Positions 1-64,000 are shown, counted from the stretch's first letter. The stretch: DNA of 64,000 nucleotides from Deltaproteobacteria bacterium RIFCSPLOWO2_12_FULL_60_19 (GCA_001798595.1 MGSS01000037.1:33477-97476); one strand, 5' to 3'. Numbers and translations: made by a program. Notes: generated by a model from the letters alone, not told the origin.

Positions 1-1
1 G

Positions 2-958
<957 letters not shown>

Positions 959-1002
959 GAGAGCTGAAAAATTGCGCCTTGCTTAATGTCCGTCAAGGGA
1001 AG

Positions 1003-1045
1003 GCCCCTGGTCCCCCATGCGTTGCGTTGAGGACGGGGGCTTTTT
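1003..1045 (+). terminator. Putative intrinsic terminator/attenuator between dnaK and dnaJ
   Basis: Imperfect GC stem GCCCCTGGTCC...GGACGGGGGC followed by TTTTT. Confidence 0.5.
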
Positions 1046-1080
1046 CGTTATATAAACTGACATCGGGTTGAGGTTCACGC

Positions 1081-2193
1081 TTGAACGGAAAGAAAGACTA
1101 CTACGAGCTGCTGGGCGTGAGTCGCAGCGCCAACGAGGAGGAGATCAAGAAGGCTTACCGCAAGCTGGCGCTCAAGCACCACCCGGACCGCAACCCCGGA
1201 GACAGACAGGCCGAGGAAAAATTCAAGGAGATATCGGAGGCGTACCAGGTCCTGGCGGACGCGGAGAAACGCGCCCAATACGATCAGTACGGCCACGCGG
1301 CGTTCGGCGATGGCGGGCCGTTCCGCGGCGGCTTCGATTTTACCGGCGGCTTTGAAGACATCTTTGGCGATATTTTCGGCGAGTTCTTCGGCGCCGGAAC
1401 CGGCCGCCGGCGCGGACGGGCGCGCGGCGACGATCTCCGCTACAACCTGACGATCGGTTTCGAAGAGGCCGCCTTCGGCGCGGACAAAAAGATCAAAATC
1501 CCCCGCCAGGCGCCGTGTGAAGCCTGCCACGGGAGCGGCTGCAAGCCGGGCGCCGCGCCGCGAACTTGCTCCACGTGCCACGGCCGGGGACAGGTAAGCT
1601 TTCAGCAGGGCTTTTTCACCGTCTCGCGCACCTGCACCCAGTGTCACGGCCAGGGAACCACGATCGCCGACCCGTGCGGGTTGTGCGGCGGCGCGGGCCG
1701 CCTGCGCAAGCTACATACCCTGAGTGTCAAGATACCGGCGGGAGTCGATGCCGGCTCGCGGCTGAAACTTCGAGGCGAAGGCGAGAGCGGTCCCGCGGGA
1801 GGGCCGGCCGGCGATCTTTACGTCGTCATCGAGGTGGAACCCCACCCGCTGTTTGTGCGGGACGGCCTCGACATCATCTGCGAGGTGCCGATCAGCTTCG
1901 TGCAGGCCGCGCTCAGCGCCGAGATCGACGTCCCGACGCTCGAAGGAAAAGTCAAAATGAAAATTCCGACCGCCACGCAATCGGGAAAGGTTTTCCGCTT
2001 GAAGGGCAAAGGGGTCCGCGACGTCCAGGGCTACCACCAGGGAGACCAACTGGTGCGAATCTCGGTGGAGACGCCGACGCACTTGACCGCGCGGCAGAAG
2101 GAGTTGCTCAAGGAATTCGCCGCCCTTGGAGGAGAGGAAGTTCACCCCCTCTCGAAAGGTTTTTTTGACAAGGTCAAGCAGCTATTCGGCTAA
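1081..2193 (+). CDS. dnaJ: Chaperone DnaJ
   Basis: J-domain with HPD, G/F-rich linker, four CxxCxGxG repeats; TTG start. Confidence 0.97.
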
Positions 2194-2327
2194 GCGCGCG
2201 CCGTTTCGTGAACCTCCCCCGTTTCTCGGCGCCCCGATGAGGTTCCGCTTCGTGTTCCGACCCCGAAGATTTTTATTGACGAGCGCCACCAGTGTGATTA
2301 ACTACGCTAGACGAGGGGCCAATAGCC

Positions 2328-4817
2328 ATGACTGAAGCCCAGTGGAACCTGGAAGGGCAAGAGACCAAGGAAGCGCAAGTGGAGATCCCCGATCTCCTGC
2401 CGCTGCTGCCGATCCGCGACATCGTCATCTATCCCTACATGATGCTGCCGCTGTTCGTCGGCCGGGACATGTCGATTCGCGCGGTGGAGGAGTCCCTCTC
2501 GCGCCAGCGGCTGATCTTTCTCGTGGCGCAGAAGAACTCGGCGGAGGACAACCCCGTGCCTAACGATATCTATCGCGTCGGCACCGTCGCCTCCATCATG
2601 CGCGTGCTCAAGCTGGCCGACGGCCGCGTCAAGATTCTCGTCCAGGGGCTGTCGAAGGGCGAACTGGAGAGCTATGTCCGCGAACAGCCGTTCTTCGAGG
2701 TCAAAATTCGCAAGGTCACCGAGATCGCGTCGTCGGAGGTGTCGATCGAGGTCGAAGCCTTGATGCGCAACGTCAAGGAGAAGATCGAGCAAATCCTCAA
2801 CCTCAAGAACCTGCCGCCCGAGATCGTGATGGTCACCGACAACATCAGCGATCCCGGCGTGCTCGCCGACCTGGTCGCCTCCAATCTCCGCCTGAAGATC
2901 GAAGAGAGCCAGGCGATCCTGGAGATCTTCGATCCGGTGGCGCGCCTAAAAAAAGTGAACGAGCTGCTTAGCCGCGAGCTTGAGCTCTCAACCGTGCAGG
3001 CGCGCATCCAGAACCAGGCCAAGGAGGAGATGAGCAAGACGCAGCGGGATTATTTCCTCCGCGAGCAGCTCAAGCAGATCCAGCAGGAGCTCGGCGAAGG
3101 GGATGAGCGGGCGGAAGAGGTCAAGGAGATCAAGAAACAGATCGAGAAAGCCAAAATGCCGGGGGAGGTCAAGCGGGAGGCCGACAAGCAGCTCAAGCGC
3201 CTGGAGCAGATGCACCCGGAATCTTCGGAGGCCTCCCTGGTGCGGACCTATCTCGACTGGCTGGTCGATCTCCCCTGGAGCAAGCGGACTAAAGACAACC
3301 TCAATATCAAGAAAGCGAAGTTGGTCCTCGACGAGGACCATTACAATCTGGAGAAGATCAAGGAGCGGATCCTCGAGTATCTCGCGGTCAACAAGCTAAA
3401 ACGCAAGATCAAGGGGCCGATCCTCTGCTTCGTCGGACCGCCGGGAGTCGGCAAGACCTCGCTCGGAAAGTCGATCGCGCGCGCGCTCAGAAGGGGCTTC
3501 GTGCGCATCTCCCTTGGGGGCATCCGCGACGAGGCGGAGATCCGCGGCCACCGGCGCACCTACGTCGGCGCGCTGCCCGGAAGAATCATCCAGGGCATCA
3601 AGCAGGCCGGCTCCAACAACCCGGTTTTCATGCTCGATGAGATCGATAAAGTGGGAACCGATTTTCGCGGCGATCCTTCGGCCGCGCTGCTCGAGGTCCT
3701 CGACCCGGAGCAGAATAACGCCTTCAGCGACCACTATCTGAATCTGCCGTTCGATCTTTCCAATGTCCTGTTTATCTGCACCGCCAATTTGCTGGACCCG
3801 GTGCCGCCGGCGCTGGCCGATCGTATGGAGGTACTCCAACTTTCCGGCTACACCAACGAGGAGAAGCTGGAGATCGCCCGCAAGTTCCTCGTTCCCAGGC
3901 AACTCAGCGACAACGGGATCTCGGAGAAATATCTGGAGCTCTCCGACGATGCGGTTCTGCGGATCATCGCTCAATACACCAAAGAGGCGGGGCTTAGAAA
4001 CGTCGAGCGGGAGATCGCCTCGATCTGTCGCAAGGTGGCGCGCCGGATCGCGGAGGGCAAAAAAGAGCTCACGCGCGTGACCCGCGCCAATCTCCATCTG
4101 TTCCTGGGCCCGCCGAAGTTCCTTCCCGAAACCGAGCAGGAGCAGCACGAGATCGGCGTCGCCACCGGTTTGGCGTGGACCAGCGCGGGCGGCGAGGTGC
4201 TCTATGTCGAAGCGTCGCTCTCCAAGGGTCGAGGAAATCTCACCCTGACAGGTCAACTGGGCGACGTGATGAAGGAATCCGCCCAGGCGGCGGTCAGCTA
4301 TGCCCGCTCCCAGGCGAAACAACTCGGCATTGAGGAAGACTTCTATCAGAAGCTCGATATCCACATCCACGTGCCCGCCGGCGCCATTCCCAAAGACGGC
4401 CCTTCGGCCGGCATCACGATGGCGACGGCGTTGATCTCGGCGCTGACGAAACGGCCGGTGAGTCGAGACGTCGCCATGACTGGCGAGATCACGCTGCGCG
4501 GCCACGTCTTGCCCGTAGGCGGTCTTAAAGAAAAAACGCTGGCGGCGTTCCGCGCCGGCGTCAAGACCATCGTCATCCCCGAGCGCTGCGAGAAAGACCT
4601 GGAGGAAATTCCCAAGCACCTCCGCCGCAAACTCAAGCTGATCGTGGCCAAAAACATGGGAGATGTCCTCAACGCGGCCCTGCTTCCCAAGGAGGCTCGA
4701 CGGCCGTCCGCCGCTCTGAGCGCCGCGAAAAAACCACTTCACGGGAGAGGGCCCAAGCGGAAAGAGAAGCCGCTTGAGAAGGTTGGCCGGGTAGGCGTCG
4801 TGCCGCTCCGGGCGTAG
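2328..4817 (+). CDS. lon: ATP-dependent Lon protease
   Basis: Lon N domain, Walker A GPPGVGKTS, RRTYVGALPG, catalytic PKDGPSAG. Confidence 0.98.
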   Translation: MTEAQWNLEGQETKEAQVEIPDLLPLLPIRDIVIYPYMMLPLFVGRDMSIRAVEESLSRQRLIFLVAQKNSAEDNPVPNDIYRVGTVASIMRVLKLADGRVKILVQGLSKGELESYVREQPFFEVKIRKVTEIASSEVSIEVEALMRNVKEKIEQILNLKNLPPEIVMVTDNISDPGVLADLVASNLRLKIEESQAILEIFDPVARLKKVNELLSRELELSTVQARIQNQAKEEMSKTQRDYFLREQLKQIQQELGEGDERAEEVKEIKKQIEKAKMPGEVKREADKQLKRLEQMHPESSEASLVRTYLDWLVDLPWSKRTKDNLNIKKAKLVLDEDHYNLEKIKERILEYLAVNKLKRKIKGPILCFVGPPGVGKTSLGKSIARALRRGFVRISLGGIRDEAEIRGHRRTYVGALPGRIIQGIKQAGSNNPVFMLDEIDKVGTDFRGDPSAALLEVLDPEQNNAFSDHYLNLPFDLSNVLFICTANLLDPVPPALADRMEVLQLSGYTNEEKLEIARKFLVPRQLSDNGISEKYLELSDDAVLRIIAQYTKEAGLRNVEREIASICRKVARRIAEGKKELTRVTRANLHLFLGPPKFLPETEQEQHEIGVATGLAWTSAGGEVLYVEASLSKGRGNLTLTGQLGDVMKESAQAAVSYARSQAKQLGIEEDFYQKLDIHIHVPAGAIPKDGPSAGITMATALISALTKRPVSRDVAMTGEITLRGHVLPVGGLKEKTLAAFRAGVKTIVIPERCEKDLEEIPKHLRRKLKLIVAKNMGDVLNAALLPKEARRPSAALSAAKKPLHGRGPKRKEKPLEKVGRVGVVPLRA

Positions 4818-5810
4818 ATGAAATTAAGCAAAGTAGGGGAATTCGGCCTGATCGAAAGAATCAGCCGGGCCGCCCCCAAAGGCCGCGGCGTGCGCGTCGG
4901 GATCGGCGACGATGCGGCATGGCTGGACTCCAAGAACGAAAATCTCCTCCTCACCACCGATCTCCTCATCGAAGGAGTTCACTTCGACCTCAGTTGGACT
5001 TCGTTCTACGCGCTCGGCTACAAGACACTCGCCGTGAACTTGAGCGACATCGCCGCGATGGGGGGCCGCCCCGCGTATCTCACCCTCTCTCTGGCCGTCC
5101 CGGTTGACTTTAGAGTCGAGGATGTAGAAGAATTTTACCGTGGGATTTTAAAGCTCGCCTCCCGAAACGGGGTGTCGCTCGTGGGAGGAGATACGAGCCG
5201 GGCCGACCGTCTGTATATCAGCGCCGCCCTGATCGGCCGCTGTCCGTGGGCGCCGGTCACGCGCGGCGGCGCCAAGCCGGGCGATGATATCTACGTCACC
5301 GGAACTTTAGGGGACTCCGCGCTGGGACTTGATTGCCTCAGAAAGAAAGACCGAAAACGAAGTAAGAAGGCTGCCGAATATCTCATCTCGCGCCACCGGT
5401 TCCCGACCGCCCGGCTGGAGGCGGGAGCACTCCTGGCGCGGGAAAGACTGGCGCGGGCGATGATCGACGTGAGCGACGGCTTGGTGCAGGATCTGTCCCA
5501 TATCTGTAAAGCCAGCCGCGTTGGTGCGGTGATTTGGGAGGAAAGCGTGCCGCTTTCTCCAGCTTATAGAAGTCTCGCCGCGCGGCGCGGCACGCGCTAC
5601 GCTTTAACCGGCGGCGAGGACTACGAGCTGCTGTTCTGCGCTCGACCAAGAGACCGAGGCCGCCTGGAAAAAATCAAAGGCCGGTTGGGAGTCCCGATCG
5701 CGCGCATCGGCCGATGCCTGCGTGACAGTCAAGGCGTAAAAGTCATCGACCGTTTTGGCAAGCCGCTCTCTTATCCGGTGACGGGCCACGACCATTTTAG
5801 GGTAAGCTAA
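4818..5810 (+). CDS. thiL: Thiamine-monophosphate kinase
   Basis: GEFGLI, GIGDDAA, VNLSDIAAMGG, DVSDGL, GGEDYEL motifs. Confidence 0.95.
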   Translation: MKLSKVGEFGLIERISRAAPKGRGVRVGIGDDAAWLDSKNENLLLTTDLLIEGVHFDLSWTSFYALGYKTLAVNLSDIAAMGGRPAYLTLSLAVPVDFRVEDVEEFYRGILKLASRNGVSLVGGDTSRADRLYISAALIGRCPWAPVTRGGAKPGDDIYVTGTLGDSALGLDCLRKKDRKRSKKAAEYLISRHRFPTARLEAGALLARERLARAMIDVSDGLVQDLSHICKASRVGAVIWEESVPLSPAYRSLAARRGTRYALTGGEDYELLFCARPRDRGRLEKIKGRLGVPIARIGRCLRDSQGVKVIDRFGKPLSYPVTGHDHFRVS

Positions 5811-5843
5811 CCGCTTGGTTTATTGAGGCTGAAGCATGACACC

Positions 5844-5952
5844 GTGCCGATCGAGGGGGCGAGTCACGACGGGCGAGGGCACCGAACGCGAAGGTTGCCT
5901 AAAGGTAGTGCCCTATTGCCCTCGACCGGAGGGGCTCGTCCCCGAGAACGCG
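5844..5952 (+). repeat. Structured intergenic hairpin repeat, family A, copy 1
   Basis: By manual alignment 98/109 nt identical to 34573-34681; reverse-complement match at 44088-44185. Confidence 0.9.
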
Positions 5953-6022
5953 AATACTCCGACCTAGTCTGTAATCTACCTTACGCAAGCAACCCTCCGT
6001 CGAAACGACAGGAAACCCGGAC

Positions 6023-6772
6023 ATGGACGCTGACTTGCTGGCACAACTGCTAGAGAGGGTTCGGCAGGGCAGGGTCTCGGTGAAGCGGGCGCTCGATCGC
6101 CTGCGCCATCTTCCCTTCGAAGATCTGGGCTTCGCCAAGGTGGATCACCACCGCTCGCTCCGTCAGGGATTTCCTGAAGTCATCATGGGCCAGGGAAAAA
6201 GCGCGGCGGACATCGCCGCCATCGCCCGCACAATGCGCCGGCGGCGCGCCAACGTGTTGATTACCCGCCTTTCCTCCGAAAAGATGGCTCAGATGAAAAA
6301 ATCCCTGAGAGGCTTTCGCTACCATCCGCGAGCCGGGGCCGCCACCTGGAGCCGAGGGAACATCCGAATACGCGGTCGCGGAACGATCCTGGTCGTTTGC
6401 GCCGGCACCTCGGACATTCACGTCGCCGAGGAGGCCGCGCTCACGGCGGAGATGACGGGCAATCGGGTAGAGCGGCTCTACGACGTCGGTGTGGCGGGGT
6501 TGCACCGGTTATTGGATAACCGCGCCAAACTATTTTCCGCCGCAGTGTTGATCGTCGTGGCGGGCATGGAAGGGGCGCTGCCGAGTGTGGTGGCCGGCCT
6601 GGTCGACAAACCGGTTATCGCGGTGCCGACCAGCGTGGGCTACGGCGCAAGTTTCCACGGCCTAGCCGCGCTTTTAGGCATGCTCAATTCCTGCGCCGCG
6701 GGAGTGATCGTGGTCAATATCGACAACGGCTTCGGGGCGGGCTTTGCAGCGAGCCTCATCAATCGGGTATAA
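6023..6772 (+). CDS. larB: Nickel-pincer cofactor biosynthesis protein LarB (PurE-like)
   Basis: [56 protein letters not shown]. Confidence 0.93.
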
Positions 6773-6782
6773 GTAGCATACC

Positions 6783-7094
6783 ATGCAGTGCTCCCACTGT
6801 GGCCGAGAGGTGAGCGAGACACGGCATACTCAGAAGGGATACCGCTTGGATTACTATGTCCTCCACACCGGACACGCCGAGAGGGTCTTTATCAAGAACC
6901 CCAAGGACGACCTGGTTACGCTCCACTACCTCAAGCTCAGCCAACCCGTGGATATTCTAAGCTGCGCTCAATGCTACGAGAGACCCGAGATCAGAAAACG
7001 CCTGGATGACGACTTTGACGGGCTCCGGTCTATCTTGGATGCGGAGCCGGTGAAAAATCGGGGGGAGAATCAGCTCGAGAACTGCCATGGCTAA
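6783..7094 (+). CDS. Hypothetical protein with two CxxC pairs (putative Zn-binding)
   Basis: CSHC at N-terminus and CAQC; fills gap in operon and overlaps archease start. Confidence 0.7.
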   Translation: MQCSHCGREVSETRHTQKGYRLDYYVLHTGHAERVFIKNPKDDLVTLHYLKLSQPVDILSCAQCYERPEIRKRLDDDFDGLRSILDAEPVKNRGENQLENCHG

Positions 7095-7512
7095 CGATCA
7101 AAGATACCGCACCTTCAATCGCTCGTCGGACCTCGCCGTCAAGATCTTCGGCAAGACTCAAGCCGAGCTTTTCGCCAACTCCGCCTTCGCCCTCTTCGAC
7201 ATCATGACGGACGTGAAAACGATCGACCTCCACGATCATCTCCCCCTCGAAGTGGAAGGAGCGGACCGCGACGACCTGATGGTCAATTGGATGCGCGAGC
7301 TGCTCTACCTCTATCAGGGGAGCGGCTATCTGTTGAAGGAATTCCAGGTCCACGAGGTGAAGGACAACTACATCCGCGGCGAGGTGCGCGGCGAGAAATT
7401 CGACCCCGACCGCCACGAGATCCAGCGTGAGATTCGCGCCGTCGTCCCGCACCACGGCCGGATGGAGAAGACCGGCGATCGATGGACGGCTCAAGTAGTG
7501 TTGGAACTCTAA
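7087..7512 (+). CDS. Archease-family protein (divergent motifs)
   Basis: 141 aa; G(K)TQAELFANSAFALFD, WMRELLY, GEKFDPDRH, EIRAV pattern typical of the archease fold. Confidence 0.85.
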   Translation: MANDQRYRTFNRSSDLAVKIFGKTQAELFANSAFALFDIMTDVKTIDLHDHLPLEVEGADRDDLMVNWMRELLYLYQGSGYLLKEFQVHEVKDNYIRGEVRGEKFDPDRHEIQREIRAVVPHHGRMEKTGDRWTAQVVLEL

Positions 7513-7519
7513 AAGCGCT

Positions 7520-8920
7520 ATGACGCAGCCAACTGCAACCGAGTACGAAGGCACGGCCTTGGTGGCCGATCCGATTCATCGCTACATCCAGTTCACCGTG
7601 CCGGTGACCAAGGGGGAGGTGACGGAGAAGCACATCATCGACTCACCCTGGATGCAACGACTCCGCTATATCTACCAGCTCCAGGGCGCCCGTTGGGTCT
7701 ACCCCTCGGCGGAACACAGCCGCTTCCAGCATTCCGTCGGCGCGATGCATCTGGCCGGCGAGTTCGCCAAGCACCTCTATCCCTCGCTCCGCCAGGTGTT
7801 GGGGAGCGAATGTCCCTCGCTCCCGTTGGTCGAAGCCTACATGCGGATCACCGGCCTGCTCCACGACGTGGGTCACGGGCCGTTCGGCCATTTCTTCGAT
7901 GACAACTTTTTGATCGACTTCAAGATCACCCACGAGGACCTGGGCCAGGCAATCATCCAAAAACATCTCGGCGAGTTAATCGAGCAACTGCGGCGCAGCC
8001 CCAGCGGCCCGTTTGCCTCGGGCGAAGAGCTTAAGCCGGAAGAGATCGCCTTTCCGATCAAGAAAGACGGCAAGGAAGACCAGCAGAAGCCCCGCTGGGT
8101 GAGGCTCCTTCAGCCGCTGACCAACGGCATCTTCACCTTCGACAATCTCGACTACGTGTCGCGCGACTCCTACATGTGCGGCGTGGCGGTCGGCCCGATC
8201 GACCGCGAGCGGCTGATCCACTACACTTTTTTCTCGCCCAAAGGGCTCACGCTGCACAAGGCGGGAAACGCCGCGCTCACCATGTTCCTCAACACGCGGC
8301 TCTATCTTTACACCAACGTCTACTACCACCGCACGACGCGGGCCATCGACCTCCACCTGCGCGAGCTGTTTCCCGAAACGATGAAGCTCATCTTTCCCGG
8401 CAACCCGCTGGAGCACATGGAACAGTATCTGCGCCTGACCGATTGGTCGCTGCTCGAAGAGGTCGCCCGCTGGCGGCGCGGCAACGCGCACGTCGAGCTG
8501 GCGCGCGAGTGGGGCAGGATCTGCGACCGGGACATCAAATGGAAAATGGCTTACGATCGCACGCTGTCGCTGAACGAGCTGCGCTACGGCACGGCGCTGG
8601 TCCAGGACTCCGACTGGGAGAAGCGCATCCGCGCGGCGCTGCCGGCCTCGGCCGCCGATCTGGTTTTCCGCGTCGATACGGCGACGCAGGACCCGCGCCC
8701 GGAAAACCCCTTCGCCATGGGCAAGAAGCAGATCCACATCTACGACCCGTCGACGGGCGAGATCACCAAAGAATCCCTCTCCGAGCTGTTTGAGTTCATC
8801 CCTTCCAAGGTCGTCCAGTACCGGGTCTTCGCCCTCGACCACGAAAACGACCAACTGCTGGCGGAAGTCGCCGAAGCGGCGCTCAAAGGCGCCGCCCCGG
8901 CGGTGACAACGAGCGTGTGA
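7520..8920 (+). CDS. HD-domain phosphohydrolase (dNTP triphosphohydrolase/SAMHD1-like)
   Basis: DPIH, QRLR, HSRFQHS, LLHDVGHGPFGH, DNLDYVSRD, VYYHRT. Confidence 0.9.
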   Translation: MTQPTATEYEGTALVADPIHRYIQFTVPVTKGEVTEKHIIDSPWMQRLRYIYQLQGARWVYPSAEHSRFQHSVGAMHLAGEFAKHLYPSLRQVLGSECPSLPLVEAYMRITGLLHDVGHGPFGHFFDDNFLIDFKITHEDLGQAIIQKHLGELIEQLRRSPSGPFASGEELKPEEIAFPIKKDGKEDQQKPRWVRLLQPLTNGIFTFDNLDYVSRDSYMCGVAVGPIDRERLIHYTFFSPKGLTLHKAGNAALTMFLNTRLYLYTNVYYHRTTRAIDLHLRELFPETMKLIFPGNPLEHMEQYLRLTDWSLLEEVARWRRGNAHVELAREWGRICDRDIKWKMAYDRTLSLNELRYGTALVQDSDWEKRIRAALPASAADLVFRVDTATQDPRPENPFAMGKKQIHIYDPSTGEITKESLSELFEFIPSKVVQYRVFALDHENDQLLAEVAEAALKGAAPAVTTSV

Positions 8921-8952
8921 CAGGTGTACGCCGTTTCGAAAGCTCAAGCCCC

Positions 8953-10137
8953 ATGGCAAAAATCCCCATCGTAGATCTCAACGCCCAGTATCAAAATATC
9001 CGCGACGAACTCCGTCGCGCGATTGACGGCGTGCTGGAATCGCAGCGGTTTATCCTGGGGGTCGAGGTCGAGCGGTTTGAAAAAGAAGCGGCGGCCTTTC
9101 TCGGTTGCCGCGACGCGATCGGCGTCGCCTCGGGCAGCGACGCGCTCCTGCTCGCGCTCATGGCGCTCGGCATCGGCCCTCGCGACGGAGTTTTGGTTCC
9201 GACTTTCACCTTCTTCGCCACGGCATCCGCCGTTGCGCATCTGGGCGCAACGCCTGTGTTCGTCGATATTGAGCCTGAGAGTTATCTCATCAGCAACGAG
9301 CGAGTTGAGGCCGTCGTGAAAGAACGCTGCCTGATCGACGGCGAAGGGCTCGTGGAGAAGAAAAACGGCGTGCGCATCAGAGCGATTCTGCCGGTTCATC
9401 TTTTCGGCGAGGTCTGTGCGATGAGCGAGCTCGTGCCGTTAGCGGCGAAATATCGCCTGCGCGTGGTGGAGGATGTCGCCCAAGCTTTCGGCGCGCGGGT
9501 GGGGCTAACTGGCGGCGCCAAAGCCGCCGGCGCGATCGGCGACCTCGGATGCTTTTCATTTTTTCCGACGAAAAATCTGGGTGGCATCGGCGACGGGGGG
9601 CTGATTGTGACCGACCAAGCGGAGTTGGCGGAAAGGTTAAGGATGCTGCGCGTCCACGGAGAGAGCGCCAAATACACGCATCAGCTGATCGGCCTCAACT
9701 CGCGCCTGGACGCGATCCAGGCCGCGGTCCTCAGCGTCAAGCTCCGCCATCTGGATCGCTGGTGTACGGAGAGAGTCGAGCGCGCGCGCCGCTATCACGA
9801 GCTCTTCGTCGCAACCGGACTGATCGGCAAGGAAGTCGTTCGGCTCCCCGCCGCTGTAAATGGAACATCCCACGTCTTCAACTACTACGTAATCCGAGTC
9901 CGGCGGCGGGACGAACTCAGAACTTTTCTAGCAGAGCAGGGCGTCCAGACTGAAGTTTATTATCCTCTGCCCCTTCATTTGCAGCCCTGCTTCGCTTATC
10001 TCGGCTATCGCAAAGGCGACCTCCCCAACTCCGAGCGCGCCGCCGCCGAAGTCCTCGCCCTGCCGCTCTATCCGGAGCTGACCGCCGAGCAGCAACAGAC
10101 CGTGGTTCAGCAGATCGCTGAGTTCTACCGCAAGTAG
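8953..10137 (+). CDS. DegT/DnrJ/EryC1/StrS PLP-dependent sugar aminotransferase
   Basis: IPIVDL, SGSDAL, EDVAQAFG, SFFPTKNLG, NSRLDAIQAA; an upstream GTG at 8917 is an alternative start. Confidence 0.93.
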   Translation: MAKIPIVDLNAQYQNIRDELRRAIDGVLESQRFILGVEVERFEKEAAAFLGCRDAIGVASGSDALLLALMALGIGPRDGVLVPTFTFFATASAVAHLGATPVFVDIEPESYLISNERVEAVVKERCLIDGEGLVEKKNGVRIRAILPVHLFGEVCAMSELVPLAAKYRLRVVEDVAQAFGARVGLTGGAKAAGAIGDLGCFSFFPTKNLGGIGDGGLIVTDQAELAERLRMLRVHGESAKYTHQLIGLNSRLDAIQAAVLSVKLRHLDRWCTERVERARRYHELFVATGLIGKEVVRLPAAVNGTSHVFNYYVIRVRRRDELRTFLAEQGVQTEVYYPLPLHLQPCFAYLGYRKGDLPNSERAAAEVLALPLYPELTAEQQQTVVQQIAEFYRK

Positions 10138-10146
10138 CCTCGCTTT

Positions 10147-10213
10147 ACCCCGTACCACGCTTCCCGACGATAAGCGCCGCAAAGCCGACAGCGGCGACTA
10201 CGTGGTACGGGGT
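10147..10213. repeat. Small inverted-repeat element with perfect 13-bp arms
   Basis: ACCCCGTACCACG (10147-10159) and CGTGGTACGGGGT (10201-10213) enclosing a second CGCCGC/GCGGCG hairpin. Confidence 0.7.
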
Positions 10214-10272
10214 TTACCGCTCTTCCTCCGTGTGGTAGAAAGTTTGAATCTATTCGTTTTCAGGGAGAGATC

Positions 10273-11391
10273 ATGGCAAAAGCGGCAGAGCAAAAGACAG
10301 CCACCGTCGATGAGGGCGGCAAGACAAGCTACGAGAAGTGGGTCGAAGGGGAAGGAATCCCCGTCATCAAGACCTTCTTCGTCGACGACATCCGCGCGGT
10401 CAAGCTCGAGCCGTGGGGACGCAAAGGCGGCATGGGCGCGTTTTTGCAAATGGAAGGCGCGGGGCAGGTTAACAACTGCTATATCGCCGAGATTCCGCCG
10501 GGAAAAAGTCTCAAGCCGCAGCGCCATCTGTTTGAAGAGACGATCTACGTCGTCAGCGGCCAGGGTGCTACGACGGTGTGGAACGACGAGAATCGAAAGC
10601 AGACCTTCGAGTGGCAGGCGGGCTCGCTTTTCTCTCCGCCGCTCAACGCCTGGCACCAGCACTTCAACGGCAGCGGCAGCCAGCCGGCGCGCTACCTGGC
10701 CGTCACCACCGCGCCGACGATGATCAACCTGCTGCACAACCTGGACTTCATCTTCAATAACGACTTTGCTTTTCAAGACCGCTTCGACGCCCGCGAAGGC
10801 TATTTCAACGGCAAGGGCGTGCACTTTCCCGGCGAATACGAGGGCTTCCGGTTCAACGGCAACGTCTGGGAGACCAACTTTGTGCCCGACACGCGCGGCT
10901 TTAAACTGATGGAGTACAATGTGCGCGGCGCCGGAGGGCGAAACATAAAGTTCGAGCTTTCCGACAACACCACGGCCTGCCACATCTCCGAGTTTCCCGT
11001 CGGCACCTACAAAAAGGCCCACCGCCACGGTCCCGGGGCGCACGTCATCATCTTGGGCGGCACGGGTTACTCTCTCATCTGGCCGGACGGGGAGCCGATC
11101 AAGCGCTACGATTGGCGCGAGGGCAGCATGGTCGTGCCGCCGGAGAACTGGTGGCACCAGCACTTCAACACGGGGAAAGAGCCGGCGCGCTACCTCGCGC
11201 TGCGCGCCTTCGGCAGCAAGAAACACCGCGGGGCCGGCAAGGGATACAAAAGCTCGGTCGATCGAAAAAAGGGCGGCAACCAGATCGAGTACGAAGACGA
11301 GGATCTGATCGTGCGGCGGATGTTCGAGGAGGCGCTGGCGCGCGAAGGCATGGAGAGCCGGATGCAGCCCCACTACGAAAAAAACAAATGA
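10273..11391 (+). CDS. Bicupin protein (gentisate-dioxygenase-like His motifs), paralog 1
   Basis: RHLFEE...WHQHFN and AHRHGPG...WHQHFN cupin motifs; homologous to 39336 and 42944. Confidence 0.85.
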   Translation: MAKAAEQKTATVDEGGKTSYEKWVEGEGIPVIKTFFVDDIRAVKLEPWGRKGGMGAFLQMEGAGQVNNCYIAEIPPGKSLKPQRHLFEETIYVVSGQGATTVWNDENRKQTFEWQAGSLFSPPLNAWHQHFNGSGSQPARYLAVTTAPTMINLLHNLDFIFNNDFAFQDRFDAREGYFNGKGVHFPGEYEGFRFNGNVWETNFVPDTRGFKLMEYNVRGAGGRNIKFELSDNTTACHISEFPVGTYKKAHRHGPGAHVIILGGTGYSLIWPDGEPIKRYDWREGSMVVPPENWWHQHFNTGKEPARYLALRAFGSKKHRGAGKGYKSSVDRKKGGNQIEYEDEDLIVRRMFEEALAREGMESRMQPHYEKNK

Positions 11392-11963
11392 AAGAAGCGA
11401 TTGTAAGAGCGTTCGAGGACAGCGTCCGAACGAAGAAGTCCTTCCTGAAAGAGAACCTGGAGACCCTTCTGACGGTCATCGATCTGATTGCGCAGGCCTT
11501 TATCCGCGGCAACAAGCTCCTGCTGTTCGGCAACGGCGGCAGCGCCGCGGACGCCCAGCACATCGCGGCGGAATTCGTCAACCGCTTCCGCATCGATCGG
11601 CCTCCGCTGCCTGCCTTGGCGCTGACGACCGACACTTCGGCGATCACCAGCATCGCCAACGACTACGATTACAAAGAGATTTTCGCCAAGCAGGTAAAGG
11701 CGCTGGGCAAGGAGGGCGATATTGCCATTGCAATTTCCACCAGCGGCAACGCGGCGAATGTCCTGGCGGCGATCGACGCCTGCAAGAAATTAAAAATCAC
11801 CACGGTCGCGCTGACGGGCGGGGACGGTGGAAAGATGGCCCGCAAGGTGGATCATCTGCTCTGCGTCTCCGAAGGCAAAAACACCGCGCGCATCCAGGAA
11901 ACGCATATCCTCGTCGGCCACGTGATCTGCGAGATGGTGGACCAGAAGCTCTTCTCGGCGTAA
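11388..11963 (+). CDS. gmhA: D-sedoheptulose-7-phosphate isomerase
   Basis: GNGGSAADAQHIAAEF, NDY, ISTSGN, RIQETH; ATGA overlap with cupin stop. Confidence 0.93.
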   Translation: MKEAIVRAFEDSVRTKKSFLKENLETLLTVIDLIAQAFIRGNKLLLFGNGGSAADAQHIAAEFVNRFRIDRPPLPALALTTDTSAITSIANDYDYKEIFAKQVKALGKEGDIAIAISTSGNAANVLAAIDACKKLKITTVALTGGDGGKMARKVDHLLCVSEGKNTARIQETHILVGHVICEMVDQKLFSA

Positions 11964-11976
11964 TTCATTTTTACCG

Positions 11977-12007
11977 TTGCCCAGCCACCTCGTTTCCGTG
12001 CTACAAT
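11977..12007 (+). promoter_or_regulatory. Putative sigma70 extended -10 promoter
   Basis: TGcTACAAT at 11999-12007; weak TTGCCC -35 with 19-nt spacing. Confidence 0.45.
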
Positions 12008-12052
12008 TCGGCACGGGCCGAAATTCCTAGCCAAACATAGTTGAAATTCTCG

Positions 12053-12221
12053 GTTGAAGTTTGGACTACAGAATCGGAAAAGAGATGACTCGCGCAAATG
12101 CGCAAAGGGCGCCAAGTTCGGAGAAGTATTTCTTTCTTCGCGTTCTTGGCGTCTTGGCGCGATATATTTTGTTGAAGTCGTTTTGTTCAAGATTTAAAGC
12201 GTAAGAAACTAACACTTCAAC
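12053..12221. repeat. MITE-like intergenic element with CGCAAA/CGCCAAG-repeat hairpin
   Basis: GTTGAAGT/ACTTCAAC terminal inverted repeat; internal TCGCGCAAATGCGCAAAGGGCGCCAAG...CTTCGCGTTCTTGGCGTCTTGGCGCGA hairpin at 12090-12162. Confidence 0.55.
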
Positions 12222-13397
12222 ATGCAGTTAGATGTTCTCATCTTCGGCGGGGGGGCGGCGGGCCTGTGGTGCCTCGACCGCTTTCGCCGGGCCGGCTACC
12301 ATGCGATTCTGCTTGAAGCCAAGGCGCTGGGCCGCGGGCAGACGATCCAGGCTCAAGGCATCATTCATGGCGGGGGCAAGTACGGTTTACGCGGCGTGCG
12401 CGATTTTTCCGCGCTCCGAACTACCAGCGCCATGCCCGAGCGCTGGCGGCGCCATCTCGCCGGCGAGATCGAGCCGAATCTCAGCGGCGCGCGCCTGCTC
12501 TCGGACCGTTGCCATCTCTGGCTGCCGCGCGGATCGTCAATCGCCTGGGCCCAGTCGTGGGGCTTTGTGCCGTTGATCGCCAAGGCCGGCCTGCTCGCCA
12601 CCCGACCGCAAAAAGTGCGCCGCGCCGACTGGCCGCAAGCGCTCAGCGGCGCCGCGCTGGCGGTCTACGCGCTCGCCGAGCCGGTTATTTCCACCGGCTC
12701 CTTGCTTCAGGCGCTTGCGGCGCGGCAGCAAAAATTTATTTTTTCCTACGACGCCCCCGCCGTGCGCTTCGCCGGGGCGGAGGTGCGAATCGCGGGCGGC
12801 GTCATTGAGCCCCGCGCCGTTGTGCTTGCGGCCGGCGAGGGAAACGGCGGCTTACTTACGCACATCGACGTGAACGGCGACGTGATGCAGCGCCGCCCAC
12901 TGGGCATGGTGCTCTTGAGAGGAAATCTCCCGCCGCTGTTCGGCCACTGCGTCGTTGGCGGAAAAACCCAGCTTACCATAACGGCGCCGGCCGACGGCAT
13001 CTGGCAGGTCGGCGGTGAAATCGCCGAGCAGCTCGCATCCGAAGAGAACCCGGAGCGCGCTCGGCAGCGGGCGATGGCTGAGATACGACGCCGTCTGCCG
13101 GGCCTGGAGCTTTCCCGAATCGAGATCGCAATCTATCGCGCGGTCCGCGCCGAGGCCCGCACGAGCAACCTCCGGCGGCCCAGCGGCGTGCACGTAAGCC
13201 GCGTGGCGCCGCGCACGGTGGTTGCCTGGCCCACCAAGCTCGCCCTCATCCCCGTCCTGGCCGACGAGGTCTTCGACATCGTGACTATGGAGCTGAGGCA
13301 GCCGGCACGATACGATGCGACGGCGCTGCCGCCGTGGCCGACGCCGCCGGTGGCGCGCTATCCATGGGAGGAGGCCCAATGGTTCCCCGCCCGCTAG
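12222..13397 (+). CDS. FAD-dependent oxidoreductase
   Basis: GGGAAG Rossmann motif, GQTIQAQGIIHGGGKY, WPTKLAL. Confidence 0.88.
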   Translation: MQLDVLIFGGGAAGLWCLDRFRRAGYHAILLEAKALGRGQTIQAQGIIHGGGKYGLRGVRDFSALRTTSAMPERWRRHLAGEIEPNLSGARLLSDRCHLWLPRGSSIAWAQSWGFVPLIAKAGLLATRPQKVRRADWPQALSGAALAVYALAEPVISTGSLLQALAARQQKFIFSYDAPAVRFAGAEVRIAGGVIEPRAVVLAAGEGNGGLLTHIDVNGDVMQRRPLGMVLLRGNLPPLFGHCVVGGKTQLTITAPADGIWQVGGEIAEQLASEENPERARQRAMAEIRRRLPGLELSRIEIAIYRAVRAEARTSNLRRPSGVHVSRVAPRTVVAWPTKLALIPVLADEVFDIVTMELRQPARYDATALPPWPTPPVARYPWEEAQWFPAR

Positions 13398-14146
13398 GCC
13401 GCACGCGCATTCAAGTAAGCCCGATCGGCCTTGGAACGACGAAGCTCGGGCGCAACACCGACGTGAAGTATCCGAAGCCGTTCGAGTTGCCGTCGGATAA
13501 ACAGGTCTACGAATTGCTCGAAACGGCGCTGACGCTCGGCGTGAATCTGATCGATACCGCGCCGGCCTACGGGGAAAGCGAGGCCAGGCTCGGGCCTTTC
13601 GTTGAGAAACAGCGTGACCGCCTGGTGCTGTGCACCAAGTGCGGCGAGAAGTACGAGCATGGACGCTCGACCTATGATTTTTCCGCCGCCGCCGTGGTGG
13701 CTTCGGCTGAAGAAAGCCTGCGTCGCTTGAGAACCGATTGTCTCGACATGCTGCTGCTTCATTCCGACGCGCGGGATGCGGAAATCTTGACTCAGACCGA
13801 CGCGCTCGAAGGGCTTACGCGCATAAAGCAGAGCGGCAAGGCGCGCGCGATAGGAATCTCCGCACGAACGCCGGCGGGGATCGCGGCAGCGTCACGAACG
13901 CTCGACGTCATTATGGCGCCGTTCAGCGAGAGAGAATACGGGCTGGCTGACGCGCTTCAGAAGGCTCACAATGCCGGCCTCGGCGTTCTGGCAATTAAAG
14001 GGCTTTTCAGCGGACATGTGGAAGCGCGGGCGGCGATCGAGTTCGTGCTCCGCCAACCGTTTATCGATGCGCTGATTGTAGGGACGATTAACCCGGCCCA
14101 TCTCAGAGAAGCCGTCGACGCGGCGGAGTCTCAAGAACGGGCGTGA
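13379..14146 (+). CDS. Aldo/keto reductase
   Basis: RPLGRT, IGLGTTKLGR, IDTAPAYG, TKCG, SLRRLRTD, LLH. Confidence 0.9.
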   Translation: MVPRPLGRTRIQVSPIGLGTTKLGRNTDVKYPKPFELPSDKQVYELLETALTLGVNLIDTAPAYGESEARLGPFVEKQRDRLVLCTKCGEKYEHGRSTYDFSAAAVVASAEESLRRLRTDCLDMLLLHSDARDAEILTQTDALEGLTRIKQSGKARAIGISARTPAGIAAASRTLDVIMAPFSEREYGLADALQKAHNAGLGVLAIKGLFSGHVEARAAIEFVLRQPFIDALIVGTINPAHLREAVDAAESQERA

Positions 14147-14150
14147 ACGA

Positions 14151-14234
14151 TTTGTGGGGGCAGACCTATGTGTCTGCCCTGTTCCCATGCGTGCCTGTGC
14201 GGGCCGGGCAATCACACAGGATTGCCCCTACAAA
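14151..14234. repeat. GTAG-type REP doublet (REPIN-like)
   Basis: TGTGGGGGCAGACCTATGTGTCTGCCC ... GGGCAATCACACAGGATTGCCCCTACA: two inverted REP hairpins. Confidence 0.8.
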
Positions 14235-14296
14235 ATGATGATCCCGTTTATTTTGGCAAGGAAGATGAGTGCGCTCGTATCGGTAACGGCGGGCAT
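14228..14296 (-). pseudogene. N-terminal remnant of a DUF3368/PIN-type toxin
   Basis: TAATG-coupled ORF MPAVTDTSALIFLAKINGIIIL* resembling the PIN N-terminal motif; its stop lies in the GTAG of the REP. Confidence 0.65.
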
Positions 14297-14574
14297 TACT
14301 CGGCACGAGCTTTGGCGTCCGATACCTCGCGTTCCAACTTTTCGGGCGTGTAGTTGAATACCGACACGCGGTAGCGGCCGAGACCCACTAAGAAGCTTAC
14401 CCGATCCGTGCCGGCCAGCGCCGCCGCCTTTCCGGAGGAGATCTTACCCAGCTCGTAGAGCTTCACCGCCGCCAGCATTTTTAGCTCTTGGGCAAACTCT
14501 TCCTTGCTCTCGTGAAGAGATAAGCGGACATCCACCGGATACTCCACGCTCACGCTCTCATTGGGTTCGCTCAT
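14296..14574 (-). CDS. UPF0175-family putative antitoxin (HTH)
   Basis: LKMLAAVKLYELGKISSGKAAALAG motif; GAGGAG RBS. Confidence 0.88.
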   Translation of the reverse strand: MSEPNESVSVEYPVDVRLSLHESKEEFAQELKMLAAVKLYELGKISSGKAAALAGTDRVSFLVGLGRYRVSVFNYTPEKLEREVSDAKARAE

Positions 14575-14702
14575 AAGGCGGGCTCCTCTGACAATGAGAA
14601 AGTTTACTTCCCGTCCCGCCGGAAAACAAGAGCCGCTCCGCCTTGAACCTCGCTTTACCCCTGAGGAAATTTCCGTTAGATTGGGCCGGCGAACCATCTC
14701 TT

Positions 14703-15515
14703 ATGGAGCACCGGCTCATCACACTCACCACGGACTTCGGCCACCAGGATCCCTTCGTCGGGATCATGAAGGGCGTGATCTTCAGCATCAACCCCAACGC
14801 CCGGATTATCGACTTGAGCCACGGGATTCCGCCTCAGGACATCAGGGCGGGCGCGCTGGCGCTCTGCCGCTCCGCGCCGTTCTTCCCGCGCGGAACGATC
14901 CACGTCGCCGTCGTCGACCCTGGAGTAGGAAGCGAGCGGAGGCCGATTCTGATCGAGGCCGGGGGCGTTTTTTTTGTCGGTCCGGACAACGGCATTCTGA
15001 GTCTCGCCGGGGAGGGGAAGCGAGTAAACTGGATTATCGATCTGTCGGACGACACCTACCACCTGAAACCCACAAGCGCGACGTTTCACGGACGAGACAT
15101 CTTCGCCCCCGTGGCCGCCCATCTGTCTCTGGGAATCCCCGCTTCGGAGTTCGGCGAGCCTGCGAAGGACTACGTTCGTCTTCGCTTGCCGGAGATTGTC
15201 CGATCCGCCGGCGCTATCCAGGGAGAAGTCCTCTACATCGACAGCTTCGGCAACCTCGTCACTAATATCCGGGAGCGCGACCTGCAAGCGATTCAGCCGC
15301 AGAATAGTTCGATAAGCCTGGGCAACGTGACGATCCACGGGATTTCGCCCAACTATTCCAGCGCCCGGCAGAACGATTACGTCGCTGTAATCAACAGTTG
15401 GGGCCTGCTCGAAATCTCCTGCTTCAAGGGGAACGCCCACCATCGCTCCGGCGCGAATACCGGCGACCGTGTCGAGGTCCGTCTTGGTAAAGACGATCGA
15501 GGACAAACTCCGTGA
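14703..15515 (+). CDS. SAM hydroxide adenosyltransferase / chlorinase-fluorinase family (DUF62)
   Basis: ITLTTDFG, VVDPGVGS, GPDNG, TFHGRDIFAP, IDSFGNLVTN. Confidence 0.93.
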   Translation: MEHRLITLTTDFGHQDPFVGIMKGVIFSINPNARIIDLSHGIPPQDIRAGALALCRSAPFFPRGTIHVAVVDPGVGSERRPILIEAGGVFFVGPDNGILSLAGEGKRVNWIIDLSDDTYHLKPTSATFHGRDIFAPVAAHLSLGIPASEFGEPAKDYVRLRLPEIVRSAGAIQGEVLYIDSFGNLVTNIRERDLQAIQPQNSSISLGNVTIHGISPNYSSARQNDYVAVINSWGLLEISCFKGNAHHRSGANTGDRVEVRLGKDDRGQTP

Positions 15516-16525
15516 CGGAAGAGACCCGCCGGCCGGGAAAAACCCGGCTCCATATTATTTTGTTTCTCATTACGCTGCTGACCACGACGGCAGCCGGGGC
15601 GTTGCAAACGGGCGCCGATCCTCTCGAAGATCCCTGGGCGCTCCTCTCCGGTCTCCCTTTCTCCCTTACGCTGATGTCGATCCTCCTGGTGCATGAGATG
15701 GGTCATTACCTTGTGTCGCGCCACCACGGCGTGAAAGCGACGCTTCCCTACTTCATTCCGGCGCCGTCGTTCATCGGCACCTTCGGCGCGTTCATCAGAA
15801 TGCAGTCTCCTCCGCCGGACCGGCGATCGCTGTTCGATGTGGCCGCGGCCGGCCCTCTGGCCGGTCTGGTGCTTGCGGTTCCTGCGGTGATCGTTGGGTT
15901 GCACCTTTCAACAGTGACCCCGGCGGTGACGCAGAGCGGCGGCATCGCTCTGGGTTCATCTCTGCTGCTCAGCTTCCTCAGCCAAATGACACTCGGCCTG
16001 CTGCCCGACGAAGCAAACATCGCGCTCCATCCGATCGGTTTCGCCGGCTGGATCGGGCTGCTCGTCACAGCGCTAAATCTTTTGCCCGTGGGACAGTTGG
16101 ACGGCGGCCATGTGATCTATGCCCTATTCGGACGGCGATCCATTTGGATAGCGCGCCTCGCGCTGGCGACGATCCTTATGCTCGGCGTGTTGCGCTGGTG
16201 GGACGGCTGGCTCATCTGGGGCGTCTTGCTGCTCTTCTTGGGCGTGCGCCATCCACCGCCTTTGGACCCCTACACCCCGCTCGATTTCAAGCGAAAGGTC
16301 CTCGGCTGGATCACGCTGGCGATGCTCGCCGCGACTTTTACTCCCGTGCCGTTTACAATTTCGGAGCCGGAGGTGTATCAAGAGCAGCACAGCCCCGAGC
16401 CGGACGAGCCGCCGCTGCCGGTGAGAGAACAGGAGGTCTTCGATGAGCGAGAGACTAAGCTGGGATCAGTATTTTATGACCATCACCCGGCAGGTGGCGG
16501 AACGCTCGACCTGCGCCCGAGCTAA
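15512..16525 (+). CDS. Site-2 protease (M50) membrane metalloprotease
   Basis: [23 protein letters not shown]; multiple TM segments. Confidence 0.92.
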
Positions 16526-16904
16526 GGTCGGCGCGGTCATCGTGCGCGAGAAGAGCATCCTCGCCACCGGCTACAACGGCGCGCCGGCCGGCATGCCGCA
16601 CTGCACCGAGGCGGGCTGCTTGATTTACGAATCCAAGACACCGAACGGCGATACCGAAGAGAACTGCTTTCGCACGATCCACGCCGAGATCAACGCCATC
16701 GCGCAGGCGGCGAAGAACGGCGCGAGCATCAAGGACGCCGCGATCTATATCACCCACACCCCCTGCATCCACTGCCTCAAAGTGCTGGTCAACACCGGCA
16801 TCCGCGACATCTACTACGAGCGCCCCTACAAGCTCCACACGCTGGAGGAAATCCTCCGCCTCACGCAAGTGCGCCTGGAAAAAGTCGACCCGCCGCAAAA
16901 ATAA
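16443..16904 (+). CDS. dCMP deaminase / ComEB family
   Basis: WDQYFM, RSTC, TGYNG, HAEINAI, PCIHC. Confidence 0.93.
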
Positions 16905-16935
16905 AAGGGGCGAGACCGAAGCCCCGCCCCTTTTT
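16903..16935. terminator. Bidirectional intrinsic terminator
   Basis: AAAAGGGGCG...CGCCCCTTTTT between convergent deaminase and atpE. Confidence 0.75.
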
Positions 16936-16953
16936 CCCTGCTCCTCTAAAACC

Positions 16954-17280
16954 CTAGATCTTGCCCTGAAGAAAGAACGCGATAACGAACGCGTAGAGGG
17001 CAAGCGCCTCGATGAAGGCGAGACCGAGAATCATCGGCAGCTGAATCCTGTCTGCCGCATTCGGATTGCGCCCGATGCTTTCCATCGCGGCCGCGGCCAT
17101 ACGTCCCTGGCCTAAAGCCGCGCCGAAAGCGCCGATCGCTATGGCCAACCCGGCGGCGATCGCAAGGGCAGCCTTGGTATTCGAATCCCCGGCCGCTCCG
17201 GCGGTTTCCGCCGCCGCCATGGCGACGCCGGAAAACAAAACTACCAGCGTTACAATCGCCAACGACACTATCTTTCGCAT
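16954..17280 (-). CDS. atpE: ATP synthase F0 subunit c
   Basis: [10 protein letters not shown] loop, FIEALALY; N-terminal hydrophobic extension. Confidence 0.93.
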
Positions 17281-17356
17281 CTTTTACCTCCTTTCCAGCG
17301 GATGATCATGCCTCTTCCATCTCCTCTCTCATCATCCTCGCCGCAAGGCGATCCGC

Positions 17357-18064
17357 TCAGTGCTCATGGCTGATAGCCATGGCGACATAAATCACGCTAA
17401 GTATGGTAAAGACCGCAGCCTGTATGACTGAAACCAACGTGCCCAAAATATAAAACAGCACGGGAACGACGAGCTTGGTCAAGTTGCTGAAGATCTCCAG
17501 CACTAGATGATCGCCGAACATGTTGCCGTAAAGACGTATGGAAAGAGAAACGGGCCGGAATACGTGGGAAAACAGTTCTATGACAATAAAGAGTGGCGCA
17601 AGAAAAAGCACCGGTCCCATGAACTGCTTGAAGTAACCCGCTCCATGCTCGCGGACGCCGAAATAGTGGTAGGCGACGAACACGATAAGTCCCATGCCTA
17701 AATTATTCAAAAAACTGCTCGTCGGAGGCGTAAAGCCGGGAATCAGGCCGGAGAGGTTGGCGAGCAATATGAACAGGAACAAGCTGCCGAAGAGGGGCAC
17801 ATACTTGCGGCCTTTCTTTCCGATGATGCTATCGCTCAACCCAACGACGATCTCGACCAGGACTTCCATCGCGTTCCTAACGCTGAGGCGCTCCTCGGGA
17901 ACGACCGGATCTTTGGCGCTCGACACGGACCGCCTGAAAACAAAGGCGAGCGCCACCAACGCTCCCATGACGACAAGTGCAGTGAAATTAGTTTCGCCCA
18001 GCAAACTCAGGGGATACGGCAGGAATGGATGTATAGCCGAGTGCCAGGTAAAAGGATGCTCCAT
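17357..18064 (-). CDS. atpB: ATP synthase F0 subunit a
   Basis: NLSGLIPG, RPVSLSIRLYGNMFGDH, QAAVFTIL. Confidence 0.95.
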   Translation of the reverse strand: MEHPFTWHSAIHPFLPYPLSLLGETNFTALVVMGALVALAFVFRRSVSSAKDPVVPEERLSVRNAMEVLVEIVVGLSDSIIGKKGRKYVPLFGSLFLFILLANLSGLIPGFTPPTSSFLNNLGMGLIVFVAYHYFGVREHGAGYFKQFMGPVLFLAPLFIVIELFSHVFRPVSLSIRLYGNMFGDHLVLEIFSNLTKLVVPVLFYILGTLVSVIQAAVFTILSVIYVAMAISHEH

Positions 18065-18442
18065 TTATCCACCTACCGAAAGGGTCCAGAGTCTTTCAAA
18101 AACAATCGCGATCAGCAGAGACGAAAAGCCGAGCGTAAATGACAGGGGGTCCAATTGGATCCGCAAAAACAAGGCGGCAACCAAACCCAAAAATAGTCCC
18201 ATCTTCAGTATCAGCAAAAGAATTCCCGTCCTTACTCTTCCCTTGCCGGCAAATGGAGTCAGGACCCATCTTATGCCGCAACTCAAAAGTAAAAAGTTTA
18301 CGCCCATGAATAGGGCGCCGGCAAAGAGCGCCCCAGGCTGCGCGATGCGCGTCGGAACCAACGCGAGCCACAGGCCGGCAACAAGCATCGCGTGCAGCGC
18401 CTCGATGCGAACGACCGTCGGTCCTAGAGCGTAATTCCTCAT
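18065..18442 (-). CDS. atpI: ATP synthase protein I (4 TM)
   Basis: Four hydrophobic helices, position upstream of atpB. Confidence 0.75.
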   Translation of the reverse strand: MRNYALGPTVVRIEALHAMLVAGLWLALVPTRIAQPGALFAGALFMGVNFLLLSCGIRWVLTPFAGKGRVRTGILLLILKMGLFLGLVAALFLRIQLDPLSFTLGFSSLLIAIVFERLWTLSVGG

Positions 18443-18702
18443 CTTTTGTCCGTCTCACCTTGGGCAAAATATTTTAGATACTTGAGTAATCGAAACACCG
18501 CTCCGACAAAGCCCAACACGGCCGCGGCGACGGTAATCCACGGAGACGTACCAAACTGCCGATCGATCACGTAACCGACGACGAGTGAGCCTACGATTGT
18601 GCTCGGGATCTCCAGACCGATCGCGAGGTACTTGGCTATTTTGGCGAAGGGGAGATTAATTTTCCCCGGTTCCCCGCCAGGCCGCTGAGCGCCTTGCCCC
18701 AC
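18439..18702 (-). CDS. AtpZ/AtpI-family small membrane protein
   Basis: GYVIDRQFGTSPW motif, two TM helices, first gene of F0 operon. Confidence 0.8.
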   Translation of the reverse strand: MGQGAQRPGGEPGKINLPFAKIAKYLAIGLEIPSTIVGSLVVGYVIDRQFGTSPWITVAAAVLGFVGAVFRLLKYLKYFAQGETDKR

Positions 18703-18736
18703 TTCGCAGAAGGTCTATCATGCGGGCGCTTCCACT

Positions 18737-20029
18737 TCAACCTTTTGCTTCTTCGCGCGCCCACTCCTCGAAAGCAGCGACGGTCGCCTCTATGTCTGCG
18801 GCGCTGTGGCTAAGCGATAGAAACGCCGCTTCAAACTGCGACGGCGGCCAGTAGATTCCCCGATCCAGCAGGCCGTGAAAGAAGCGGGCGAAGCGGGCCG
18901 TGTCTGAGCGGCGCGCTTCCTCGACGCTGCGCACCGCCGCCGCGCCGAAAAAGAGCGTCAGCATCGACGCTCGCCGGTTCACTGCGCCCGCGATGTTGTA
19001 GCGGCGAAGAACGGTTTCAAAACCTTCCTGCAACGCCTTCCCTTTGGCTTCAAGCTCCTCATAGACGCCAGGCCGCGAGAGCTCCTCCAGCGTCGCCAGG
19101 CCGGCCGCGACGGCCAGTGGATTGCCCGAGAGCGTTCCCGCCTGATAGACCGGCCCCTCGGGCGCCAGCAAATCCATAATTGCCGCTTTGCCGCCAAAGG
19201 CGCCGAGCGGCAGGCCGCCGCCGAGGATTTTCCCCAAGCAGGTAAGGTCCGGACGAATGTTGAATAACTCCTGCGCCCCGCCGCGCGCCACGCGAAAGCC
19301 GGTGATCACCTCGTCGAAGATCAACAACCCCCCGTGGCGGGCGGTCAGATCGCTTAGCGCCGACAGAAATCCCGGCGCGGGCGGGATCACTCCCATGTTG
19401 CCGCAGATCGGCTCGACGATCGCCGCCGCGATGGAGCCGCCCCGTTCAGCAAAGAGACGCTCAAGGCCGACCGTGTCGTTGAACTCCGCGACGATCGTCT
19501 CGGCCGCAAACGACGGCGGCACACCGGCGCTGTCGGGCAATGCGAGCGTCGCCACGCCGGAGCCGGCCCGCGCCAGCAGCCCGTCGGAGTGGCCGTGGTA
19601 ACAGCCGTCGAACTTAACGATCTTGGTCCGTCCCGAGGCCGCACGCGCCAGCCGTATCGCGCTCATCGACGCTTCGGTGCCCGAGCTGACAAGCCTGAGC
19701 TTCTCGATCGACGGAAAGCGCTCGCCGACCCTTTCCGCCAACTCCACCTCCCGCGCCGTGGGGGCGCCGAAGCTCGTGCCGCCTTCCAGCGTCCGTTTGA
19801 GCGCGCCGATCACCGGCGGGGGCGCGTGCCCCAGAATTAGCGGCCCCCAGGAGCAGACATAGTCGAGGTACTCCTTCCCGTCCGCGTCATAAAGCCGTGA
19901 GCCGCCGCCGCGCTCGATGAACCGGGGCTCGCCGCCCACCGCGCGCCACGCCCGCACCGGACTGTTCACTCCGCCGGGAATTTTTTTTCGCGCCCGCTCG
20001 TACAACGCGCCGGATTTCTTCGAAGCCAT
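18737..20029 (-). CDS. hemL: Glutamate-1-semialdehyde 2,1-aminomutase
   Basis: PGGVNSPVRA, SWGPLILGH, SGTEA, DEVITGFR, GKILGGGLP, PSQFEA. Confidence 0.97.
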   Translation of the reverse strand: MASKKSGALYERARKKIPGGVNSPVRAWRAVGGEPRFIERGGGSRLYDADGKEYLDYVCSWGPLILGHAPPPVIGALKRTLEGGTSFGAPTAREVELAERVGERFPSIEKLRLVSSGTEASMSAIRLARAASGRTKIVKFDGCYHGHSDGLLARAGSGVATLALPDSAGVPPSFAAETIVAEFNDTVGLERLFAERGGSIAAAIVEPICGNMGVIPPAPGFLSALSDLTARHGGLLIFDEVITGFRVARGGAQELFNIRPDLTCLGKILGGGLPLGAFGGKAAIMDLLAPEGPVYQAGTLSGNPLAVAAGLATLEELSRPGVYEELEAKGKALQEGFETVLRRYNIAGAVNRRASMLTLFFGAAAVRSVEEARRSDTARFARFFHGLLDRGIYWPPSQFEAAFLSLSHSAADIEATVAAFEEWAREEAKG

Positions 20030-20333
20030 CGTTTTTTCCCTAACATCCGGGCTAAAATTTTGTCAAGCCGCTCGCGCTGCGAGAGTAAAAATTCTTTGTG
20101 AATTTTTTTCTTGCAATGCGGTATGAAAAGGTTTATGAAAATTTGCTCGCTGTGACAGGAACGCTTCAGCCACCGTTGATCTGCTCCTTGCTGCAAGCGC
20201 GATTCGCCACAGGTTCGCTCAAGTCTCCGGTGTCTCTGACAAGGAGTCATTGGGCCGGCAAGCTAGTCAGGCGTGCTTGTTTATACTGTTGTTAAAAATG
20301 ATACGCAAGGTGGCCGGCGCTGCTGGCTTTTTC

Positions 20334-20359
20334 GAGTTATCCACAGATGTGGATAACTC
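20334..20359. promoter_or_regulatory. Pair of perfect inverted DnaA boxes upstream of dnaA
   Basis: TTATCCACA (20337-20345) and TGTGGATAA (20348-20356). Confidence 0.9.
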
Positions 20360-20428
20360 TGTTTGTAACTCTTGGCGCTTTTCTCTCTGTAAAACAATAA
20401 GTTAGCTTGGATTTGGATGGGGCTGGTG

Positions 20429-21754
20429 ATGGACGAGCTTTGGGAAGGGGTCTTGCCGCAACTCCGGGAGCGGCTTGGAACTCAGAATTTCGAGACCTGG
20501 ATCAAGCCCATCCGTGCAAAATCGCCGGCCGCCGACGAGCTGGCGCTGGAAGTCCCGAATAAGTTTTTCCGCGACTGGCTGGCGGAACACTTTCTCGCCT
20601 CGATCCAAGAGCTTCTGGCGCAGGTCGCGCAGCGAACCGTCAAGGTTTCGCTCAGCGTCAACCAGCACCTCCCGCCGGGCGCCGCCGCGCCGAAAAGAGT
20701 CGAACGGGAGAGTATCAAGCCACAAAGAGTCAGCAACCTCATCCCGAAGTACAACTTCGAGAATTTCGTGGTCGGCGCCAGCAACCAGTTCGCTCACGCG
20801 GCGTCGCTTGCCGTAGCGAACCAGCCGGGCGACCACTACAATCCGCTCTTCATCTACGGCGGCGTCGGCCTGGGGAAGACTCATTTGATCAATGCCATCG
20901 GCCACCGGATCGTCGAGCGGGGGCCCGGTCTTAAGGTCTTTTATCTTAGCTCCGAAGCGTTCATGAACGAGCTGATCGCTTCGCTGCGCCGGGACAAGAT
21001 GGATGAATTCAGGACCCGATTCCGCAACAGCGACGTCCTGATCCTCGACGACATCCAGTTCATCGGCGGCAAGGAGCGCACCCAGGAGGAGTTTTTCCAC
21101 ACCTTCAACAGCCTCTACGAGTCGCATAAGCAGATCATTCTTACATCGGATCAATTCCCCAAGGAAATCCCCGATCTAGAAGACCGCCTGCGCAACCGGT
21201 TTGAGTGGGGACTCATCGCCGATATTCAGCCGCCCGATGTCGAGACGCGGGTCGCTATCCTGCAGAAAAAGGCTGAAATAGTGGCTGTTCCGCTGCCGCA
21301 CGATGTGGCGATCTTCCTCGCTTCCAACATCGATTCCAACGTGCGCGAACTCGAAGGTTCCTTGACGCGCCTCGGCGCCTTCGCATCGCTCACCAAAACC
21401 CCGATCACAGTGGAACTCGCCAAGGAAGTGCTGCAGAATACCCTAAAAGGCAACCAGAGAGAGGTGACGGTCGAGAGCATCCAGAAGACGATCTGCGACT
21501 ATTTCAATCTCAAGCTCGGCGATCTGAAAGCCAAAAGAAGAACCAAGAACATCGCCTTGCCGCGCCAGCTGGCGATGTACCTTTGCCGGAAATACACCTC
21601 AACCTCATTCCCGTCCATTGGAAACAAGTTCGGGGGCCGAGACCACTCCACGGTTATTCACGCCACAAAGACAATTGAGAAAAAGATCAAGGCGGATCCA
21701 CAGATGTCGGCGACGATTGAAAAGCTGGAGAAAAATCTCAGCGTCAGGAAATAG
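20429..21754 (+). CDS. dnaA: Chromosomal replication initiator DnaA
   Basis: YNPLFIYGGVGLGKTHL, DDIQF, QEEFFHTFN, GGRDHSTV; alternative ATG at 20417. Confidence 0.98.
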   Translation: MDELWEGVLPQLRERLGTQNFETWIKPIRAKSPAADELALEVPNKFFRDWLAEHFLASIQELLAQVAQRTVKVSLSVNQHLPPGAAAPKRVERESIKPQRVSNLIPKYNFENFVVGASNQFAHAASLAVANQPGDHYNPLFIYGGVGLGKTHLINAIGHRIVERGPGLKVFYLSSEAFMNELIASLRRDKMDEFRTRFRNSDVLILDDIQFIGGKERTQEEFFHTFNSLYESHKQIILTSDQFPKEIPDLEDRLRNRFEWGLIADIQPPDVETRVAILQKKAEIVAVPLPHDVAIFLASNIDSNVRELEGSLTRLGAFASLTKTPITVELAKEVLQNTLKGNQREVTVESIQKTICDYFNLKLGDLKAKRRTKNIALPRQLAMYLCRKYTSTSFPSIGNKFGGRDHSTVIHATKTIEKKIKADPQMSATIEKLEKNLSVRK

Positions 21755-21973
21755 TGGATGGAGGTGTGAGTTACTGCGGTAGATTTATGTATGATCGCGG
21801 TGTTGAAAGCGTAAACTCCCGCTACCTGTGAAGAGTGTGCATAACCATCTTGGTTTATGCACAGGGAAAGATAACTGAAAAGACGACGGAATATATGGTT
21901 GTCAACAGAATCCACAAGCCCTATTGCTACTACTCAGTATTTTAACTAGAAGGTAGATACAGAAGAGGGGTGT
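21755..21973. other. Chromosomal origin oriC unwinding region (DnaA boxes + DnaA-trios)
   Basis: TGTGCATAA 21836-21844, TTATGCACA 21855-21863, tandem TTGTCAACA/GAATCCACA 21899-21916, AGCCC, then TAT-TGC-TAC-TAC trios and an AT-rich tract. Confidence 0.85.
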
Positions 21974-23080
21974 ATGGAGTTTAGAGCCAAGCGGGATGAG
22001 TTTCTTGCCGCGCTGTATTGGACGCAGGGGATCGTGGAGCGGCGCAACACGATGCCGATACTGTCCAACGTCTTGTTGGAGTGTCGCAGCGGAGGGATCT
22101 ATGTGACGGCGACGGATCTCGAAGTCGGGTTTAGGGGAAAAGTGGAAGGGGAGATGGTGGGCGAAGGGACAGCGACGGCGAACGCAAAGAAGTTGTACGA
22201 GATTGTGCGTGAAGCTCCGGCGGACACCCTTCAACTTAAGCGGCTGGAAAACGAGTGGGTGGAAGTGAAAAGCGGGAAGTCCGTGTTTAAGATCGTCGGT
22301 TTGGAGGCGCGGGAGTTTCCGCAATTTCCTGAATTTGGCGGCGAGAAGCTCGCGAGTATCCCAGCGACGGTCGTGCGCGAGATGGTGGAGAGAACGATCT
22401 TTGCGGTGTCCACCGATGAGACGCGTTATAATCTGAACGGCGTCTTCATCGAGGAGTTGCGCGATGGCAAGGCGCGGATGGTGGCGACAGATGGCCACCG
22501 GTTGGCCATGATCGAGAAATCCGTAGGCGCTCTGGGGTTGAGTAAGGGGGTTATTCTACCGCGCAAGGGGTTGGGAGAGTTAAGGCGGCTGGTCGAGGGG
22601 GCGGAAGACGGTTTAGTTTCTCTCGGATTTAAAGAAAATATGGCGCTTGTCACGAAAGATAACATGGAGCTTTTTATGCGCTTGATCGAGGGAGATTTTC
22701 CGGATTACACGAAGGTTATTCCGAAGGAAAATCCGTACGTCGCCAAGATCGACCAGGATGAATTTCTGCACGCTCTCAGACGTGTGTCGATCCTATCGAG
22801 CGAGCGCTACAAGGGGATTAAAATCGACTTTAAATCTGGCAAAGTATTGGTTTCTGCAAGTAATCCGGATTTAGGCGAGGCGGTCGAAGAGATCGAGGTT
22901 GAGTACGATGGCAAGGCGTTGTCCGTCGGGTTCAACGCGCGTTATCTGCTAGACGTGTTAGCCGTGCTCGGCGCCGGCGGCGAGGTCGATGTCCTGCTGA
23001 AAGATGAGGTCAGCCCGAGCATCGTCCGCAAGGGCGGCGATGAGGAATATCTCTACGTCGTCATGCCGATGCGACTATAA
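21974..23080 (+). CDS. dnaN: DNA polymerase III beta sliding clamp
   Basis: RNTMPILSNVL, ATDLE, ATDGHRL, RLIEGDFPDY, YVVMPMRL. Confidence 0.97.
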   Translation: MEFRAKRDEFLAALYWTQGIVERRNTMPILSNVLLECRSGGIYVTATDLEVGFRGKVEGEMVGEGTATANAKKLYEIVREAPADTLQLKRLENEWVEVKSGKSVFKIVGLEAREFPQFPEFGGEKLASIPATVVREMVERTIFAVSTDETRYNLNGVFIEELRDGKARMVATDGHRLAMIEKSVGALGLSKGVILPRKGLGELRRLVEGAEDGLVSLGFKENMALVTKDNMELFMRLIEGDFPDYTKVIPKENPYVAKIDQDEFLHALRRVSILSSERYKGIKIDFKSGKVLVSASNPDLGEAVEEIEVEYDGKALSVGFNARYLLDVLAVLGAGGEVDVLLKDEVSPSIVRKGGDEEYLYVVMPMRL

Positions 23081-23168
23081 CCGGCAGGGTCCTTTCGCAT
23101 CATAACGTCCGTAAAATATTGTTACCACTCTTCCGTCACTCCCTGGCGGGGTTTATTCCTCTCTGTTG

Positions 23169-24053
23169 CTATTCCCGTGTGCCGATAATGACGCCGGCGA
23201 TAATCACGACTCCACCTACAAGTTGGTAGGGATAGATCGTCTCGCCGAGAAAAATCACCGCCAGCAACACCGCGAACAGAGGAAGCAGATTGTAAGCGAG
23301 GCTCGCCCGGCTCGGCCCGAACGTCCGGATGGATCGGTTCCACAGCAAAAAAGAGAGGAACGAAGGGAATATCCCGAGATAAAGAAAAGCGAGCAAGACA
23401 TCCATCCGCCAGATGTCGGCGGGTCTCAATTGCAGCTCGACAAGTGCCGCGGGCACCAAGAAACACGCGCCGATGACGGTGGTGATCGAGGTCAGCGCGA
23501 GCGGCGAGAGAACCTGCATCATCGGTTTGGCCATCACCATGTAAAATCCCCACAGTCCGGTGGCGAAAAAGACGATGATATCCCCCGGGTTGAAATTAAA
23601 CTGCCAGAGGGCATCGCGCGATCCTTTGCTGAGGATCCACGCCACGCCCGCAAGGGAGATCAATACCCCAGAAAGACGGCGCGCCGTCAGCTTCTCGCCG
23701 ATCAGCAGCCACGCGAGCAGCGCCGTTGTCACGGGCGTGGTCGAGTTCACCAGCGTCGCGTTGGTCGCGCTGGTATATCCAAGCCCGATGTAGAGGACCG
23801 CATTGAAGGCAAAGACGCCGGTGATGCTCATGAGGACAAGCGAAACGAGCGCGCGTCGCGGCGGCCATTCTTTGCGGTAGAGCAAGAGCGGCAGCAGGAT
23901 CAAGGCGGAGACGACGAAGCGGCCGGCGTTCAGCGTCCAGGGCGGGACCGTGCCGACCAACGCCTTGCCGACGATAAAGTTGCTGCTCCAAAAAAGCGGC
24001 GGCAGAACCAGGAACAGGTAGGCGGCGGCGGAAGGGTGGTTGGGTTTCTCCAC
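23169..24053 (-). CDS. DMT/EamA family transporter
   Basis: About 10 TM helices, FWSSNF, internal duplication, LGET. Confidence 0.9.
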   Translation of the reverse strand: MEKPNHPSAAAYLFLVLPPLFWSSNFIVGKALVGTVPPWTLNAGRFVVSALILLPLLLYRKEWPPRRALVSLVLMSITGVFAFNAVLYIGLGYTSATNATLVNSTTPVTTALLAWLLIGEKLTARRLSGVLISLAGVAWILSKGSRDALWQFNFNPGDIIVFFATGLWGFYMVMAKPMMQVLSPLALTSITTVIGACFLVPAALVELQLRPADIWRMDVLLAFLYLGIFPSFLSFLLWNRSIRTFGPSRASLAYNLLPLFAVLLAVIFLGETIYPYQLVGGVVIIAGVIIGTRE

Positions 24054-24089
24054 TAGGCTGTCACAATCGGGTTGCGCTGCTTCGATAAA

Positions 24090-25052
24090 CTACCCCACGG
24101 TAATTTTTGCGAAGAGATCGTCCACGGCCATCTTGCCGCCGATCATGCCCTGCTCGTAGGAGTATTGCATGAGGGTTTTGAGATTCTTGCGGTTGGCCTC
24201 GCCCAAACCGTAAATCCAAGGGTCCTGGCCGAGGATATCCTCCTGCTCTTCGAGAGTATGGCGAAACCAGGCGAGCGGCACGCGCCTCGGGTTCTCCATC
24301 CGCTTGTAAGCCGCCTGCTTCGCCTTCTCAAACGCCTGGAAAAGACTCGTCGGCACCCATGGGTAGCGCTCGACGATGTCGAGCTTGATTGCCGTCGTGT
24401 GCATGATGGGGAAGATGCCGGTTCGTTGGTAATATTCGATTTCCAGCTCCTTGTATTTCGGAAACAGCCGCGCGACTCTGGGGTCGCGGTCCAGAATCGG
24501 CTGGATTAGCTCCGGATGGATCAGCGCGTCGAGCTCCCCCTCCGCCACCATGCGCTCAACGCTCTTCCCGGAGGGAATCATTTGCAGCGAGAGTTCGCGC
24601 GGCAACGTGAGCTCGATCTCCTCCTCGTCCTGCTTGTGCCACTCGATCTTTCGGTGGGGCACCTGGAACTCGTGTTCGAGGATGCCCCGCACCCAGAGAT
24701 TGCTGGTGGCGGAGTAGTTGCGCAGCCCTACCTTGCGGCCGATCAGGTCCGTCGGCTTGCGGATGGCTTTGTTGACATTGACGAAGACAAAGCCGTGGCG
24801 GAATCGTCGGTGGAGAAAGACCGGAATCGCGACGAAGGGGAGGCTGCGATACTTTGCGGCAAGGTAGTTGGACATGGAAAGCTCGGCGACGTCGAACTCG
24901 CGCCCGCGGATCATGCGCCAGTGGCGGATGTCCGAGGTCATGTCGGTCAGGACCGTCAGCTCGATGCCGTCGGGCTTGACGCTGCCTTCGATCAGCGGCC
25001 TGACGATTTCATAGTCGCCGCATGCCAGGGTCAGGTGCAGGTCTTTCGACAT
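24090..25052 (-). CDS. 4,5-dihydroxyphthalate-decarboxylase-like protein (SBP fold, no signal peptide)
   Basis: LTLACGDYE, EFDVAELS, PVFLHRRFRH, GIFPIMH, DPWIYG. Confidence 0.75.
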   Translation of the reverse strand: MSKDLHLTLACGDYEIVRPLIEGSVKPDGIELTVLTDMTSDIRHWRMIRGREFDVAELSMSNYLAAKYRSLPFVAIPVFLHRRFRHGFVFVNVNKAIRKPTDLIGRKVGLRNYSATSNLWVRGILEHEFQVPHRKIEWHKQDEEEIELTLPRELSLQMIPSGKSVERMVAEGELDALIHPELIQPILDRDPRVARLFPKYKELEIEYYQRTGIFPIMHTTAIKLDIVERYPWVPTSLFQAFEKAKQAAYKRMENPRRVPLAWFRHTLEEQEDILGQDPWIYGLGEANRKNLKTLMQYSYEQGMIGGKMAVDDLFAKITVG

Positions 25053-25158
25053 GCGGTCTATCTACCACGCCGCCGTGAATTTTTCCAAGTTGCGCCGGAG
25101 CCTTCCTTTTTGGCGCGGAAAAATGTAGATTGCGCTCATCGGTCGGAAGGAGAAAGCC

Positions 25159-26142
25159 ATGAGACTACGCCTCGCTTACTCAGCCGCAACCCTGGCGCTT
25201 TGTCTGTTTGCCCCGCCGTCGTGGGGGCAGACGAAGGTCAGGCTCAACTGGACCGCCGTCACCGGGGCGCAGAGCGGCGCCTACGTCGCGCAGGAGGAAG
25301 GGCTGTTTAAGAAGCATGGGATCGACATGGAGCTGATCCACATTGCCTCCAGCTCGCGCGGCATCCAGGCGATTCTGGCGGGCGAGATCGGCTTCTCCTA
25401 CATGGATGGCAACAACGCGATCCAGGCCAATCTCAAGGGCGCCGGCTTAGCCCTGGTGGCCGGCGCGACCAACCGTATGGTCTTCTCGCTTATGGCGCGG
25501 CCCGAGATCAAAAAGATCGCCGATCTTCGCGGGAAAAAGATCGGCATCACCCGCGTCGGCTCGTCGACGCATACATCAGCTCTCTATGCGCTGGGCCAAG
25601 CGGGCCTTAAACCCAACGACTACCAGATTCTTCCGCTGCTCGAAGTTCCTAACATCTTCACCGCCCTTGTTGCCGGGCAGATTGACGCGGGGGTTGTCTC
25701 CCCTCCGACCAATAGCCGGGCGCGCAAGGCGGGCTTGAACGAGCTTATGAATATCGCCAAGGAGGGGCCGGAGTATGTCTCGGTGGCGATCGGCACGACG
25801 CGGGCGTATATCAAGGCGAACGAAGACACCGTGCGGCGGGTTGTGCGGGCCTATGCAGAAGGAGTCCACCTGTTCAGGACCAACAAGCAGGTCGGGGTCA
25901 GGGTGCTGGGGAAATACACCAAGGTGAAGGAGCAGGATATTTTAGAAGACGCCTACAACCAGTTCCAGGATTATCTCCACACACCCCCATACGTGAGCCG
26001 GAAGGGCGTCGAGGCGATTCTCGCCGAGCTGGGCGAGAAAGAGCCGGCGGCGCGCCAAATCAAGGCGGACGATATCCTCGACATGCGCTTTGTGGGCGAG
26101 CTTGAAAAGGAAGGCTTCTTTAAAAAGCTGGGAGGAAAGTAA
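25159..26142 (+). CDS. ABC transporter substrate-binding protein (NMT1/SsuA/THI5-like)
   Basis: Signal peptide, GLFKKHGID, DLRGKKIGITRVGSS. Confidence 0.88.
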   Translation: MRLRLAYSAATLALCLFAPPSWGQTKVRLNWTAVTGAQSGAYVAQEEGLFKKHGIDMELIHIASSSRGIQAILAGEIGFSYMDGNNAIQANLKGAGLALVAGATNRMVFSLMARPEIKKIADLRGKKIGITRVGSSTHTSALYALGQAGLKPNDYQILPLLEVPNIFTALVAGQIDAGVVSPPTNSRARKAGLNELMNIAKEGPEYVSVAIGTTRAYIKANEDTVRRVVRAYAEGVHLFRTNKQVGVRVLGKYTKVKEQDILEDAYNQFQDYLHTPPYVSRKGVEAILAELGEKEPAARQIKADDILDMRFVGELEKEGFFKKLGGK

Positions 26143-26151
26143 AGCAGAGCG

Positions 26152-26356
26152 CTCGCTGGCTCGAACGGGTTAGAGTCCGAAGGCGCGAACCCTTCCGGTC
26201 GACGGCCGATCCTCGCTTCGCTCGAAATCTCAGATCGCAAATTTCAGATCTCAGAATTGCAATTTGAGATATGTGATTTGAGATCCCGAAGGGCAAGCCG
26301 TCGCCCTTCACGGTTCACGCCTTCGGACACGCGTCTGCCGTGATCCAGCCAGCGGG
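26152..26356 (-). repeat. Nested hairpin: outer arms, family-A-type arms (26175-26328), family-C cargo (26210-26294)
   Basis: GTCCGAAGGCGCGAACC/GGTTCACGCCTTCGGAC inverted arms; CCCTTCCGGTCGACGGC and GCCGTCGCCC shared with 44100-44163. Confidence 0.8.
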
Positions 26357-26371
26357 AGTAACGAACCCAGG

Positions 26372-27076
26372 CTAACTTCTCTTTCGCGCTTGTCTCGCCC
26401 GCCTGACAAAGTAGTCCCACATCGAGCCCAGCCGGTGGGGAGTGTAGATCTGCTCGAATTTGACCGGCGACTCTTCGTCGCTGGTCCACGACGGATCGCC
26501 GGAGGCCGTTGCCAGCAGGTGGATGCGGCAGGCCTTCTCCAAAAAAACCGCATAGAGCGTCGCCACTTCGATCGACTCTCCGACGACGGTCGAGCCGTGA
26601 TTTTTCATCAGCACGCCGCGACACTTGGCCAGCGACTTGGCCACCCCGACGCCGAGTTCAGGCGTGCGGATGAGCGCGGTCGTGGCGTCGAAGGTCGGCA
26701 GCCCTTCGTAGAAAATATTCCCCTCGTGGCTGATCGGCCTTAGCTTCTGGCCGAGCGCGCCGAAAACCGTCGCGTAGGGCGGATGGGAGTGCACCACACA
26801 GTTGACATCGGGACGCGCCTTCATGATTTCGGTGTGGATGAAGACCTCGGAGTGGCGTTCGTATTTGCCATCGATCTTCTTGCCGGTCGCGATGTCGACG
26901 ACGATGATGTGCTGCGGTCGGATCTCCTCGAAGCCGAAGCTGTGCGGCTTCATCAGGATCTTGTTCTGTCCGGGAATGCGCACGGAGACGTGGCCGAGGA
27001 TGTTGTCCCAGTGGCCCTCGTTGGCGAGGATGTTGCAGGAGTATGCCAAATTCTCTTTGAGTTCTTTGAGGCTCAT
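26372..27076 (-). CDS. Class II aldolase/adducin family protein
   Basis: GHVSVR, HSEVFIH, VVHSHPP, MKNHG; AGGAGA RBS. Confidence 0.92.
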   Translation of the reverse strand: MSLKELKENLAYSCNILANEGHWDNILGHVSVRIPGQNKILMKPHSFGFEEIRPQHIIVVDIATGKKIDGKYERHSEVFIHTEIMKARPDVNCVVHSHPPYATVFGALGQKLRPISHEGNIFYEGLPTFDATTALIRTPELGVGVAKSLAKCRGVLMKNHGSTVVGESIEVATLYAVFLEKACRIHLLATASGDPSWTSDEESPVKFEQIYTPHRLGSMWDYFVRRARQARKRS

Positions 27077-27167
27077 GTTGTCTCCTTCCCGAGTAGTCGA
27101 TGATGAAAGATTTTTTTCTGTATCATGGTTCGATAAGATTTTCCAAAGGTGTCCACCCATCGTTACT

Positions 27168-27244
27168 GTAGGGGCGCAATTCATTGCGCGCAGGCTAATC
27201 CCATTGGGCGTTTCCGGAGAGGGCGCGATAAATCGCGCCCCTAC
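27168..27244. repeat. GTAG-type REP doublet (REPIN-like)
   Basis: GTAGGGGCGCAATTCATTGCGCGC ... GGGCGCGATAAATCGCGCCCCTAC. Confidence 0.85.
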
Positions 27245-27265
27245 GCCAGGTGAAATGGTGCGCGC

Positions 27266-28807
27266 TTATCTGCCGCCGCGTAGCTTAAATCGCTGTATTT
27301 TCCCCGTGACGGTCTTGGGCAGCTCGTCGACGAAATCGACCCATCTCGGATATTTAAACGGCGCGAGCCTGCTTTTGACCAGCGATTGCAGTTCGTCCTT
27401 CAGTTGATCGCTCGCCTTGTACTCGCTCTTGAGCAGGACGTAGGCCTTGGGCTTCAGCAGGCCGTCGTGATCGGGCTGTCCGACCACCGCCGCTTCCAGG
27501 ACGGCGGCGTGCTCCATCAACGTATTTTCGATCTCGATCGGCGAAACCCATAGACCCCCGACCTTGAGCATGTCGTCTGAGCGGCCGCAGTACCAGTAGT
27601 AACCCTCTTCGTCGCGATAATAGGTGTCCCCGGTCTTGAGCCACTCCCCCAGCATCGTCCGTTTGGTCTGCTCGTGCTTGTTCCAGTAGTAGGGGGCGGT
27701 GGCGTCGCCCTTGACGAGCAAGTTTCCGACCTGGCCGGTCGGCACCTCGCGCCCCTCTTCGTCGACGATCTTCGCCTCAAAAGCCGGCGTGACTTCGCCG
27801 CTGCTCCCTGCTTTCGCCCGGCCCGGCCGGTTGGCGAGAAAGTCGTGCGTCGCTTCGGTCGAGCCTACGACGTCGAGCAGCTCCAGCCCGTACTTCTCCT
27901 TCCACTGGTGAAACAGCGCCGGTGGCAGCGGCTCGCCGGAGGAGAGGCAGATCCTGAGCGAGCTCAGATCGTAATTTCGCTCGACGCGCAGCAGCCGGGC
28001 GTAAAGCGTCGGCACGGAAAAGAAAAAGGTCGGGTGGTATTTATCGATCACGCGGAGAATCTTTTCCGGGTCGGGACGCTCGGGCCAGAGGACGGTGGCC
28101 GCGCCGAAGCGAAACGGAAAATAGAGCGAGTTGCCCAGACCGTAGGAGAAAAAGAGCTTGGAAGCGGAGAAACAGAGATCGTTTTCGTTCATCCCGAGCA
28201 CCGGCTTCGCGAAGAGATCGGTGATCGTGATCATGTCGTGCTGCAAGTGGACCGCCCCTTTGGGCGAGCCGGTGCTGCCGGAGGTGTAGGCCCACCAGGA
28301 GACATCGTCCTTGGCCGTCGGCTCCGCCTCGAGCCGAGTCGAGGCCTTGGAGCTGAACAGGTCGAAGGAGACCGCACGCCCTGTTGGCTTGCCCACCACC
28401 AGCACGGCTTTGAGCTGTCGGGGCTGGTTCCAGATCGGCTCGAATTCAGGCAGGACCGACTCGTGGATGACGGCGACTTTGGCGCGGCTGTCCTGGAGCA
28501 GATACTCATAGTCCTTCGACTTCATCCACGGATTGGTCGGTATCGGCACGGCGCCGATTTTGATCGCGCCGAAGAAGCTGAAGGCGAATTCGGGAGAGTC
28601 GGGCAGGGCCAGCAGAACGCGCTGCTCGATATCGACGCCCAGCTCTTTCAGCGCGTTGCCGGTCTGATTGACCTTTTCGTAGACGTCCTGGTAGGTGAAT
28701 TTCTGGTCGTTGTAGTAGATGGCGACCCGTTTGCCGCGACCTTGGGCGACGTTCTCGTCCACGAAGGTGGTCGCCGCGTTGTAGATGTCGGGAAGGTCGA
28801 GCTTCAT
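27266..28807 (-). CDS. Benzoate-CoA ligase family protein
   Basis: YNAA, YTSGSTGSPKG, KLFFSYGLGNSL, GSTE, GRSDDMLKVGG, LPKTVTGKIQRF. Confidence 0.9.
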   Translation of the reverse strand: MKLDLPDIYNAATTFVDENVAQGRGKRVAIYYNDQKFTYQDVYEKVNQTGNALKELGVDIEQRVLLALPDSPEFAFSFFGAIKIGAVPIPTNPWMKSKDYEYLLQDSRAKVAVIHESVLPEFEPIWNQPRQLKAVLVVGKPTGRAVSFDLFSSKASTRLEAEPTAKDDVSWWAYTSGSTGSPKGAVHLQHDMITITDLFAKPVLGMNENDLCFSASKLFFSYGLGNSLYFPFRFGAATVLWPERPDPEKILRVIDKYHPTFFFSVPTLYARLLRVERNYDLSSLRICLSSGEPLPPALFHQWKEKYGLELLDVVGSTEATHDFLANRPGRAKAGSSGEVTPAFEAKIVDEEGREVPTGQVGNLLVKGDATAPYYWNKHEQTKRTMLGEWLKTGDTYYRDEEGYYWYCGRSDDMLKVGGLWVSPIEIENTLMEHAAVLEAAVVGQPDHDGLLKPKAYVLLKSEYKASDQLKDELQSLVKSRLAPFKYPRWVDFVDELPKTVTGKIQRFKLRGGR

Positions 28808-28810
28808 CCG

Positions 28811-28896
28811 TCCTCGCTATGCTCGGAATCTCAGATCTCATATGGCAAATCTCAAATCTGGAATTTGAGATCTGAGATTTGAGATGCCCGCAGGGC
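28811..28896 (-). repeat. Family-C hairpin (AGATYTS heptamer-rich), fills the intergenic spacer
   Basis: TCCTCGCT..GCTCGGAATCTC...GAGAT(G)CCCG(A/C)AGGGC ends shared with 26210-26294 and 30497-30590. Confidence 0.85.
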
Positions 28897-30369
28897 CTAT
28901 TCTCCCCCCACCGCCTCCGACTGCGTCTCGGTGGCGATGACGACCGACTTTGATTCCGTGTAGTGCTCGATCGCCTCTTCGCCGTGCTCCTTGCCGATGC
29001 CGCTCTGCTTTACTCCGCCGAACGGCAACTCGTCGTAGATGATCTGCGCCGAGTTGATCCAGGTGTAACCGGCCTCGATCTCTTCCGCGGCGAGCATCGC
29101 TTTGTTGATGTTGCGCGTCCAGACCGAGGAGCCAAGACCGAAGATCGAGCTATTTGCCTGCCGGATGCCGTCTTCCAAATCTTTAACCCGAACGATCGGC
29201 AGCGCCGGGCCGAAAACTTCCTCTTTGATCATCCGGGACTCCGGATCGACGTCGGCGACGAGTGTCGGCAACAGGTAGAAGCCTTTGTCGTAGGCGCCGC
29301 CTTTGGGCCGCTCCGCGCCGAGGAGCAGCTTCCCGCCGCGCTTGACCGCGTCTTCTACCTGCTCTTCGACCTCTTTGCGTTGTTCGGCGGTGTGGAGCGG
29401 CCCCATGATCGTCTCACGGTCCAGGCCGTTGCCGATTCTCAGCTTTTTGACTTTCTCGACCAACTTCTCGATGAATACGTCGGCGATCTTGTCGGCCAGA
29501 TAGAGTCGCTTAACGGCCAGGCAGGCCTGTCCGCAGTTGAAGAAGCGGCCGACGGAGGCGGCGCTCACCGCCCGGTCGATTTCCGCGTCCTCACAGACGA
29601 TCATCGGATCGCTGCCGCCGAGCTCCAGCGTTACGTGCTTGAAATCTTTCGCGGCCGACTGCATCACCCGTCTGCCGGTGTCGGTCGCGCCGGTGAAGCC
29701 GATCTTTCGCACCGTCGTATTGACGAGCAGCTCTTCGCCGACGACACTGCCCGGACCGGTGACGAGGTTAAGGACTCCTTTGGGGCCGCCGGCCGCCTGG
29801 ATCGCCTTGTCGATCAGGTCGCAGCAGCGGATGTCGGTGAGCGGAGTCGTTCCCGCGGGCTTCACCACGACCGTATTGCCGGCCAAGAGCGCAGGGCCGA
29901 GCTTGTTGCCCATGAGGGAGACCGGAAAATTCCACGGCACGATCGCGCCGCAGACACCCAGCGGCTTGCGCAGGACGAGGCCGTGCCGTCCGTGGTCGAG
30001 CACCACCGCGGCGGTGCGGAGGCTCTTCGCCATGCCGCCGTAATGGTCGAGCGTGTGGACGAAGCGGCGAATCTCCAGGATCGACTCACGGAACGGTTTT
30101 CCCTGCTCCTTCGTCAGCAGAGTCGCCAACTCTTTTTCCTGTTCGAGAATCAGCCGGCCGGCCGCGAGCAGGGCGGCGCCGCGCTTGGACGGGGCCATCT
30201 GGGACCATTTTTTCAGCGCGCCGGCGGCGACGTCGATAGCTTTGCGGATGTCGTTGACGGTTCCCTTGGGGACGGTGTCGACTACTTCGCCGGTGGCCGG
30301 ATTACGCACCTCGGTCGTCTGTTTGCTCTCCGAGTCCAGATACTCGCCGGCAACAAAAAATTTCGCCAT
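28897..30369 (-). CDS. NAD(P)-dependent aldehyde dehydrogenase
   Basis: IVPWNFP, FTGA, LELGGSD, NCGQAC, EEVFGP, PFGGVKQSG; GGAGG RBS. Confidence 0.95.
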   Translation of the reverse strand: MAKFFVAGEYLDSESKQTTEVRNPATGEVVDTVPKGTVNDIRKAIDVAAGALKKWSQMAPSKRGAALLAAGRLILEQEKELATLLTKEQGKPFRESILEIRRFVHTLDHYGGMAKSLRTAAVVLDHGRHGLVLRKPLGVCGAIVPWNFPVSLMGNKLGPALLAGNTVVVKPAGTTPLTDIRCCDLIDKAIQAAGGPKGVLNLVTGPGSVVGEELLVNTTVRKIGFTGATDTGRRVMQSAAKDFKHVTLELGGSDPMIVCEDAEIDRAVSAASVGRFFNCGQACLAVKRLYLADKIADVFIEKLVEKVKKLRIGNGLDRETIMGPLHTAEQRKEVEEQVEDAVKRGGKLLLGAERPKGGAYDKGFYLLPTLVADVDPESRMIKEEVFGPALPIVRVKDLEDGIRQANSSIFGLGSSVWTRNINKAMLAAEEIEAGYTWINSAQIIYDELPFGGVKQSGIGKEHGEEAIEHYTESKSVVIATETQSEAVGGE

Positions 30370-30448
30370 TTCTTTCCTCCAACAGTAAACTGAAATTAGA
30401 AAAGAATCATCTTCCCTCTGGAATGTCAAGAATTTGCAGGCCTTGGAA

Positions 30449-30639
30449 AAAGGCTCCGCCGCCGCCCGCCCGGGAATCTCACTCCGGACCGACAAGTCCT
30501 CGCTGCGCTCGGAATCTCTCCGCCAAAGTACTGTGGCGGACAGATCTCAGATCTGAGATTTGAGATTTGCCATTTGAGATCCCGAAGGGCTCGCGTCGGC
30601 CCTCCGAGAGACCCCCAGACGAGCGCTGGTGGAGGCTTT
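30449..30639 (-). repeat. Three-level nested hairpin: family-D arms, family-C cargo (30497-30590), TCCGCC/GGCGGA mini-hairpin (30519-30540)
   Basis: Arms match the reverse complement of the arms of 44207-44341; cargo matches 28811-28896. Confidence 0.8.
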
Positions 30640-30673
30640 GCAACCGGCGGCTGATTGGCTGTATGCAAGAGCA

Positions 30674-32254
30674 ATGAGCGGACTGCCGGGAACGCTGCCA
30701 GAGCTTTTGCGGGAACAGGCGGGAAAGAGTCCCAAAAGCCTCCTGCTTCTGTGCAACGACCTGAGGCTGACTTACGGAGAGTTCGAGGGCGAGGTCCGGC
30801 GCGTCGCCCATGCTTTTCTCCGCTTGGGCGTGAAGCGGGGCGACAAGGTTGCCCTGCTGCTCGACAACTGCCCGGAGTTTCTCTTTACCGTTTTTGCCGC
30901 GGCCGAGATCGGCGCGGTCTTCGTCCCGATCAACACCGCCTCTTCCGCCGAGGAGACAGGCTACGTCTTAGGCCACTCGGAATCGAGTTATCTCCTCACG
31001 AGTCAAGCCTTTGTCCCGCTGGTGGAGCGGATACGGGAGAGCGGCCCGCATTTAAGGCGCGTCATCTCGTTGCAGATGGATCATAGGGCGGAGTGCCTGT
31101 CGTGGGATGAGTTTCTTCGCGGGGCATCGACTGACTTCACGCCCAACGCCGTGCAACCGGACGACATCGCGTCGATCACATACACGTCCGGGACAACCGA
31201 CCACCCCAAAGGGGTCATGCTCACGCAATATGCCTACTCTTTCGCGCCGCAGAAGCGGGCCGAAGCTCTAGGATGGAATGAAACCGACCGGGCCTTCGTC
31301 ATGTTACCGCTGTTCCACGTCAACGCCCTCTGCCACATGGCGATCGCGATGATGTCGGTTGGCGGAAGCATATTATTAACAGAAAAATTCAGCGCCTCCC
31401 ATTTCTGGGATCAAGTCCGCGAGCACAACGTGACGACTTCGAGCCTGATGCGCACGATCCCGAATATTCTGCTGAATCTCCCGGAGCGGCCCGACGATGC
31501 CAGGAATTCGCTCCGCCTGGCCGTCGCGCTGCTCCCGCCCGAGGCCCATCTTCGCTTCGAAGAGCGCTTCGGCGTCACGGTCGTCGGCTCCTACAGCCTA
31601 ACGGAAGATCTGCTCAGCGTGATCGGTCTGCAGGATAAAACCAGAAGAAAACTCGGCAGTTGCGGCCTGCCCGTCGCGGCCGAGGTGCACCAGGTCAGGA
31701 TTCTCGATGAACGCGGCGCTGACTGCGCGCCTGGACAGTTGGGCGAGATCGCAAAACAAAGCCCGACGGTCATGAAGGGATACTACAAAAATAGTGCCGC
31801 CACTTCAGAGGCCCTGAGGGACGGTTGGCTCTACACCGGCGACCTCGGCTATCTCGACGACGACGGCTTCCTCTATTTCATCGACCGAAAGAAGGATGTC
31901 ATCAAACGCGGCGATGAGAATATCTCCGCGGAAGAGGTTGAGAGGGTCTTAAACTCCCATCCGCTGATCGCTGAATCCGCCGTCATCGGCGTCCCCGACC
32001 CGATCCGCCAGGAGGAAGTGAAGGCATGCATCGTCCTCAAGCCTCCCGCCACACTCGAAACTCTGCCGCCGGAAGAGATCTGGGCCTTTTGCAGCCAGCA
32101 CCTCGCCGCCTTCAAAATCCCGCGCTATCTCGAATACCGCGATTCTCTCCCCAAAACGCCGAGTTCGAAGGTGCAGAAGGGTGTTTTGCGGGGTGAGGCG
32201 CGGGAGCAAGGGCCGCATGTCTTCGATTCAGTCCAAGCGGGGAAAGGGAAGTAG
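30674..32254 (+). CDS. Acyl-CoA synthetase (CaiC/crotonobetaine-CoA ligase-like)
   Basis: YTSGTTDHPKG, LPLFHVNA, YSLTE, GWLYTGDLG, LPKTPSSK. Confidence 0.9.
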   Translation: MSGLPGTLPELLREQAGKSPKSLLLLCNDLRLTYGEFEGEVRRVAHAFLRLGVKRGDKVALLLDNCPEFLFTVFAAAEIGAVFVPINTASSAEETGYVLGHSESSYLLTSQAFVPLVERIRESGPHLRRVISLQMDHRAECLSWDEFLRGASTDFTPNAVQPDDIASITYTSGTTDHPKGVMLTQYAYSFAPQKRAEALGWNETDRAFVMLPLFHVNALCHMAIAMMSVGGSILLTEKFSASHFWDQVREHNVTTSSLMRTIPNILLNLPERPDDARNSLRLAVALLPPEAHLRFEERFGVTVVGSYSLTEDLLSVIGLQDKTRRKLGSCGLPVAAEVHQVRILDERGADCAPGQLGEIAKQSPTVMKGYYKNSAATSEALRDGWLYTGDLGYLDDDGFLYFIDRKKDVIKRGDENISAEEVERVLNSHPLIAESAVIGVPDPIRQEEVKACIVLKPPATLETLPPEEIWAFCSQHLAAFKIPRYLEYRDSLPKTPSSKVQKGVLRGEAREQGPHVFDSVQAGKGK

Positions 32255-32294
32255 GCTATTGGCCGATTTCCGGCTAAAAACCCGGCTACTTCCT

Positions 32295-32323
32295 TTGACA
32301 TCGGTTTTCCTGGGTGTTATAGA
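32295..32323 (+). promoter_or_regulatory. Putative sigma70 promoter for bactofilin/atp operon
   Basis: TTGACA-17 nt-TATAGA with TG extension. Confidence 0.55.
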
Positions 32324-32357
32324 AAAAATTCGTCTGTCAAGGGGGGGTCTTGCAGTC

Positions 32358-32885
32358 ATGGCCTGGTTTGGTCGCGGCCCCCGAGAATCCAAGGGGCTGG
32401 TTGAAGATCGACCCGATCTGAGCGAAAGTTCGGCGACGCTTGACGAAGGCGGCGTGATCGAGCTCTCGGGAGAGGAGACGGTTGCCTATCTCTATAAAGG
32501 GAGCCGGGTGACCGGCCGCTTGACATTCCACGGCGCCGCCCGGGTGGACGGCAACGTGGACGGGGAGGTGCTGTGCAACGGCATTCTCACGATCGGAGAA
32601 GGGGCGGAGATCCGGGCCAAGGTCTCAGGCGACGTGATTGTGATCCACGGCCAGGTGGAAGGGGACGTTACTGCGACGGATAAGATCGAGCTTGGCGCGC
32701 CGGCCCACGTCGTGGGCAACATCGTCGCCCCGCGAGTAGTCGTGACCGAAGGCGTGGTGTTCGACGGTTACTGCACGATGGGCGGGGCCAAGGAGAAACG
32801 CAAAGTCAAGAATCCGCTGAGTTCGACGAGCGAGAAGGTCTTTGAGAGCGGCGCTCCCAAATTCATTACGACATTGGAGAAATAG
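32358..32885 (+). CDS. Bactofilin (polymer-forming cytoskeletal protein)
   Basis: GSRVTGRL..VDGNVDGEV..IHGQVEGDV..VVGNI..EGVVFDGYC beta-helix repeats. Confidence 0.9.
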   Translation: MAWFGRGPRESKGLVEDRPDLSESSATLDEGGVIELSGEETVAYLYKGSRVTGRLTFHGAARVDGNVDGEVLCNGILTIGEGAEIRAKVSGDVIVIHGQVEGDVTATDKIELGAPAHVVGNIVAPRVVVTEGVVFDGYCTMGGAKEKRKVKNPLSSTSEKVFESGAPKFITTLEK

Positions 32886-33018
32886 CTTTCGGAACGCCGC
32901 CCGACTTTTCCCCACATCAGGTTATTTTCCACAGATCGCGTGGAACCAGGCTCATGGCCGATCGGCCGTAGGCCGTGGGCTTGACGAGACGTTTACAAGG
33001 CAGGTCGCCCGCTGATTT

Positions 33019-33447
33019 ATGATCAAGCTGGATTACACGTTCGTCGTACAAGCCGTTCTTTTTCTGGCTCTGTTATTTCTCTTAAGGCGGCTGCTTTTCA
33101 CGCCGTTTATCGCTCTACTCGAAGAGCGGGAGAAAAAGACCGAGGGGGCCAAGGCCGAGGCGACGGCGCTGATGGCGGAGGGCGAGCGGCAGCGCGCTGA
33201 GTATGAGAGCGCGGTGGCAGAAGCACGGGATCGGGGCGCGGCGCTTAAGGAGGGCATCCTGCAGGAGGCCCGCAGCGGGCGTGAGCGGATCCTGACCCAC
33301 GCGCGGGAGCAGGCGGCGAGCAAACTCGCCGCCGTGCGCGAGGAAGTTCGGCAAGAGATGGCCAAGGCCCGGCAGGTCGCCGCCCGCGAGGCCGAAGATA
33401 TCGCGCGCCAGATGGCGGAAAAAGTTTTGGGTAGGAAAATCGGATGA
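33019..33447 (+). CDS. ATP synthase F0 subunit b'
   Basis: N-terminal TM, LLFTP..LEERE, coiled coil, KVLGR. Confidence 0.88.
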   Translation: MIKLDYTFVVQAVLFLALLFLLRRLLFTPFIALLEEREKKTEGAKAEATALMAEGERQRAEYESAVAEARDRGAALKEGILQEARSGRERILTHAREQAASKLAAVREEVRQEMAKARQVAAREAEDIARQMAEKVLGRKIG

Positions 33448-33995
33448 GCTTCTTTATCGCCGTGCTGTTGACCGCGCTCTGGGCGGCGCATGCCGCCGCG
33501 GCCGAGGAGCATGCGCCCGCGATAGGCCAGCTCCTTTTTCCCCTCCTCAACTTTCTCATCTTCGTTTACCTCTTAAAGCGCTATTTACTCCCCTTCGCCA
33601 AAGAGTATCTTAAGTCGCGGCGAGAGCAGATCGTCGCCGCTCTGAAGGAGTCCGCTGACTCTAAACAGCGGGCCGAAGCGCTGGTCCGCGACTATAAGGG
33701 CCGGCTGCAACGGCTCGATCAAGAGACCCGAGAGATTCGCGACGCGCTCAAGGCGGAGGGAGAGAGAGAAAAGGCCGGGCTCTTGGCCGAGGCGGAGGAG
33801 TCGGCGGCGAGAATCAACGCCGACGCCGATTTTCTAGCCGATCAGGAGACCAAGCTGGCGCGGCAGGAGTTACGGAGAGAAATCGCGCGCGCGGCCCAAG
33901 CGTCCGCCGGAAAGCTCGTTCAGGATAACCTGACGGCCGCCGACCGGAGACGGATGGTGGAAGAGTTTCTGAGCGAGGTCGGGGGCGCGCGATGA
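33444..33995 (+). CDS. atpF: ATP synthase F0 subunit b
   Basis: LLNFLIF TM followed by coiled coil; operon position. Confidence 0.88.
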   Translation: MSFFIAVLLTALWAAHAAAAEEHAPAIGQLLFPLLNFLIFVYLLKRYLLPFAKEYLKSRREQIVAALKESADSKQRAEALVRDYKGRLQRLDQETREIRDALKAEGEREKAGLLAEAEESAARINADADFLADQETKLARQELRREIARAAQASAGKLVQDNLTAADRRRMVEEFLSEVGGAR

Positions 33996-34534
33996 TCGAG
34001 GGGAGCTTAAGCCGGCGCTACGCCAAGGCTCTTTTCCAGCTCGCGCTCGAGGCGAAGCGCGAGGAAGAGATCGGGCAGGAGATCGAGCGCTTCAGCTCCG
34101 TCTATGGGGCGACCGAATTGAGGCAGGTTCTTACCAATCCGGCCTTTTCCGCGGAAAATCGAAAGAATGTTCTCATTCAGATAGCGCGGAGTCTTAAGCT
34201 TTCGCCGCTGGTTGCTAATTCCGTGGCGTTCCTGCTCGAGCGCGATCGTCTGCCTTATCTTCCTTCCATTATCTCGCGCTACCGGAGACTGCTGGATGAG
34301 AAGAACGGCCGGGTGGAGGCGAAGCTCGTGGCGGCCGGCCCGGTGGAAGAGAACGACATCAAACGGCTCAGCGCGGCGCTGGAGAAGGTCTCGGGCAAAC
34401 AGGTGGTCCTCGGCCAGGAGAGCGATCCGAGCCTGGTCGGGGGATTGGTGATTCACCTGGAAGGCAAAGTTTACGACGGCAGCGTGCGGACCCAACTGGA
34501 AAAGATGAAAGAGCGCATCGAGCGCGGCTATTAG
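33992..34534 (+). CDS. atpH: ATP synthase F1 delta subunit
   Basis: RRYAKALF, DPSLVGG, YDGSVRTQL. Confidence 0.93.
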   Translation: MIEGSLSRRYAKALFQLALEAKREEEIGQEIERFSSVYGATELRQVLTNPAFSAENRKNVLIQIARSLKLSPLVANSVAFLLERDRLPYLPSIISRYRRLLDEKNGRVEAKLVAAGPVEENDIKRLSAALEKVSGKQVVLGQESDPSLVGGLVIHLEGKVYDGSVRTQLEKMKERIERGY

Positions 34535-34572
34535 CCCGGATCGGTCATGGGACGAGGAAGGACCAAGCCACA

Positions 34573-34681
34573 GTGTCGATCGAGGGGGCGAGCCATGAAG
34601 GGCGAGGGCACCGACCGCGAAGGTTGCCACAAGGTAGAGCCCTATTGTCCTCGACCGGAGAGGCTCGTCCCCGAGAGCGCG
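34573..34681 (+). repeat. Structured hairpin repeat, family A, copy 2 (inside atp operon)
   Basis: About 90% identical to 5844-5952. Confidence 0.9.
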
Positions 34682-34707
34682 CATAACCTAAGCTAGGGAG
34701 GATACTC

Positions 34708-36215
<1,508 letters not shown>

Positions 36216-36216
<1 letters not shown>

Positions 36217-37076
36217 TGGCCACTCTTAAAGCGATACGCAAGCGGATCGGCTCGATCCGCAACACGCAGCAGATCACCAAGGCGATGAAGATGGTCTCCG
36301 CCGCGAAGCTGCGCCGCGCGCAGGAGGCGGTGGTGCAGGCGCGGCCCTACGCCGAAAAGATGGCGGAGCTGTTTAACAACCTTTCCGCGCGCGTCTCCCG
36401 CGAGGCCCATCCGCTGCTGGGAGCGCGCGAGGAAAAACGGATTCAGCTCTTGTTGCTCACGTCGGACCGCGGGCTGTGCGGCGGTTACAACGCCAACTTG
36501 ATCCGGACGGCCGAGGGATTTATTCGCCGCGAAGGCGCCGGCAAAGAGATTCAGGTCGCGCTGGTGGGGCGCAAAGGGGCGGACCATTTTCGCCGGCGCA
36601 GGGCCGCGATCTCCGACCGCTACGTGAATATCCTCTCCACCCCCGCCGAAGAGCTGGCGGGCGAGCTGGCCCAGAAGCTGATCGGCCGCTTTGTCGGCGG
36701 CGAGACGGACGCGGTCTATATTCTCTACAGCCGCTTTCGATCGGCGCTGTCGCAAGTGCCGACGCTGGAGAAGCTGTTGCCCGTCGCCCTGTCGGAAAAA
36801 GAGAGCGCGGAACCGCTCACCGAGTATCTCTACGAGCCGGGGGTCAAGGAGCTGCTCGCGAGTCTTCTGCCAAAAGTGATCGAGGTCGGGATCTGCCGCG
36901 CGCTGTTGGAAGCCGCCGCCAGCGAACATGGCGCGCGCATGACGGCGATGGATTCGGCGACCACGAACGCGTCGAAGATGATGGGGAGCTTGACGCTCCA
37001 GATGAACCGGGCGCGCCAGGCTTCGATCACGCGGGAGTTGATGGAGATTGTCGGAACGGCGGAAGCGTTGAAGTGA
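36216..37076 (+). CDS. atpG: ATP synthase F1 gamma subunit
   Basis: QITKAMKMVSAAKL, DRGLCGG, RARQASITREL. Confidence 0.98.
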
Positions 37077-37082
37077 GAGGAT

Positions 37083-37295
37083 GAAAGCCGCCACCCGCTC
37101 TCCGAGCCTGCGCAATGGGTAGCTACTTATTCCCACCGGCAGTATCGGATGCCCAGGCTCCTCGAACGGGCGGCGGCTTTCTGTGCGAGGCCGAAGGGCG
37201 CGAGGGAGAGGGCCGCGGACGTCCGATGAGAATGGTTCGACTCATGGTAGCTACCTATCGGCCGCGGCCCGAAGACTCGCGCCGTGAGGGCTCGC
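37083..37295. repeat. Back-to-back hairpins: family B (37083-37181) and family E (37185-37295)
   Basis: Family B matches the reverse complement of 62704-62828; both hairpins contain a GGTAGCTAC(T/C)TAT motif. Confidence 0.85.
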
Positions 37296-37338
37296 TATCG
37301 GCGGAAACGAGCACGAACATGATACGCGGAGGTTTTGA

Positions 37339-38754
<1,416 letters not shown>

Positions 38755-38860
38755 GCAGTAAGAAGGCAGCAGGCAAAAGGCGCCGCCGGAGCAGAGGCTC
38801 CGCCAAAGGCGGATCAGTCCTTCGGCTGAGGATCAGCCTCCGGCTGAAGCAGGCAGTAAA
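38755..38860. repeat. Composite mini-hairpin cluster in atpD-atpC spacer
   Basis: TCCGCCAAAGGCGGA, tandem GGATCAGTCCTTCGGCTGA/GGATCAGCCTCCGGCTGA, flanked by AGGCAG(C/T) heptamer-like units. Confidence 0.6.
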
Positions 38861-38901
38861 AAACTAACGATCATGCCTGACGCCTTTGCATCGGTGGCAT
38901 A

Positions 38902-39318
38902 ATGGCAGGTAAGATAAGACTTAGACTGGTGACATTGAATCGGCTCTTGTTGGACGACGAGGTCGATGAAGTGACGGGGCCCGGCGCGTTGGGCGAGTTC
39001 GGCGTGCTGGCGCTGCACATTTCTTTTCTGACTCTGCTGGAGCCGGGAGAGATGAGTTACAAGCGCGGCGGCGAGCGGACGCATCTGGCGATCAGCGGGG
39101 GCTACGCCGAGGTCGTGGGCGATGTCATGACGGTGCTGGCGAGCGCCGCCGAGTTCAGCGGCGAGATCGACGTGGAGCGCGCTCGTCGGGCCAAAGAGCG
39201 CGCGGAGAAAAACCTGGGCGAATTGAGCCGTGAAGAAAAACAAGCGGTCGCGGCGGAAGCGGCCCTGCGGCGCGCGCTTGTGCGATTGCAGGTCGCGGGC
39301 AAAGAAGCGAGAAAATAG
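38902..39318 (+). CDS. atpC: ATP synthase F1 epsilon subunit
   Basis: GEFGVLALH, ISGGYAEV, EIDVERARRAKERAE. Confidence 0.95.
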   Translation: MAGKIRLRLVTLNRLLLDDEVDEVTGPGALGEFGVLALHISFLTLLEPGEMSYKRGGERTHLAISGGYAEVVGDVMTVLASAAEFSGEIDVERARRAKERAEKNLGELSREEKQAVAAEAALRRALVRLQVAGKEARK

Positions 39319-39335
39319 TTTCAGGAGGCAACGGT

Positions 39336-40466
39336 ATGGCAAATGCAGCGGCGCCTGCGCGCACGATGTGGAGTAAGAAGTTTTCCTATGACCTTTGGAT
39401 GGAGTCTGTCGGCTTGCCGATCCACAAGGGTTTTTACATCGAAGATATCAGAACGCTCGAACTGGCCTGGTGGGAGGAGCGGCAGTGCAACGCCGCCTTC
39501 ATCCAACTGATGGGGCAAGAGGGGGTGAGCGCCGCGCGGGTCACGGAGATCGCTCCGGGCAAGACCCTGCCGCCGGTCAAGTTCGCGCTCGACGAGATCG
39601 TCTACGTGGCTCAGGGGCGCGGTCTCGCCACGATCTGGGCGGGCAAAGACAGGCCGAAGAAGAACTTCGAATGGCAGGCCCACAGTATGTTCCTGATTCC
39701 GCACGGCTACACGCACCAGCTGAGCAACATGCAGGGCGACAAGCCGGTCCGGCTGCTCCACTACAGCTATCTTCCGCTCGCCTTGTCGGCGCTGCCCGAG
39801 CCGGATTTCTATTTCGGCAATCCCTATGAATTGAAAGCCGACTCCGCGGCCGAAGGCGATTTTTATTCCGAAGCCAAGGAAATTCAGGCGCAGGAGCGGG
39901 ACGAGTTTTTAAGCCTTAATTCCTTCTGGTACGGCAACTTCTTTCCAGACATGCGGGCCTGGGACCGGCTCGAGGCCAACAAGCGGCGAGGCGCCGGCGG
40001 CAAGACCGTCTATATTCAGTTCCCGCACTCGGAGCTCTCGGCGCACATGTCGGTCTTCGCCGCCCAGACCTACAAAAAGGCCCATCGTCACGGCCCGGGG
40101 CGCGTGATCGTGATCCCGGCCGGCGAGGGATACTCGATCATGTGGGAAGAGGGCAAAGAGAAGATCGTCTGTCCGTGGCACGAATGCAGCCTGCTCGTGC
40201 CGCCCAACAAATGGTTTCATCAGCATTTCAACGCCGGCGGGACTCCCGCGCGCTATCTCGCCTTTCATCCTCCCATGCAGTTCCACGGCCACGCCGAGAA
40301 GATCGAAGACCGGGCGAAGGATCAGTTCGAATATCCCGATGAAGATCCGTGGATCCGGAAAAAATTCGAGGAGGAGATGGGCAAGCGGGGACTCAAGTCG
40401 CTCATCCCTGCGGAAGCTTACACGGATCGCGACTTCGAATGGTCCAAGGGCATGGGAAAGAAGTGA
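39336..40466 (+). CDS. Bicupin protein, paralog 2
   Basis: KAHRHGPG...WFHQHFN; highly similar to 42944-44071. Confidence 0.85.
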   Translation: MANAAAPARTMWSKKFSYDLWMESVGLPIHKGFYIEDIRTLELAWWEERQCNAAFIQLMGQEGVSAARVTEIAPGKTLPPVKFALDEIVYVAQGRGLATIWAGKDRPKKNFEWQAHSMFLIPHGYTHQLSNMQGDKPVRLLHYSYLPLALSALPEPDFYFGNPYELKADSAAEGDFYSEAKEIQAQERDEFLSLNSFWYGNFFPDMRAWDRLEANKRRGAGGKTVYIQFPHSELSAHMSVFAAQTYKKAHRHGPGRVIVIPAGEGYSIMWEEGKEKIVCPWHECSLLVPPNKWFHQHFNAGGTPARYLAFHPPMQFHGHAEKIEDRAKDQFEYPDEDPWIRKKFEEEMGKRGLKSLIPAEAYTDRDFEWSKGMGKK

Positions 40467-40481
40467 GGTTGACGCGGCATC

Positions 40482-42008
40482 ATGCACGACGATCACGATA
40501 ACGAGCACGACCACGAGCACGGCGAGCCGTATGAGATCGGCCCCGACACCATTGTCGAAGACATCGAAGGGCTCGAGATGTTCACGCTGCGCAGCGTGGG
40601 CATCGACATCGGCTCCTCCACATCCCATCTGGTTTTCTCCCACCTGACTCTCAGGCGCGAGGGGGCGTCCCATTCGGGCCGCTTCCGCGTGACCGGCCGC
40701 GAGGTGCTCTATCGCTCCAAGATCATGCTGACGCCCTATCTTTCCGGGACGCTGATCGACACGGAGAAAGTTAAGGACTTCATCCACTTGGCTTACCGGG
40801 AAGCCGGCTTCACGCCCGACGATATCGATACGGGAGCGGTGGTGATCACCGGCGAGGCGCTGAAAAAAGAAAACGCCCGGCCGATTGTCGAATTTTTCGC
40901 CAAGGACTCGGGCAAGTTTATCTGCGCCTCCGCCGGCCCGAACCACGAGGCGCTGTTGGCCGCCTACGGCTCCGGCGCGGTCGATCTCTCCAAGCGGGAG
41001 AAGACGGCGGTGCTGAATGTGGACATGGGCGGCGGCACGACCAAGTTTTCCCTGATTCAGGACGGGATTGTGGCCCAGACCGCTTCGATCAACATCGGCG
41101 CGCGGCTGATCGCCTTCGACGACTCGGATGTCGTCACCCGTGTCGAGGACGCGGGCCGGGACATCATGAGACAGCTCGGCTATAGCGTCGCGCTGGGACA
41201 GAAGGTAACGGCCCAGCAAAAGGAGGATTTCGCGGCCTTCATGGCGGAGGTTCTCTTCGAGGTGATCGACGGCGGCCCCACTTCCGCGCTGGCCAAGAAG
41301 TTGATGGTCACCGAGCCGTTCAAAAACTACCGCGGGCTAAGCGATATCGGCAGCATTGTTTTTTCCGGCGGCGTCTCGGAGCACATCTACGATCACGATC
41401 GCACGTCCTACGGCGACGTCGGACCGCTGCTGGGAAAATATGTGAGAGAGCAGTTGAAGAAGTTTTCCAGACCGGAGCTGCTGCGCGAGCCGAACGAAGG
41501 GATCCGCGCCACCGTCATCGGCGCGGGGGAGTACACCATCCAAGCCAGCGGGACGACGAGCTATATTTCGAGCGCCAAGGCGCTGCCGGCCTTCGGCTTG
41601 AAGGTCATCCGCGTCCCGCTCAATGGGCAGGATTCCGCGGCGGAGAACCTAAGACAAGGGTTGGCTAAATTCGACCTCCCCGCTTTTACTTCGGGCCTTG
41701 CCCTGGCGTTTTCGCTCGACGATCAGCCCGACTACCAGTCGATTAAAAAAATCGCCGAGGGGATCGTTGCGGTAGTGCGCGACTCCGGCGTCAAGACTCC
41801 GCTTTATCTCGCGCTCGACATCGATGTGGCAAAATCTTTGGGAGCGATTCTCAAGGAGGAGCTTAAACTCGCGCCGGAAGTGATCGCCGTCGACGGGATC
41901 GATGTCGGCGACCTGGACTACATCGACATCGGCCTCCCCATGGGGATCACCGAGGTGATCCCGGTCACGGTCAAGTCGTTGATGTTTCCGTCGACGCAGT
42001 TGGGCTAG
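40482..42008 (+). CDS. EutA-like ASKHA-fold ATPase with His/Asp-rich N-terminus
   Basis: SVGIDIGSSTSHLVFS, DTGAVVITGE, AAYGSGA, NVDMGGGTTK, GIRATVIGAG, DYIDIG, PVTVKSL. Confidence 0.85.
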   Translation: MHDDHDNEHDHEHGEPYEIGPDTIVEDIEGLEMFTLRSVGIDIGSSTSHLVFSHLTLRREGASHSGRFRVTGREVLYRSKIMLTPYLSGTLIDTEKVKDFIHLAYREAGFTPDDIDTGAVVITGEALKKENARPIVEFFAKDSGKFICASAGPNHEALLAAYGSGAVDLSKREKTAVLNVDMGGGTTKFSLIQDGIVAQTASINIGARLIAFDDSDVVTRVEDAGRDIMRQLGYSVALGQKVTAQQKEDFAAFMAEVLFEVIDGGPTSALAKKLMVTEPFKNYRGLSDIGSIVFSGGVSEHIYDHDRTSYGDVGPLLGKYVREQLKKFSRPELLREPNEGIRATVIGAGEYTIQASGTTSYISSAKALPAFGLKVIRVPLNGQDSAAENLRQGLAKFDLPAFTSGLALAFSLDDQPDYQSIKKIAEGIVAVVRDSGVKTPLYLALDIDVAKSLGAILKEELKLAPEVIAVDGIDVGDLDYIDIGLPMGITEVIPVTVKSLMFPSTQLG

Positions 42009-42024
42009 CGGCCCGCGGCGGAAC

Positions 42025-42891
42025 ATGGCCGAATACTTCGCGCTGCAGGCCGCGCTCTTTTTTGCCTCTTCGCATATTCTGATCCGGCGCGGCCTGGTCT
42101 CCTCGAACGCGCTGACCGGCTCGGTTATTTCGCTCGGCCTTTCGGCTCTGACATTATGGATCATGGTTCCATTTTCCGTGCCTTTGTCGGCCTTCATGAC
42201 CTCTGCGAGCTGGTATTTTCTGGTAGCCGGGCTTTTTGCGCCGGGTCTCGGGCGGACGCTCACTTACGTGGGGATCGAAAAGATCGGCGTGGCCCGGTCG
42301 GTGCCGGTTTCCAACTGCTCGCCCATCGTCGCGTCGATTCTCGCCGTGGTGGTTTTGGGGGAGGAGTGGAGGCCAAGCAATATTTTGGGTACTTGTCTAG
42401 TCATTCTGGGGATCGTGATTCTCTCAACCGGCCATTCCGCCAAGGGAAGTTGGCGCAAGGCCGATATGATCTATCCGGTGCTGTCGGCCATCGTCTTCGG
42501 CATCTCAACCAACCTGCGCAAGCTGGGCCTCATGATCAGCAACCTTCCGCTGATGGCTGCGGCCTTGACCGCGGCTACAGCGATCATTTTTGCCGGCGGC
42601 ATGGTGTGGATGCGAGGGGGAGTGCGGGAGTTGCAGTTCACGAGGGCGAGCCTGGGTTGGTTCTTCGCCGGCGGGCTCGTGAACACGGCGGCGATGCTGT
42701 CGGCATTTTACTCGCTGAGTTTCGGCAAGGTGGTCGTCGTGGAACCTTTGATCTCGACCAACCCGGTTATCTCCATCGTGCTGTCCGCGATTTTTCTGAG
42801 AGACCTCGAGGCGATTACGTCGCGCGTGGTGTTGGGCGCGACGCTGACCGTGATCGGCACGCTCCTCGTCATGGCGGCGGCCAGATGGTAA
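42025..42891 (+). CDS. DMT/EamA family transporter
   Basis: About 10 TM helices, two EamA repeats. Confidence 0.85.
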   Translation: MAEYFALQAALFFASSHILIRRGLVSSNALTGSVISLGLSALTLWIMVPFSVPLSAFMTSASWYFLVAGLFAPGLGRTLTYVGIEKIGVARSVPVSNCSPIVASILAVVVLGEEWRPSNILGTCLVILGIVILSTGHSAKGSWRKADMIYPVLSAIVFGISTNLRKLGLMISNLPLMAAALTAATAIIFAGGMVWMRGGVRELQFTRASLGWFFAGGLVNTAAMLSAFYSLSFGKVVVVEPLISTNPVISIVLSAIFLRDLEAITSRVVLGATLTVIGTLLVMAAARW

Positions 42892-42943
42892 TATGTAAAT
42901 GGGAATGATTTGGGCGACACAAATCTACGGAGGAGGAAGTTAG

Positions 42944-44071
42944 ATGGCAAGCGGCATTGAAACGGTTCGCAACATGTGGAGCAAGCATTTCACCTACGAC
43001 GAGTGGATGGAGTCGCGGGGCGTGCCGATTTATCGGGGGTACTACATTGCGGATTTACGAACGCTGGAGCTGGGCTGGTGGGAAGAGCGGCAGTGCAACA
43101 CCGCTTTCATCCAGCTCACGGGACAGGAGGGGGTAACCGCCGCCCGCGTGACCGAGATCGCTCCCGGCAAGACGCTCCCACCGGTCAAGTTTGCCCTCGA
43201 TGAGATTGTCTACGTTGTTGAAGGCCGCGGCCTCACGACGCTCGCGGCGGCTGGGGGAAAGTCGAAAAAGAGCTTCGAGTGGCAGAAGCACAGCATGTTT
43301 CTCATTCCTCACAACAGCCGGCATCAGTTCAGCAACATGCAGGGAGATAAGCCCGTGCGCCTGCTGCACTACAGCTATCTTCCCCTTGCGTTGTCGGCGG
43401 TAAGGGATCCCAATTTTCTCTTCTCCAACCCCTACGAGGCGCCCGAAATCGGGACCGGTCAAGAGGCGGATTTCTATTCCGAGGCCAAAATGGTGAAGAA
43501 CACCACCCTCGACGCCTCATGGTACAGAAATGTGTATTGGTACGGCAATTTCTTTCCCGACATGCGGGCCTGGGACAAGCTCGACACCAACGAGAGAAGA
43601 GGCGCCGGCGGCCGCAGTGTCTATATCCAGTTTCACGATTCGGAGATGTCCTGTCACATGTCGCTGTTCGACTCGCGGACCTATAAGAAGGCCCACCGCC
43701 ACGGCCCGGGGCGCGTGATCGTCATTCCGGTCGGCGAAGGCTACTCGATCATGTGGGAGGAGGGAAAAGAGAAAGTGGTGGTGCCGTGGCATGAGGCGAG
43801 CATGTTCGTGCCGCCGAATAAGTGGTTTCACCAGCACTTCAACGTCGGCTCGACGCCGGCGCGCTATCTGGCGCTCCATCCGCCGATGCAGTTCCACGGC
43901 CACGCGGAAAAGGTCGAGGACCGGGCGAAAGACCAGATCGAGTATCCCGACGAGGATGCAAGCGTTCGGCGCAGGTTTGCCGAAGAGCTCTCAAAGCACG
44001 GCCTCACGAGCCTGATGCCGGAAGAGGTCTATAAGGACAAGAACTTTCAGTGGTCGAAACCGGCCGCGTAG
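42944..44071 (+). CDS. Bicupin protein, paralog 3
   Basis: KAHRHGPG...WFHQHFN; GGAGGA RBS. Confidence 0.85.
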   Translation: MASGIETVRNMWSKHFTYDEWMESRGVPIYRGYYIADLRTLELGWWEERQCNTAFIQLTGQEGVTAARVTEIAPGKTLPPVKFALDEIVYVVEGRGLTTLAAAGGKSKKSFEWQKHSMFLIPHNSRHQFSNMQGDKPVRLLHYSYLPLALSAVRDPNFLFSNPYEAPEIGTGQEADFYSEAKMVKNTTLDASWYRNVYWYGNFFPDMRAWDKLDTNERRGAGGRSVYIQFHDSEMSCHMSLFDSRTYKKAHRHGPGRVIVIPVGEGYSIMWEEGKEKVVVPWHEASMFVPPNKWFHQHFNVGSTPARYLALHPPMQFHGHAEKVEDRAKDQIEYPDEDASVRRRFAEELSKHGLTSLMPEEVYKDKNFQWSKPAA

Positions 44072-44087
44072 CGCGGGCCTGAGCGAC

Positions 44088-44185
44088 CTCGGGGGCAAGC
44101 CCTTCCGGTCGACGGCAATATGGCTGTACTTTTAGGCAACCTTCGCGTTCGGTGCCGTCGCCCGTCACGGCTCGCCCCCTCGGTC
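44088..44185 (-). repeat. Structured hairpin repeat, family A, copy 3
   Basis: Reverse complement GAGGGGGCGAGCCGTGACGGGCGACGGCACCGAACGCGAAGGTTGCCTAAA... matches copies 1 and 2. Confidence 0.88.
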
Positions 44186-44206
44186 TGCTGCATCGCTATC
44201 GGTATT

Positions 44207-44341
44207 GCCCGCTTGGGGTCTCTCGGAGGGCCTACGCGTGGGACGAAGAGAGTCAAGCGTATTTCAGAGGTACTCTCGGTTCTGAGGGGCAGCGTGACAC
44301 CGACATATCGCGTCGGCCCGGAGAGAGATTCCCAGGCGGGC
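44207..44341 (+). repeat. Family-D hairpin with a different internal cargo
   Basis: GCCCGCTTGGGGTCTCTCGGAGGGCC...GGCCCGGAGAGAGATTCCCAGGCGGGC arms, homologous to 30464-30624. Confidence 0.8.
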
Positions 44342-44375
44342 TGGCTGCAGTAGGTCCTCCGTTCTCTCTGGCCTG

Positions 44376-45284
44376 TTAACGACTCAGCAGCGGCAGCACT
44401 TTTTCTCCAAACAGATCGAGCTGTTTGGGATCAGGCCGCGCCAGGCCGATGATCAAAGTGTCGAGCCCTTTGGAGAAGAACAGGCGGATGCGCTCGGCAC
44501 AGGCCTCCGGGGCGCCGACCGGAAAGGTCTTTTCGACATCCATCCTCACCTTCCCGTAATAGCGCGTAAGATAAGCCGCGCAGTCCTCCACAGCTTTGGC
44601 CTTGTTGTCATCGATCGACATGTAGGTGAGGCCGGCCTTTTCGATTGTTTCGGGCTTGCGGCCTGCGGCTAAGGCGAAGCCGGCAATCTTCTCCCACACC
44701 GCAGGAAACTCTTGAATCGCCGAACTTCCGCAGATGTAGCCGTCGGCTAACCGTCCGGCGCGTTTAAGCGCGATTTCCGCCCCGCCTCCGGTCCAGATCG
44801 GAGGGTGCGGGCGCTGTATCGGGCGCGGGCCGATCGTGACATTTTCGATCTTAAAAAATCTCCCCTTGTGTGTGACATTCTCCTCCGTCCAGAGCCGTTT
44901 CATCAGCTTCACGGCCTCCTCGGCGCGACTTCCGCGGTGCTCATAGGGAATTTCCACCGCGGTAAAGTCGTTCTCGCGGCTGCCGAAGCCGACGCCCAGA
45001 GTGAAGCGGCCGCCGGAGATGAAATCCAACGTCGCAACCGTCTTTGCCAGCAGCGTCGGATGTCTTGAGCCTACCAGCAGAACCGAAGTCCCAAGCCTGA
45101 TTTTTGTGGTGGCGCCTGCCGCCGCCGCTAACAGCGTGAGCGGCTCCAGGTTGTCGTAGGCGATCCGGTCGATCACCCAGAGCGAGTGGAGACCGATCGC
45201 TTCAGCCTTCTTTGCCAGGGTCGTGACATAGCCCGGCTGAATCTGCGGCGCCGGATTGACAAAACACAAACCGATCTTTCCCAT
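44376..45284 (-). CDS. LLM-class flavin/F420-dependent oxidoreductase
   Basis: IRLGTSVL, LAKTVATLD..SGGR, PHPPIWTGG, RAGRLADG. Confidence 0.9.
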   Translation of the reverse strand: MGKIGLCFVNPAPQIQPGYVTTLAKKAEAIGLHSLWVIDRIAYDNLEPLTLLAAAAGATTKIRLGTSVLLVGSRHPTLLAKTVATLDFISGGRFTLGVGFGSRENDFTAVEIPYEHRGSRAEEAVKLMKRLWTEENVTHKGRFFKIENVTIGPRPIQRPHPPIWTGGGAEIALKRAGRLADGYICGSSAIQEFPAVWEKIAGFALAAGRKPETIEKAGLTYMSIDDNKAKAVEDCAAYLTRYYGKVRMDVEKTFPVGAPEACAERIRLFFSKGLDTLIIGLARPDPKQLDLFGEKVLPLLSR

Positions 45285-45455
45285 CTGTGACTCTCCTTCT
45301 AAAGCGGAATGCGCTTAGGCTTAGCATCAAACCATAAGTTCCAGGCAGAATGCAAAACGAGAGCGCCAACGGTTGCTTGACAGCAGCCCTACCCTTCAAC
45401 TAGATGACTGTAGCGGATGCGCAGTCTGCCTCGCCCTTTCACGCAAGGAGGTGCT

Positions 45456-46472
45456 ATGCGACGATTTATTTTTTGCCTGATGGTTTGGACTGGCCTGCTC
45501 TTGTTCCCCCAGTTTATCCTCGCTCAGCCGGCGCCTGCCGAGCGGGCCAAGCTCATCGAAGAGGCGAAGAAAGAAGGCAAGGTGGTGGTCTACGCCGCCT
45601 ACTCGACGGCCGATGCCAACGCCTTCAAGGCCGCGTTTGAGAAAAAATACCCGTTTATCCAGTTCGAATATTTCCGCGCCGGCAAGGACAAATTGCTTGC
45701 GAGATATTTAACCGAGGTCAAAGCGGGCCGGTTTTTTCCCGACGTCTACCAGTCCAGCATTTTTCCGGTCATGACGCTGCAGCAGCGGGGTCTGCTTGGG
45801 AAGCATAACTCGCCGGAGCGCGGCGCGTATGCCGATGCGTTTAAAGATAAAGAGGGCTACTGGACGGCGGCCTACGTCAACGCCATGACCGTTGCCTACA
45901 ACACCCGTTTGGTCAAACCCGACGAGGTGCCGAAGAGCTACCAGGATCTGCTGCTGCCCAAATGGAAGGGAAAGTTGGGGATGGACCTCAACAAAACGGA
46001 ATGGTACGTCGCGATGCTCCAGATGATGGGCGAAGAGAAGGGAAAAAAATACATGGAGGCGCTGAGCAGGCAGGATATCCAGCCGCGCGACGGCAATACC
46101 ATCACCGGGCAGCTGCTAGTGGCCGGCGAGTTTCCCCTGGTCGTCTCGCAGTATCCTACAAGTGTCGAGGAGCTTAAAAAGCTCGGCGCGCCGATCGAGT
46201 GGGTGGCGCTCCAGCCGCACTTCGTCTATTCCATCGTCATCGGAGTGACGGCGAAGAATTCACATCCGGCCGCGGGCAGATTATTCGTCGACTTTGTGAT
46301 CTCTGAGGAAGGGCAGAAAGTCATGCGGAGCCTGAGCCGTGTTCCGGCGCGCAAAGACGTTCTCCCCGATCCGCCCCGCCTCATTCAGGGCCATAAGCTC
46401 CTGGTCGTAAACCCGGCCTCGAGCGAAGATTACAACCGCTACAACAACGAGTACCACAAGCTTTTTCGCTGA
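45456..46472 (+). CDS. ABC transporter substrate-binding protein (Fe/thiamine/AfuA-like family)
   Basis: AAGGAGG RBS, signal peptide, EAKKEGKVVVY, YNTRLV, LLLPKWKGK. Confidence 0.88.
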   Translation: MRRFIFCLMVWTGLLLFPQFILAQPAPAERAKLIEEAKKEGKVVVYAAYSTADANAFKAAFEKKYPFIQFEYFRAGKDKLLARYLTEVKAGRFFPDVYQSSIFPVMTLQQRGLLGKHNSPERGAYADAFKDKEGYWTAAYVNAMTVAYNTRLVKPDEVPKSYQDLLLPKWKGKLGMDLNKTEWYVAMLQMMGEEKGKKYMEALSRQDIQPRDGNTITGQLLVAGEFPLVVSQYPTSVEELKKLGAPIEWVALQPHFVYSIVIGVTAKNSHPAAGRLFVDFVISEEGQKVMRSLSRVPARKDVLPDPPRLIQGHKLLVVNPASSEDYNRYNNEYHKLFR

Positions 46473-46566
46473 AAAGATCACGAAACTCTCCGGTTCGCGC
46501 GCCGGCCGGTTGCGTTTTCCCTTGTTGCCTTAGAGCGCGAAGTTGTTAAGATATTCGCGCCCTATC

Positions 46567-47943
46567 ATGTACAAAGAAGATACCATAGCCGCGATCGCCA
46601 CTCCTCCGGGTGAAGGGGGCGTGGCTATCGTGCGCGCGAGCGGGCCGGACAGCGAACGCATCGCCAAAGAAATATTCCGGCGCTCCGGCGGCAGAAACGG
46701 CGCGCTGCGCTCGCACACGCTACACTATGGGACGGTTCAAAATCCCGAGAGCGACGAGACGCTGGATCAGGCGCTTGTGGTTTTGATGCGCAAGCCGCGG
46801 AGCTACACGGGCGAAGACGTTTTTGAAGTTCACTGCCATGGCGGGCCGCTGGTGGCGCGCGCGATCCTCGAGCTGATCCTCGTTCGCGGGGCGCGCCATG
46901 CCGAGCCGGGTGAATTTACCAAGCGGGCATTTCTGAACGGGCGGCTCGATTTGGCGCAGGCGGAGGGAGTGCTCGATCTGATTCGGGCGCGGACGCGCAA
47001 GGGGATGAGTCTCGCGTTGGATCAGGCGCAAGGCGGCCTGTCGAAATGGGTCGGCGAGTTGCGCGAAGAGCTGCTCGATATTCTCGTGCAGGTCGAAGCG
47101 TCGATCGATTTTCCCGAGGAGGAGATCGAGCTGCTCCAACGTAACCAGCTTGCAGGAAAGATCGGCGCGTTAAAAGAAAAGGTATCGGAGCTGATCGCGA
47201 GCTATGAGTGGGGCAGACTGTTTCGCGACGGCGCGCGGGTCTGTATCGCGGGGCGGCCCAACGTCGGAAAATCAAGCCTGCTCAATGCCCTGCTCGGCGA
47301 AGAGAGGGTGATTGTGACGCCGGTGCCCGGAACAACCAGAGATGTGGTCGAAGAGACCATCAACCTGGGCGGGCTGCCGGTTGCGCTGAGCGACATGGCG
47401 GGGATACGGGAGACCGAAGATCCGGTGGAAAAAATCGGCGTCGAATTTTCCTTGAAGCGCGTCGAAGCGGCCGACGCGACACTGGTAGTTCTCGACGGTT
47501 CTGCGCCGCACACGGCGGAGGACCGATCGGTCCTGGAGGCGGTGCGGCAGAAGCGTACGCTGGTGGCGATCAACAAGAGCGACCTGCCGCAGGCGATCGA
47601 CTCCGGTTGGGTTGCTGCGACAGCAGGCGACAAGCCGCTGGTTTCGGTTTCGGCAAAACAGGGCCTGGGGCTGGATAAACTAAAGCAGCAGCTGAGAAAC
47701 CTGCTGCTAAATCTTCCCTCGGAGCCTCCGCTCATGGTGACGAACCTGCGGCATAAAGTGGCCCTCGAAAAAGGGGAGCGAGCGCTTACTGCGGCCATGG
47801 AGGCGATACGAGACGGGTTAGCGCCGGAGTTGATCGGCGTGGAGCTTCAGGAAGCGAAAGACGGGCTGGAAGAGATAATCGGCGCGGTTACTAACGATAA
47901 TATTATAGAACGTATTTTTGAGAGTTTTTGCATTGGAAAATAA
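46567..47943 (+). CDS. mnmE: tRNA modification GTPase MnmE
   Basis: DTIAAIATPPG, GEFTKRAFLNG, GRPNVGKSS, GTTRD, C-terminal FCIGK. Confidence 0.97.
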   Translation: MYKEDTIAAIATPPGEGGVAIVRASGPDSERIAKEIFRRSGGRNGALRSHTLHYGTVQNPESDETLDQALVVLMRKPRSYTGEDVFEVHCHGGPLVARAILELILVRGARHAEPGEFTKRAFLNGRLDLAQAEGVLDLIRARTRKGMSLALDQAQGGLSKWVGELREELLDILVQVEASIDFPEEEIELLQRNQLAGKIGALKEKVSELIASYEWGRLFRDGARVCIAGRPNVGKSSLLNALLGEERVIVTPVPGTTRDVVEETINLGGLPVALSDMAGIRETEDPVEKIGVEFSLKRVEAADATLVVLDGSAPHTAEDRSVLEAVRQKRTLVAINKSDLPQAIDSGWVAATAGDKPLVSVSAKQGLGLDKLKQQLRNLLLNLPSEPPLMVTNLRHKVALEKGERALTAAMEAIRDGLAPELIGVELQEAKDGLEEIIGAVTNDNIIERIFESFCIGK

Positions 47944-48012
47944 TAAGTTATAAAATCATAAATATCAAGTATCGCGCAAAAGATCTAGGCTTTGGTTTGG
48001 AGATGATAGGAT

Positions 48013-48028
48013 TGTTTCACGTGAAACG
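48013..48028. promoter_or_regulatory. parS centromere site
   Basis: TGTTTCACGTGAAACG, 15/16 match to TGTTTCACGTGAAACA. Confidence 0.88.
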
Positions 48029-48036
48029 AGGCAGCT

Positions 48037-49905
48037 GTGGATAAGCGCTATGACGTTATAGTGGTCGGCGCCGGCCATGCGGGTATTGAGGCGGCAATGG
48101 CGAGCGCGCGTATGGGCTGCCAGACGCTCATGCTGACCTTGAATCTCGACCACATCGGTCAGATGTCCTGCAATCCGGCTATTGGCGGGATCGGCAAGGG
48201 ACACCTGGTCAAAGAGATCGACGCTCTGGGCGGCGAAATGGCTCGAGCCATCGACGAGACCGGCATCCAGTTTCGGATATTGAATACTAAAAAAGGGCCG
48301 GCGGTCAGGGCTTCTCGCGCGCAGGCCGACAAAGCCTTGTACCGCCAGCGGATGAAGCGGGTGCTTGAGAACTGCGAAAATCTCACCCTCAGGCAGGCAA
48401 GCGTGGAGCGACTGTTGGTAGAAAATGGCCGGGTTGAAGGTGTTGAGACGCAGATCGGCGAGCGCTTCTACGGCCAGCGCACGATCTTGACTACCGGGAC
48501 TTTTCTCAAGGGGCTTATTCACGTCGGGGATAAGAATTACTCAGCCGGGCGGGCTGGCGATTTTGCAGCCCAGGGGCTAAGCGATTCATTGAGAGAGCTT
48601 GGCTTTAAAATTGGCCGACTCAAGACCGGGACTTGTCCGCGGCTGGATGGCAGAACGATCGACTTCTCGAAAACGCAGCCACAGAAGGGCGATGATCCTC
48701 CCCAGCCTTTTTCCTTTTCGACCGAGAGGATTATTCAGAAGCAGGTGCCGTGTTACATAACCTACACCAACAGCCGGACGCACGAGGTCATTCGCTCGTC
48801 GTTGCATCGCTCGCCGATGTATTCGGGCACGATCAAAAGCCGTGGCCCCCGCTACTGCCCGTCCATCGAAGATAAGATCGTCCGTTTCGCCGACAAGGGC
48901 CGACATCAGATCTTCCTCGAGCCGGAGGGTGCAGACACGGTTGAAATCTATCCCAATGGCTTGTCAACTAGCTTGCCACTCGACGTGCAGATCGAAATGG
49001 TTCGATCGATTGAAGGGCTGGAGCGGGCGGAGATCATGCGGCCCGGCTACGCAATCGAATACGACTATGCAGAGCCGACGCAGCTCTATCCGTCGCTCGA
49101 AACCAAGCTGGTGAAAAGACTGTATCATGCGGGTCAAATCAATGGAACGACCGGGTACGAGGAGGCGGCGGCGCAGGGAATCATGGCCGGAATCAACGCC
49201 GTGCTCAGCATCCGCGGCGAGGAGCCGCTTATCTTTTCCAGGGATCAGGCCTACATCGGAGTCCTGATCGACGATCTGGTGACTAAAGGAACCGACGGCG
49301 AGCCGTACCGCATGTTCACCTCACGCGCGGAATATCGGCTGCTGCTGCGCGAAGACAACGCGGATCTTAGGCTGACCGAAATCGGCCATAGAGTCGGTCT
49401 GGCGACCCTAGAAGCCTACGTGCGAACACAGAACAAGAAGACCAGAGTGGGCGAGCTGGTAGAGCTGCTTGAGCGGAGCGTCGTAAGCCCGACGGAGGCG
49501 GCTAATGCACGGCTTGAAGCTTTAGACTCCGCGCCGCTACGCGGGGCGACGTCGCTGGCGCAATTGCTGCGTCGGCCCGAGGTGTCGGCCCCCGACCTGG
49601 CCGGTTTCAGCTCTACGCTCGAAGCAACTCCGGCAGCCATAGCCCTTCAGGCCGAAGTCGAGATAAAGTACCACGGCTATATCCAGCGCCAGCTCGAGGG
49701 TGTTCAGCGGTCTAAAAATCTGGAAGCGCTCCGTCTGCCTGAGGACATCGATTATGCCGTGGTCTCAGGGCTGTCACGCGAGGCCCGGGAAAAACTCTCG
49801 CGAATTCGCCCGCGCTCGCTAGGGCAGGCTTCGCGCATCGCCGGGCTTACCCCGGTGGCAATCTCGCTGCTGTCGATCTACCTCAAAAAGCGCAAGCTGG
49901 CCTAG
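48037..49905 (+). CDS. mnmG: tRNA uridine 5-carboxymethylaminomethyl modification enzyme MnmG (GidA)
   Basis: GAGHAG, MSCNPAIGG, GPRYCPSIEDK, GQINGTTGYEEAAAQG. Confidence 0.98.
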   Translation: MDKRYDVIVVGAGHAGIEAAMASARMGCQTLMLTLNLDHIGQMSCNPAIGGIGKGHLVKEIDALGGEMARAIDETGIQFRILNTKKGPAVRASRAQADKALYRQRMKRVLENCENLTLRQASVERLLVENGRVEGVETQIGERFYGQRTILTTGTFLKGLIHVGDKNYSAGRAGDFAAQGLSDSLRELGFKIGRLKTGTCPRLDGRTIDFSKTQPQKGDDPPQPFSFSTERIIQKQVPCYITYTNSRTHEVIRSSLHRSPMYSGTIKSRGPRYCPSIEDKIVRFADKGRHQIFLEPEGADTVEIYPNGLSTSLPLDVQIEMVRSIEGLERAEIMRPGYAIEYDYAEPTQLYPSLETKLVKRLYHAGQINGTTGYEEAAAQGIMAGINAVLSIRGEEPLIFSRDQAYIGVLIDDLVTKGTDGEPYRMFTSRAEYRLLLREDNADLRLTEIGHRVGLATLEAYVRTQNKKTRVGELVELLERSVVSPTEAANARLEALDSAPLRGATSLAQLLRRPEVSAPDLAGFSSTLEATPAAIALQAEVEIKYHGYIQRQLEGVQRSKNLEALRLPEDIDYAVVSGLSREAREKLSRIRPRSLGQASRIAGLTPVAISLLSIYLKKRKLA

Positions 49906-49973
49906 GGAAACCACCACAGCTGGCCGCTTCGGGTCATTTCGTTCTATCGGTGAAGGTATAGCTCTCAGCATCC

Positions 49974-49989
49974 AGTTTCACGTGAAACA
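49974..49989. promoter_or_regulatory. parS centromere site
   Basis: AGTTTCACGTGAAACA, 15/16 match, directly upstream of parA. Confidence 0.88.
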
Positions 49990-50042
49990 AATTTCCTCTT
50001 TCTTTTTTCTGGCGACTGTGATAAAAACTAATGTAATATTTA

Positions 50043-50055
50043 TAACATATTGATT
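50043..50055. promoter_or_regulatory. Putative IHF-binding site upstream of parA
   Basis: TAACATATTGATT is the reverse complement of the WATCAANNNNTTR consensus, within an AT-rich tract. Confidence 0.45.
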
Positions 50056-50068
50056 TAATAGAGTTTTT

Positions 50069-50863
50069 ATGGCAAAGATCATCGCGATAGCCAATCAAAA
50101 AGGGGGCGTGGGGAAGACCACCACGGCGGTTAACCTCGGCGCCTCGCTGGCGGTCGCGGAAAAGAAAACGCTCATCATCGATGTCGATCCGCAGGGCAAC
50201 ACGACCACGGGCCTGGGGATCGAAAGAGCAAGCGTCCAGCATAGCCTCTATCAGGTGCTGATCGGCGAGGTTTCGCTCGCCGCGACGGTGTTAAAAACCG
50301 AACTCGCCTGTCTCTCCGTCGCTCCATCGACCAAGCATTTAACGGGCGCGGAGATCGAACTCGTGACTACGGAGCGGAGAGAATCACGGCTGAAAGAGGC
50401 GCTGCGGTCGATTGAGCAGTCATTTGACTACGTGCTGCTCGACTGTCCTCCGTCTCTCGGCATCCTCACACTGAACGCGCTTACGGCCGCAAAGTCCCTG
50501 CTCGTACCGCTCCAGTGCGAATATTACGCGCTTGAGGGACTGACCTCGCTGTTAGAGACCCTCAAACTGGTTCAGCGCGGCTTCAATCCCGAGCTCTATC
50601 TCGAAGGCATTCTGCTGACGATGTTCGATAGCCGCAACCGTCTTTCCCATCAGGTGGCGGAGGAGGTTCGCGCCCATTTTCCCGACCGCATTTTTCGCGC
50701 CGTGATCTATCGCAACGTTCGCCTGAGCGAAAGCCCGAGCCATGGAAAGCCGGCGCTGCTCTACGACGCTCACTCGAGCGGCGCGCAGAACTATCTGGAG
50801 CTCGCCAAAGAAATCATCCGTAACGGAGAGGAGAATCGTCGTGCAGAAAAAGGGACTGGGTAA
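50069..50863 (+). CDS. parA: Chromosome partitioning ATPase ParA/Soj
   Basis: NQKGGVGKTTT, DPQGN, DCPPSLG, QCEYYALEG, RNVRLSESPSHG. Confidence 0.96.
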   Translation: MAKIIAIANQKGGVGKTTTAVNLGASLAVAEKKTLIIDVDPQGNTTTGLGIERASVQHSLYQVLIGEVSLAATVLKTELACLSVAPSTKHLTGAEIELVTTERRESRLKEALRSIEQSFDYVLLDCPPSLGILTLNALTAAKSLLVPLQCEYYALEGLTSLLETLKLVQRGFNPELYLEGILLTMFDSRNRLSHQVAEEVRAHFPDRIFRAVIYRNVRLSESPSHGKPALLYDAHSSGAQNYLELAKEIIRNGEENRRAEKGTG

Positions 50864-51710
50864 GGGACTGGGCGCTCTGATCCCCGGCGCGGAGGAGGCG
50901 CGGCAACCCTCCGGCCTCACGGTGGAGTTGCAGCGAATTACGGCCAATCCGCTGCAGCCGCGCCGCGTGTTCGACGAGACGAAGCTTGAGGAGCTGGCAA
51001 CCTCGATCCGCGACCAGGGAGTGATTCAGCCGCTCATCGTGCGCCGCAACGGAGACGGCTACGAACTCATCGCCGGAGAGCGGCGGCTCCGCGCCGCGAT
51101 GAAGGCGGGCTTGAAAGAAGTCCCGGTCGTCGTCAGAGAGGCGAGCGACAACGACTCGCTGCAACTCGCGCTCATCGAAAATCTCCAGCGCGAGGATCTC
51201 AATCCGATCGAAGAGGCGGAGGCCTACCGTCGCCTCCACGAGGAATTTCATCTGACTCAGGAAGAAGTCGCCGGGAAAGTCGGCAAAAGCCGGCCGGCGG
51301 TAGCGAACTCCATGCGCTTGCTGCTCCTCCCAAAAGAGATGCAGCAGGACGTGGCCCAGGGCAGACTCGCCGCGGGCCAGGCCAGGGCGTTGCTCGCCTT
51401 AGGCAATGAAGCGATGATGACCGCCGTGGCGCGCCGGGTGATCGCCAAAGGACTTTCCACGCGCGAGACCGAGCGCCTGGTCGCGCGGCTGAAACTCGGG
51501 AGGCGAGGCCGCAGGCTGGGCGCGGCGCTCGATCCGGACCTGCGCGCCATCGTCGAGAAGTTGCAGCGCGCGCTCGGCAGCAAGGTGCGGTTAGTGCAAG
51601 GCAAGCGCAGCGGTAGAGGGAAGCTGGAAATTGAATACTACTCACTCGATGATTTGGACCGGCTCATAGCCATCTTAAGCCAGTCGCAGGCGGCAAGCCC
51701 CGGCGTGTAG
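50841..51710 (+). CDS. parB: Chromosome partitioning protein ParB/Spo0J
   Basis: KGLGKGLGALI, QPRR, IAGERRLRA, ENLQREDLN, GKSRPAVAN; GTG start with GAGGAG RBS. Confidence 0.96.
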   Translation: MQKKGLGKGLGALIPGAEEARQPSGLTVELQRITANPLQPRRVFDETKLEELATSIRDQGVIQPLIVRRNGDGYELIAGERRLRAAMKAGLKEVPVVVREASDNDSLQLALIENLQREDLNPIEEAEAYRRLHEEFHLTQEEVAGKVGKSRPAVANSMRLLLLPKEMQQDVAQGRLAAGQARALLALGNEAMMTAVARRVIAKGLSTRETERLVARLKLGRRGRRLGAALDPDLRAIVEKLQRALGSKVRLVQGKRSGRGKLEIEYYSLDDLDRLIAILSQSQAASPGV

Positions 51711-51799
51711 CCAATCCACCACCCCACAGGGTATGCCGGGTGCTTGCTCTTCCGCCTGCGCTCCAATATAGGATAGGCCAGTTCTTTCAGGAGGTCGCT

Positions 51800-52852
51800 A
51801 TGCTAAGAAAGAAGCTCCTCACGTCGCTCTTAGGCGCGCTCGCTGGACTTGCCGTGACCGGCTCCGGCTATTCACAAGCGCCTTTCTATCAAGGCAAGAC
51901 CATCACGATTATCCAGGGACGCGAGCCCGGCGGCACTGGAGACATGCGGGCGAGATCGGTGTTTTCTTTTCTTCGGAAATACATTCCGGGGCAGCCGACC
52001 ATTATCACCGAGTTTATGCCGGGCGGCGGCGGGCGAAAGGCGGCCAACCATATCTTCCGGGGGGCCCCGGCTGACGGAACGGTCATCGGCAACGTCGGCG
52101 CCGGCCTCATCGCCAACGCGGTGTTGGGTCAAACGGGGGTTCAATACGACCTGGCAAAATTAGCCTATCTGGGAACGCCGAACAGCGCATCCCACTACGT
52201 TTTCCTGAGCCGGCAGGAAGCCGGCCTCACCAGCCTTGAAAAGCTCAGGGCCGCCACCGGCGTCCGGATCGGCGCGCAGACCGTGGGACACGACATCTAT
52301 ATCAACGGCCGGATGTTCGCCTGGCTGTTGGGCCTCAAAGAGCCGCGGTTCGTTACCGGCTATTCAGGGCCCGAGGTGGACGCGGCGCTTTTGCGGGGAG
52401 AGGTGGATGCGCGGGCGAATATCGCGGACACTATCGCGCACCGAACGCCTGAATGGATAGAAAAGCGGCTGGTGAATTTCCACAGCATCATCGAAATCCC
52501 CAAGGGCGACAAGCACCCGCGCTTCGCCAATCTGCCGGAGGTCGAAACCTTCGCCAAAACCGACCGGGAGCGACAGGTTGTGGCGCTCAATCGGGCTTTC
52601 AGGCTTGGCGGTTCGCCCTTTATCCTTCCTCCGGGAACGCCGAAAGAGGCCACCGAGATCCTGCGCGAAGCGTTTAGAAAAACATTCGGCGATCCCGAGT
52701 TTCGCAAAGAGTTCAAAAAGCTCACGGGAGACGACCCCACGCCCATTATGCCGGAGACGCTGGAAAAATATGTGCGGGATCTGCCGCGCGATCCCGACAC
52801 GATCGCGATCTTCAAGAAGCTTGCCGGCGCCGATCCGCTGCCCGCGCGGTAA
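51800..52852 (+). CDS. Tripartite tricarboxylate transporter substrate-binding protein (TctC/Bug-like) 1
   Basis: Signal peptide, APFYQGKTITII, PGGTGD, MPGGGG, LPPGTP. Confidence 0.85.
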   Translation: MLRKKLLTSLLGALAGLAVTGSGYSQAPFYQGKTITIIQGREPGGTGDMRARSVFSFLRKYIPGQPTIITEFMPGGGGRKAANHIFRGAPADGTVIGNVGAGLIANAVLGQTGVQYDLAKLAYLGTPNSASHYVFLSRQEAGLTSLEKLRAATGVRIGAQTVGHDIYINGRMFAWLLGLKEPRFVTGYSGPEVDAALLRGEVDARANIADTIAHRTPEWIEKRLVNFHSIIEIPKGDKHPRFANLPEVETFAKTDRERQVVALNRAFRLGGSPFILPPGTPKEATEILREAFRKTFGDPEFRKEFKKLTGDDPTPIMPETLEKYVRDLPRDPDTIAIFKKLAGADPLPAR

Positions 52853-52878
52853 GCTCGGTCGACGCAAGGAGGCCTGCC

Positions 52879-53952
52879 ATGAAGCGAAACAAACCCGGCC
52901 ACGCGCTTGCCGCCGGACTCATTCTCAGCGCCGGGCTGGCGCTGGTTTTATCGACCGCCGATTCCGCCCTGTCCCAAGCGCCCTTCTATCAAGGAAAGAC
53001 GATTACGCTCATTCAGGCCACGTCGCCGGGCGGCACCTCGGATATGATGGTCAAGGCCGCCGTCCCGTATCTCAAAAAACATATTCCCGGCGAGCCGACC
53101 CTGGTCTCTGAGTACATGCCGGGCGCCGGCGGCATCAAAGCCGTCAATCACATTTACAAAAACGTTCGGCCCGACGGCCTCACGATCGGCAACGTCGGAG
53201 GCGGTCTGGTGTCCAACGCCGTCTTAGGCGAAGCCGGAGTGCTCTACGACATTAATAAATTGATTTACCTCGGCTCGCCGCACAGCCACTATCACTGGGT
53301 TTTCATGACCAGACGGGAGAGCGGCCTCGTGAACCTCGACGCGCTGCGTTCGGCCTCCGGCGTGCGCATCGGCGCGCAAGCGGTGGGCCACTCCGTCTAC
53401 ATCGTCGGCCGGATCTTCGCCTATCTCATGGGGCTCAAGGAGCCGAAGTTCGTCGTCGGCTACGGCGGGACAGAACTCGATCTGGCCCTGGTTCGAGGAG
53501 AATTGGACGGCCGCATCAACAACGCCGACACTTTGTTAAAACGTAATCCGGAATGGTTGGCCAAGGGAGTTGTTGACGTCCATGCCATTATGGAAGTCCC
53601 GAAAGGCGCCAAACATTCGCATTTTGCAAAGCTGCCGGAGGTGGAGGATTTTGCAAAGTCCGAAAGGGAGCGGAAGCTGTTGACGATGCTCAGAGCTTTT
53701 AGACAGGTCGGGTCGCCGTACATTCTACCGCCGGGCACGCCCAAAGAGCCGGTCAAGATTCTGCAAGAGGCGGTGGCCAAGACGTTTAACGATCCCGGTT
53801 TCCACAGTGAATACAAAAAGCTTACGGGCGACGAAGCGACCCCTCTGATGCCGGACGCGATGGAGAAGGCGATCAAGGAGCTGCCGCGGGATGCGGAGAT
53901 CGTCGGGCTGTTTAAGAAAATCGCCGCCGCGGGCCCCTTGCCGCCGCGCTAA
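52879..53952 (+). CDS. TctC/Bug-like substrate-binding protein 2
   Basis: Paralog of preceding gene, same motifs. Confidence 0.85.
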   Translation: MKRNKPGHALAAGLILSAGLALVLSTADSALSQAPFYQGKTITLIQATSPGGTSDMMVKAAVPYLKKHIPGEPTLVSEYMPGAGGIKAVNHIYKNVRPDGLTIGNVGGGLVSNAVLGEAGVLYDINKLIYLGSPHSHYHWVFMTRRESGLVNLDALRSASGVRIGAQAVGHSVYIVGRIFAYLMGLKEPKFVVGYGGTELDLALVRGELDGRINNADTLLKRNPEWLAKGVVDVHAIMEVPKGAKHSHFAKLPEVEDFAKSERERKLLTMLRAFRQVGSPYILPPGTPKEPVKILQEAVAKTFNDPGFHSEYKKLTGDEATPLMPDAMEKAIKELPRDAEIVGLFKKIAAAGPLPPR

Positions 53953-53986
53953 CCATCCGGGAAGCTGAGTTGCGGAACACGAAAAT

Positions 53987-54050
53987 CGTTCAAACAGTTC
54001 AATTCGTTTAACTCGCGAGAAAACGGTTAACGGCCGCAACGTTCTGAACG
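53987..54050. repeat. Degenerate 9-mer (GTTCAA) inverted repeat array
   Basis: CGTTCAAAC-AGTTCAATT-CGTTTAACT ... AAACGGTTAACG..AACGTTCTGAACG. Confidence 0.45.
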
Positions 54051-54070
54051 TGTACGTAAGGAGGTTGACC

Positions 54071-55135
54071 ATGAGGCGCTTAACCGACGGACTGTTCAAA
54101 GCCTCTTTTTTTCTGGGGGCGCTCTCGACGTTTCTCTTTCCAAACCAGGTCTTTTCCCAGGCGCCGTTCTACCAGGGAAAGACCATCACCATCATTCACG
54201 GCCGGGATCCGGGCGGCACGGGAGATCTCAGGGTGCGAGCGTTGATTCCCCTCCTGCAAAAATATATTCTCGGAAACCCGACGATCGTAAACGAGTACAT
54301 GCCCGGAGGAGGCAGCCGCAAGGCGGCCAATCATATCTTCCGATCGGCCCGTTCCGACGGACTCACTATCGGAAACCTGAGCGCCGGTATGGTTTCCCTT
54401 GCGGTGCTCGGAGAGTCCGGCGTGCTGTACGATCTCGAAAAGTTCTCTTTTCTTGGCTCCCCTTACAGCAGCTACCATTCCGTCTTTGTCACCCGAAAAC
54501 AGGCCGGATTTAGCGGCGTAGAAAAACTGCGCGCGGCGTCCGGAATCCGAATCGGCGCTCAATCCGTCGGTTTCTCGACCTACAACGAGGCGCGCCTGTT
54601 CGCGTTTATTCTAGGCCTTAAAGAGCCTAAGTTCATCGCCGCGTACGCGGGCGCGGAGATCGACCCAGCCTTGATGCGCGGCGAGGTCGACGGCCGGGCG
54701 ACCGGCGCCGACACGATCACCAAGCGAAACCGCGAGTGGCTCGAAAAAGGGCTGGTCGACTTTCATGCGATCGTGGAAACCCCCAAAGGCGACAAGCATC
54801 CGCGATTCGGCCATCTCCCGGAGCTTGAGAGCTTCGCTCAGTCCGATCGAGAGCGCAAACTCATCGGACTGCAGCGCGCGTTCAGGGTCACCGGCGCGCC
54901 GTTTATCCTGCCTCCGGGAGTTCCCAAGGAGCGCGTCGAGATTCTTCAGGACGCGTTTCGCAAAACCTATCGGGATCCGGCCTTCCATGCCGAGTATAAA
55001 AAACTAACCGGCGACGACGCCTCGCCTCTGCTTCCCGAAGCGCATGAAAAGGCGATCCGGGAAATTCCCCGGGACCCTGAAGTCATCGAACTGTTTAAGA
55101 AGCTGGTCGGCGCCGATCCTCTGCCGCCGCGCTGA
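54071..55135 (+). CDS. TctC/Bug-like substrate-binding protein 3
   Basis: Paralog; AAGGAGG RBS. Confidence 0.85.
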   Translation: MRRLTDGLFKASFFLGALSTFLFPNQVFSQAPFYQGKTITIIHGRDPGGTGDLRVRALIPLLQKYILGNPTIVNEYMPGGGSRKAANHIFRSARSDGLTIGNLSAGMVSLAVLGESGVLYDLEKFSFLGSPYSSYHSVFVTRKQAGFSGVEKLRAASGIRIGAQSVGFSTYNEARLFAFILGLKEPKFIAAYAGAEIDPALMRGEVDGRATGADTITKRNREWLEKGLVDFHAIVETPKGDKHPRFGHLPELESFAQSDRERKLIGLQRAFRVTGAPFILPPGVPKERVEILQDAFRKTYRDPAFHAEYKKLTGDDASPLLPEAHEKAIREIPRDPEVIELFKKLVGADPLPPR

Positions 55136-55169
55136 GAAATCGATTAGGTCAGGAGAATAAATCGTAAAT

Positions 55170-56708
55170 ATGGAGACTTCGCTATTCGACGCGGCAGCCC
55201 AGGGTTTGTTGAACCTCATACAGTTGAAGGTTTGGTTTGCGCTGCTAGCCGGCGTCGCCATCGGCACTTTCACCGCGGTTGCGCCTCAGGGAATCGGGAC
55301 GCCTTTGGTCTACGCGATAGCCTTGCCGGTGGTCATCAGGTGGGAACCGCTCACGGGAATCGCCTTGCTCATAGGCGCTAGCTCTGTAAGCGCCATTTGC
55401 GCGGCCTACCTACCGGTCCTTTTTGGGATCCCGGGAGGAGGCGGCTCCCAGGCAACCGTGCTCGACGGCTACCCGATGGGGAAGCGAGGCGAGGCGAGGC
55501 GAGCGCTGGGCGCGTCATTTATGGCCGGGGGGATGGGATGCCTGATCGGCACCCTCACGCTAGTCATTGCGGTGCCTGCGGCGAAGCCCCTGATCTATCT
55601 CATGGGCTCGCCGGAGCTTTTCGTCGTCATGCTTTGGGGCCTGAGCATGGTGGCGGTTCTTGCCGGGCGGCGCCCGATCAAAGGGCTCATCGCCGCCGCC
55701 TTCGGTCTCCTGATCGCGATGATCGGCCAACAGGCACAAAGCGGCGTCATGCGCTTCGTCTTCGATCAGCCTTATCTCCTGGATGGCATTTCCATAAGCA
55801 TTATCGCCTTGGCCATGTTCGGCATCCCGTCCGCGCTCGACCTGGCCCTCACCAAGCTTGGTGTCGAACAGCAGGCGGTGCCGCTCAAGGGAAGCCTTTT
55901 CGACGGGATCCGGGATACCCTGCGCGAGTGGTGGCTGGTGGTGCGGTGCAGTTTCGTGGGGGTCTGGGTGGGGATCGTCCCCGGGCTCGGCTCGCAGGTG
56001 GTGGATTGGCTCGCGTATGGCCACGCGGCTCAGAGTTGCAAGGGCGCAAGAGAGAGCTTCGGTAGGGGCGACGTGCGGGGGGTGATCGCTCCTGAGAGCG
56101 CCAACGACGCCAAGGACGGAGGCGATCTGATCACGACCCTACTGCTGGGATTCCCGCAAGGGGTTGCGACGGCCCTCTTTATCGTCGCTTTGCTTGCCTG
56201 GGGTTTCCTCCCGGGCCCCGAGATGGTGAAGAAGAACCCGGAGTTGATCTACAGCATCATTTGGATTCAGGGGATTGCGGGGATTATCGGAACCCTGGTC
56301 GGCTTTGTCTTATCCGGCCAGCTCGCCAAGCTCGCGGAGCTGCGCTACACGTTCATGGTGTCGATACTTTTCATATTCATTCTGATGGGGGCCTTCAGCG
56401 TCCATCGCGATCCTCTGGATCTTGTGGCAGTGGTCGGCTTCGGGATTCTCGGCTATTTCATGAGGCGTTATGCCTATCCCCGGCCGGCCATGATTCTCGG
56501 CCTTGTCTTGGGAGACCTGATGGAGAAGTACCTCTATAGGTCGATGATGGCTTATGGGTTCAGTTGGCTCGCGCGACCCGCAGTGATCGTCCTGCTCATT
56601 CTGGCTGCCGTCTCTTTTGTCTTCACCCTGCGCGGCAGGCTTAAAAGCAAGTCGGAGTCCCCGGCTTCTCTAGGTGGGGCGATGGGGAGGGCTGAAGATG
56701 AAAGCTAA
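55170..56708 (+). CDS. tctA: Tripartite tricarboxylate transporter large permease TctA
   Basis: ATVLDGYPMGKRGEA, GVIAPESANDA, RPAMILGLVLG; about 12 TM. Confidence 0.9.
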   Translation: METSLFDAAAQGLLNLIQLKVWFALLAGVAIGTFTAVAPQGIGTPLVYAIALPVVIRWEPLTGIALLIGASSVSAICAAYLPVLFGIPGGGGSQATVLDGYPMGKRGEARRALGASFMAGGMGCLIGTLTLVIAVPAAKPLIYLMGSPELFVVMLWGLSMVAVLAGRRPIKGLIAAAFGLLIAMIGQQAQSGVMRFVFDQPYLLDGISISIIALAMFGIPSALDLALTKLGVEQQAVPLKGSLFDGIRDTLREWWLVVRCSFVGVWVGIVPGLGSQVVDWLAYGHAAQSCKGARESFGRGDVRGVIAPESANDAKDGGDLITTLLLGFPQGVATALFIVALLAWGFLPGPEMVKKNPELIYSIIWIQGIAGIIGTLVGFVLSGQLAKLAELRYTFMVSILFIFILMGAFSVHRDPLDLVAVVGFGILGYFMRRYAYPRPAMILGLVLGDLMEKYLYRSMMAYGFSWLARPAVIVLLILAAVSFVFTLRGRLKSKSESPASLGGAMGRAEDES

Positions 56709-57168
56709 TTTTGGTTTGTTTTTTCTGGCTATATTTTTGGTGGCGGTTTGGACCGGTTGGGAGTGGCCTTACATTGCCAAGCTCATGCCGGTCTACATTG
56801 CCGCCATACCGGGCTTTGCCCTGGTCCTGGTCCAACTTTACCGGGATGCCACAGACTGGGAGGGCGGTCGGGGCGGGCAAGGCGGAGGCATCGAGATGGA
56901 TGAGGTCTACGATCTGAAGTTGGAGAAAAAAGTCGAGCTCCGACGCACCGTGGCTTTTTTCGCGTGGTTCGCGGGCGGCGCCTTGGCGATCTGGGTGTTC
57001 GGTATTGTGATCGCCTTGCCCGCTTTGGTGTTTCTGTATGCCCTGGTTGAGGGGAAGGAGCGGTGGATCACCTCGCTTGCCATGAGCGCCTGCACGTTTC
57101 TACTCGTCTGGGGGCTGTTCGAATATATGCTCGAATCAAGGTGGCCGCCGGGAGTTCTTTTCCGCTAG
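56698..57168 (+). CDS. TctB-like small permease
   Basis: Four TM helices, C-terminal LF..L..WPPG; follows tctA. Confidence 0.75.
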   Translation: MKANFGLFFLAIFLVAVWTGWEWPYIAKLMPVYIAAIPGFALVLVQLYRDATDWEGGRGGQGGGIEMDEVYDLKLEKKVELRRTVAFFAWFAGGALAIWVFGIVIALPALVFLYALVEGKERWITSLAMSACTFLLVWGLFEYMLESRWPPGVLFR

Positions 57169-57228
57169 AGTAGCTTCGAGTTCGCGTTTCGAATTGGAGC
57201 CCGAGAGCCGAGACTGACGCTCCTCGGC

Positions 57229-58245
57229 CTACCGCGTCTTAAAAATCTCCTGGAAGAGTTTTACATTGTCGGCGAAGTATTTGTAGTCGTCGGGTCGCTC
57301 AACGATCCGCTGATAACCTCGAAAGAGGCGTGCCGGTTTAGGTTCTACGTCGCTCCGAACTGGAATCCTCTGGAATTCCAATAGCATCGCCTGTCCTTCC
57401 TTGGAGAGCAGATAATCAAGGAAAAGCCTGGCCGCATTGGGGTTCGGCGCTTTGGAGCCTACCATGAGTGGATCGATTTCGACCACAGCGGGCTCGAGCG
57501 CTACCCAGTCCATGGGTCCTCCCTTAAACTTGTCCCTCTCCACAGTGTGGGCATACGCAATGATAAGGGGATACTCTCCGGCAGAAGTCATGGTGACCCT
57601 TTCAGTGTTTCCCCTACTGAGCACTGGATCCTGAGCGGCCAACTTTCTCATGTAGTCCACTGCTTTTTCCCTGCCCCAGGCGGAGGCAAGACCCTGAAGG
57701 AGGAGATACGCTTCGTTATCCATCGAGATCTTTCTCCCCTTCCATTTGGGTTCTAGAAGAGCTTCATAGGTCTTAGGAACCTCGTCTTTCTTTACCAGCT
57801 TCGTGTTGTACCCCAGAGCATTAGGAACGACGTAGTACGTGTACCAGTAACCCTCCTTATCGAAGAGATCCGGATCGATCCTTGCGGTCTCCGGCGACCG
57901 ATAGGCAGCTAAGAGACCTCTCTCCTTGAAGGCCTGAATCATCTCCCCTCTGCCACCCACTACATCAAAGAACGATTTTCCGGCCCGGGACTCGGTTAGC
58001 ACCCGATTCATCAGTGCGCCTCCCCCCAGACGCAGGAAGCTGGTCTTGATAAAAGGGTATCTCTCTTGAAACCGATCTACGACCACCTTGCTTTGATCGA
58101 TGGCCATCGACGTGTACCACATAACGGCGCCTTCTTTTTTCGCGGCCTCGATGATCTTGGGATCGGTGCTCGTTTGAGAGAGAGAAGCGGCGGGTAGAAA
58201 AAAGAAAAGCGCCGCGAACAGTATGGACGTGAATCCAATCTTCAT
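57229..58245 (-). CDS. ABC transporter substrate-binding protein (Fe/thiamine/AfuA-like family)
   Basis: Signal peptide, AAKKEG, YNTKLV, PKWKG, APNPNAARLF; paralog of 45456. Confidence 0.88.
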   Translation of the reverse strand: MKIGFTSILFAALFFFLPAASLSQTSTDPKIIEAAKKEGAVMWYTSMAIDQSKVVVDRFQERYPFIKTSFLRLGGGALMNRVLTESRAGKSFFDVVGGRGEMIQAFKERGLLAAYRSPETARIDPDLFDKEGYWYTYYVVPNALGYNTKLVKKDEVPKTYEALLEPKWKGRKISMDNEAYLLLQGLASAWGREKAVDYMRKLAAQDPVLSRGNTERVTMTSAGEYPLIIAYAHTVERDKFKGGPMDWVALEPAVVEIDPLMVGSKAPNPNAARLFLDYLLSKEGQAMLLEFQRIPVRSDVEPKPARLFRGYQRIVERPDDYKYFADNVKLFQEIFKTR

Positions 58246-58428
58246 TTGAATCCTCCCTTAGGCTTTGATAGCGCCGCCATACAACATATGAAGGCTGAGA
58301 GTCAAGAGAAGTGAGAGTCGCCGGCCTTTCGGTGAATTTCAACAAAGGCAAAAGCGCTGCTAAATTTGCACGGCTATTGACGGAATGATATGTATACCGC
58401 TTGATCTGAAGTTCAACGGAGGTTCGAG

Positions 58429-59559
58429 ATGGATGCCCCTCTTCCCGAGAGTGAATACCGTGAGCGCTATGAGCGGGCGAGCGCCCTCATGGAGCGCGAC
58501 GGGCTTGACGCCCTGGTGGTCTCTGGACGCGATAACTATTGGTACTTCACCGGCCTGATCAGCTATCAGTTCGATCACCTCATGCGTCCGCAAATCTGTT
58601 TTCTTCCCAAGGGAGGGAAACCTCTTGTCCTGGTTTACGGGAACGAGCGCGCAAAGGCTAAGACTCTACCGTGGATCGGCGAGGTAAGGAGCTATGTGGA
58701 CGTCCCCTTTCCCCAGGAGATGATCAGCAACTCCCTGAAAGAGATGGGCTTGGGCGCGGGCAAATTGGGTTTTGAGCTCGGGGAGGATCAACGGCTGGGT
58801 TTTCCCGCGAACTATCTCTCGGGACTCCGCGAGGCCTTACCCAAGGCGGAAGTTATGGACGCCTCTCCCGCCCTCTGTGACCTTAGGATCATCAAAAGCG
58901 CGCTTGAGATCTCTGCGATGCGAAAAGCCTGTGACATCTCGATGAAGGCCTACGATCGCTGCCTCCCGCAACTCCAGCCGGGCATGACTCGGCGTGAGGT
59001 TGCAGAGCGTCTGTTCATAGCGATGATTGAAGAGGGCGCTAACCCCCGCACACCGGGCTTTCTTATGTTGAACGCCTCTACGGCTTACGACGATCGCCGC
59101 TACGAACGCGGCGACCGAATGATAGCGGACTTTGGCGCATGCTTCGAGGGCTACTTTGGCGACATTACAAGGATGGCTATTTTTGGACCACCTAGCGCCG
59201 AGCAGAGGACAGAACATCAGGTCGCCTGGGACCTAATCAGACGCTGCGGCGAGGCGATGAAACCAGGCACTCCCATCGCCGAGTTATCCCGCATCGCAAA
59301 CCGTGAACTGGAAAAGAGAGGTTACGCTAAAGTTGAAAGCCCCAAACGGATCGGCCATGGCATCGGCCTGGCCCGGGCCGAACCTCCCTCCCTCAACGAA
59401 GTGGAAAAAGCCGTTCATAAACCTGGGATGATTCTGGCGCTTGAGCCCAAAGTTCGCACTGAAAAGGGATCTGTCCACCTCGAAGAGGATGTTCTCATCA
59501 CCGAAGCCGGCGCGGAGTTTTTGACCTCCGGAGCCGGGGAATTGCGAGTTGTAGAGTGA
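58429..59559 (+). CDS. M24 family (Xaa-Pro peptidase/creatinase-like) hydrolase
   Basis: Creatinase N domain, IKSALEI, DFG..GYFGDITR, GHGIGL, LEP, EEDV. Confidence 0.88.
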   Translation: MDAPLPESEYRERYERASALMERDGLDALVVSGRDNYWYFTGLISYQFDHLMRPQICFLPKGGKPLVLVYGNERAKAKTLPWIGEVRSYVDVPFPQEMISNSLKEMGLGAGKLGFELGEDQRLGFPANYLSGLREALPKAEVMDASPALCDLRIIKSALEISAMRKACDISMKAYDRCLPQLQPGMTRREVAERLFIAMIEEGANPRTPGFLMLNASTAYDDRRYERGDRMIADFGACFEGYFGDITRMAIFGPPSAEQRTEHQVAWDLIRRCGEAMKPGTPIAELSRIANRELEKRGYAKVESPKRIGHGIGLARAEPPSLNEVEKAVHKPGMILALEPKVRTEKGSVHLEEDVLITEAGAEFLTSGAGELRVVE

Positions 59560-59578
59560 GACAGTGAGGCAGTGAACA

Positions 59579-60574
59579 GTGAGACAAACGGGCATCCTTT
59601 ATCTCTCCAATGATGAAGTCAAAGGTCTCCTCGACCTGGGTCAAGCCATTGAAATAACCGAGCAGGCTTTGCGCGACCATGGCGAAAGTCGCGTCATCTG
59701 GTCAAAGCCCGAGGATCTTGCGATTAAACCGGATCACGGCTGGCAATCGTGGGTGACGGGCTGTGCGCTAGTTTCCCGTTCAATCGCAGGGTTTCGTTTC
59801 CGATCGATCAAGGCCGAGGGCGGGAGCCGTGATCCATCGCGTGCCGCGCAGGGACCGCGGCGGATTCTTATCCTGACTGACCGCGAAGGGGGTGAGGTCC
59901 TTGCCATCATGGACGAAGACTGGTGTCACGCGGTACGCACCGGGGCCGCCGCAACAGTCGCCTGCCGCACCCTGGCCCGCAAGGATTCTTCCACTCTAGC
60001 CATGTTAGGCGCTGGGGACACAGCCCGCGCCACCCTTCCGGTGATGGCGAGAGCCTTCCACCTAAAAGAGGTTCGCGTTACCTCCCGCACCCCGCAGTCG
60101 CGCGAATCCTACGCCAAGGAACTCGGAGAACAACTTGCCGTCGCCATCCGGCCTGTGGATACGGCTGAAGCGGCGCTGCAAGGCGCAGATATGGTCATCT
60201 CCGCCACCACTACCTCACGGCCCTTTGTTCGCGAAGAGTGGCTTGAAGAGGGTGTCTTCGTCTACTCTATCGGCAAGCACCAGGAGATGGAAAACGCGGT
60301 TTACAAAAAAGTGGACAAGTTTGTCGTCGATAGCTGGGAGCACTGCAAAAAGAAGTCCGACCTGGATCGGATGCTCAAAGAAAAATTCCTGACTAAGGAT
60401 GATCTTTACGCCGAGCTCCCTGGTCTGATTGCCGGCCGTAAAGCGGGGCGGGAGTCGGATCGAGAACGCATTTTCATGCGCGCTATCGGCCTCGTCAATC
60501 AGGATATCGCCATTGCCGACTGGGTTTATCGGCGCGCCCTGGAGGCGGGGGTGGGCACACGCCTGCCGTTTTGA
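59579..60574 (+). CDS. Ornithine cyclodeaminase/mu-crystallin family protein
   Basis: RTGAA, LGAGDTA, ADMVISATT, GLVNQDIA. Confidence 0.85.
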   Translation: MRQTGILYLSNDEVKGLLDLGQAIEITEQALRDHGESRVIWSKPEDLAIKPDHGWQSWVTGCALVSRSIAGFRFRSIKAEGGSRDPSRAAQGPRRILILTDREGGEVLAIMDEDWCHAVRTGAAATVACRTLARKDSSTLAMLGAGDTARATLPVMARAFHLKEVRVTSRTPQSRESYAKELGEQLAVAIRPVDTAEAALQGADMVISATTTSRPFVREEWLEEGVFVYSIGKHQEMENAVYKKVDKFVVDSWEHCKKKSDLDRMLKEKFLTKDDLYAELPGLIAGRKAGRESDRERIFMRAIGLVNQDIAIADWVYRRALEAGVGTRLPF

Positions 60575-60615
60575 GGATAGAGGATCGATCTTCTGTCGCC
60601 TATCCTCGATCCTCA
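60572..60615. terminator. Heptamer-based hairpin between convergent genes (possible bidirectional terminator)
   Basis: TGAGGATAGAGGAT ... ATCCTCGATCCTCA. Confidence 0.5.
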
Positions 60616-62661
60616 GCTTTGCAAAAGCATTTTTAGTTCCTCCCACTCCGTAACCGGCGCGGAACAGGTGAAATTGTGGCAGACGTAGACGGTCGGCTTG
60701 CCGTCTCTTTGGGTTTTGCCTTGGAGAAGCGGCGATAGCTTCCCGGCGGGGGCGCCTGGCGCGACGATCTGGATCGTCTTGTTGGGCAGGTAGAGCGAAT
60801 GAATCTTCCTTAGCAACTCTTGTTCGCCCGCGCCGTTTTTGTCTCCCACCAAGACGATCTCTCTGGGTTTCTCTAAATAAAAATCGAGCGCCGCGACCAT
60901 GTGGGCAAAGCCGAAAGGCTGGGCTTCCATAGCGTCGTAGTAAAGCCGCAGGATTTTCTCCGCCCGCTTCAGAAAACCCTCCTCGCCGGTGTAGTGGTGG
61001 AGTCGCAGTAACAGCTGGGCGGCCGTGGAATTTCCCGACGGAATGGAGCTGTCGAAGGCCGGTTTGGTGCGGCTGATCAACTTCTCGTGCGATTTTCCCG
61101 TGTAGAAAAAGCCGCCGTCGATATCGTCCCAGAACTCCCGGATCATGATGCCCGCGAGCTCGATCGATCGTTCCAAGTTCGAGCGCTCCAGCGTCGCCTC
61201 ATAGAGATCGAGCAGGCCCGTGGCTACGAAGGCGTAGTCGTCGAGGTAACCGGGAAGCATTGCCTTGCCGTCTTTGTAGGTGTGCAGAAGAAGGCCGTCT
61301 TTGAACATCCGCCTGAAGATAAAGTCCACGGTTTTCTCCGCAGCCCCAAGGCAATCCGGCGCCGCTAAAATTTTCCCGGCTTCCGCCAAGCCCGAAAGCA
61401 TCAGGCCGTTCCAGGACGTAAGGACTTTCTCATCGCGGAACGGCTTCACCCGCTTTTCCCGCTCCACAAAGAGCCTGGCCTTAGCCTCGGCGATTAAGGT
61501 CTTAACCTGGGCCCCCTCCTTGCGGAAAAGCTTCGCCGCCTGCTCGACGGTCAAGGTTGGATGGAGAATGTTTTTCTCCTCGAAGTTGCCCAACTCGGTC
61601 ACGTCGTAAACGCGGCAAAAAATCTCTCCGGCCTCCTCCCCTACGATTCGCGTCACCTCATCCTCAGTCCAGACGAAGAATTTCCCCTCGTCTCCTTCGC
61701 TGTCGGCATCCTGGGTGGAATAGAAACCCCCCTCCGGACCCCGCATCTCGCGGAGCAGATAGGCAACTGTCTCCTCGACGGTCCTCTTGAACAACGCCGC
61801 CAGCGTGATGGTATACGCCTGGGCATAGACGCGGAGCAGTTGGGCGTTGTCGTAGAGCATTTTCTCGAAATGGGGCACCAGCCACTTTTCATCGACGGAA
61901 TAGCGGTGAAAGCCGCCGCCCAGGTGATCGTAAATTCCCCCCTCGGCCATGCTGGTGAGCGTGTGCGCGACCATTTCGAGAAAACGCGGGCTTTTGGATT
62001 TGCGCCAGTGGCGCAGAAACAGCTCGTAAACTCCGACGTTTGGAAATTTGGGCGCCCGGCCCAGGCCGCCGTGGTCCGGGTCGTAAGCCTCCGTAAGCTT
62101 CTCGGCGCTCTGCGCGATGATGTCGGGAGAAAACGAACGGCGGCTCTCCTCGACGCTGCCGAGGCGTTTTAATACGCCGAGAATCTGCTCGACGCTCTTC
62201 TCCACCTCGTGCGGCCGCTCACGGTAGGCCTGAGCTACGGCTCTCAGCACTCTGGGAAAGCCCGGTGCGCCATAGCGGTCTTCCGGCGGGAAATAGGTGC
62301 CGCCGAAGAACGGCTTACCCTCCGGCGTCAGAAAAACGGTCATCGGCCAGCCGCCGCGTCCCGTCAGCATCTGCACGGCGTTCATGTAGATATCGTCGAG
62401 ATCGGGCCGCTCCTCGCGGTCCACTTTAATGCTGACGAAGTTTTCGTTCATCACTGCGGCGATCTCTTCGCTCTCGAACGACTCCTTCTCCATCACGTGG
62501 CACCAGTGACAGGCGGAGTAGCCGATACTCAAGAGAACAGGCTTGTTTTCGGATTTCGCCTTCCGAAAGGCCTCTGTACTCCAGGGGTGCCAATCGACCG
62601 GGTTGTGCGCGTGCTGCAGAAGGTACGGGCTGGTTTCGTGGATCAGGCGGTTGGTATGCAC
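60613..62661 (-). CDS. Thioredoxin-domain protein YyaL/SSP411 (DUF255 + six-hairpin glycosidase-like)
   Basis: [43 protein letters not shown]. Confidence 0.93.
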
Positions 62662-62703
62662 GTTTCGTTTAGTTTCTGGTAAAGTTGGGAGGGCAGCGGA
62701 TTA

Positions 62704-62828
62704 TCCCTCGCCCCCTTCGGCTTCGAAGTGAACGCCGCCGGCCGTTCGAAGAGCCCGCGCATCCGATACCGACGGTGGGAATAAGCAGCGACCCATTGCG
62801 CGGGCTCGGAGAGCGGGTGGCGGCATGC
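62704..62828 (+). repeat. Family-B hairpin copy 2 plus left stub of family E
   Basis: Reverse complement aligns with 37081-37208. Confidence 0.85.
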
Positions 62829-62839
62829 ATTGTCGAGTT

Positions 62840-63832
62840 TTATTTAGCGCCGAGCTGTTTAGCGAAGCCGCTGGTCTCGATCTCCTGGAGAAAAGAATTC
62901 TCTATAATCTCGTCCGGCTTTACCGCCTTCGCCTTCGGGTTGCTCTCGGCGATCGTGTCGAGCAGAAACTTCATTCCTTTGAGGTTCGTGTACGGGACCG
63001 TCGCCGTCTTCGGCGCGTAGTAATCGTAGGCGGATTGGATGACGTCGGCATCCGTGACGCGCAGGTGCCGCTCCAGGACTTTCAGGCCAAAGGCTCTGTC
63101 GGTCTTGAAGCGGTGAATGCCTTCGACCAGGGCCTTCATGAAGCGGGCCATGAGATCGCGGTTTTTGTCGATGTAAGATTTGGTCGTGCCGATTCCGCTA
63201 TGCTGATAGTCGAGGCCGATGGTGGAATAGTCGAGCAGGGAACGGTAGCCCGATTTTTTTGCGAGATGAGCGAAAGCCTGTTCGAGCAACGTTCCTTGGA
63301 TCGCTCCTTGCGCCACCGCGGCCAGTCGCTCCGCGTTGCCGCCGGTTTGCAGGATCGTCACATCCTTGCCCGGCTTGAGGCCGTTTTTCTCCAACCCCCA
63401 GCGGGCCAGAAAGTCGGCTGATCCGCCAAAGCGCGCGATGCCGATTCTTTTGCCTTTGAGATCCTCGAGTCGCGTGATCTCCTTGGAGACGATCAGCTCG
63501 TACGGAGCGAAGTTAACCATGCCGGCGACCATGACCGCATCTCTGCCCGCGAGGTGAACGTTGATCAGTCCGGACCCGGCGATGCTGATGAGGCCGACCT
63601 CGCCGGCGAGCATCGCGGAGAGCGCGGTGGAAGAGCCGGACATGATGAGCGGCTTCACATCAAGCCCGTGTTTTTTGAAGTAGCCGCCGTCGACACCGGC
63701 CAAGACCGGCGCATTGGAAGGCGTGACCGAGACGAGGCCTACGTAAACGGTCGGAATTTTCTGCGACCAGGCGGGCGCTGGAAAACAGGCGAGCAAAATC
63801 AGGGACGCGGCAATCGCGATGCTGTTTCGCAT
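62840..63832 (-). CDS. ABC transporter substrate-binding protein (NMT1/SsuA/THI5-like)
   Basis: Signal peptide, GYFKKHGLDV, DLKGKRIGIARFGGS; paralog of 25159. Confidence 0.88.
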   Translation of the reverse strand: MRNSIAIAASLILLACFPAPAWSQKIPTVYVGLVSVTPSNAPVLAGVDGGYFKKHGLDVKPLIMSGSSTALSAMLAGEVGLISIAGSGLINVHLAGRDAVMVAGMVNFAPYELIVSKEITRLEDLKGKRIGIARFGGSADFLARWGLEKNGLKPGKDVTILQTGGNAERLAAVAQGAIQGTLLEQAFAHLAKKSGYRSLLDYSTIGLDYQHSGIGTTKSYIDKNRDLMARFMKALVEGIHRFKTDRAFGLKVLERHLRVTDADVIQSAYDYYAPKTATVPYTNLKGMKFLLDTIAESNPKAKAVKPDEIIENSFLQEIETSGFAKQLGAK

Positions 63833-63875
63833 GACGGACCTCCAAGCGTGGGAGCGGTTAGTGGCACACGTAACC

Positions 63876-64000
63876 CTAGCGGAGCTTTAAATCGAACGCC
63901 ACCGGCCCTTTCTCTCCCCGCCGCGTCTGGAACTGAACGGTGTCCCCTTCATTGATGCCGTCGAACTCGACGCGCGGGGCGAGACTGCCGCGGTGGAAGA
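63876..64000 (-). CDS. Cold-shock-domain protein, 3' end only (not in the ORF track)
   Basis: Manual translation FHRGSLAPRVEFDGINEGDTVQFQTRRGEKGPVAFDLKLR* matches the CSD RNP2 and EG..V.F....G.KGP.A pattern. Confidence 0.8.
   Translation of the reverse strand, partial: FHRGSLAPRVEFDGINEGDTVQFQTRRGEKGPVAFDLKLR

Follow-up and report, generated by a model that had tools for sequence, protein, structure and literature searches.

Nested hairpin repeats with in-place core exchange in the intergenic DNA of an uncultured Binatia-type bacterium

The window analysed here is a whole stretch of 64,000 nucleotides from the genome of an uncultured Binatia-type bacterium (G000), a MAG that is 97% complete in 162 contigs. 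Mobile, hairpin-forming repeats of several small-sized families crowd the intergenic gaps of this genome; the repeats total 88 kb of the 4.19 Mb and form 306 module clusters, mostly single or nested units. An earlier note, made from the sequence alone, had described nested, interchangeable hairpin modules in the window, and all of the elements that it named are present in the window sequence at the positions discussed below. The system exceeds that description: at least eight families were defined by nhmmer, with H, J, O/K, E and F12 in addition to A, C and D. In whole-genome nhmmer searches, A reached a best E-value of 1e-26 with 27 merged loci, C 1e-23 with 39, and D 1e-37 with 80; these modules are therefore genome-wide families, and chance is excluded. 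Gene positions throughout come from a crude in-house gene caller.

Module C stands alone at 28811-28896 on the minus strand, where its heptad hairpin is followed by the Shine-Dalgarno (SD)-like AGCGAGGA and, 3 nt further on, by the start codon (ATG) of the gene at 27266-28807. At this site G001, the same-genus genome with which we compared G000, carries an unrelated AT-rich palindrome instead. This stand-alone copy had been claimed together with copies in A-type arms (26175-26328) and in D-type arms (30464-30624), and all three were confirmed. The A-type arms (26175-26206 and 26297-26328; 32 nt, 81% complementary) hold C at 26210-26294 (nhmmer match C37:59686-59769) instead of the A core. The D composite, on the minus strand at 30464-30626, consists of arms at ~30464-30496 and ~30590-30626 around a variant of C (30497-30589) that contains a mini-hairpin (30519-30540). 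This mini-hairpin has, as proposed, the same stem as the TCCGCC..GGCGGA hairpin at 38799-38813, which belongs to a set of small hairpin repeats (38791-38855; 14 BLAST matches) that differs from G001. We rejected the possibility that the mini-hairpin form of C is a fresh insertion, as it represents a subfamily with three full copies in the genome (window 30497, C94:50409 and C21:35291), a 68-nt partial match on contig C27 and one copy in G003. Nesting reaches four layers: O, D, C, then the mini-hairpin or E.

Other elements in the window carry no C. Family A is represented at 5841-5956 (canonical element found by nhmmer; plus strand, which folds better), at 34541-34690 (plus strand; full element of ~147 nt including outer terminal repeats, TA/TAG-bounded) and at 44083-44188 (central hairpin part of a canonical element; minus strand, which folds better). 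The A arms with a different core that had been reported were accordingly located at ~5846-5951, 34578-34683 and 44083-44188. D arms with a ~70-nt core, reported at 44207-44341, were likewise verified as a canonical D element (44212-44340; 114.5 bits over the full nhmmer model; plus strand, which folds better). Both of these cores were considered as foreign cargo and rejected as such, each being its family's own usual core. The elements at 44083-44188 and 44212-44340 are absent at the orthologous G001 sites. A long family H hairpin (37081-37207; 127 nt, 87%) has a second, inverted copy at 62704-62830; H has 47 merged loci genome-wide and is absent from G001 at the 37081-37207 site. It is adjoined by a family J hairpin (37208-37306); this family has 15 loci, occurs in the architectures 'C J' and 'H C J', and holds C within its arms at two other loci in the genome. 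F12, a further intergenic repeat (12070-12185), has 40 merged loci.

Genome-wide, C is a discrete cassette of 82-95 nt with fixed ends, comprising an end mini-hairpin with an SD-like tail, a central AT-rich heptad hairpin and a CCCGNAGGG mini-hairpin at the other end. It is found in two settings, either immediately upstream of start codons or atop the stems of other families (D, J and A-type in G000, further arm types in relatives). C boundaries are sharp and constant whatever the context: the termini TCCTCGC ... GAAGGG(C) recur in every setting, including other arm types of G003, G005 and G008, while the left flanks are variable and no conserved tetranucleotide lies beside C. Identity of the A-hosted copy is 92-93% with D-hosted copies and 90% with a stand-alone one, and a copy in J arms matches D-hosted ones at 90%, which points to one C lineage in A-type, D, J and stand-alone settings. 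Among the 25 full-length copies, 10 lie in D arms in the same orientation and 5 in the opposite one, 2 in J arms, 1 in A-type arms and 7 alone. The fixed polarity proposed for these nests thus fails, and a whole D element is also inverted between G000 and G001 at one shared locus (C102:22346).

Tabulation of arms and cores across the genome showed that 56 of 70 D arm pairs enclose their own core and 14 enclose C, with none holding anything else; another 11 D arms are solo, and D often sits inside O. Family A has about 24 full copies, with its own core in 21 of 24 arm pairs. Cores of A, D and J were not found in foreign arms anywhere in this tabulation. The proposed interchangeability of modules therefore stands for C and falls for the A, D and J cores, which never occur in each other's arms. 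Only C is a promiscuous cargo; E and the mini-hairpin are small inserts, and most families normally move as whole units, arms plus own core.

Further support for the occurrence of the same arms with different cores, and of the same core in different arms, comes from orthologous loci. At four of these, flanks and arms match between G000 and G001 (about 85-95% identity), with the arms' own core in one genome and C in the other. C is in G000 at window 26152-26340 and window 30464-30624, where the G001 orthologues have the same arms around the usual 37-nt A core and the usual D core, respectively; it is in G001 at the loci G000:C75:36526 and G000:C129:5093. Core type differs at four of the seven shared-arm loci inspected. 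In-place exchange of cores, at the level of DNA, has thus taken place after the genus's two species split, as the suggestion of cargo exchange had anticipated; G003 is without these modules at the syntenic sites, which leaves the direction of the four exchanges unpolarised. The simple insertion into hairpin loops that had also been suggested is unsupported, as the host core is absent rather than split, and replacement therefore fits instead. That non-coding palindromic elements come and go between close relatives is borne out by the same two genomes: of 24 repeat clusters anchored in G001, 21 lie in gaps that differ, and at 18 of these 21 no module of the eight built families was found in G001.

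Divergence within the composites indicates that C copies are much younger than the arms holding them. Three composites on contig C32 have 0 differences over 82 core positions and 6-11 differences over 80 flanking positions. Overall, C cores differ by 0-6%, as compared to ~22% in the surrounding arms, and mean pairwise arm distances in two composite groups (0.215 and 0.238) far exceed the core divergence of ~0.035. In canonical D elements this relation is reversed (mean distance 0.249 in cores, 0.121 in arms), and their arm and core distances correlate (Mantel r = 0.24; reached in 12 of 2000 permutations). By nearest neighbours, the arms of composites are intermixed with canonical arms.

Family A behaves as a MITE, a class that in bacteria includes Correia, RUP and ERIC. 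Its members are ~150-190 nt long, without an ORF, and their outer ends are inverted repeats; by reading of the alignment of 24 copies, most have TA at both ends. At the position of the 34541-34690 element, G001 is cleanly empty and shows a single TAG, so that both terminal inverted repeats and target-site duplication are present, and a second TA boundary occurs at C102:39357, where A is fused to O/K/D. An autonomous IS with A ends was not found in the genome assembly, all A-arm matches being explained by short elements. For C, D and O, no target-site duplication was found (39 C loci, 80 D loci, the 35 O/K-bearing clusters inspected, and empty sites), and no conserved flanking tetranucleotide was seen in the locus listings.

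No enzyme could be linked to any module. The reported lack of a transposase in the window was uncontradicted by a search with five Pfam families. Three Y1 genes in the genome resemble TIRYTs (Y1_Tnp plus DnaA_C/HTH) and carry flanking short inverted repeats of their own, which fit the TIRYT consensus GGGG[AT][CG]A[CG]; no A, C or D modules lie beside these three genes, as they would in a RAYT/REPtron arrangement. One IS110-type gene and one DDE_3 (IS630-type) gene have no ends in common with the modules, and a profile search of the genome found neither TnpB (PF07282) nor DUF559. The IS200/IS605 signature, a fixed tetra- or pentanucleotide 5' of the insertion with a cognate TnpA/TnpB, was not found for C. 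As the MAG is 97% complete and in 162 contigs, an autonomous partner may simply be unassembled.

Given these results, we lean, with somewhat better than even confidence, towards a dense community of non-coding, hairpin-forming mobile repeats in which C is a cassette that replaces resident cores and is mobilised in trans. The enzyme would be structure-directed and single-strand-specific, with an HUH/Y1 transposase of the RAYT/TIRYT kind as the most plausible candidate; it would recognise the terminal mini-hairpins of C and target extruded hairpin tips. Inversion between arms and recombination between copies would provide extra shuffling. In favour of this reading we also count the strand-specific G.U bias given below, the D element inverted between the two genomes, and the likeness of C's left-end mini-hairpin to REPs.

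It is possible, though we consider it rather doubtful, that no special mechanism is needed. Ordinary intergenic turnover, with ectopic homologous recombination or gene conversion between copies, would make chimeras, and D/C, J/C and A/C composites would have arisen once or a few times by accident and spread as units; concerted evolution would keep the C cores similar, given their length and near-identity, with the short arms free to drift. Each composite group does have its own C subtype and constant junction nucleotides, so spread from few founders fits as well as a site-specific mechanism. Moreover, entire intergenic spacers, bounded by a stop and a start codon, have been replaced between G000 and G001, which shows that precise replacement can be mimicked by turnover combined with selection on coding ends, and recombinant joints between families (such as the fusion of A to O/K/D noted above) and inversion between arms both occur. 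However, canonical D cores are not homogenised and co-vary with their arms, and conversion is therefore not generally active in D. No second copy of the A-type/C composite exists in the genome to act as donor, identity falls within ~12 nt of the C ends, and in four genera the same exact C unit is found on stems of at least five unrelated types. A differing core at more than half of the shared-arm loci inspected is also a high rate for accidents. Separately, young cores in old arms could also be produced by gene conversion confined to the long, near-identical C cores, a point against the reading we favour.

We regard as improbable an account that takes the modules for domains of structured multi-copy RNAs, or for cis-regulatory RNA elements, with their combinations arising from selection on RNA function. 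C would then act in 5'-UTRs or between cistrons as a hairpin that brings its own Shine-Dalgarno sequence, and O would terminate transcripts or stabilise their 3' ends. Such roles agree with some of the placements: of 23 C loci outside D arms, 3 lie inside gene calls, and 16 of the other 20 have a neighbouring gene start on the SD-like end. In 23 of 32 co-directional cases, O follows a stop codon in a constant orientation and has a T-run, and it may act there as a hairpin plus T-run. Where paired columns have a Watson-Crick consensus, one-sided changes on one strand of each family gave G.U rather than A.C in ratios of 52:14 (D), 28:1 (A), 27:8 (H) and 28:6 (O), and compensatory pairs were seen at 5/34 (D), 8/23 (A) and 7/30 (H); this strand-specific bias also points to a single-strand constraint on D, A, H and O. 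The better-folding strand nonetheless follows no single rule relative to co-directional neighbours (sense:antisense 13:3 for A and 23:9 for O), being mostly antisense for D (11:23) and H (9:26). Folding energies also divide the claim that all layers of a nest place G.T wobbles on one strand: it holds at 30464-30626 (-84.8 on the minus strand vs -68.4 kcal/mol) and fails at 26160-26340, where the strands are near equal (-83.0 vs -80.9 kcal/mol), and C lies both ways in D arms genome-wide. Searches of Rfam 15 returned no match in the window at gathering score and none at E up to 0.1 in four other loci (20,504 bases) bearing O, K, D, A, C and J. Nested C copies retain the SD-like end even where no start codon follows, and presence/absence at orthologous sites, TA-bounded A insertion, solo arms and truncated copies are traits of mobile DNA.

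That short-read metagenome assembly misjoined repeat copies into false arm/core combinations is hardly credible: the MAG is fragmented, and Logan contigs from four public runs all break inside C heptads, so that they do not bridge the junctions or check them independently, but the A/C and D/C composites are each syntenic on both sides with one G001 contig, so that a false join would require two matching errors per site, and many contigs, as well as the independently assembled G001, G003, G008 and named MAG records, show these architectures again.

REP dimers are also called REPINs (Bertels and Rainey, 2011; PMC3116915). Our modules resemble REPs and REPINs, as these appear in the excerpted literature, in being short intergenic palindromes whose inverted dimers fold into one long hairpin round a spacer; inverted arm pairs number 70 for D and 24 for A, with long stems and compensatory pairs. 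A REP-like hairpin that occurs in many phyla, in some rows right after GTAGGG, is similar to the mini-hairpin at the left end of C, and GTAG precedes the C-like mini-hairpin in other phyla (rows L131, L137 and L153). GTAG is present inside the right arm of O, and no GTAG/CGTC tag was seen at D and A arm ends in the locus listings. GTAG-tagged REPs form the RAYT-associated class in the excerpts of PMC3733652. The module arms differ in being 30-45 nt long with internal loops, as compared to simple REPs of 20-40 nt, and no RAYT gene flanked by modules was found here. The same excerpts (Di Nocera et al., 2013; PMC3733652) describe REP dimers with several spacer types, hybrid dimers, and REPs or REP dimers regularly inserted mid-palindrome in A. 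variabilis, T. roseum and H. neapolitanus, and the claim of greater modularity than REP/BIME organisation was thus overstated. In contrast to the nested REPs of those excerpts, what is nested here is a single, specific cassette of 85 nt, which substitutes for the resident core.

BIMEs and NIMEs are side-by-side arrays of modules, whereas the modules here are stacked coaxially, hairpin on hairpin, and no regular alternating array was found among the 306 module clusters. Mosaic intergenic combinations of a few repeat modules are shared with enterobacterial BIMEs and Neisseria NIMEs, both of which are mentioned in PMC3184786 and PMC3733652. Family A matches the bacterial MITEs with TA termini of two reviews (PMC3184786; PMC10969869) in size, ends and empty site, and differs in having no parent IS that shares its ends; C, D and O differ from MITEs in having no target duplication. 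The words 'nested' and 'chimer' are absent from both reviews. Several IS target REP palindromes according to excerpts of Tobes and Pareja (2006; PMC1525189), namely IS1397, ISKpn1, IS621, ISPpu9 and ISPpu10; there too a mobile element targets another repeat's palindrome, always at the same point. These are full IS with transposase genes that split the REP, whereas C is 85 nt and non-coding, and the host core is lost. Asymmetric ends, small subterminal hairpins, a preferred folding strand, and the lack of terminal inverted repeats and target duplication recall IS200/IS605-derived palindrome-associated elements and Y1 (HUH) transposition as excerpted (PMC3333891; PMC6006769). In contrast to these, C has no conserved adjacent target tetranucleotide, the genome is without TnpB, and its Y1 genes are of the TIRYT type, for which no REP association is known.

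In-place exchange at orthologous loci is documented here, and such exchange was not found described in the excerpts of PMC3733652. Nested, core-swapping hairpins are an unusual twist on known bacterial repeat DNA. C may supply a ribosome-binding site, and some of the repeat copies are probably used by their host.

The genome that contains the window (contig C37, positions 33477-97476) comprises 4,188,175 bases in 162 contigs, with 59.7% G+C. Where the earlier note had placed its hairpin modules, the sequences matched its description, and a repeat search of the window returned three module C copies (entries D6 and D8), 32-nt arms 81% complementary around the first of them (I10), three family A copies of 106 nt at 82-85% (I2 and I3) and a shared D arm of 27 nt at 93% (I13). 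Seeding iterated nhmmer searches of the genome with the window copies and merging strands, we obtained 27 loci for family A (24 near full length), 39 for C and 80 for D. Self-comparison of the 2,180 intergenic regions delimited by our own gene calls (844 kb) assigned 88,233 bases to repeats with at least three partners, and flagged further stretches of the window at 12070-12185, 37069-37307, 38791-38855 and 62704-62836. The flagged stretches and the D flanks served as seeds to define families H (47 loci), J (15), K (50), E (41) and F12 (40), together with O, an outer element of ~127 nt that has K as its core. The 20-nt O arm motif occurs 105 times in the genome at up to three mismatches. Many D copies sit between K and the right O arm, and E takes three kinds of position: between D and O, within a module C copy and within a D arm. 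The nesting proposed earlier is therefore borne out and is deeper than reported, reaching up to four levels. Rfam gave zero matches for the window and four other loci.

We modelled arms and cores separately in order to tabulate arms against cargo. D arms at 151 loci resolved into 70 proper pairs and 11 solo arms, with partner arms always within a few hundred bases of each other. The pairs enclosed a D core (56 of 70) or module C (14 of 70) and nothing else, so that arms and cores are not locked in fixed combinations. Family A arms formed 24 pairs, 21 around an A core and three around a diverged or very short interior. The A-type arms at 26175-26328, the only ones that hold module C, are too diverged to be captured by the arm models. 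Full-length copies of module C (n = 25) were found within D arms in the same orientation (10) or the opposite one (5), as judged relative to the D model, within J arms (2), within A-type arms (1) and alone (7). No gene-sized cargo was found between D or A arms in a search extending to 5 kb. The system is thus lopsided, with module C as its sole promiscuous module. Among relatives, G003 and G008 both have module C on D-like arms; G003 also has it on J arms and G008 four times on a J-like stem, and in G005 it tops another stem type.

We compared these loci with the sister genome G001, of the same genus. Its sequence is syntenic with window positions 25000-45000 at 87-94% identity. Orthologous states were read from base-level alignments because a rule that scored orthology by a single HSP spanning the element proved unreliable, mislabelling swapped loci as "present". 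At 26152-26340 the arms and flanks are common to both genomes, with module C as the core in the window and an ordinary 37-nt A core in G001. At 30464-30624 both genomes have D arms, enclosing C in the window and an ordinary D core in G001. The converse state was also found: two G001 composites of D arms around C map to contig positions C75:36526 and C129:5093 of the window's genome, where the shared arms enclose an ordinary D core. Altogether, core exchange was observed at four of the seven shared-arm loci examined, all of which except C94:19497 were aligned base by base. Two others of the seven differ in another way: at C102:22346 a whole D element is inverted between the genomes, and at C131:21330 D is present in both genomes and O/K is extra in the window's genome. 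The outgroup G003 has no modules at the syntenic sites and does not polarise the exchanges.

Whole elements also turn over. Of 24 repeat clusters, located on five contigs and anchored in G001, 21 lie in gaps that differ between the genomes, and in 18 of these G001 lacks any module of the eight families built. The stop and start codons that enclose the stand-alone C copy at 28811-28896 enclose an unrelated AT-rich palindrome in G001, and opposite 37077-37310 (H and J) and 44075-44365 (A and D) that genome carries shorter unrelated sequence. Contig C32 carries four D/C composites, none of which is present on the syntenic G001 contig. The 22 public sequencing runs listed include no RNA run. Logan contigs of four public DNA sequencing runs (X2, X3, X9 and X12) break within the repeats and bridge no junction; the joints listed in such contigs are of low likeness and could derive from other copies or relatives.

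Several other differences were recorded. At C102:22346-22473 a whole D element, arms and core, is inverted relative to G001 contig C87 and adjoins a shared O arm, which looks like a flip between inverted arms. An X12 contig of depth ~7 has an extra 24-nt piece at window position 26311, in the right A-type arm, that resembles small E-type modules and may be an insertion polymorphism of another population. On G001 contig C12, beside the orthologue of window position 38855, there is an extra GC-rich hairpin of the GTAGGGGCAGG... type that the window's genome does not have, and opposite C102:19595 the G001 spacer is filled with GTAG-tagged hairpins of a similar kind. No counterpart of the gene at 42025-42891 (unmatched over 42091-42854) is present in the G001 contig, which is syntenic elsewhere. 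Paralogous genes at 39336-40466 and 42944-44071 are 3.6 kb apart and share 75-79% DNA identity over 300-nt stretches; a third relative is found near 10976-11169 (stretch 10612-11169). Elsewhere in the window, 51872-55684 holds three to four tandem paralogous genes with a spacing of 1100-1360 nt and conserved N-terminal blocks.

The cores and arms of the composites differ in apparent age. Three C32 composites show no differences over 82 core positions and 6-11 over 80 flanking positions, and pooled C core divergence in the composite groups is ~0.035. Among seven composites of group 2, per-column diversity rises from 0.059 in the core to 0.095 in the 12 nt to its left and 0.218 in the 12 nt to its right, and is 0.25-0.32 in the more distant parts of the arms. 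The arms of canonical D (n = 56) lie at a mean distance of 0.154 from one another, compared with 0.215 in composites of the same orientation (n = 9) and 0.238 in those of the opposite orientation (n = 5), and the nearest neighbours of composite arms are often canonical arms. Canonical D shows the reverse pattern, with a core distance of 0.249 and an arm distance of 0.121 among 38 ungapped copies; its arm and core distances correlate (Mantel r = 0.24, a value reached by 12 of 2000 permutations). Because the C cores are near-identical, the arms around them are diverged and canonical D is the opposite, we read these distances as suggesting that module C entered already diverged D hairpins, and did so repeatedly. 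The main alternative is that gene conversion, restricted to the long, identical C cores, explains the age contrast.

Module C has asymmetric ends. Read opposite to the strand used in the earlier note, it starts with a CCCUUCGGG-type mini-hairpin, continues into a long AT-rich hairpin of GAGAT-type heptads, next appears to fold as a mini-hairpin with a GNA loop and two G.A mismatches, and ends in AGCGAGGA. The non-heptad ends are constant across the 25 copies and four genera, which speaks for C being a true family, and the heptad part is variable. Among 23 C loci outside D arms, three overlap our own gene calls, and 16 of the other 20 adjoin a gene start at the SD-like AGCGAGGA end, typically 3-4 nt 5' of the ATG. 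Truncated copies retain the end that faces the gene start.

The left-end pattern of module C occurs in at least 114 stretches of a species-representative genome collection. Among 81 matches on 80 of its loci, 14 were full C copies by our own test, in records titled as Binatia, Deltaproteobacteria or Syntrophobacter(aceae) MAGs. Among the remaining matches, the mini-hairpin also stands on its own in other phyla (Granulicella, Hymenobacter, a Lachnospiraceae isolate and cyanobacterial MAGs), and among the matches listed it stands directly 3' of GTAGGG in three. A GTAGGG-type tag marks RAYT-type REPs, according to PMC3733652. We also noted the ~21-nt mini-hairpin of the SD-like end, without heptads, in Acidobacteriota, Bacteroidota, Firmicutes, cyanobacteria and other phyla (loci L127, L140, L186 and L143); in Granulicella a hexamer repeat follows it. 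A literature search with four C-end strings of 14-16 nt, with supplementary REP family tables outside its scope, returned no relevant paper.

Folding favours one strand in every family. Consensus folds reach -60 on the model plus strand vs -29 for D, and on the model minus strand -41 vs -26 for A and -54 vs -32 for H. One-sided changes at paired columns of the better strand are mostly G.U rather than A.C (52:14 in D, 28:1 in A, 27:8 in H and 28:6 in O). The earlier note had placed G.T wobbles and purine-rich loops on one strand throughout each nest; within the window the strand preference in folding held for canonical A, canonical D and the D/C composite and failed for the A/C composite and for C alone, and nest layers need not share a strand. 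Where neighbouring genes are co-directional, the strand that folds better is more often antisense than sense to them in D (23 and 11) and H (26 and 9), and more often sense than antisense in A (13 and 3) and O (23 and 9). The strand constraint is real, yet no single simple RNA role is indicated.

Family A has outer terminal inverted repeats, and by our own reading of the flanked alignment most of the 24 copies are bounded by TA at either end. Against G001, its copy at 34541-34690 stands out as a clean insertion with TAG/TA bounds. This family behaves as a MITE; no parent IS was found for it in the window's genome. Element O (for example C108:14835-14961 and C107:38008-38133, both outside the window) has long arms around K and a conserved TTGAAAAnCTCT stretch on one side. 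In reverse orientation, which applies to 23 of 32 co-directional cases, it lies directly 3' of stop codons (TAG in many cases), and a T-run comes after it. Element O looks like a portable terminator-like hairpin.

We searched the genome for candidate enzymes. Three paralogous Y1_Tnp genes (PF01797; C64:70488-71453, C144:41798-42784 and C144:45853-46713) encode TIRYT-like proteins of 286-328 aa whose tails are of the DnaA_C or HTH type. The C64 gene and the first C144 gene each have their own flanking inverted repeats, which agree with the published TIRYT consensus. There is also one IS110-type gene (PF02371) and one DDE_3 gene (PF13358), the latter with unrelated flanks in a low-G+C stretch. 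No gene for TnpB (PF07282) or DUF559 (PF04480) was found in the genome, and no link there between the Y1, IS110-type or DDE_3 genes and any module. The DDE_3 gene, of IS630 type, lies at C102:44200-46900 in a stretch rejected by the codon-usage gene caller, which suggests foreign composition, and a 90-nt repeat just upstream of it recurs on C10, C150, C44 and other contigs.

Systems of this kind are already known, since PMC3733652 describes hybrid dimers, REP dimers that come with more than one type of spacer, and REPs that regularly sit in the middle of other palindromes, and PMC1525189 describes IS elements that target REPs at a fixed point. The terms "nested" and "chimer" do not occur in the MITE reviews PMC3184786 and PMC10969869. 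In the REP/BIME and MITE literature searched, supplementary tables being outside its scope, we found no single small cassette that takes the place of the cores of several unrelated hairpin families instead of splitting them, no direct orthologous evidence for core exchange in both genomes, no contrast in age between core and arm, and no SD-bearing end like that of module C. Cassette replacement, orthologous exchange, the age contrast and the SD-bearing end all rest on the results given above. The nested hairpins of the earlier note stand as observed, and its interpretation of them as non-autonomous elements that insert into other hairpins or exchange cargo is supported in part.

One possible account, which we regard as rather doubtful, makes module C a new non-autonomous "loop cassette". 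It would be cut out with precise ends, and its installation at the tips of extruded DNA hairpins belonging to unrelated repeat families would displace the resident core. Such an exchange would be directed by structure and involve DNA in single-stranded form, an HUH-type enzyme acting in trans would probably carry it out, and the host would use the portable ribosome-binding site of the cassette wherever it landed 5' of a start codon. The evidence allows cassette exchange at hairpin tips, being compatible with it, and does not prove it.

Few parts of bacterial genomes are as poorly understood as small palindromic repeats, whose mode of spreading is known for only a few. This genus offers a natural experiment in which sister genomes carry the same hairpin arms around different cores at four orthologous loci, and in which one small cassette sits on at least five kinds of stem in four genera. 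If the exchange is driven by an enzyme, its target (the hairpin tip) and its outcome (replacement, not insertion) would be undescribed for REPs or MITEs, and it may give a function to the widespread and unexplained TIRYT-type Y1 proteins. If it is recombination only, it would still show clearly how mosaic repeats are assembled. The SD-bearing end of module C and the T-run of O are also testable cases of repeats that supply expression signals.
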